Part shown: positions 1 to 31,127 of the stretch, piece after piece
Numbering within the stretch: position 1 is the stretch's first letter
Layout: every line of letters begins with the position of its first letter
Assembly: GCA_051530055.1 (NCBI GenBank)
Contig: JBMGUZ010000031.1
Coordinates: 1-31,127, forward strand
Length of the DNA stretch: 31,127 nt
From: Neoechinorhynchus agilis
Lineage: Eukaryota; Animalia; Acanthocephala
Reading direction: 5' to 3'
Translations under genes and position numbers: made by a program
Notes under the pieces: generated by a model
Told to the model about the DNA's origin: nothing
Database searches by the model: none
What the model saw: the letters and a program-made list of their open reading frames with translations, nothing else

Positions 1-7
1 TCTGGGC

Positions 8-120
8 ATTCCCGTGGCGAGGCAGGCAAATACTTTTTCTAGGGCCTCGCAGCAAGCAAAAATAAATTCGCCATCGTTAAACCGGAGGGAGATCAGGAAT
101 CGCAGCTGAGGAGCGAAATG
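8..120 (+). mobile_element. Fragment of decayed CRE-type non-LTR retrotransposon (mirror of 23128-23235)
   Basis: ttcccgtggcgagg...ctcgcagc...gctgaggagcgaaa aligns to the FPWREGK...LAAS...AEGRK region of the intact CRE ORF at 16941-17065. Confidence 0.8.
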
Positions 121-3100
121 TTAATTCCGATCTCTAATGAACAACGGGAAATACAGAGTTTTTGTGTTTTCTTTCAAAAAATCAGATTCAGTTTCGTAAA
201 TTAACAAAGTTCAATTTTGGTAATTAATTAAAAAATATTAAATGCGATAGCGCTACAGAAATTAAATTTTATCTTGAATAGAAACGAGATTAAGACTTAA
301 TCCCAACAAACCAAAAATTTAATTCCGATCTCTAATGAACAACGGAAATCAGAGTTTTGTTTTCTTTCAAAAATCGATTCAGTTTCGTAAATTAACAAGC
401 AAAAAAAAAAAACAACCAAAAAACAACAATTGAATCGATCGCTTTTTCGTGGAAATCTTTTACAAAAATGTTAATTCCGATCTCTAATGAACAACGGGAA
501 ATACAGAGTTTTTGTGTTTTCTTTCAAAAAATCAGATTCAGTTTCGTAAAGTTAACAAAGTTCAATTTTGGTAATTAAATTAAAAAAATTATTAAAATGC
601 GATAGCGCTGACAGAAAATTGAAATTTATCTTAATCTTGAATAGAAATCGGAGATTAAGACTCTTTGAATCGATCGCTTTATTCCATTCGTGGAAATCTT
701 TTACAAAAATATTAATTCCGATCTCTAATGAACAACGGGAAATACAGAGTTTTTGTGTTTTCTTTCAAAAAATCAGATTCAGTTTCGTAAAATTAACAAA
801 GTTCAATTTTGGTAATTTAATTAAATGATTAATATGCAATAACGCTGACAGAAAAAAATTGAAATTTGTTGTTATCTTGAATAGAAATCGGAGATTAAGA
901 CTCTTTGAATCGATCGCTTTATTCCATTCGTGGAAATCTTTTACAAAAATGTTAATTCCGATCTCTAATGAACAACGGGAAATTCAGAGTTTTTTGTGTT
1001 TTCTTTCAAAAAATCAGATTCAGTTTCGTAAAGTTAACAAAGTTCACTTTTGGTAATTTAATTAAAAAATGATTAATATGCGATAGCGCTCTCAGGAAAT
1101 TAAAATTTGTCCTAATCTTGAACTTTGTGAATCGATCGCTTGATTTATTCGTGGAAATCTTTTACAAAAATGTTAATTGCGATCTCTAATGAACAACGGG
1201 AAATTCAGAGTTTTTTGTGTTTTCTTTCAAAAAATCAGATTCAGTTTCGTAAAGTTAACGAAGTTCACTTTTGGTAATTTAATTAAAAAAATGATTAATA
1301 TGCGATAGCGCTCTCAGGAAATTAAAATTTGTCCTAATCTTGATTTGATCATCATCATCCAAACCGCTTTTACTCTCTTCTCCGCTTGAGTTTACTTGAA
1401 CCAATACGTTCATTTTCTTTTGGCAAGATCTCTATTACGAGTTTTCTTTCAAAAAAATCAGATTCAGTTTCGTAAAGTTAACAAAGTTCAATTTTGGTAA
1501 TTTAATTAAATGATTAATATGCAATAACGCTGACAGAAAAAAATTGAAATTTGTTGTTATCTTGAATAGAAATCGGAGATTAAGACTCTTTGAATCGATC
1601 GCTTTATTCCATTCGTGGAAATCTTTAACAAAAATGTTAATTCCGATCTCTAATGAACAACGGGAAATACAGAGTTTTTGTGTTTTCTTTCAAAAATCAG
1701 ATTCAGTTTCGTAAAATTAACAAAGTTCAATTTTGGTAATTTAATTAAATGATTAATATGCAATAACGCTGACAGAAAAAATTGAAATTTGTTGTTATCT
1801 TGAATAGAAATCGGAGATTAAGACCTTTGAATCGATCGCTTTATTCCATTCGTGGAAATCTTTACAAAAATGTTAATTCCGATCTCTAATGAACAATATA
1901 AATTCAGATTTTTTGTGTTTTCTTTCAAAAAATCAGATTCAGTTTCGTAAAGTTAACAAAGTTCAATTTTGGTAATTTAATTATAAAATGATTAATATGC
2001 AATAACGCTGACAAGAAATTAAAATTTGTCCTAATCTTGAATAGAAATCGGAGATTAAGACTCTTTGAATCGATCGCTTTATTCCATTCGTGGAAATCTT
2101 TTACAAAAATATTAATTCCGATCTCTAATGAACAACGGGAAATACAGAGTTTTTGTGTTTTCTTTCAAAAAATCAGATTCAGTTTCGTAAAATTAACAAA
2201 GTTCAATTTTGGTAATTAAATTAAAAAAATTATTAAAATGCGATAGCGCTGACAGAAAATTGAAATTTATCTTAATCTTGAATAGAAATCGGAGATTAAG
2301 ACTCTTGAATCGATCGCTTTATTCCATTCGTGGAAATCTTTTAAAAAAATATTAATTCCGATCTCTAATGAACAACGGGAAATACAGAGTTTTTGTGTTT
2401 TCTTTCAAAAAATCAGATTCAGTTTCAAAATTAACAAAGTTCAATTTTGGTAATTTAATTAAATTAATAATATGCAATAACGCTGAAAAATTGAAATTTG
2501 TTGTTATCTTGAATAGAAATCGGAGATTAAGACTTTTGAATCGATCGCTTTATTCCATTCGTGGAAATCTTTTACAAAAATGTTAATTGCGATCTCTAAT
2601 GAACAACGGGAAATTCAGAGTTTTTTGTGTTTTCTTTCAAAAAATCAGATTCAGTTTCGTAAAGTTAACGAAGTTCACTTTTGGTAATTTAATTAAAAAA
2701 ATGATTAATATGCGATAGCGCTCTCAGGAAATTAAAATTTGTCCTAATCTTGAACTTTGTGAATCGATCGCTTGATTTGATTCGTGGAAATCTTTTACAA
2801 AAATGTTAATTCCGATCTCTAATGAACAACGGGAAATACAAAGTTTTTTATGTTTTCTTTCAAAAAATCAGATTCAGTTTCGTAAAGTTAACAAAGTTCA
2901 ATTTTGGTAATTTAATTAAATGATTAATATGCAATAACGCTGACAGAAAAAAATTGAAATTTGTTGTTATCTTGAATAGAAATCGGAGATTAAGACTCTT
3001 TGAATCGATCGCTTTATTCCATTCGTGGAAATCTTTTACAAAAATGTTAATTCCGATCTCTAATGAACAACGGCAAATTCAGAGTTTTTGTGTTTTCTTT

Positions 3101-4670
3101 CAAAAAATCAGATTCAGTTTCGTAAAGTTAACAAAGTTCAATTTTGGTAATTTAATTATAAAATGATTAATATGCAATAACGCTGACAAGAAATTAAAAT
3201 TTGTCCTAATCTTGAATAGAAATCGGAGATTAAGACTCTTTGAATCGATCGCTTTATTCCATTCGTGGAAATCTTTTACAAAAATATTAATTCCGATCTC
3301 TAATGAACAACGGGAAATACAGAGTTTTTGTGTTTTCTTTCAAAAAATCAGATTCAGTTTCGTAAAATTAACAAAGTTCAATTTTGGTAATTTAATTAAA
3401 AAATGATTAATATGCGATAGCGCTGACAGGAAATTAAAATTTGTCCTAATCTTGAATAGAAATCGAAGATTAAGACTCTGTGAATCGATCGCTTTATTCC
3501 ATTCGTGGAAATCTTTTACAAAAATGTTAATTCCGATCTCTAATGAACAACGAGAAATACAGAGTTTTTGTGTTTTCTTTCAAAAAATCAGATTCGGTTT
3601 CGTAAAGTTAACAAAGTGCAACTTTGGTAATTTAATTAAAAAAATGATTAATATGCGATAGCGCTGACAGGAAATTAAAATTTGTCGTAATCTTGAATAG
3701 AAATCGGAGATTAAGACTCTTTGAATCGATCGCTTTATTCAATTCGTGGAAATCTTTTCCAAAAATATTAATTCCGATCTCTAATGAACAACGGGAAATA
3801 CAGAGTTTTTGTGTTTTCTTTCAAAAAATCAGATTTCAGTTTCGTAAAATTAACAAAGTTCAATTTTGGTAATTTAATTAAATGATTAATATGCAATAAC
3901 GCTGACAGAAAAAAATTGAAATTTGTTGTTATCTTGAATAGAAATCGGAGATTAAGACTCTTTGAATCGATCGCCTTATTCCATTCGTGGAAATCTTTTA
4001 CAAAAATGTTAATTCCGATCTCTAATGAACAACGGGAAATTCAGAGTTTTTTGTGTTTTCTTTCAAAAAATCAGATTCAGTTTCGTAAAGTTAACAAAGT
4101 TCACTTTTGGTAATTTAATTAAAAAAATGATTAATATGCGATAGCGCTCTCAGGAAATTAAAATTTGTCCTAATCTTGAACTTTGTGAATCGATCGCTTG
4201 ATTTTATTCGTGGAAATCTTTTACAAAAATGTAAATTCCGATCTCTAATGAACAACGGGAAATACAAAGTTTTTTATGTTTTCTTTCAAAAAATCAGATT
4301 CAGTTTCGTAAAGTTAACAAAGTTCAATTTTGGTAATTTAATTAAAAAATGATTAATATGCTATGACGCTGACAGAAAATTAAAATTGGTCCTAATCTTG
4401 AATAGAAATCTTAGATTAAGACTAACTGAATCGATCGCTTTTTTCCATTCGTGGAAATCTTTTACAAAAATGTTAATTCCGATCTCTAATGAACAACGGG
4501 AAATACAAAGTTTTTTTTTCTTTCAAAAAATCAGATTTTGTTTCGTATAGTTAACAAAGTTCAACTTTGGTGCTCAATAAAAACTGATTAATATGCAAAT
4601 CTTTTTTTATCGTATTGCTAATTTCTGGCGTTGAAAAATTGAAATTTGTCCGAATTTTCATTTGAAAACT
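116..4670 (+). repeat. Tandem satellite, ~240-bp monomer, about 19-20 copies, several sequence variants
   Basis: Recurrent ttaattccgatctctaatgaacaacgggaaa...gaatcgatcgct...ttcgtggaaatc at ~220-243-bp spacing. The innermost unit (4590-4670) is degenerate. Confidence 0.99.
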
Positions 4671-5237
4671 CACAGTAAACATCGACAAATCCTCTGTATA
4701 GAATTAACTAAAAACAAAAACTACTAACAAATTGTTTGATTTTGTGTTTAAACAAAAAGCGTCTATTGAAACATTCAAAATAAAGAAGAAATGCTTTAGT
4801 TTAAAACACGTTGTCTTTTGTCCTAAAGTCAGTTCGACTATTACCAACGGTGGCAATAAAAGACATTTTGTTTAATGCTTTTATACTCGTAGTCTAAATA
4901 GTGGACATGATTCGCTGGGTCTAAGCAACGCTTTCACCATAAAACACAGAAGCGACCTAAAAATACGCTGTATGCCGTTTGTGGGATTTTTTTCATTATT
5001 ATCGGCATAATACAAAAACATGGAGGAATTTCGCACAAAAAAACATTCATAGATTCTGGCGATCACCAATTTTTCATATCGTAGTCACTGAAAACCTACA
5101 TCAATATGTAATCAAAAACTTTTTCTTTTTTAGTGAAACAAAACTGAGATAAATTCTAAAAAAAGAAGGTTGCATGCCATCGAATTGGCGTTCAATTGAC
5201 GCTTAAAAATAATGTCAAATTTTTTGCCGTCCTCCTC

Positions 5238-6068
5238 TCGAGATCTTTTGAATAAGTTTTATTTATTGTAATGACAAAAAGAAAATCTTAATTTCCGTGT
5301 GCTTTCGCTGTCTTACGACTTCCTAAGGAATTTCTTGAAAGTTTTCTAACATCCTGAGCAATTGAGAAAATGAAAATATTTCAAAATTCATCGATAGAGA
5401 AAATCCTTCGGGTTAGTCAAAGTATCATTTGGGTGAAAATACTCCCAGATATTTAGAAGGAGGTAACCTTGCCTCCGCCATTTATCGATTTATTTGGTGA
5501 AATACGTTAATGTCATCGATGTCTGACTCAAGCAGATAAATAAAGATTATGAATTTAGGGTTGCTAATTTTCTTTATAAGTTGTAGCAATCAATATCTTC
5601 CCGATCCTAGGGGAGGAATTTCTATCATCCCGTAGAATTTGGTCTTAAGCTCGGATCCAACAAAAGATTTATTCTTTTCCAAAACGTTTCACAATAGCCT
5701 AATTTCTGGTCGCTTTTAGTTTTCATTTTATTCTGAAGTCCACAATGGATGATTTTCAAATACTACAAAAATTAGACATATTGTTTAGACAATCTTAGAA
5801 GCAACGAAATAAACATGTGAGAAATCGGTATAGCAAATGGGTTAGGGTGCCAAAAAGAGAAGTATAGCAATAACACTTCGGTAAAGTGTTTCTTGCAGTT
5901 CGGATTTCCGATTATACACATCTCAGCCACCAGTTTCGGGATCCCTTTTAGAACAATCGTGACTACAAAGGATAAAAAAATTGATTTTTTAAGGAAAAAC
6001 GTTTGTAAGACCAATAATTGAAATTTGTTTTCGGTATAATGTAACAATTTTTTTGTTAAAACATAGAT
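5238..6068 (-). mobile_element. Decayed Penelope-like (possibly Neptune-type) 3' fragment within left arm
   Basis: Mirror of 18240-19070. Remnants GNPNCK and (S)HVYFV...KQYV resemble the Cys linker and GIY-YIG start, and the fragment ends in a degenerate HHR plus aataaataaa. Confidence 0.45.
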
Positions 6069-6413
6069 TGAACATTAAATTGTTTATGGCATAAAAATTA
6101 AACCGTTTTAAGATTGAATTGTTTATATTGGTTGTTTTATGGCGTAGAAATCAAATGATAATTTTATTTTTAAACTGCAGATTATTTACAGGGGCACAAT
6201 CTTGTACGCCCTTTCATCTGAACTTTCTTTTTTGTTTCATTGGTTGTTCACTTGCAAACTTGTCTTTTTTAGTGTTAAAACTTGTCAGTTAGCAAACAAT
6301 TTCATTAGGTCGACATCGTGGCTTTTCCAATTTGATCATCGATTTGTTTAATAACAAAAGTGGTTGTTTTATTGGGAAGAAAATGATTTTAAAACAACGT
6401 TGACAAAAGACGT

Positions 6414-6640
6414 GTGATTGATCCGACGCTTTTTTCATTTATTAAGCGTTAAATCTATGGAAAAAATTAATTGTTATTTTTTGGCATAAAGCGAACCCGC
6501 AAAAAAATGCTAAATATAATTTTGGACTTTATTGAATTATTATGTGATCGATCCGACGCTTTTTTTCATTCTTTATTAAGCGTTAAATCTATGGAAAAAT
6601 TAATCTTAATTTTTTGGCATAAAGCGAATCCGCAAAAAAA
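6414..6640 (+). repeat. ~130-bp tandem repeat, about 1.8 copies (about 2.5 copies in right arm, 16474-17570, split by CRE)
   Basis: gtgat(t/c)gatccgacgcttttttcatt...aagcgttaaatctatggaaaaa...ggcataaagcgaa repeated at 6414 and 6544. Confidence 0.9.
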
Positions 6641-6680
6641 CAACCTTTAAAATGAGTTTGTGACTTTTAGTTTTCTTTAG

Positions 6681-7284
6681 ATGGGCACGGAAAAACCGGA
6701 ATGGCCTAACCTACTGATTCATATGGGTGTATTTCTCTTTCTTTTTTCTGAATCATTAGACTAAACCGTTCAAACAAAGTCTTTTGGCATCAATCATAGA
6801 ATATAGTCCTGTGACCGCCCGTAGACCCATTTGTAATGTTCTCATAAAAGAGACAATTGAGAGCTTTACCGGCAAAAATGTGCCGATGAGTATTTTAAAA
6901 CAAAGCATCAGCTCGTTCAAACATGGATTAAAAATCACGGAGTCTCGGCGTACAGTAAAATATGTCGTGGATTCGGAAGGACGTGTTATTCCTAAGGAGA
7001 TCGAGTACAAAGCAAAGATGGCTGAATTGAATGTAAAAAACGATCGACAATTTCGATTAAATAACTTAAATGATGAGATTGATGAACGTCTCGAAAATAT
7101 GCCCAGCAGTGCAATGCAACAAGCTCTTAAATTACATGATTCACTGTTGAAAAAACCAGCGAACAATACCTGCGACTCATTGATTCTAGGGACGAAGACC
7201 AGCGATAATCTTTATCAACCGAATGTCGCTTCGAAAAAAGAGTTCGAAGATCTATTGAATCAATCAAACCAAAAGATCAACTGA
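6681..7284 (+). CDS. Unknown protein; 166-aa ORF with TTG start, or ~190-aa spliced model (exon 6681-6728, intron 6729-6759, exon 6760-7284)
   Basis: Open for 166 codons in both arms. The upstream in-frame stop is the TAG of a pyrimidine-rich acceptor. Removing a 31-nt GT..AG intron joins ATG 6681 in frame (MGTEKPEWPNLLIHMG/TKPFKQSLLASIIEY). No domain recognised. Confidence 0.4.
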
Positions 7285-7580
7285 AACAGTAACGGCAAAG
7301 AAAAATCGTCGATAGTAAAAAAATCGCTTATCTAGACGGAGATCTCAACGTGTAAAAATAAAAACAACTTTCCAAACTGAATTTGAAATACCAGCACAAA
7401 ATCATTTCTCGGCGTACCTGGTCAATGGTATCGTTCAAAGTTTTAAAAAATCCATCTTTGTAAACATTTAATTTTTGAACAGCGATTATTATTATTATTT
7501 CACGCCTCATACAACATACACACAATCAATCTCTTAATTCCTCTTTCTTGCTTGATCTAATATGTCTCGGGCCCAAGATG

Positions 7581-7620
7581 GCTGTGAGTTGTGGGACGAT
7601 CTCTTAAATCCCCTCACAGC
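7581..7620 (-). other. 3'-UTR stem-loop of LINE-A
   Basis: gctgtgag(ttgt)ggga-cgatctcttaaa-tccc-ctcacagc: an 8-bp plus 4-bp stem about 80 nt upstream of the (TAA)n tail. Confidence 0.65.
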
Positions 7621-7646
7621 AGCCTCGAAAACCCTTCTTTTAATTC

Positions 7647-10150
7647 TTAAGTAATAATAATCCTTTTCTTGTCCTGATCCTGTAAAAAAGAGAATAACAT
7701 GAGAAAATCACTTACCTCATTCCTGTTAAGTATATTAGTTTGATTAATGGGTAAAAAACTGGATGGTTTATTGAAAAAGATTCTAAGAATTGAGGAGTTG
7801 TAATTAAAATATTTACAGCTAGAATAATAATAAGAATAAAACCAAATTTTAGACAAAAAAATTCTTGTTAAAAAGGAAAAAAGGGGTTCCGTATCAATAT
7901 TATTTTTAATAAGAATACTGCTAAGCTTATTCAGCATAGTAAGATAAAATGATAGTCTGTTTTCTGGGGGCCGGCTTCGTGCGAAAAAGCATATTGAACC
8001 CCCTAGAAATATTTTTAACACTTTAGAAATAAAAGGTGGGGAAATTGATAACCTTTTCGCTCTTTTGATAAAAATATCTGTTTTTGTCAGAAGACTTTTA
8101 AAGGAAGAGTTTATAAAAATTCTATGATTTTTACAGGGGAAATCAACACCTAAACTCTTGGAATGCGATCTAAAATTGATATTAGGGAAATTGAAATTAG
8201 AAGATAATTCATTAATTAGAAGCTTCCTCGAAGCCAAAGTTTTAGTCAGTGGAATAAAGAAAGTTTTGTTATTGTTTGTAACTAAATTGGCTTTCCTAAG
8301 TTCCGACGACAAAGATTGCATAAAATTGGCTATATTATTCGTTAGAATAGAAGATGTTCTAGCTTTACAAAATAAGAATATATCATCCGCATAAACTAAA
8401 AGAAATATGGAAGATGATTTCTTTAAATTTTTGAAAATATATATAAGGGCAATTAAAAATAAGGTGGGCGAGAGTGGAGATCCTTGAGGAACACCATATC
8501 TAGAGAAATTTAGTGTGAGAAGGGTCCACCTCATAGTAAAAGGACTTGGATTCCATAAGATAGTTGGTTTTGTAGATAAGATTAAGAGGAACTTTAAGAT
8601 TAACTAAAGCCTCATAAAGAAAGCCACGGTCCAAGGCATCAAAAGCCTTATTAATATCCAGCTGAATGAGAAGTTTTTGTACATTAATAGCTTCATTCAT
8701 AGAATTAAGAGAGGATAAAAGCGATGTGACACCTTTACCTCCAATGAAGCCATGGAAAAAGTCGGGGATTAGCTTTCTAAATACTAAAAAATCATACAGT
8801 TTCCCGTTCACCGCTCTTTCTAAGCAAGAGAAGATTGGGTTCTGTATGGAAATTACTCTGATGTGGGATGCGTTAAATATACGTCCTTTCGTTTTGGGAA
8901 TAAAAATTTTCTTAACAATATTTATGTTAAGTAGATCATTAAAATCAATTTTCGATAAACGAAATCTACTAAAAAAATAGATTTTACCTTATCAGAAATA
9001 GAACTAAAAATTATGGGTGAAGTGCCATTTATATTGTACGCTTTAGAGGGGTTAGATTTACAGGCCTTCAGAAAAACTTCAACTTCAAAATTCCACGAAA
9101 AGGACTTTTTATTAAAGATGGGAAGTGGAGGAGAAGAACATGCACTAAGAGTATGTGCCATCAAAATATACTCAATTGCTGTAGGATAAGATATAGACCC
9201 TATCCAGTTAGATGCTTTTGCCTTCCAACAGACCGGTCTTCTTTTCAAAATACAGGACCAAAAGTCCTTACCAAAGGATTTAAGAGAGATCAGCTTCTTT
9301 TTGTCCAACGAAACTTGATGATAAAACTTAGCTGTGTAAAATTTTTTCATAAGTTTTTAAGGGGAGCGTTACCATACAAGTCAGCTATAACAGCATTTTT
9401 ATAAAATATGTTGACTTCATGACAAACAGGAGGTCGCTTGATCACAGACTTAGTAATTAAATTTTTATGTACAGAGGATAAAATGGCATTGTTAAAGTCA
9501 GATAAGGAGGATGAAATGGAAGAGTTCATAAAAGAAAGGAGATTATTATTAAATTTTGAAAAGCTTTTAGGATTAAAAACGAAAGTGTCCTTAAGAGAGA
9601 TGCCATTAGATTTAAAAAGGATAATCTCTGTGACTGAAGTTGGGAAGCAGGATAAAATAAAATAGGAATTGACTTTTTAATAATTGCACCATCCAAGAAG
9701 GTATGTCTATTAGATTTAACATTATGAAAAGAAGGAAATTTGGGGAGCAAAAAATTGTGAAACTTAAAAAAGGGCCTAAAAGCATTTAAAAAATTACTAT
9801 TGAAGTCGCCTACGATAAAGTCAGAATTCCAGTAACGAAGGATATGCATAAAAGATTTAGTAAATATACCCACGTGTCTGGGTTGAATATACAAGTTGCA
9901 AAGGATAAGAGTAGGAGAGAAAAGGGATGAGGTTCCATATAAGGGATTATTAAAAGAAATAATTTGCATTGCAAAAGAAATATTTTTAGTTTGAAAGAGA
10001 AGTTTAGAAGAGTGAGATTTAAGAATAAATGTTTGAAGTAGAAAAGCCGGTTTCTTGAAAACACAGCTTGTTAACATAGTTATCAACTACACAAGGAGTA
10101 AGAAAGTTAGGAAAACTAGAAGCCCTAAAGGCATTATATGTGATGAAAGA
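7647..10150 (-). pseudogene. LINE-A ORF2 (APE endonuclease + reverse transcriptase), split over several frames
   Basis: ORF pieces 9526-10086, 8922-9350, 8500-8811 and 7647-8534 carry the APE and RT motifs in the correct order. No RNase H seen. Confidence 0.9.
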
Positions 10151-10182
10151 GAAAGGACAGTCCTTATAATTGGAACAAGTCA

Positions 10183-11480
10183 TTAAATGAATTTAGGACG
10201 TTTGGAATCTATAGATTCCAAGTTACGCAAAGATGGGGAAATATCTCTTTTATAATTTTCACAATCGATCCAGTTATTAAAGTTAAATAATCTAGAAAAA
10301 TTGTCGGAGGTAGAGTCTGGTGTAGAAAGATTTTGCAGTTTGTGAAGGATCAAAGTAAGAATGTACTTAAGTAATGAAATTTCTTTATCGGGATAAAGTT
10401 GAGAAGTATTAATGGAAGATTTTAAACTATCAAGAAAGGATTTTTCCGGAGGTTTGGGGGGAAGTTTAGGCTTGTGACCATCAGGGGAAGGTTGAGTTTT
10501 CGACTCCTTAGAGGAAAAACCGTCCGAAGAGAAAGGATTATGTTGTGGATAGAATTCTCTATAACTAGAATTATGGAATACTCGCTGCTTCGATGGTATG
10601 GAATCGTCAAAATATTCTTGCGCGAATTTGCAAGAACGTGCAAAGGCCGGATGATTCTTGCCACAGTTTGCACAGGTAGAAGCATCAGAATTGGAGCAAG
10701 ATGATTTGTGATGAGGACCTGCACAAAAGATGCATCTGGAGGGGAAGACACAGTCAGATTCGTGGTGCTTCCATCTCGAACACCTCTGACATATCGTCAA
10801 ATTATAATCATAGATAGAGTCCCTGTATCGGTCAAAAGTGACCCAGTATGAGAAAAAACCCTGCCGGAGTTAGCTAGACTCTCGGCGACATTGATAGTAG
10901 CTGAACATAGGATGGCGTAGGCTGAACTAGCGTTGGGTCTAAACAGATATTTGACCAGTTTTATACCTAACTCATCCTCAATTTTGCGAAAATCAATAGT
11001 ATCCAAGTCTTGAGGAGGATTCCTCATTAGAAAGGTGACTCTACGAGATAGGTCAACAGATTGGATGCTTAACTCCCCTAGCATCTTAGAAAAGAGGTCT
11101 TTACCGGCCGCATCGAAAAAAATAAACAGGATGTGGAATTTGGCCACCGAGAACCTCTTTATCAAAAAATTCATATATTTCTCACGACCATTCGGCAGTA
11201 AATACTTCTCGAAGAAATAACGCGAGAAATAGGAGGGGGAGTTAGTGCCCATGGCTACTTTGGGAATTTTGATAACGAAATCCTCTTTCCTAACAGGACG
11301 CTTAAACCTTGATGCGTCGATCGAATGTTCCATCTGATCCCCTATGGAAACTTGTGCACAATCATTCAAAACTTCACAATCACTCGGGAGGAGGGGGATA
11401 GTAGGAACAAACCTTAATCTAGACATGTCGGAAATAGGGTTTATCTGATTGCTGATATTCGAAGCGCAATTTTGCATCAC
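10183..11480 (-). pseudogene. LINE-A ORF1 gag-like protein, one frameshift near 10800
   Basis: CQRCSRWKHHESDC, CIFCAGPHHKSSC and CANCGKNHPAFARSC give CX2CX4HX4C, CX2CX3HX4C and CX2CX3HX6C, the triple-knuckle pattern of Jockey/I/R1-group ORF1. Confidence 0.88.
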
Positions 11481-12292
11481 GAAACACCGCTTTTGTACGT
11501 TTTAAACTGAGAAGTACAATAATCAAACGTGCGCGATTGAATGCGAACAGCGATTGAATGGACGACTATGCGATCCGAGTTTCACTGCAATTCGATCGTT
11601 TTGAACGAATGCGTGCAAATTTTGGTTCGCAAATTTGCGCTGACAATTGTTTGGATCATTTAAGACCCCCGGATCCTCCAGGCGGATCGAAGGTAGAAAT
11701 TTGTTAGATATAATTCCTAATTCCGGTTTTGATGGAGCTCTGGGTTCATCGCTTCCCGTAAACCAGGAAGGTGTGGTATCTCCGGTTTTGATGGAGATTT
11801 GGGAGCATCGTTGAAAAATAGGTATAATCTCCGACCAGTTAAAAAGGAGGACTATATTTTTGTCATTAAAAATGAAGATCTGTTCAAAAAAGAAATCGGA
11901 ATAAAAAATATCGCAAAAGAATTCGCCAAAGCTTATCCGAAAAATTCTAAGATTTTCAAAAGAATATTTCAATATTCCCATAAAATTGTCCTTTTTTCAG
12001 AAAACTATAAGAAGGATTTCCTGAAATACCTATTTACCATTCCCTACTCAGATTTCTCCAGGAAATGCAACATCTTGATGCTAAACGATAAAAAATATAT
12101 AAGAGATCAGTTGGGAATAATATTTTTAAAATACTTCTTTAAGCCAAATTGCCAAATGCAATGTTGGGACAGACATTGACGATGCATGTCGAAGGGACGG
12201 GTCGCCGATCGGATTACTTGGTTTTAACGTCACCTTCGCAGTATTCAAGAATGAGATGGATGATTTTATACTCATATCAATACAGAAAATGT

Positions 12293-12508
12293 GAAAATCG
12301 AAGGATACATGTTTTTTCCCGGATTTGGCGAAATTTATTAAATTATTTAAAGAGTCAATATTTCGACTAGCTTGTGAGTCTTCTTCAGGACGTTGCTGGT
12401 AAGTTTTCAAATATTCGAGTTCGAGCAACGTCCTGAAGAAGACTCACAAGCGAGTCGAAATATCGACCCTTTAAATAATTTAATAAATTTCGCCAAATCG
12501 GGGAAAAA
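12293..12508. mobile_element. 216-bp fold-back insertion carrying an inverted pair of hammerhead motifs, 12-bp TSD
   Basis: 85-bp inverted arms 12313-12397 and 12424-12508 (4 mismatches), flanked by t(a/g)cagaaaatgt at 12281-12292 and 12509-12520. Excision restores the first zinc knuckle of LINE-B. Confidence 0.88.
12430..12467 (+). ncRNA. Minimal type I hammerhead ribozyme, intact core
   Basis: GUC-CUGAAGA-A-GACUC-ACAAGC-GAGUC-GAAA-UA-UC-GAC: stem I GUC/GAC, perfect 5-bp stem II, predicted cleavage after C12464. A slightly mutated copy lies on the minus strand at ~12354-12391. Confidence 0.8.
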
Positions 12509-12852
12509 TGCAGAAAATGTCAGGGGCACACGGCATACAAATGCAGTAAAAATGCAGCTTGCACTCACTGCAGTGGGGAGCACCTGTTCAGTAATTGCAA
12601 AAAACAAGTGCTGTAGAAAATGTGTTAACTGCATTTTGAACCATATGGCATACGATACCAGATGCGAGGACGCAAAAAAGTATTTGAATTTTTTCATTAA
12701 CAGTGGCGAGAGTAGGATAATGGAGACAAGGGATCAGTAAAATATATTTCTCAAAATCCTCATCAAGAGCCAGATTTGAAGTCCATCAAATTTTGATTTG
12801 CTAAAGAAAATGAGGGCTTGAAAGAGGCGTTCAAAGTTTTTCAAAATATTAC

Positions 12853-12994
12853 GTTTTGTTGAAAAGATAATTCATTGTTATTTGTCGATAGGAGAGATAA
12901 ATGAAATTAAGATTTTATTTTCAGCAGAGATAGTGGATCGAAATATAAAATAAATTCTTAATTTCATTTATCTCTCCTATCGACAAATAAAAAA
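12853..12994. mobile_element. 142-bp fold-back insertion, 12-bp TSD
   Basis: 44-bp inverted arms 12878-12921 and 12947-12990 (1 mismatch), TSD tcaaaatattac at 12841-12852 and 12995-13006. Excision restores the frame KEAFKVFQNITKGLEAIRNENKEL. Confidence 0.88.
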
Positions 12995-15828
12995 TCAAAA
13001 TATTACAAAAGGGCTTGAAGCTATTAGAAATGAGAATAAGGAATTGAAAAGTTCCTTAAAAAGCTTAATTAAAACCTTAAAAAGGTTACAATGGGAGGGG
13101 GCGACGTTGAAGGTCGAGGAGGCATTAAAAAGAGCTTTGCCTATTCCCAGCCTGGAAGATACCAAACCCGATTCGGGACCGACCAAGAAGGTATATGCAA
13201 ACAGATAGTGTTCGTTTTTTACATGTAATATTGGGTAATCCAGGAACTTAGATAAATTAGATAATGATTTGTTTGGTGGGTTTTTACAAGAAACAGGGAC
13301 CTTCCATCATTTGGCTTACCTATTTATGAATGTTCTTTAACTAAGCCAATCTACCCATCAAATAGTAAAAACTACTCCGGTGGTTTACAATCATTTTTGA
13401 GAAAAGATATTCAACCGAAAATGATCCGTGAAATTCATACGAATGAGCACGTTATTCAGATAATATCATCCCTGAATCCTTTTCTAAATAAGGAAGCTTA
13501 TTGCGGGCCCCTTAAAATAATTTGGGTGAATTTCTACCGCAATCCAAAGTGTAACATTAGAAAATCATTAGAGGCCATGAAAGAGCTCTTAGAAGTATGG
13601 AAGCCTGATGTCATGACTGGTGACTTCAATAATAATTACTTGAATGCCTATAGAAGCTTATTCTCATCTAACTATACCACCATTATCTCTCAAGAACCCT
13701 CGTTCCACAATTGGTCGCGAGGATTTCCCTTTTTTTTATAGATGGATCAATAGTAAGTAAAGATTTAAATGCTTTATTCACTTTGGAAATCCAAATGAGA
13801 ATGAGCTGGCGTCTGGGTCATGATGCTTCGTTCTTCACAAGCACTGGCCGAGTCTCTTAAAAAGCGTATAAAATTAACACCAAATCTATTTTGTATTTTT
13901 AATAAAATTTTACTGGAACGAATTAAGCAATTGTTAGCTGTGCTGCTTAGGTTCAGAGTTGATCTTAAAACAAACTAGAAACGCAGGCTTTAGGCGTCAA
14001 GATCACAATTTGGGATTTCTTATTAAATTAGAAATTGAAGCCAGAGAAAGCGGACATCACTCAATTGCCCAAGTATTTAAAAAAATACTTCTCTTCTATT
14101 GGAAGGAGATTAAAAAAGAGAGAAAAAATCTATTGAAATGTGCAGTTTCTCTAAAAAATGGTGGAATATAATTTTAAATAAGAAATTTGTGGGCTGGAAG
14201 TCCAAAGCAAGTTCATGGATTGGGTGCTCTTCCTATCCTGAAGCAGTTAAATCGATTTGAAACTACCATATGGGTGAAATCAGACCCGAGCCATATTTAA
14301 GACCAATTAATTTCAACGATAACTTGGAGGAGAGTGATTATTTTCCGATTTTATAAAGGCCTCGTTGGTGGGTCACTCATGGGCTCATAATACGTTCTCG
14401 CCTCCATCGGCAATATTTAAACTAATAAGCGAAGAGGTTAAGTCTGTGATGATTTTGAAAATATTTTTTTATTTAAGAATTTATCAAATAATGGAGATTA
14501 ATAAAGTCAAACGTATTTTGATTCCCAAAAATAATTGCAAAAAGATCACGCAGGTCAAGGAACTGGGGCCCATTTCCATTGAAAGAGCGATAGCATGGAA
14601 GCTCTTAGATTTCGTTCAAGATAATCATTTAATTCCGCCTCCACAGTCTGATTGAACAATTAGTTGAGTTATCTAGAGAAAGACAACGATATGTCAACGC
14701 GTTGCTACAATTCGACATATCGAAAGCATTCGATGAAATTGATCGCTCTTTTATCTCTAAGACTTTAAGATTTTTGAAAGTGCCTAAAAAAACTTATCGA
14801 CTATACTTTGAGCTTGATAAGGATAAGAGAATTTTCTATCCTGTTCATGGAGTCACCTTTATCACCAATCTTGTTTGTGGTAGCTATGTCTTTTTTATTC
14901 AAAAACTACAAGCTGAAAAATGGATCTGAAATTTTTGTTGACGCGGACGATATTTCCTTTTTTTATCAGAGGTTTCTGAGAAATATCCCAGAGGCAATTA
15001 AAAGTTGCTTGCAGAAAATTGGAAAACTACTGGGGAAAGCTCATCTGGATACAAATCTCCAAAAATGTCTTATTATCCCTAACAACCGGACCAGAGCAAC
15101 TAATCTTAGAACTTCAACACTTTTATCTAATTTTAGAGAGTTGCCGAAGGTTTCGAAAAATAGCAAGTTATTAGGACTTAAGGTCCCGTTATTTGGATAC
15201 CCGATTTACGACTTGGGAAGGACTCGAAATATGTTTTATAAAGCTAAACTCATATTGAAAAGGGGGAGGCGTTTAAGTCTAAATGATAAAATGGTGATAA
15301 ATATAATTAAAACCCTTATTTTTGGTACAATTTGCTTTTTTTATGAGAGGCAGACCACCAGAACAACGACTTATGATGTTTTTTAAAATCTTCCCGATTG
15401 TTAAAAAGATCAAGTTCTTATTAGCGGAATCAATTTGTAGCTGTAAATATAAATTCGCAAAACTTGTTTGAAATTCACACAATCAAATGTGCCTGCAACT
15501 AATGAAAGCAAAGTTCTATTCAACTAATTTTAAAGAAATTATAATCCGAGACTCTCCTAAGAAAAACCTTGATCATTTTTTAGAATCATTTGTATTCCCC
15601 TTCACAAACGGTGAGTTACCTTAACAGATCCTGTTCAAAAATTAAATGTTTACAAAGATGGATTTTTTAAAACTTTGAACGATACCATTGACCAGGTACG
15701 CTGAGAAATGATTTTGTGCTGGTATTTCAAATTCAGTTTGGAAAGTTGTTTTTATTTTTACACGTTGAGATCTCCGTCTAGATAAGCGATTTTTTTACTA
15801 TCGACGATTTTTCTTTGCCGTTACTGTT

Positions 15829-16432
15829 TCAGTTGATCTTTTGGTTTGATTGATTCAATAGATCTTCGAACTCTTTTTTCGAAGCGACATTCGGTTGATA
15901 AAGATTATCGCTGGTCTTCGTCCCTAGAATCAATGAGTCGCAGGTATTGTTCGCTGGTTTTTTCAACAGTGAATCATGTAATTTAAGAGCTTGTTGCATT
16001 GCACTGCTGGGCATATTTTCGAGACGTTCATCAATCTCATTATTTACGTTATTTAATCGAAATTGTCGATCGTTTTTTACGTTCAATTCAGCCATCTTTG
16101 CTTTGTACTCGATCTCCTTAGGAATAACACGTCCTTCCGAATCCACGACATATTTTACTGTACGCCGAGACTCCGTGATTTTTAATCCATGTTTGAACGA
16201 GCTGATGCTTTGTTTTAAAATACTCATCGGCACATTTTTGCCGGTAAAGCTCTCAATTGTCTCTTTTATGAGAACATTACAAATGGGTCTACGGGCGGTC
16301 ACAGGACTATATTCTATGATTGATGCCAAAAGACTTTGTTTGAACGGTTTAGTCTAATGATTCAGAAAAAAGAAAGAGAAATACACCCATATGAATCAGT
16401 GGGTTAGGCCATTCCGGTTTTTCCGTGCCCAT
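15829..16432 (-). CDS. Second copy of the unknown arm protein
   Basis: Mirror of 6681-7284. It differs by two residues (LND vs VNN), and the putative splice sites are retained. Confidence 0.4.
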
Positions 16433-17284
16433 CTAAAGAAAACTAAGTCACAAACTCATTTTAAAGGTTGTTTTTTTTGCGGATTCGCTTTATGCCAAAA
16501 AATTAAGATTAATTTTTTCCATAGAATCTGGGACGGACCTCTTGTCGCGAGAGCTCACAGCTCTCTTCTTTCAGGTTCTCGCGATGGGGTCGTCCGAGCT
16601 AGACTGTTGGCAGTTTCAACACGAGAATCTGGGGCGTGGTTGGAGGCTGTTCCTCTGGCATCTGTGGGAACTCTTCTTACTGACGAGGTAACGAGGATCG
16701 CAGTATCCTTAAGACTCGGTCTCCCGATATGCACGCCCCATCGCTGTCGATGTGGGTCTTTGGTTGATGCTTTCGGGCGACACGGTCTCGTCTGCAGAAG
16801 GTCAGCAGGAAGGTTTTCACGCCATTCTGAAATCAATAACGTAATTTCTCGGGCGTTGAGAACGGCGAACTTCCCGAACATCCTGGAACCCGCCCACCTC
16901 TGCAGACTAGACGGCCGTAGGCCCGATGGAATTTCAGTCTTCCCGTGGCGGGAGGGCAAATGCCTTCTCTGGGACGCCACGTGTGTGGACACCCTCGCAG
17001 CCAGCAACATCCCCTACTCCCTCGAAATCGCCGGTGGTGCCGCCAGTGCAGCGGAAGGGAGGAAGGTACGAAAATATATGCAGCTATCGAGGGCTCACTA
17101 TTTTGTCCCCTTTGGGGTAGAGACGTATGGAGCGCTCGGCAGCTCGGCACTCTCTCTCCTCAAGGATCTCTCGAAGAAATTGAGAGAGGCAACCGGAGAC
17201 TCAAGAGCAGGCTTATTTCTTCGACAAAATATCTCGCTGGCAGTACAACGGGGCAATGCTGCCAGCGTGATGGCGACGGTCTAG
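16391..17284 (+). CDS. Chimeric 297-aa ORF: ~45 arm-derived codons fused in frame to the CRE RLE nuclease domain
   Basis: The ATG at 16391 lies in arm sequence, and CRE homology starts at ~16526 (IWDGPLV). No stop or frameshift in the nuclease part. Confidence 0.6.
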   Translation: MNQWVRPFRFFRAHLKKTKSQTHFKGCFFCGFALCQKIKINFFHRIWDGPLVARAHSSLLSGSRDGVVRARLLAVSTRESGAWLEAVPLASVGTLLTDEVTRIAVSLRLGLPICTPHRCRCGSLVDAFGRHGLVCRRSAGRFSRHSEINNVISRALRTANFPNILEPAHLCRLDGRRPDGISVFPWREGKCLLWDATCVDTLAASNIPYSLEIAGGAASAAEGRKVRKYMQLSRAHYFVPFGVETYGALGSSALSLLKDLSKKLREATGDSRAGLFLRQNISLAVQRGNAASVMATV

Positions 17285-17372
17285 GAAGGACAAAAGCTGG
17301 AATTTGGTGGGAGGTGGTGAATGTAAAGAAAAGTAAACTTCAAAAAATAAACAATAATGTTACAAAAAAAAC
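16526..17372 (+). mobile_element. Young 5'-truncated CRE-clade non-LTR retrotransposon (restriction-like endonuclease end)
   Basis: GC-rich block absent from the left arm. Contains the CCHC finger HRCRCG...HGLVC, RH, RRPDG, WDATCVDTLA, AEGRKVRKY and QRGNAAS, then a ~90-nt 3' UTR with an A-rich end. About 4 bp (ttta) are lost at the site and there is no TSD. Confidence 0.92.
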
Positions 17373-17739
17373 ACGCTTAATAAATGAAAAAAGCGTCGGA
17401 TCGATCACATAATAATTCAATAAAGTCCAAAATTATATTTAGCATTTTTTCGCGGATTCGCTTTATGCCAAAAAATAACAATTAATTTTTTCCATAGATT
17501 TAACGCTTAATAAATGAAAAAAGCGTCGGATCGATCACATAATAATTCAATAAAGTCCAAAATTATATTTAACATCATAGAGAACCTTTAAAAATCGATA
17601 TGATATTAAAAGCGAGAACTGTTTTGATGAAATCTAATGAGGCACATTTACCACAATTCAAACTAATTTATTAAATGCTATTTTACAGTCAAAAAAAGAT
17701 TATTAAAAGTTTCTGTTTTTTAGGCATTTCTTGTGCGTT

Positions 17740-18240
17740 TTCATGTTTATGGCGTAAAAATTAAAGAAATTTTGGTTGCGCCTTCGAAAACAATCATTTT
17801 TTAATAAATTAATTTAAATTTTTATTGATTATTTTAAAGCGACGAAAATGATTTTATTTTTAAAACCCGACTGATTTCAGAGGCACAATCTTATACGTCT
17901 TTTGTCAACGTTGTTTTAAAATCATTTTCTTCCCAATAAAACAACCACTTTTGTTATTAAACAAATCGATGATCAAATTGGAAAAGCCACGATGTCGACC
18001 TAATGAAATTGTTTGCTAACTGACAAGTTTTAACACTAAAAAAGACAAGTTTGCAAGTGAACAACCAATGAAACAAAAAAGAAAGTTCAGATGAAAGGGC
18101 GTACAAGATTGTGCCCCTGTAAATAATCTGCAGTTTAAAAATAAAATTATCATTTGATTTCTACGCCATAAAACAACCAATATAAACAATTCAATCTTCA
18201 AACGGTTTAATTTTTATGCCATAAACAATTTAATGTTCAA
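17740..18240. mobile_element. Penelope-type inverted 3'-end pair with degenerate HHR (left arm keeps only 6068-6413)
   Basis: Plus copy: cagatga-aa-gggcg-tacaagattg-tgccc-ctgtaaa at 18088-18123, then ...ctacgccataaaacaacc. Minus copy: cgtataagattgtgcctctgaaatc at ~17873-17897, then aaataaaatcatttt...tacgccataaac. Confidence 0.5.
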
Positions 18241-19070
18241 TCTATGTTTTAACAAAAAAATTGTTACATTATACCGAAAACAAATTTCAATTATTGGTCT
18301 TACAAACGTTTTTCCTTAAAAAATCAATTTTTTTATCCTTTGTAGTCACGATTGTTCTAAAAGAGATCCCGAAACTGGTGGCTGAGATGTGTATAATCGG
18401 AAATCCGAACTGCAAGAAACACTTTACCGAAGCGTTATTGCTATACTTCTCTTTTTGGCACCCTAACCCATTTGCTATACCGATTTCTCACATGTTTATT
18501 TCGTTGCTTCTAAGATTGTCTAAACAATATGTCTAATTTTTGTAGTATTTGAAAATCATCCATTGTGGACTTCAGAATAAAATGAAAACTAAAAGCGACC
18601 AGAAATTAGGCTATTGTGAAACGTTTTGGAAAAGAATAAATCTTTTGTTGGATCCGAGCTTAAGACCAAATTCTACGGGATGATAGAAATTCCTCCCCTA
18701 GGATCGGGAAGATATTGATTGCTACAACTTATAAAGAAAATTAGCAACCCTAAATTCATAATCTTTATTTATCTGCTTGAGTCAGACATCGATGACATTA
18801 ACGTATTTCACCAAATAAATCGATAAATGGCGGAGGCAAGGTTACCTCCTTCTAAATATCTGGGAGTATTTTCACCCAAATGATACTTTGACTAACCCGA
18901 AGGATTTTCTCTATCGATGAATTTTGAAATATTTTCATTTTCTCAATTGCTCAGGATGTTAGAAAACTTTCAAGAAATTCCTTAGGAAGTCGTAAGACAG
19001 CGAAAGCACACGGAAATTAAGATTTTCTTTTTGTCATTACAATAAATAAAACTTATTCAAAAGATCTCGA
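18240..19070 (+). mobile_element. Decayed Penelope-like 3' fragment within right arm
   Basis: Same motifs as the left copy. HHR-like cttagga-agtcgtaagacagc-gaaagc at 18981-19007 closely resembles the motif at 27024-27050. Confidence 0.45.
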
Positions 19071-19639
19071 GAGGAGGACGGCAAAAAATTTGACATTATT
19101 TTTAAGCGTCAATTGAACGCCAATTCGATGGCATGCAACCTTCTTTTTTTAGAATTTATCTCAGTTTTGTTTCACTAAAAAAGAAAAAGTTTTTGATTGC
19201 ATATTGATGTAGGTTTTCAGTGACTACGATATGAAAAATTGGTGATCGCCAGAATCTATGAATGTTTTTTTGTGCGAAATTCCTCCATGTTTTTGTATTA
19301 TGCCGATAATAATGAAAAAAATCCCACAAACGGCATACAGCGTATTTTTAGGTCGCTTCTGTGTTTTATGGTGAAAGCGTTGCTTAGACCCAGCGAATCA
19401 TGTCCACTATTTAGACTACGAGTATAAAAGCATTAAACAAAATGTCTTTTATTGCCACCGTTGGTAATAGTCGAACTGATTTTAAGACAAAAGACAAAGT
19501 GTTTTAAACTAAAGCATTTCTTCTTTATTTTGAATGTTTCAATAGACGCTTTTTGTTTAAACACAAAATCAAACAATTTGTTAGTAGTTTTTGTTTTTAG
19601 TTAATTCTATACAGAGGATTTGTCGATGTTTACTGTGAG

Positions 19640-22600
19640 TTTTCAAATGAAGATTCGGACAAATTTCAATTTTTCAACGCCAGAAATTAGCAATACGATA
19701 AAAAAGATTCGCATATTAATCAGTTTTTATTGTGCACCAAAGTTGAACTTTGTTAACTATACGAAACAAAATCTGATTTTTTGAAAGAAAACACAAAAAA
19801 CTTTGTATTTCCCGTTGTTCATTAGAGATCGGAATTAACATTTTTGTAAAAGATTTCCACGAATGGAATAAAGCGATCGATTCAGTTAGTCTTAATCTAA
19901 GATTTCTATTCAAGATTAAGATAAATTTCAATTTTCTGTCAGCGCTATCGCATTTTAATAATTTTTTTAATTTAATTACCAAAATTGAACTTTGTTAACT
20001 TTACGAAACTGAATCTGATTTTTTGAAAGAAAACATAAAAAACTTTGTATTTCCCGTTGTTCATTAGAGATCGGAATTAACATTTTTGTAAAAGATTTCC
20101 ACGAATCAAATCAAGCGATCGATTCACAAAGTTCAAGATTAGGACAAATTTTAATTTCCTGAGAGCGCTATCGCATATTAATCATTTTTTTAATTAAATT
20201 ACCAAAAGTGAACTATGTTAACTTTACGAAACTGAATCTGATTTTTTGAAAGAAAACACAAGAAACTCTGAATTTCCCGTTGTTCATTAGAGATCGGAAT
20301 TAACATTTTTGTAAAAGATTTTCACGAATGGAATAAAGCGATCGATTCAAAGAGTCTTAATCTCCGATTTCTATTCAAGATAACAACAAATTTCAATTTT
20401 TTTTCTGTCAGCGTTATTGCATATTAATCATTTAATTAAATTACCAAAATTGAACTTTGTTAATTTTACGAAACTGAATCTGATTTTTTGAAAGAATATT
20501 TTTGGAAAAGATTTCCACGAATGGAATAAAGCGATCGATTCAAAGAGTCTTAATCTCCGATTTCTATTCAAGATTACGACAAATTTTAATTTCCTGTCAG
20601 CGCTATCGCATATTAATCATTTTTTTAATTAAATTACCAAAGTTGCGCTTTGTTAACTTTACGAAACTGAATCAGATTTTTTGAAAGAAAACACAAAAAC
20701 TCTGTATTTCCCGTTGTTCATTAGAGATCGGAATTAACATTTTTGTAAAAGATTTCCACGAATCAAATCAAGCGATCGATTCAAAGAGTCTTAATCTCCG
20801 ATTTCTATTCAAGATTAAGATAAATTTCAATTTTCTGTCAGCGCTATCGCATTTTAATAATTTTTTTAATTTAATTACCAAAATTGAACTTTGTTAACTT
20901 TACGAAACTGAATCTGATTTTTTGAAAGAAAACATAAAAAACTTTGTATTTCCCGTTGTTCATTAGAGATCGGAATTAACATTTTTGTAAAAGATTTCCA
21001 CGAATCAAATCAAGCGATCGATTCACAAAGTTCAAGATTAGGACAAATTTTAATTTCCTGAGAGCGCTATCGCATATTAATCATTTTTTTAATTAAATTA
21101 CCAAAAGTGAACTTTGTTAACTTTACGAAACTGAATCTGATTTTTTGAAAGAAAACACAAAAACTCTGAATTTCCCGTTGTTCATTAGAGATCGGAATTA
21201 ACATTTTTGTAAAAGATTTCCACGAATGGAATAAAGCGATCGATTCAAAGAGTCTTAATCTCCGATTTCTATTCAAGATAACAACAAATTTCAATTTTTT
21301 TCTGTCAGCGTTATTGCATATTAATCATTTAATTAAATTACCAAAATTGAACTTTGTTAATTTTACGAAACTGAATCTGATTTTTTGAAAGAAAACACAA
21401 AAACTCTGTATTTCCCGTTGTTCATTAGAGATCGGAATTAATATTTTTGTAAAAGATTTCCACGAATGGAATAAAGCGATCGATTCAAAGAGTCTTAATC
21501 TCCGATTTCTATTCAAGATTACGACAAATTTTAATTTCCTGTCAGCGCTATCGCATATTAATCATTTTTTTAATTAAATTACCAAAATTGAACTTTGTTA
21601 ACTTTACGAAACTGAATCTGATTTTTTGAAAGAAAACACAAAAACTCTGTATTTCCCGTTGTTCATTAGAGATCGGAATTAACATTTTTGTAAAAGATTT
21701 CCACGAATCAAATCAAGCGATCGATTCACAGAGTCTTAATCTTCGATTTCTATTCAAGATTAGGACAAATTTTAATTTCCTGCCAGCGCTATCGCATATT
21801 AATCATTTCTTAATTAAATTACCAAAATTGAACTTTGTTAATTTTACGAAACTGAATCTGATTTTTTGAAAGAAAACACAAAAAACTCTGTATTTCCCGT
21901 TGTTCATTAGAGATCGGAATTAACATTTTTGTAAAAGATTTCCACGAATGGAATCAAGCGATCGATTCACAGTCTTAATCTTCGATTTCTATTCAAGATT
22001 AGGACAAATTTTAATTTCCTGCCAGCGCTATCGCATATTAATCATTTCTTAATTAAATTACCAAAATTGAACTTTGTTAATTTTACGAAACTGAATCTGA
22101 TTTTTTGAAAGAAAACACAAAAACTCTGTATTTCCCGTTGTTCATTAGAGATCGGAATTAATATTTTTGGAAAAGATTTCCACGAATGGAATAAAGCGAT
22201 CGATTCAAAGTCTTAATCTCCGATTTCTATTCAAGATTACGACAAATTTTAATTTCCTGTCAGCGCTATCGCATATTAATCATTTTTTTAATTAAATTAC
22301 CAAAGTTGCGCTTTGTTAACTTTACGAAACTGAATCTGATTTTTTGAAAGAAAACACAAAAACTCTGTATTTCCCGTTGTTCATTAGAGATCGGAATTAA
22401 CATTTTTGTAAAAGATTTCCACGAATCAAATCAAGCGATCGATTCAAAGAGTCTTAATCTCCGATTTCTATTCAAGATTAAGATAAATTTCAATTTTCTG
22501 TCAGCGCTATCGCATTTTAATAATTTTTTTAATTTAATTACCAAAATTGAACTTTGTTAATTTTACGAAACTGAATCTGATTTTTTGAAAGAAAACACAA

Positions 22601-23127
22601 AAACTCTGTATTTCCCGTTGTTCATTAGAGATCGGAATTAATATTTTTGTAAAAGATTTCCACGAATGGAATCAAGCGATCGATTCACAGAGTCTTAATC
22701 TTCGATTTCTATTCAAGATTAGGACAAATTTTAATTTCCTGCCAGCGCTATCGCATATTAATCATTTCTTAATTAAATTACCAAAATTGAACTTTGTTAA
22801 TTTTACGAAACTGAATCTGATTTTTTGAAAGAAAACACAAAAACTCTGTATTTCCCGTTGTTCATTAGAGATCGGAATTAATATTTTTGTAAAAGATTTC
22901 CACGAATGGAATAAAGCGATCGATTCACAGAGTCTTAATCTTCGATTTCTATTCAAGATTAGGACAAATTTTAATTTCCTGTCAGCGCTATCGCATATTA
23001 ATCATTTTTTAATTAAATTACCAAAATTGAACTTTGTTAATTTTACGAAACTGAATCTGATTTTTTGAAAGAAAACACAAAAACTCTGTATTTCCCGTTG
23101 TTCATTAGAGATCGGAATTAACATTTT
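19640..23127 (-). repeat. Same ~240-bp satellite, inverted, about 15 copies
   Basis: Reverse-complement monomers (tttcccgttgttcattagagatcggaattaa) at the same spacing. Confidence 0.99.
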
Positions 23128-24200
23128 CGCTCCTCAGCTGTGGTTCCTGATCTCCCTCCGGTTTAACGATGGCGAATTTATTTTTGCTGGCTGCGAGGCC
23201 CCAGAAAAAGTATTTGCCTCCCTCGCCACGGGAATACTATGATACCGCCTGGTCTACGGCGGTCATCGAGTCGGCAAAGATTGCTCGGCCCTAGGATGTT
23301 GGGCGTTTTCACAGTATTCAGGGCACGGCTAAGGGAATTGCGTTCACTTCAGGGTGTCGTGAGTACCTCTCGTCTGATTGCCGACGGACGATTCCCGTGG
23401 CATCCCGATGGTTCCACAGTCGCTCCGCAACGGCAGCGATGGGATGTGCACATCGGTACCCCAAGTCTCAGGGACACTGCGGTCTTTACTGTCTCACCGG
23501 AGGGGACCGACAAAAGCGATTGGGATAGCTTGAAAATTTAATTGTTCATATAGGTTGTTTTCTGGCGTAGTAATCAAAATGATTTCAATTTCGACGTCAG
23601 AAAACAACCGATTCGGATAGCATTGAGCCAAGCACCCGATTATCTTGTAGAGACTGCCGCCAATCGAGTTCGGTTCACCAGTTCACGAGAATCTGAAATT
23701 AAAGAGTTATGAATTCTCGCTACCAGCCGCGAGTGTTAAACTGATTGTTTGCAACCATTGACGGGTACCTGCTCGCTGCCTGAATATCCACACCAAAGAT
23801 TAAGCGCCTCTACGAAATCTTCATCCAAAGTGTAATTCTCGCCAATAACGGAATTAATTATTTTGCGGATTGTTTCAAACGATCCCAAATAAGCTGAGAA
23901 ATATCGGCTGCTTTTCAGATACCCAAACCGCCGGGGACACAGGCAAAGACGCTTGACGCCATGCTTCGTCCGACAGCTGAGTATTTAAAATTCCCCGAGA
24001 GAGTCTTTCACCTTCTCGTCTAATTTTTCCAGCTTATCCTTATGTATAAAATAGGTGCTGTGCAAAGTTTATACATCAGTTTTGGAATGAAGAGGGTATT
24101 CTTGATCAGGAACAGATCCTCATGTGAAGATAATTCATCAACTCGTTCACACAGTACCCAAAGTTACGGTTGAAGATTGGCAATCTCTGCTTCCCTATTT
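23128..24200 (-). mobile_element. Old decayed CRE-clade retrotransposon, 3'-truncated at the satellite
   Basis: Minus-strand remnants LCERVDELSSHEDLFLIKNT, IPKLMY, AWRQASLPVSPGGLGI, RTRLAAVSTR.SGAWL, SLRLGVPMCTSHRCRCG and FPWR are collinear with CRE RT-thumb and RLE regions. Confidence 0.85.
23530..23608. mobile_element. 79-bp fold-back insertion into the old CRE, 13-bp TSD
   Basis: Arms ggttgttttctggcgt (23553-23568) and acgtcagaaaacaacc (23594-23609), TSD cgatt(g/c)ggatagc at 23517-23529 and 23609-23621. Excision rejoins the CRE coding sequence. Confidence 0.8.
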
Positions 24201-24852
24201 AATTTTAATATCCACTACTTATATTGCTTAAGAAATACACAACAATAAAGATTCGGTTGAGATTAGACACTCATAGAATTTGAGATTATTTTTTATTCGG
24301 CTTCAAAATAATTCGTATTCATTGCTAGACTGTATAATTTCATAGAAGCACAATTTTGCAATCCTAGAAAATACCTTTTTTCTGAATTAGTATTCTTAAT
24401 AAAGAATTTTTTGATCAGAGTAACCACTGTAACGAGTTTTATTTCCACATTTGAATGCTTCATGGAGATACCGTTGTTAAAAGTACTATTATCTATATAG
24501 TTTCAAATTTCAGCCTAATGGCAGTTCTTCAGTTCTGCAACATCGATGTGAAGAAATTGGACCCATCGTAGGTTTCTCTGAGAACGAATAATGGACTGTT
24601 TAAACTCACGTATTAAGCACATGTAAAGATTAACAAGCTGAACGTCGAGTACGCGACATTGGAAGACGCAAGATTTGCAGAATCATATTTTCGTTCCATT
24701 GTAACATATTGAAGCCATCAAAAGCTAACCGATTTCAAACTCGTGGATTCCACCCATCGGAGAAATTAGATTCAAGGAATCAAGCGTAAAATCATTGCTC
24801 ACGGCAGCGCCGAGGAAATAATGTAGAAATTTCAAATAGTAGTTCCTTTGCT

Positions 24853-25040
24853 GAACAAAAGAGAAGGTAAACTGAACAAGAAATGGTCGCAAAAAGCGAG
24901 CAAAAAAGAGAGGATTGACGGTACAAGAAATGGTGACAAAAGACGAGCAAAATAGAAGATTAACAGAACAAGAAATTGTGAAAAACGACGAGCACAAGAG
25001 AAGATTAACTCAAAAAGAAATGGTCGAAAACGACAAGCAA
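24853..25040 (+). repeat. 45-bp tandem repeat, about 4 copies, coding-like (EQKRRLTEQEMVxxD)
   Basis: Units begin ga(a/g)ca, contain agaag and caagaaatggt, and one unit has a stop or indel. Confidence 0.8.
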
Positions 25041-25286
25041 CAATGAAACTGAAGTTGAAGTGAAACGTTCAAGTCCTAATCGTACCGATATGTCAGTTCA
25101 GCGAGTTTCATCGTGTGGCGTTTCCATTGGCGCAACTCAATGATCATTGGTTCAAAGGGGACAATCCTTCTCCCAACCACAGCAGATAAATCGAAGCCAC
25201 CAACGATCGAGCAATGTTCCAATACGAGTGTTCAATCTGACTACATGACGTCTTGACCAGCGTACGGTGGAAGTTTTGTTCCACCA

Positions 25287-25778
25287 ATGAGCAGTCAACA
25301 GGAAGTTCCGTTAGATCTATCGATGCTGCGAGGACGCTATCCAGTACAACAAGACAACCAAGCGAATGCCTACTCGCAGCATTCTTACCAATTGCAAAGG
25401 TATCCGCAAACGTGGACCCCTTACGATTTGATTGCGGTTCAACATCAGGCGCAACCCATGAGCAATGCCTATAACAATTTCCAAGGAACTTCATTATCGA
25501 CAAATCAATCGATGCCAAATAGCATGGAAGTTTATCCTGGAGGATACTACACAGAAACTTCTTATGTTAATGAACGTCTTACACAGCAACTAAATCATCG
25601 AGGAAACCGATTCAATCAATCGAGAATAGTACATAATTTTCAAAACTATTACGACGATGGAGTGAGTACGAGTAGCAAAAGCCGAATAATTTTCAAAGAA
25701 TTCCCAAATTTCCTCTTATTAAGACAGGAACAAAATTCACGCGAATGCAAGTGCCGCAAGGAACAAATTATCAAATAG
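25287..25778 (+). pseudogene. Q/N/Y/S-rich low-complexity ORF remnant, function unknown
   Basis: 163-aa ORF containing PLDLS. In-frame stops lie just upstream, and no domain was recognised. Confidence 0.3.
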
Positions 25779-26439
25779 CTTACGATCCAAATGTGCGGTT
25801 CCTACTGAGCCATCGACGAAGCATTGGGTACCGATCACGCCGTTTATGCGAGAGGTTTATGATCCATCGAGCAGTTCGTTTTGGTTTACGGCGATACGAC
25901 CTTTTATTTTGAAACACTAAAGTCCATATGATTTTTCTATAAGCAAATATTCTCAAAATATTTGTGTATATAATATTTGTTTCGTTTGTTGATTATAGCG
26001 ATACAAACATGTGATTCACGTAGCATCCACGGTCGTCCAAATCCTTCCATAATTCATTTTCCATTTAATGTGATTTCAGTTTTCCTCGTAATACAACTTC
26101 CTCAAGAATATACAAAGGTGCGTGGAGATATGAAGTGCATCAAAGAAGCTACATCGAAGCGGAAATCGATCCAAGCTATCCTCAACGAATTAATTTTGTG
26201 CAGCATTTTACTTGAGCAGCGGGTTCTATTTGTCAAGCGATGCCTTAGAAACATTTTTATATAATAATAACACGCTTTATTAATGCACAAAGCGGATCCA
26301 TCTACCTTTTGGTTCTCATGAACACTCGAGTTATGATTGGATAAATTAATCTGGCTATTGATTTTGGAGTGGATTACGAATCCGGGCGGGTGAGTGGTGG
26401 GAATTGGTAGTCATTGTTTGCAGGAGCGCTTGTAAGGTT

Positions 26440-26900
26440 TTTCCTTCGTAAAGTTCATTTCAGGTTATGGTATCCGTGAAGATTGGGCTGCATGGAAAAA
26501 AGAGCGTAGGTTCGAGTTTAGGCGGATGAAATGAATTAGGATTACGAGTTTTGCACTCGTTGCATTTTGATTTTTAATGAAAATATTATCAAGGCTTTCG
26601 GTGAGCGGGTAAAAATCAACTGTGCAAATTTTAGAGACTCTTCTATGAAACGTTTCAAAGCAACGGATTTGTGATTGGGAAAGTTGGCTAAATTAAGGTG
26701 TAATAAAATTTGGAGATCGTACCAGGAGACTCCTAAATGGCTAAGGCGTTTGAGGAAATAAATTTTAAAGGTATTGCCTTTAAGGAGAAAATGTAATTTT
26801 CGACTTCCATTTCAGATTCCATTGAAATTTGAAACCTGGCATTCTGGGGGAGGTGACTCGTTGGATGTCATTTGGAAGATCGGGGTAGGATGTGGGGTTG
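26440..26900 (-). mobile_element. Decayed L2/CR1-like LINE 3' fragment (related piece at 31040-31110, plus strand)
   Basis: KIYFLKRLSHLGVSWYDLQIL and RNPNSFHPPK...SFFP resemble CR1/L2 ORF2 C-termini. ttttccatgc(a/t)gcccaatcttc(a/t)cggata(c/t)cataac(c/t)tgaaatga is shared with 31062-31105. Confidence 0.5.
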
Positions 26901-27011
26901 CGGGAGAATGAAGGCATCGTTTCGAAGCATTTAGAGTAACTCAGGTGGAGTTTGTGACTGTCGCAGAAATCTTTTATGTGTGTGATTTATTAAGTTCACA
27001 TCTCCACGCGC

Positions 27012-27062
27012 CTTTGTATATTCCCGAGGAAGCCGTAAGACTGCGAAAGCTTTAAAACAAAG
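27012..27062 (+). ncRNA. Hammerhead-like motif, one core substitution
   Basis: cuuugu...CCGAGGA-A-GCCGUAAGACUGC-GAAA-GCUUUA-aa-acaaag, with palindromic AAAGCUUU. The core has CCGA instead of CUGA. Confidence 0.55.
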
Positions 27063-27744
27063 ATTATCTTTATCATTACCACAACCCGTCCAAGTTTCAA
27101 TAAAAAACTTGATCGATCACGCGGCTGGAAAATCAAGTAATATTTCACAAAACTATATTAAAACATAGCGATCATTGGTGGAAAATAACGATGATTATAC
27201 GGAGTGTGGAATCTATCATTTAGGTAAATCTTTTATTTTAACGATGCAGCGGGATTTGAGATAAGCATAATGGTCTCACGATCCAAAATGACACTTTGAC
27301 GACAAAATTGCAACCGAAATCACTGCAACATAAGCCGAGTTTTGTCTTCTCGTATTTTTAGGGTTTGAAACAATTTTCTTTAAAATTTCCGTGCATAGGG
27401 CAGTCGCAGCGTAATAGAATATTAAATACCCAAGAATTTAGCAAGCTACATTAATGAGGAAAGATCTGAAAATGTCAGAATCGTCTTTTATTTATTAGTT
27501 GCCTTGAATAGATTTATTTTGCTGTTGTTAAGTTCTGAAATTTCGCAAAACGATTCTTGTCATTAAATGCCAGAATTCAAAAACGCAGACACGAACTTGC
27601 TGCTTTCAATTGAAACAGTCATTATTTCGGTTGTATTCTGGCGGAGAAATTAAAATGATTTTATTTTAAAATCCAGCTACTTATGTACTATATCGACTAC
27701 ATTTAAAAAGTGAAGTTAAGTTAAAATAAATAAAGATACCAAAA

Positions 27745-29653
27745 TATTCTCAATGGCGAATTGTAACACACTCGAGCTTTATTATTGAAATCAATCTTGC
27801 GAATTTTCAAGGTCTCAGCCTCCTCCCAGAGTATCTAAAAATGGACGTGAGCCTTGACTCGAGTGCGCAGGACCGTCGATTCCCGAGGTGATGTTTCACC
27901 CCCTGCACAAAAGACAAATGGAGATTCCTCGTCGGAAATCCTAGAGAATGATTGCTCTTGTTCCCTTCCATTGTGTCCTCCATGTCAATGAGCAGAGCCT
28001 CTATTATCAACCTGCTCTGTTGGTTCCTCTCGGCCATCATTGTAAACGCATTTTCAAAATCGATTCTGTAGTCGTTGTTGATAGCGTGATTGAACCTCAT
28101 GTTTCTCTACTCTTTTTCGCATCCCCTATTTTGTCTGTCCAACATTGACTTGGTCGCAATCCTTACAGGTTATCGAATATACCACGCATCTCCGTAATTT
28201 GTGATGGTCTCACTTTCAGTATCCCGCTCAGTTTGAGTCCTGACGAATAGTAGGGAACCAGATTCGTCGAACTCGGTTTTCTAGAAATGGGTGTCTGCAT
28301 GTTACCCATCCTCGTTGAGATGAACTGAACTCGAATGAATTTCTTCTTTAAACCGTCTCTAACATCACTTTTCGTCGTGCTCTTCACTCGAGCCAATGCC
28401 TTCCTTATAGAATATGTCGCGTACTCAAGGTCCTGAAGTTTTACAAAGATGCTCTCAATGTCCTTCCTCACCCTTTGATCATTGTTTACGATCTTTATGA
28501 CTCGCTTGAGGATGTTTGCTGCAGCATTGATTTTATAATTGGTAGGTTGTATCAACACATCTAACCCAAAAATCGAAACGAACGGGTTGATGTGCACGAG
28601 AGATTCTCGAGATGTCTCCGAAATGGTATAATGCGACCTTCTTAGCCGACGAGCCACTTCAAATAGAAGATCTTGAAGCTTTTAAAATGCCTTCATTTTC
28701 AGTGATTGGATTCGATGGATCATCGCAGATAGTCGGAAATTCATTTGGGAGATATGGACGGTTTGAGCCTTGAGCGAGGCGGACGACCTGACTGTGGTAA
28801 TTAAGGAACGTAACTATGTGCAAGCTCGAGCGGTCCGTGGCGGGTTTACTTGGCTTATTGAATAACGACGTCGTGATCAAGGTTCCTTGTTGTTGTATCA
28901 ACACATCTAAGAAGCTGATCCTTCCCTGCTCGTCCTTTGGGGTGATGCTCCACTTTATCAACGGATTTATTCCGTTCAATTGATCCCCTAACTTCATTTT
29001 AATAAGATCCTTGTTAGTCACTGCAAACACATCGTCAGCGTACCTCCACCACGCCACAATCACAGGAAACCTCAATCCCAGTTGCTTTTCATATTCGATC
29101 ATATAGATGTTGGCCAACGCTGGTCCTAACGGTGATCCCATTACAAATCCGTTCGTCTGGTCGTAGAATTTTCCTTCGAATGAGAACCCAGACGATCAAT
29201 CAGTACTGACCAATCATCCATATCCAGCTTGGGATCCAGACATCGTGCGGCCAAGATAGTTGCTTCCTTTATCGGTACGTTCGTAAATAGTGCCGTGAAT
29301 CTGCCGTCCAAAGGAAGTTGTTGCGAGGATCGAATATTCCGATTGCTTCAACGAATGGCGGGCCATCTTTAACGTATGATGCTGGAGTTTCCATGTTATC
29401 CCGAATTAGTGTGTTAATATCCTTTGCTAACTTGTGGCCAAACAAAGAGTAATATGCCAGTGATCGGTCTGACCTTCAGAAATGGTTTGTGGACCTCTGG
29501 TAGCAGGTACATGAAGCCCGGCTCCGCATTAGCAGATCTTATTCTCGCATACCAGTTTTGGGTAATTTTCCCGGCCCGGAGGCTGAGGCCTTGGAAATTC
29601 GCAAGATTGATTTCAATAAAACTCGAGTGTGTTACAATTCGTCATTGAGAATA
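27745..29653 (-). mobile_element. Penelope-like element relic (RT + GIY-YIG remnant) with inverted copy of its 3' end at its 5' side
   Basis: Contains YLLPEVHKP..VRPI, MGSPLGPALANIYM, WWRYADD, ISFLDV, LVPYYSSGLKLSGILK and RIDFENA...RLIIEALLI. Segment 27745-27823 is the inverted repeat of 29578-29653. Confidence 0.9.
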
Positions 29654-29747
29654 CACATCCACTCGAAGGAGCAATTGGATAGAATTATGCGGTATTTTAA
29701 TTTTCGTAAAGAAATTAATCATTATTGTTTCAATTTCAATTAGCGAT

Positions 29748-29933
29748 GTCCCCTTCGGTGTGGAAACGTATGGGGCCTTGGGAGGGTCGGCACTGGCCCT
29801 CGTGAAGGAATCGGGGAAACGAATCAACGCGGCGACTGGAGAGCCAAGATCGACTTCGTTCCTAGCCCAAAAAATAAGCATTGCGGTGCAGCGGGGCAAT
29901 GCGGCTAGCATTTTGGCCTGCGCCGATGAATAG
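29748..29933 (+). mobile_element. Very short 5'-truncated CRE 3' end
   Basis: VPFGVETYGALGGSALALVKESGKRINAATGEPRSTSFLAQKISIAVQRGNAASILACADE*, homologous to the end of 16391-17284. Confidence 0.9.
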
Positions 29934-29983
29934 GGGCGTCGAAGAAACTATAAATTATGTATACTCAGAAATAGATTTATATT

Positions 29984-30017
29984 GAAAATTTTCGGCCTTT
30001 TCGTTGGCCTTCTTCAG
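29984..30017 (-). ncRNA. Minimal hammerhead ribozyme core
   Basis: Minus strand CUGAAGA-A-GGCC-AACGAAAA-GGCC-GAAA-AUUUUC, where GAAAAUUUUC is a perfect palindrome. Proximal stem I pairs poorly. Confidence 0.7.
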
Positions 30018-30032
30018 TCAGATCTACAATTT

Positions 30033-30068
30033 AAAAGAAACATTATCAATAAAAGAAACATTATCAAT
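30033..30068 (+). repeat. 18-bp direct tandem duplication aaaagaaacattatcaat
   Basis: Two adjacent exact copies. Confidence 0.85.
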
Positions 30069-31127
30069 TAGTTTATCCGGTGGGACGCCCGACGCCTACA
30101 ATTTTGATTGATTTAAATTGTTAAACATTCATTGGCGAATACAACCACTAGAGATCAACAAAAAATTTGAATTGAACATTCTCAGAAAAGACAATTTCGG
30201 AATACAATTGCCTGCATCGTATTCTCCGCCGTGAACTGTAAGAAACGAAAAGTCAAAATTTGAAAAATTCTGAGCACCTTACTAGCAGCAATCGATAGAA
30301 ATGAAAATGGAATTTATTGATTGTTGTTGTGACGTTCCTAACAATCTCGCAAGACTGTCTGAATGTACACCTTTTTCTGTTGGAGTTTAACGAAAGGAGT
30401 GGTAATTTTGGAAGACACTCAATGAATCATCAACTCCATTCAGAGAAATGTTAGCAAATTCATAATTAAAAATTGCCAATAAATAATGTTCGGCCTTAGA
30501 GCAAATCGGATATTTCTATCCAACTGAAATTAGGCCGGGGACAGTAACCAAAATAAACCCGGCATCGAACCAAAAAGCGGTCTATTTAAGTAATTTCCTT
30601 GAAACGATTCGGTAGAAATGCTTGTTAAAAAACGAAAGAAACAAAAAACGTAATACGCCGGATTTTTTGTTGATTGAGAAAATGGAGTTGAATTTATTGA
30701 TTCCCTTTTTCACGAATATTCGTACGTTTCGTCGGATTTCTACAAATCTAAAAAATATGTCATTCGACGTCGAATCAAGAGTTGAGCTTAAACTCAGAAT
30801 ATAGCCATCCTGACATACCTTTCAGAACTGAGGACGTCCGACGAGGCATACCAGATATCGGGAATTAATATAGAATCAATCTCTATTTTCTCAATCACCA
30901 AACAAAATATGAACTGTAATTCTAGAACGAAATAACTTAGAATTTTTATGGCGTTCAAATCAGTCAGTATTATCCACTTAAGTTTAGAAGGTTAAATGAA
31001 TCGTGTTGCTTTCAATTGCAAACAATATGCCGTCTCGCGCCTCCCTCCACCTCCGCTCCTTTTTCCATGCTGCCCAATCTTCTCGGATATCATAACTTGA
31101 AATGAGCCTGGCATCCTATTTCGGCCG

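Follow-up and report, generated by a model that had tools for sequence, protein, structure and literature searches.

Fold-back (snap-back) inverted duplications arise at short inverted repeats, and palindromes are stabilised by "centre-break". In the human Y palindromes P1-P8, the arms are kept identical by arm-to-arm gene conversion. In Drosophila, Foldback (FB) elements have inverted arms with tandem repeats, and the HeT-A/TART elements direct their LINE 3' ends toward chromosome-proximal sequence. As for LINEs at sites of DNA breakage, endonuclease-independent insertion at double-strand breaks was reported by Sen et al. 2007, who described extra non-LINE letters and structures unlike those of classical L1 insertions (PMC1920257), and Rodriguez-Martin et al. 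2020 documented, in human tumours, L1-mediated fold-back inversions that bridge sister chromatids (PMC7058536).

The window analysed here, a 31,127-nt stretch of Neoechinorhynchus agilis DNA, contains two inverted copies, at 8-7482 and 23235-15631, which enclose two non-LTR elements, LINE-A on the minus strand and then LINE-B on the plus strand. The first-pass annotation had described arms of at least 7.5 kb, about 99% identical in their unique part, around a core of two reverse-transcriptase-bearing LINEs in this order and orientation, and both descriptions are borne out, with ~99.5% identity in the unique part and an RVT_1 domain in each LINE. We consider it probable that an inverted duplication, present at one locus and having arms of 7.5 kb or more, later received two non-LTR insertions of different families in its centre, independently of each other. 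The head-to-head LINE pair would then lie outside the symmetry, as later arrivals in the palindrome centre. On this reading the structure is an ordinary rearrangement with ordinary insertions, and neither a new composite element nor a fused chromosome end. The main value of the analysis is this clarification, namely that an apparent "two-age palindrome" is an inverted segmental duplication with LINE insertions, one of which is still polymorphic.

The locus shares with snap-back inverted duplications and centre-break the long inverted arms, a short asymmetric spacer with complementary ends and a later interruption of the centre. It differs in that the interruption is a 4-kb LINE and not a small deletion, in that the spacer ends are complementary at only 9 of 11 positions and in that the mode of formation is deduced. 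The features of the window that enter the argument are the following.

8-115: left outermost part, a GC-rich LINE scrap ("LINE-C-like"), mirrored at 23127-23235
116-4598: left 241-bp satellite array, with degenerate units at 116-445 and ~17.6 regular copies at 446-4598
4603-7482: left arm, unique part, with an internal 134-bp repeat (6413-6680) and an ORF (6784-7284)
7477-7487: left copy of the LINE-A target-site duplication (TSD), GAACAGCGATT, straddling the end of arm homology (7482|7483)
7488-11544, minus strand: LINE-A, RVT_1 (Pfam), with a TAA-repeat 3' tail at 7488-7499; a defective copy
11545-11555: right copy of the LINE-A TSD, GAACAGCGATT
11551-11598: low-copy centre (X'), 48 nt, with a 26-nt loop between its terminal 11-mers
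11599-11606: 8-nt filler TTTTGAAC at the LINE-B 5' junction, matching 7473-7480 directly and 15633-15640 in reverse complement
11607-15630, plus strand: LINE-B, a non-LTR element, RVT_1 (Pfam); 11607 is the 5' limit of the family
15631-19705: right arm, unique part, broken by right-arm-only DNA at 16527-17372 (846 bp) and 17540-17895 (~356 bp)
16527-17372, plus strand: "LINE-C" fragment, GC-rich, 5'-truncated, ending 3' in an A-run; right arm only
19709-23127: right 241-bp satellite array, ~14 copies
23123-23726, minus strand: LINE-C-like element, cut by the satellite and unbroken across 23235

The arms and their copy number

Each arm combines 2.9 kb of unique DNA with the 241-bp satellite and a 108-nt LINE scrap. 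The unique parts match at 4603-6413 versus 19705-17895 and at 6588-7482 versus 16525-15631, with 13 substitutions over ~2,700 aligned bases when the indel zone is left out, and the inner limits of homology are exact, at 7482 and 15631. Two large indels and 23 substitutions distinguish the arms, and their spacer lacks symmetry; a fold-back read artefact was rejected for these reasons. The left arm runs to the edge of the window, with 7 nt remaining, so that its length is a lower bound. On the right side, a LINE-C-like element extending beyond 23235 is collinear with the outermost scrap, and because this element crosses 23235 unbroken, the right outer limit is not a breakpoint. The ORF at 6784-7284 has no relatives in Pfam or in the Atlas, so that the arms give no grounds for claiming a duplicated gene.

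The outermost 108 nt (8-115 versus 23235-23127) contain 5 mismatches and 1 indel, a match of ~95%, to be compared with 99.5% in the inner part (Fisher P 4e-4). One model put forward in the first-pass annotation was a palindromic amplicon homogenised by conversion; its palindrome stands, and arm-to-arm gene conversion may have homogenised it. As in sex-chromosome palindromes, the inverted arms are kilobases long and of very high identity, more so inside than outside, and flank a non-duplicated spacer; unlike them, the N. agilis arms contain satellite DNA and arm-specific insertions, have no recognisable gene and undergo conversion only putatively. At site 6882, G is present in both arms of the window and C in 67-88% of the reads, which are unphased and come from pooled samples.

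A WGS run of 1,523 M letters, divided by the published genome size of 46.2 Mb, gives a single-copy depth of ~33x. Depth over the unique arm sequence is 58-78, with a mean of 67, and because this is ~2x single-copy, the arms represent one locus per haploid genome and no mobile family. In our view it is extremely improbable that the locus is a giant, mobile element of the fold-back type carrying two RTs in its core, or that two LINE-capped subtelomeres have fused here. Such structures would account for long inverted arms with tandem repeats and for the fact that both LINE 3' sides face the arms, the first being reminiscent of Drosophila FB and the inward LINE 3' polarity of HeT-A/TART. However, two arm copies per haploid genome amount to a single locus, without element-like termini; the right outer limit falls inside the uninterrupted LINE-C-like element and not at an element terminus; telomeric repeats of the TTAGGG type are absent from the window, so that there is no telomeric context of the HeT-A/TART kind; and LINE-A, which has a TSD and an empty site (see below), does not belong to a unit and does not cap an end.

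The assembly combines ONT, HiFi and Illumina data from ~50 pooled worms with Hi-C scaffolding, and pooling together with error-prone long reads weighs against the reading that we favour. The right half (LINE-B and the inverted arm) might accordingly be a misjoin or a misplaced haplotype, an explanation that we judge very unlikely. Read-level analysis covered 6001-12000 and confirmed the left junction, LINE-A and the centre; the junction between LINE-B and the right arm (15630/15631) is known from the assembly alone, which also counts against the favoured reading. A 60-mer across this junction (15601-15660) matched no listed sequencing run, although only three words were sampled, and a contig from another sample (6610-7514), which crosses the arm/LINE-A junction, passes 7482 without the fork that would be expected if a second arm led into LINE-B at this point. 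Both observations are in line with an artefact, and the second is a further difficulty for an inverted duplication. On the other hand, arm depth is ~2x single-copy, yet the reads at the left-arm junction (LINE-A plus empty site) sum to only ~1x; indels and SNPs separate the arms, and sequence of the right-arm type after 6413 is present in a contig of an independent sample (X1; a loose end); the window contains no N; and one would not expect a chimera formed at random to join precisely at the base of the 48-nt centre.

The LINE-A insertion

LINE-A is bounded by an exact 11-mer, GAACAGCGATT, at 7477-7487 and 11545-11555. In three libraries of one sample (X2, X3 and X4), 14-16 reads per library join 7476 directly to 11545 with 11 shared letters, and because such empty-site reads occur in all three, LINE-A is a young and polymorphic insertion. 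Its removal leaves the order arm, 56 nt, LINE-B, arm. Letters private to the copy in the window are found in 17-25 reads, about half the single-copy depth, in agreement with the share of empty sites; LINE-A is thus missing from about half of the sampled chromosomes. Depth over LINE-A is ~430, compared with 67 on the arm, corresponding to ~13x single-copy and to a family of about 13 copies. Loose read ends place the limits of this family at 7485 and 11503: 238-294 reads per library end at 7485, where variable TAA-repeat tails are followed by diverse flanks, and the window copy has extra 5' letters at 11504-11544, including a 12-nt target copy (11533-11544). The TSD, the simple-repeat tail shared with other copies and the unoccupied allele show that LINE-A is a canonical target-primed insertion.

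Because it has an 11-bp TSD and an empty site, LINE-A entered continuous DNA and capped no end. Together with the absence of telomeric repeats, this largely refutes the earlier proposal of fused, LINE-capped subtelomeres. The proposal of a composite fold-back element fails as well, given the arm depth of ~2x, a LINE-A that is separate, TSD-flanked and absent from about half of the chromosomes, and LINE families that are copied elsewhere. The two LINEs had seemed to meet the arms at an identical nucleotide; this is only apparent, since arm homology ends inside the LINE-A TSD and the LINE-A tail starts 5 nt beyond.

LINE-B and the palindrome centre

We infer the 48-nt centre to be the original spacer of the palindrome; its first and last 11 nt can pair over 9 of their 11 positions (P ~0.003-0.009). 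Inverted symmetry resumes in this way to the left of LINE-B. When the 48-mer is folded, the terminal stem is the minimum-energy structure, but its energy is ordinary (z -0.14), and for the favoured reading both this and the modest significance of the complementarity are weak points.

Most likely, the short-spacer palindrome is the older structure and LINE-B inserted into its centre. In a first step, a palindrome with a short spacer, the 48-nt centre, would have formed, a product of the type expected from fold-back (snap-back) copying at a short inverted repeat. In a second step, LINE-B would have landed precisely between the centre and the right arm, without a TSD or an A-rich tail and with the 8-nt templated filler, either as a LINE cDNA captured during repair of a break in the palindrome centre or through an atypical target-primed event. 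In a third step, LINE-A would have landed 56 nt upstream of the LINE-B 5' end. Concerning LINE-B, a search for a TSD found no direct repeat of at least 7 nt abutting either end, with a few short repeats lying 30-60 nt off, and its 3' end, which terminates in ...TTAACAGATC, has no A-rich tail. In lacking a TSD and in having extra non-LINE letters at one junction, LINE-B resembles endonuclease-independent insertions; it differs in being known from the filled site alone, with no pre-insertion allele to show a target deletion or a break. LINE-B is decayed: its frame changes at least five times, and two small fold-back insertions (12313-12508 and 12875-12993) are nested in it. This is a point against its late arrival, as a LINE-B younger than the arms, which differ by 0.5%, must have been copied from an already dead template. 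Furthermore, a single central LINE could be there by chance.

Alternatively, formation of the palindrome and insertion of LINE-B might have been one event, in which LINE-B bridged the fold-back. In this scheme, which we hold to be unlikely, LINE-B cDNA would have been primed on one sister chromatid, at a nick following GAACAG, and joined in inverted orientation to the other chromatid 64 nt away, a second break or a template switch then bounding the copied arm. LINE-B does fill the spacer almost exactly, its 3' side abutting one arm and its 5' side lying 64 nt beyond the corresponding point of the other arm, without a TSD; the nicks that primed LINE-A and, by inference, LINE-B are on one strand and only 5 nt apart, suggesting an endonuclease-favoured site; and the tumour inversions cited above are a precedent, with a LINE likewise at the axis of an inverted duplication, joined to one arm by its 3' side and lacking a TSD. 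The N. agilis case is, however, a small germline structure, either fixed or segregating, and a palindrome that was already present fits the evidence better. The junction between LINE-B and the arm has neither an A-rich nor a TAA tail and the 3' region of LINE-B is short, the complementary ends of the 48-nt centre would have to be a coincidence, and the mobilised template would have been a decayed LINE-B with nested insertions.

The same decay, set against arms that differ by only 0.5%, could instead mean that LINE-B predates the duplication and occupies the spacer by chance, the palindrome being a recent fold-back or template-switch product that broke on the inside at 7482 and at 15630, the latter point lying within the LINE-B 3' UTR or where it ends. 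A breakpoint within the element would explain the tail missing at 15630, and the junction shows no microhomology. We nevertheless find this order of events very improbable, since the two breakpoints would have to lie close to the opposite ends of a single 4-kb element, within ~0-200 nt of one and 64 nt of the other, since the 8-nt filler and the inverted symmetry that resumes to the left of LINE-B would be unexplained and since a fold-back primed at the right end of the centre would have put a copy of LINE-B in the other arm. Two further routes to the arms were rejected: 3' transduction needs a source LINE-B beside the left arm, which is absent, and twin priming inverts adjacent RNA segments without producing a 7.5-kb duplication.

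Palindrome centres of N. agilis may conceivably be preferred sites for the landing or repair use of LINE cDNA, a LINE patching a break in the hairpin-prone centre of a fresh short-spacer palindrome and so stabilising it, or the LINE may itself have bridged the fold-back; we regard this pair of ideas as speculative and unlikely. If LINE patching or bridging were true, the L1-mediated fold-back inversions that have up to now been described in tumours only would have a counterpart in a germline, and if LINEs were enriched at palindrome centres genome-wide, retroelement activity would be tied to the formation or stabilisation of germline palindromes. In addition, the locus provides a worked example of how joints and loose ends at the read level tell the ends of elements from the breakpoints of duplications.

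The two LINE families

LINE-A and LINE-B are collinear, with 30-50% amino-acid identity and no detectable DNA similarity, in line with the first-pass description of two LINEs far more diverged than the arms. The two ages of symmetry deduced from it do not hold, LINE-A being young, TSD-flanked and polymorphic. Counted from the RxRPP motif common to both, which would fit a jockey-like lineage, the 3' region of LINE-B is ~200 nt shorter than that of LINE-A. In Pfam, the open pieces of neither LINE gave an endonuclease or ORF1 domain, and the reverse-transcriptase fragment of LINE-A had no match in the PDB and gave only generic RVT_1 clusters in the Atlas. No Rfam family reached its gathering score within the window; the two small fold-backs of LINE-B gave only sub-threshold matches to generic, miRNA-like hairpins, and no hammerhead. 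LINE-A itself has frameshifting indels at 8505, 8970, 9348 and 10858 and an internal deletion at 10039, and it shows that young insertions of already defective copies occur in the N. agilis genome.

Arms, flanks and copy number

Self-comparison of the window bore out the earlier description of a palindrome with inverted arms (left, 8-7482; right, 23235-15631). The unique parts of the arms pair in two blocks, and two further blocks are confined to the right arm.

Features of the arms and of the right flank
4603-6413 = 19705-17895, inverted: unique part, first paired block (self-comparison)
6588-7482 = 16525-15631, inverted: unique part, second paired block (self-comparison)
446-4598 and 19709-23127: 241-bp satellite, outside the unique part on both sides
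16527-17372: 5'-truncated GC-rich LINE fragment (LINE-C) with an A-run at its end, 846 bp, right arm only
17540-17895: second right-arm-only block, ~356 bp, adjoining a 134-bp internal repeat
23123-23726, minus strand: LINE-C-like element
24856-25040: 45-bp tandem repeat
28659-29141, minus strand: weak RVT_1 piece
29748-29918: similarity to the right-arm LINE fragment

Base-by-base alignment of the unique parts revealed 23 substitutions, 13 of which lie in ~2,700 cleanly aligned bases, an identity of ~99.5% where ~99% had been claimed. Arm homology stops exactly at 7482 and 15631 and includes the outermost 108 nt (8-115 versus 23235-23127), and identity declines outwards, being 99.5% for the inner unique sequence, ~98% for the inner satellite compared in register and ~95% for those 108 nt. 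Of the model of a palindrome kept homogeneous by arm-to-arm conversion, the palindrome stood, and conversion is possible. At site 6882/16231, both window arms carry G and 67-88% of the reads carry C, in pooled DNA and with possible CpG effects; the assembly represents a haplotype uncommon in the sequenced sample, or else a variant spread from arm to arm.

At the outer limit, the LINE-C-like element runs collinearly through 23235 as far as the satellite, so that the right arm, whose limit falls inside this element, is contiguous with its flank. The left arm, the limit of which coincides with the window edge, may be the copy. The right flank (23236-31127) is richer in GC and pieced together from LINE remains. 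The left satellite array opens with degenerate units (116-445), marked by numerous short deletions and, at ~400-430, by an A-rich tract, and the right array is devoid of them.

The published 46.2-Mb assembly was produced with MaSuRCA/Flye from ONT, HiFi and Illumina reads of ~50 pooled worms and one female, with Hi-C scaffolding (PMC12690905). Reads of one WGS library (1,523 M letters, ~33x for a 46.2-Mb genome) and two Hi-C libraries, together with contigs of another sample, were mapped on 6001-12000. The depth of the unique arm part (58-78x, mean 67) corresponds to two copies per haploid genome, so the arm does not belong to a family of dispersed repeats. A 906-nt contig of the independent sample spans the junction between the arm and LINE-A (6610-7514) and has right-arm letters where the arms differ, suggesting that several arm differences are haplotype-private polymorphisms. 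The 134-bp internal tandem repeat has unequal copy numbers in the two arms (6413-6680 versus 17373-17575), and this number is also polymorphic, since reads carry a joint that goes back 130 (6549 to 6420). Another joint, from 6535 to 11570, connects the internal repeat with the palindrome's 48-nt centre and omits 5,034 nt; it occurs in just 8 WGS reads and 4 reads of one Hi-C library and may represent a further structural allele.

LINE-A, a young insertion

The 8.1-kb core contains two non-LTR elements with RVT_1 matches in each, LINE-A on the minus strand (7488-11544) and LINE-B on the plus strand (11607-15630). They are indeed diverged relatives, as proposed, with ORF1 and ORF2 collinear at 30-50% amino-acid identity and no detectable DNA similarity between the two elements. 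The first-pass annotation took their head-to-head arrangement for an older layer of symmetry; it consists of two unrelated insertions.

The empty site of LINE-A is represented by 14-16 reads in each of three libraries; these pass from 7476 straight to 11545, and 11 letters fit both sides. The target-site duplication (TSD) is this 11-mer, GAACAGCGATT, at 7477-7487 and 11545-11555. The ends of the family are placed at 7485 and 11503 by reads from other LINE-A copies: at 7485, hundreds of them depart from the window sequence into variable-length TAA-repeat tails and then diverse flanks, and others break off at 11503. LINE-A depth is ~430x, equivalent to ~13 copies at 95% identity or above. Letters specific to the LINE-A copy in the window are found in 17-25 reads, which together with the empty-site reads amount to roughly one single-copy depth, so that LINE-A is present on about half of the sampled chromosomes. 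LINE-A is thus an ordinary, young insertion. The two LINEs had been thought to contact the arms at the identical nucleotide; in fact, 7482/7483 lies inside the TSD of LINE-A, 5 nt from its tail.

The TSD and the empty site refute, for LINE-A, the proposed fusion of two LINE-capped subtelomeres, and no telomeric repeats supporting that fusion were found. The other proposal, a composite fold-back element, is contradicted by the number of copies, by LINE-A being independent and polymorphic and by the right arm's outer limit, which is not a terminus.

The window's LINE-A is defective, differing from most copies by indels at 8505, 8970, 9348 and 10858, which implies that already dead copies do get inserted in this genome. 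At ~140 positions, reads carry another letter, mostly the family majority. About half of the reads over 10039 diverge on both sides with a near-uniform consensus; the internal deletion there is common to about half of the family, placing this copy in an internally deleted, multicopy subfamily and suggesting that a non-autonomous derivative is being mobilized. At the 5' junction, past the family's usual 5' end, ~29 additional letters accompany 12 nt (11533-11544; GCGATTGAATGC) copied from the target after the TSD (11550-11561). These 12 nt are templated filler, like 8 nt beside LINE-B.

LINE-B and the centre of the palindrome

Removal of LINE-A and one TSD copy leaves the left arm (ending GAACAG), 56 nt (11551-11606), LINE-B and the right arm. 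Matches of reads from other LINE-B copies break off at 11607, the depth of the LINE-B 5' part is ~110-180x, and the 56 nt are low copy by depth arithmetic of the 11401-11600 bin. The 3' region of LINE-B is ~200 nt shorter than that of LINE-A, counted from the common RxRPP motif, and its end (...TTAACAGATC) lacks an A-rich or TAA tail; a search for a direct repeat flanking LINE-B found none.

The 56 nt open with the centre (11551-11598, 48 nt), whose start, CGATTGAATGG, and end, CAATTCGATCG, are complementary to each other at 9 of 11 positions and enclose a 26-nt loop (chance of 0.003 versus shuffles and 0.009 versus 56-mers drawn at random from the window); folding of the 48-mer yields an ordinary energy. 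The last 8 nt, TTTTGAAC, copy 7473-7480 directly and correspond, in reverse complement, to right-arm bases 3-10. Taken at face value, the arms' inverted symmetry would resume beyond LINE-B, so that LINE-B and the 8-nt filler would interrupt an older palindrome whose spacer measured 26 to 48 nt.

Breaks are known to occur at palindrome centres. We propose that fold-back copying at a short imperfect inverted repeat would have generated arm, 48-nt centre and arm, and that LINE-B would then have landed at the base of the centre. LINE-B resembles endonuclease-independent L1 insertions, which patch double-strand breaks and have no TSD, no tail and extra junction letters (PMC1920257). The arms next gained private changes, and the canonical insertion of LINE-A, 56 nt upstream of the LINE-B 5' end, came last.

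A fold-back bridged by LINE-B itself, linking the inverted duplication as in human tumours (PMC7058536), would also account for the spacer being filled by LINE-B and for the distance of only 5 nt, on the same strand, between the inferred LINE-B nick and that of LINE-A, but it predicts a tail at the junction and leaves the complementarity of the centre unexplained. A LINE-B older than the duplication would explain its decay; this reading requires that the two breakpoints coincide with the two ends of a single element and does not account for the resumed symmetry. The right half may also be a misassembly, given that the LINE-B/right arm junction (15630/15631) is known from the assembly (the reads being mapped on 6001-12000), that a word index gave no run for a 60-mer across it, with three sampled words only, and that one contig of another sample runs past 7482 without a fork. 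Against this, arm depth is 2x, of which left-junction reads supply only ~1x, the arms have specific indels, one present in another sample too, and the join sits at the base of the centre. Overall, this looks like a real inverted duplication at a single locus, into which LINEs inserted in a nested fashion; the processes are known, the instance is new. That palindrome centres attract LINE cDNA, or are repaired by it, is the one reading of the locus worth pursuing.

LINE-B also harbours two small fold-back insertions (12313-12508 and 12875-12993), with arms of 85 and 47 nt and loops of 26 and 25 nt, respectively; their Rfam matches were all generic hairpins of sub-threshold score, and no hammerhead was among them. 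A 14-nt near-repeat (12279-12292 and 12507-12520) borders the first, whose loop is of the same size as that inferred for the palindrome centre.

Follow-up and report, generated by a model that had tools for sequence, protein, structure and literature searches.

Short fold-back insertions in an acanthocephalan genome share the insertion layout of Penelope-like elements

How can three short insertions that differ in sequence come to have nearly the same geometry? The question is raised by a contig of the acanthocephalan Neoechinorhynchus agilis (JBMGUZ010000031.1, assembly GCA_051530055.1), of which a stretch of 31,127 nt, referred to below as the window, was analyzed. An initial annotation had described three fold-back inserts in the window, each made of a one-sided tail and two inverted arms separated by a spacer, and each bounded by a target-site duplication. 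Our re-measurement upheld this description. The duplications are 12 bp long in all three cases, while inserts 1, 2 and 3 have tails of 20, 22 and 23 nt, arms of 85, 47 and 16 nt and spacers of 26, 25 and 25 nt, respectively. On the side opposite the tail, only 0-1 nt lies between the arm and the duplication. The arms are 94-96% complementary across the three inserts and their ends are A/C-rich. Whole units span 80-218 bp without coding sequence, and their single-strand folding z-scores are -21 (insert 1), -12.9 (insert 2) and -6.95 (insert 3).

An unbiased scan for hairpins (arm of at least 11 nt, loop of at most 60 nt, satellite arrays excluded) returned six hairpins in total. Half of them are flanked by duplications, and these are inserts 1, 2 and 3, all having loops of 25-26 nt and tails on the same side. 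No duplication flanks the remaining three, whose loops measure 15, 50 and 60 nt. By Markov shuffling, 23 kb of sequence would be expected to contain 2.3 hairpins and 0.017 hairpins with flanking duplications; the latter class is far more frequent in the window than chance predicts. A search across the window for further duplication-flanked short inserts found none besides these three. An assembly artefact was rejected on two grounds: mismatches amount to 4-8% in the arms and duplicates, and the duplications are in keeping with the coding frame.

Insert 1 lies between duplicates at 12281-12292 and 12509-12520, which agree over 12 bp with one mismatch (10 bp exact). Its 20-nt tail (12293-12312, plus strand) is followed by the left arm (12313-12397, minus strand, 85 nt), a 26-nt spacer without self-complementarity (12398-12423; 22 nt if one more G-C pair past a mismatch is counted) and the right arm (12424-12508, plus strand, 85 nt), which is 95% complementary to the left one with four mismatches. 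Read on the minus strand, the tail is an extra 3' end of the left copy, with ATG at the arm boundary and TTTTC at its end. Insert 2 is organized in the same order. Between identical 12-bp duplicates (12841-12852 and 12995-13006) it comprises a tail of 22 nt (12853-12874, plus strand; 25 nt if the arm is taken as 44 nt), a left arm of 47 nt (12875-12921, minus strand), a spacer of 25 nt (12922-12946, plus strand) and a right arm of 47 nt (12947-12993, plus strand; 96% complementary to the left arm, two mismatches). On the minus strand of its tail ATG overlaps the arm boundary, and TTTTCAAC is found inside the tail.

Both inserts interrupt the gag reading frame of LINE-B, a dead LINE; LINEs are abundant in the window. 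The 12281-12292 duplication sits in the region of the first Cys codon of the LINE-B gag zinc knuckle. In-silico excision of insert 1 together with one duplicate regains this zinc knuckle, and the same operation on insert 2 yields a continuous LINE-B reading frame. Neither insert is present in LINE-A, a paralogue collinear with LINE-B. The duplication-bounded insertion sites are validated by both the frame restoration and the LINE-A paralogue. Two further candidates were dismissed: a TA-flanked hairpin intron, in view of the 12-bp duplication and the asymmetric inverted repeat, and flank-templated repair synthesis of the polymerase-theta type, as the arms are not copied from flanking sequence.

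Insert 3 reveals where its sequence came from. It is bounded by duplicates at 23518-23529 and 23610-23621 (12 bp with one mismatch, 13 bp counting a shared C). The segment 23530-23593 (minus strand) is an uninterrupted copy of a dispersed repeat family's 3' end and includes the tail (23530-23552, 23 nt), the left arm (23553-23568, 16 nt) and the 25-nt spacer, which lies between this arm and the right arm and shortens to 21 nt if one more G-C pair past a mismatch is counted. The spacer thus continues the tail-bearing copy. The right arm (23594-23609, plus strand) is a second, inverted copy of 16 nt that lacks the tail and has one mismatch, so that insert 3 equals the last 64 nt of the family plus a 16-nt inverted copy. 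Segment 23530-23593 is 87.5% identical to 18153-18200 and 88% identical to 27629-27661. Copies of the family were mapped to 18115-18205 (plus strand, with a tail-like end and no fold-back), to 6108-6200 (a mirror copy in the other arm of a large palindrome) and to 27606-27680 (minus strand, a third, more diverged copy with the same family end). Within the window insert 3 matches this non-coding repeat family only.

The end of the repeat that is found in insert 3 occurs without a fold-back at 6117-6155, 18153-18200 and 27629-27661, and therefore the fold-back of insert 3 was made at or after insertion. This bears on the possibility that the inserts are pre-formed, non-autonomous mini-elements, each a hairpin with a tail, which would be retrotransposed whole by proteins of Penelope-like elements (PLEs) and whose geometry would be inherited or selected. 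Inserts 1 and 2 leave room for such an origin in that they have no relatives in the window to show a fold-back-free source. The three fold-back-free occurrences of the insert 3 source nevertheless speak against it, and three non-alignable families would each have to evolve the same spacer; we consider this origin unlikely. The inserts are indeed of unrelated sequence, as the initial annotation had stated, to the extent that no pairwise alignment among them reaches significance (all p > 0.1). Short motifs are nevertheless shared.

Ribozyme motifs bear on the origin of insert 1. We used a descriptor of the minimal hammerhead derived from PMC4209133, which requires an unpaired base between positions 9 and 10.1, a G10.1-C11.1 pair, a palindromic helix III and a short helix I. 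It produced three matches in the window compared with none in 300 shuffles. Two of the three are the two arms of insert 1 (12354-12391, minus strand, and 12430-12467, plus strand), facing outward in inverted orientation. Like the minimal hammerheads of metazoan PLEs (PMC4209133), these candidates have CUGANGA, an unpaired base before helix II, the G10.1-C11.1 pair, GAA, a palindromic AUAU helix III and a short helix I. They differ in that helix I has only 3 bp and in that Rfam models do not see them: at the gathering threshold Rfam found no hammerhead in the whole window, and at E<=10 it found none (types I-III, HH9, HH10) in 12200-13100 and 23400-23750, its output consisting of generic miRNA-hairpin matches, all below threshold. 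On the strength of the descriptor, each arm of insert 1 is predicted to carry a minimal hammerhead of the PLE type.

The motif fades in the other two inserts, neither of which has an intact core. Insert 3 has no hammerhead and insert 2 does not satisfy the strict descriptor. Under a relaxed match, the insert 2 spacer plus the first base of the right arm form a degenerate hammerhead-like motif with two core mismatches. Its distance from the outer arm end is 46 nt, compared with 44 nt between the predicted insert 1 hammerhead and the end of its own arm. The spacer of insert 2 therefore appears, as judged from the sequence, to continue the tail-less copy, the spacer and right arm forming one sense unit. 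Hammerheads are also known from non-LTR retrozymes, which are recognized by direct or tandem repeats that each contain a hammerhead and can yield circular RNA. A retrozyme was rejected for insert 1, where the predicted hammerheads are inverted rather than direct and form no tandem array.

Which process, then, might yield such structures? PLE insertions contain inverted pLTRs with an optional one-sided tail and a target-site duplication (PMC3846280, PMC8557442). The PLE protein acts on both strands, cutting and extending each, and reverse transcription starts at two adjacent internal A/C-rich sites, the interval between which corresponds to the tail (PMC11167929). The inserts are probably very short, abortive and extremely 5'-truncated integrations by the reverse transcriptase (RT) and GIY-YIG endonuclease of a PLE, one event each. 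A PLE origin is supported by the joint presence of a duplication, a tail on a single side and 3' ends placed head-to-head, which is the published PLE signature (PMC8557442, PMC3846280), by the predicted insert 1 hammerheads and by a PLE of the same inverted-end design in the window. By analogy with the literature, we infer dual-strand priming combined with two start sites. The endonuclease would make nicks staggered by 12 nt, later to become the 12-bp duplication. Each of the two exposed 3'-OH ends would serve as a primer, and the 3' terminal region of an RNA from a PLE, or from a PLE derivative, would be the template for reverse transcription. The same RNA end would in this way be copied twice, and the two copies, joined head-to-head with their 3' ends outward, would form the arms. 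One of them would begin at the distal start site, the other at a position about 20-23 nt inside it, leaving the one-sided tail, and the reach of one cDNA up the RNA would exceed that of the other by about 25 nt, the excess being the spacer. Three different families would then share one terminal architecture, namely a hammerhead, about 45 nt, an A/C-rich start site and a tail with ATG and TTTTC. The tail offset, for which novelty had been suggested, is already accounted for by the two adjacent internal start sites (PMC11167929).

The PLE of the window is located at 27745-29653 (minus strand). It is 5'-truncated and decayed, retains RT (YADD) and GIY-YIG motifs, and has an inverted copy of its 3' end at 29578-29653 (79 bp). 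This is the one coding PLE in the window, its sequence is unrelated to the inserts, and nothing in the protein collection exceeds 39% identity to its RT. Within the window no insert matches the 3' end of the RT- and GIY-YIG-coding PLE, which counts against a PLE origin. So do the Rfam result, the lack of a motif in insert 3, the two core mismatches in insert 2, the tails of 20-23 nt as compared with 30-40 bp in published PLEs, and the larger inverted repeats without duplications. These larger repeats, three in number, had been proposed as bigger versions of the inserts. The proposal survives in part: 27745-29653 is a true PLE with an inverted 3' end and 17822-18205 is a member of the insert 3 repeat family, but the inverted repeat at 26078-27051 is unexplained, and no duplication was detected around any of the three. 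With duplications lacking and only one of the larger repeats related in sequence to an insert, the idea of a graded series is weak. A single PLE locus from another genome, examined for hairpins, had microsatellite hairpins only.

Inserts wholly unrelated to PLEs would have to be either hairpin RNAs retroposed by LINEs or MITE-like or fold-back DNA transposons. Duplications of 10-15 bp are typical of LINE-mediated events too, short A runs end the right arms of inserts 1 and 2, and the window is rich in LINEs. Yet neither a poly(A) nor a LINE 3' tail is present, and the A runs belong to the inverted repeat. L1 twin priming resembles the proposed events insofar as both 3'-OH ends of a staggered break prime. 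However, it joins adjacent parts of the RNA, producing an inversion without an inverted repeat and keeping the poly(A), and not the same segment twice, whereas the inserts contain the same terminal segment twice. MITEs and fold-back transposons are characterized by inverted repeats at both ends and by a short duplication of fixed length set by the transposase. In the inserts the inverted repeat reaches the end on a single side and begins 20-23 nt inside the other end, unlike transposon TIRs, and a 12-bp duplication is, to our knowledge, atypical of known DNA transposon superfamilies. Since the predicted PLE-type hammerheads of insert 1 also argue against it, a non-PLE origin is highly improbable.

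A constant spacer of 25-26 nt does not follow from dual priming by itself, a point against the proposed mechanism. A model of equal-length cDNAs, by which the spacer equals the tail, fits inserts 1 and 2 numerically but was rejected as a rule for all inserts, since the spacer of insert 3 is in the tail-bearing copy (64 versus 16 nt). Snap-back, which the initial annotation had offered as one form of its Penelope-type mechanism, would explain the spacer differently. A single primed cDNA would fold with a loop of about 25 nt, copy the arm, stop at the tail boundary and jump to the other target end. The steric size of the loop would account for the constant spacer, the source family of insert 3 has tail, arm and spacer in one unbroken stretch, and self-priming has been proposed for inverted junctions of Penelope (PMC3846280). 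In insert 2, by contrast, the spacer and right arm read as a sense unit with the motif at the insert 1 offset, and a spacer placed in the tail-less copy is not producible by snap-back. An ad hoc stop at the boundary between arm and tail would also be needed, whereas two start sites have been shown experimentally (PMC11167929). We regard snap-back as very unlikely; of the mechanism originally put forward, the Penelope-type origin is supported, while the pure one-cDNA variant misfits insert 2. Under dual priming, the Penelope integration complex might itself impose the spacer as a mechanical offset of fixed length, the trailing polymerase ending about 25 nt short whichever strand leads. The distance would be set by the spacing of active sites in a dimer or by a collision footprint. 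We put this forward tentatively and with considerable doubt.

The inserts are best read as clean examples, in an acanthocephalan genome, of an already-known PLE insertion layout. They share with endonuclease-containing (EN+) PLE insertions (Adineta vaga Pen2a, Naiad, Penelope/Poseidon; PMC3846280, PMC8557442, PMC11167929) the head-to-head outward 3' ends, the extension at one end, the target-site duplication and, in insert 1, a candidate terminal-repeat hammerhead. Their A/C-rich arm ends resemble mapped PLE reverse-transcription start sites (PMC11167929). They differ in being tiny and non-coding, in having shorter tails and in a duplication of 12 bp throughout, compared with 8-10 bp in A. vaga PLEs. 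The small scale, once thought undescribed, has a precedent: de novo PLE insertions in Chlamydomonas mutation-accumulation lines have a median of 128 bp (PMC9977147). These Chlamys insertions are alike in their extreme 5' truncation to about 100 bp, but the passages of that paper drawn on here describe neither a fold-back nor a constant spacer for them, and they concern another host kingdom and another PLE clade. The spacer of 25-26 nt, unreported in PMC3846280, PMC8557442 and PMC11167929, is the only possibly new regularity, with n=3.

How PLEs resolve the integration intermediate is still poorly understood, and ultra-short insertions are its simplest natural products. Should the 25-26-nt spacer and the 12-bp stagger prove general across the genome, they would constrain the geometry of the dimeric enzyme and would bear on whether both strands prime on one RNA. 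If the fixed-offset reading is true, ultra-short insertions would keep a genomic 'footprint' of the enzyme. For the host genome, such inserts are able to break other repeats and, by extension, genes.

Three hairpin inserts, inserts 1, 2 and 3 (~12293–12508, ~12853–12994 and ~23530–23609), share the same order of parts: a target-site duplication (hereafter duplication), a one-sided tail, a left arm, a spacer, a right arm and the second duplicate. Insert 1 has a 12-bp duplication with one mismatch (10 bp exact), a 20-nt tail, 85-nt arms (4 mismatches) and a 26-nt spacer. The respective values are 12 bp (exact), 22 nt (25 nt with the arm cut back to 44 nt), 47 nt (2 mismatches) and 25 nt for insert 2, and 12 bp (1 mismatch), 23 nt, 16 nt (1 mismatch) and 25 nt for insert 3. 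The spacer value of 25 is soft by ~4 nt in inserts 1 and 3, since a further G–C pair is possible beyond a mismatch. There are only 0–1 extra bases on the non-tail side. Folded as single strands, the inserts have z-scores of −21, −12.9 and −6.95, respectively. A hairpin scan independent of the coordinates in the initial annotation (outside the satellites, arm ≥11 nt, loop ≤60 nt) found six hairpins. Exactly inserts 1–3 are flanked by duplications, all with loops of 25–26 nt and the tail on the same side; the three remaining hairpins (loops of 15, 50 and 60 nt) have no flanking duplication. In second-order Markov shuffles, the expectation per 23 kb is 2.3 for all hairpins and 0.017 for those flanked by duplications. 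By our own arithmetic, with loop lengths taken as uniform from 3 to 60, two further loops would fall within one base of the first with a probability of ~0.003. Both the re-measurement and the scan bear out the initially described geometry of duplication, one-sided tail, arms and constant spacer.

The window consists of AT-rich, eukaryotic DNA. Self-comparison revealed a large inverted duplication (~1–7486 versus ~23235–15628, 98.7–98.9% identity) with a 240-bp satellite array in each arm (1–4600 and 19630–23130). The centre of this palindrome is occupied by two different, paralogous LINEs arranged head-to-head, LINE-A (~7487–12000, minus strand) and LINE-B (~11500–15627, plus strand), whose 3' ends meet the palindrome arms at 7486 and 15628. 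Two blocks of the right arm, ~847 nt (16526–17372) and ~355 nt (17540–17894), are without counterpart in the left arm; the former is GC-rich, contains a 297-aa ORF without a Pfam match and is bounded by ~54-nt repeats of 93% identity (16472–16525 and 17445–17498). Four tandem copies of a 45–47-nt unit (75–77% identity) are present at 24853–25046. Inserts 1 and 2 are sited in the gag region of LINE-B, and insert 3 in a GC-richer stretch directly beyond the right satellite array.

Inserts 1 and 2 are true insertions into LINE-B gag. At insert 1, the gag frame ends upstream in Y-R-K-C, and its continuation downstream, C-R-K-C-Q-G-H..., opens a CCHC zinc knuckle; this stretch is encoded by the 12 bp that are duplicated. 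Taking out 154 bp at insert 2 (the insert and one duplicate) joins ...FKVFQNIT to KGLEAIRNE... in a single frame. The LINE-A and LINE-B proteins are collinear, and the knuckle pair of LINE-A is uninterrupted. In LINE-A, conserved blocks are spaced more closely by ~213 nt at the insert 1 site and by ~129 nt at the insert 2 site, roughly matching insert plus duplicate (228 and 154 bp). Mismatches in the arms (4–6%) and duplications (0–8%) suggest three insertion events of similar, moderate age.

No significant pairwise similarity was detected among the three inserts. Rfam returned no hammerhead match at any threshold, and its only matches were sub-threshold miRNA-precursor models, which merely report perfect hairpins. 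Since Rfam models need a helix III that hammerheads of metazoan Penelope-like elements (PLEs) lack, we wrote our own strict minimal-hammerhead descriptor after Cervera and de la Pena 2014 (PMC4209133): CUGANGA, an optional unpaired base, helix II closed by G10.1–C11.1, GAA, A15.1, a palindrome of 0–4 nt, U16.1, H17 and a short helix I. It found three sites in the window versus none in 300 shuffles. Two of them face outward in the right (12430–12467, plus strand) and left (12354–12391, minus strand) arms of insert 1, with predicted cleavage 44 nt from the arm's outer end. The third (29983–30020, minus strand; CUGAAGA, unpaired A, GGCC/GGCC helix II, GAA, AAUU) lies outside any obvious fold-back (inverted second copy), ~330 nt past the inverted end of a PLE at 27745–29653. 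A relaxed descriptor (≤2 core mismatches, about one match expected per window) adds a single site, 12922–12945 (plus strand), which spans the insert 2 spacer and stops just short of the right arm. The 9-mer TCGAAATAT is common to this site and insert 1, and the distance to the arm's outer end is 46 nt; the chance of a relaxed match anywhere within inserts 2 or 3 is estimated at <0.01. In sense orientation, the arms of all three inserts end in an A/C-rich run, and the tails carry ATG within a few bases of the arm boundary and TTTTC(AA) near their end. These features match published PLE termini, where the ORF starts in the pseudo-LTR/tail (PMC3846280) and reverse transcription in an A/C-rich element (PMC11167929).

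The tail, left arm and spacer of insert 3 form a contiguous homologue (87.5–90%) of a repeat end found at 6117–6155, at its mirror copy 18153–18200 and at 27629–27661. Each of these other copies extends into a longer element and lacks an inverted partner there; therefore, insert 3 acquired its fold-back either on insertion or later. The source family, with the core GGTTGTTTT(A/C)TGGCGTAG, is an abundant non-coding repeat (6108–6200, 17745–18205, 27606–27680 and ~30925–30950). About 50 nt upstream of its A/C-rich arm end is a hammerhead-like remnant whose core is mutated, and the family probably represents an old, non-autonomous derivative of PLEs. A 12-nt inverted match at 27569–27642 (GCCAGAATTCAA / TTGTATTCTGGC) points to a second short, convergent (tail-to-tail) fragment of this family, ~20 nt away from the 27606 copy's tail; the match may be due to chance.

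The initial annotation placed the inserts in a graded series with three larger inverted repeats. One of these (27745–29653, minus strand) is a genuine PLE, decayed and 5'-truncated, with an RT motif around YADD, a GIY-YIG block (VVYSITCKDCDQVNVGQT...) and its own 3' end copied inverted (79 bp) at the far side. It also contains a 19-nt exact direct repeat (28546–28564 and 28892–28910), both copies of which code for an LDVLIQ-like stretch, suggesting that part of the RT region was duplicated internally. Another (~17822–18205) is an old inverted arrangement of the insert 3 family with 71% complementary arms. The third (26078–27051; arms of 66 nt, 76% complementary) is an unassigned inverted repeat. 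None of the three has a duplication within 60–70 nt of its ends, and there is therefore only loose support for a graded series.

Known PLE insertions form partial tandems, and a 5'-truncated copy in inverted orientation is often found on their 5' side; in the inverted unit both ends are element 3' ends, only one end carries a 30–40-bp tail, and a duplication is present (PMC8557442; PMC3846280). The Adineta vaga PLE has a 31-bp tail and 8–10-bp duplications (PMC3846280). Purified PLE protein cuts and extends both DNA strands, and it begins reverse transcription at two neighbouring internal sites, whose interval equals the tail, a signature called unique to PLEs (Frangieh et al. 2024, PMC11167929). 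For de novo PLE insertions in Chlamydomonas, a median of 128 bp is reported and attributed to 5' truncation (PMC9977147). Thus, head-to-head ends, one-sided tail, duplication, hammerhead and very small size are all known for the class. The Penelope-type origin proposed initially is supported, but the novelty of the inserts was overstated, as the tail offset and small size already have an explanation in the literature; of the insert geometry, the constant spacer alone remains without one.

In the best-supported reading, a 12-nt staggered cut would be made at the target, both strands would be primed, two start sites 20–23 nt apart would give rise to the tail, and two short cDNAs would be joined head-to-head. 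The spacer then marks how much further one cDNA reaches on the RNA than the other. An equal-length model (spacer equal to tail) was also considered and fails for insert 3. The family alignment shows the extra reach of insert 3 to belong to the tail-bearing copy. The position of the hammerhead-like motif argues, less strongly, that in insert 2 it belongs to the tail-less copy. Should both assignments hold, simple snap-back of a single cDNA is excluded as the general route, and what stays constant would be how much further one copy reaches than the other, regardless of which of them leads. Such a constant difference could be a coincidence at n = 3 or could stem from two polymerases working at a fixed distance from each other.
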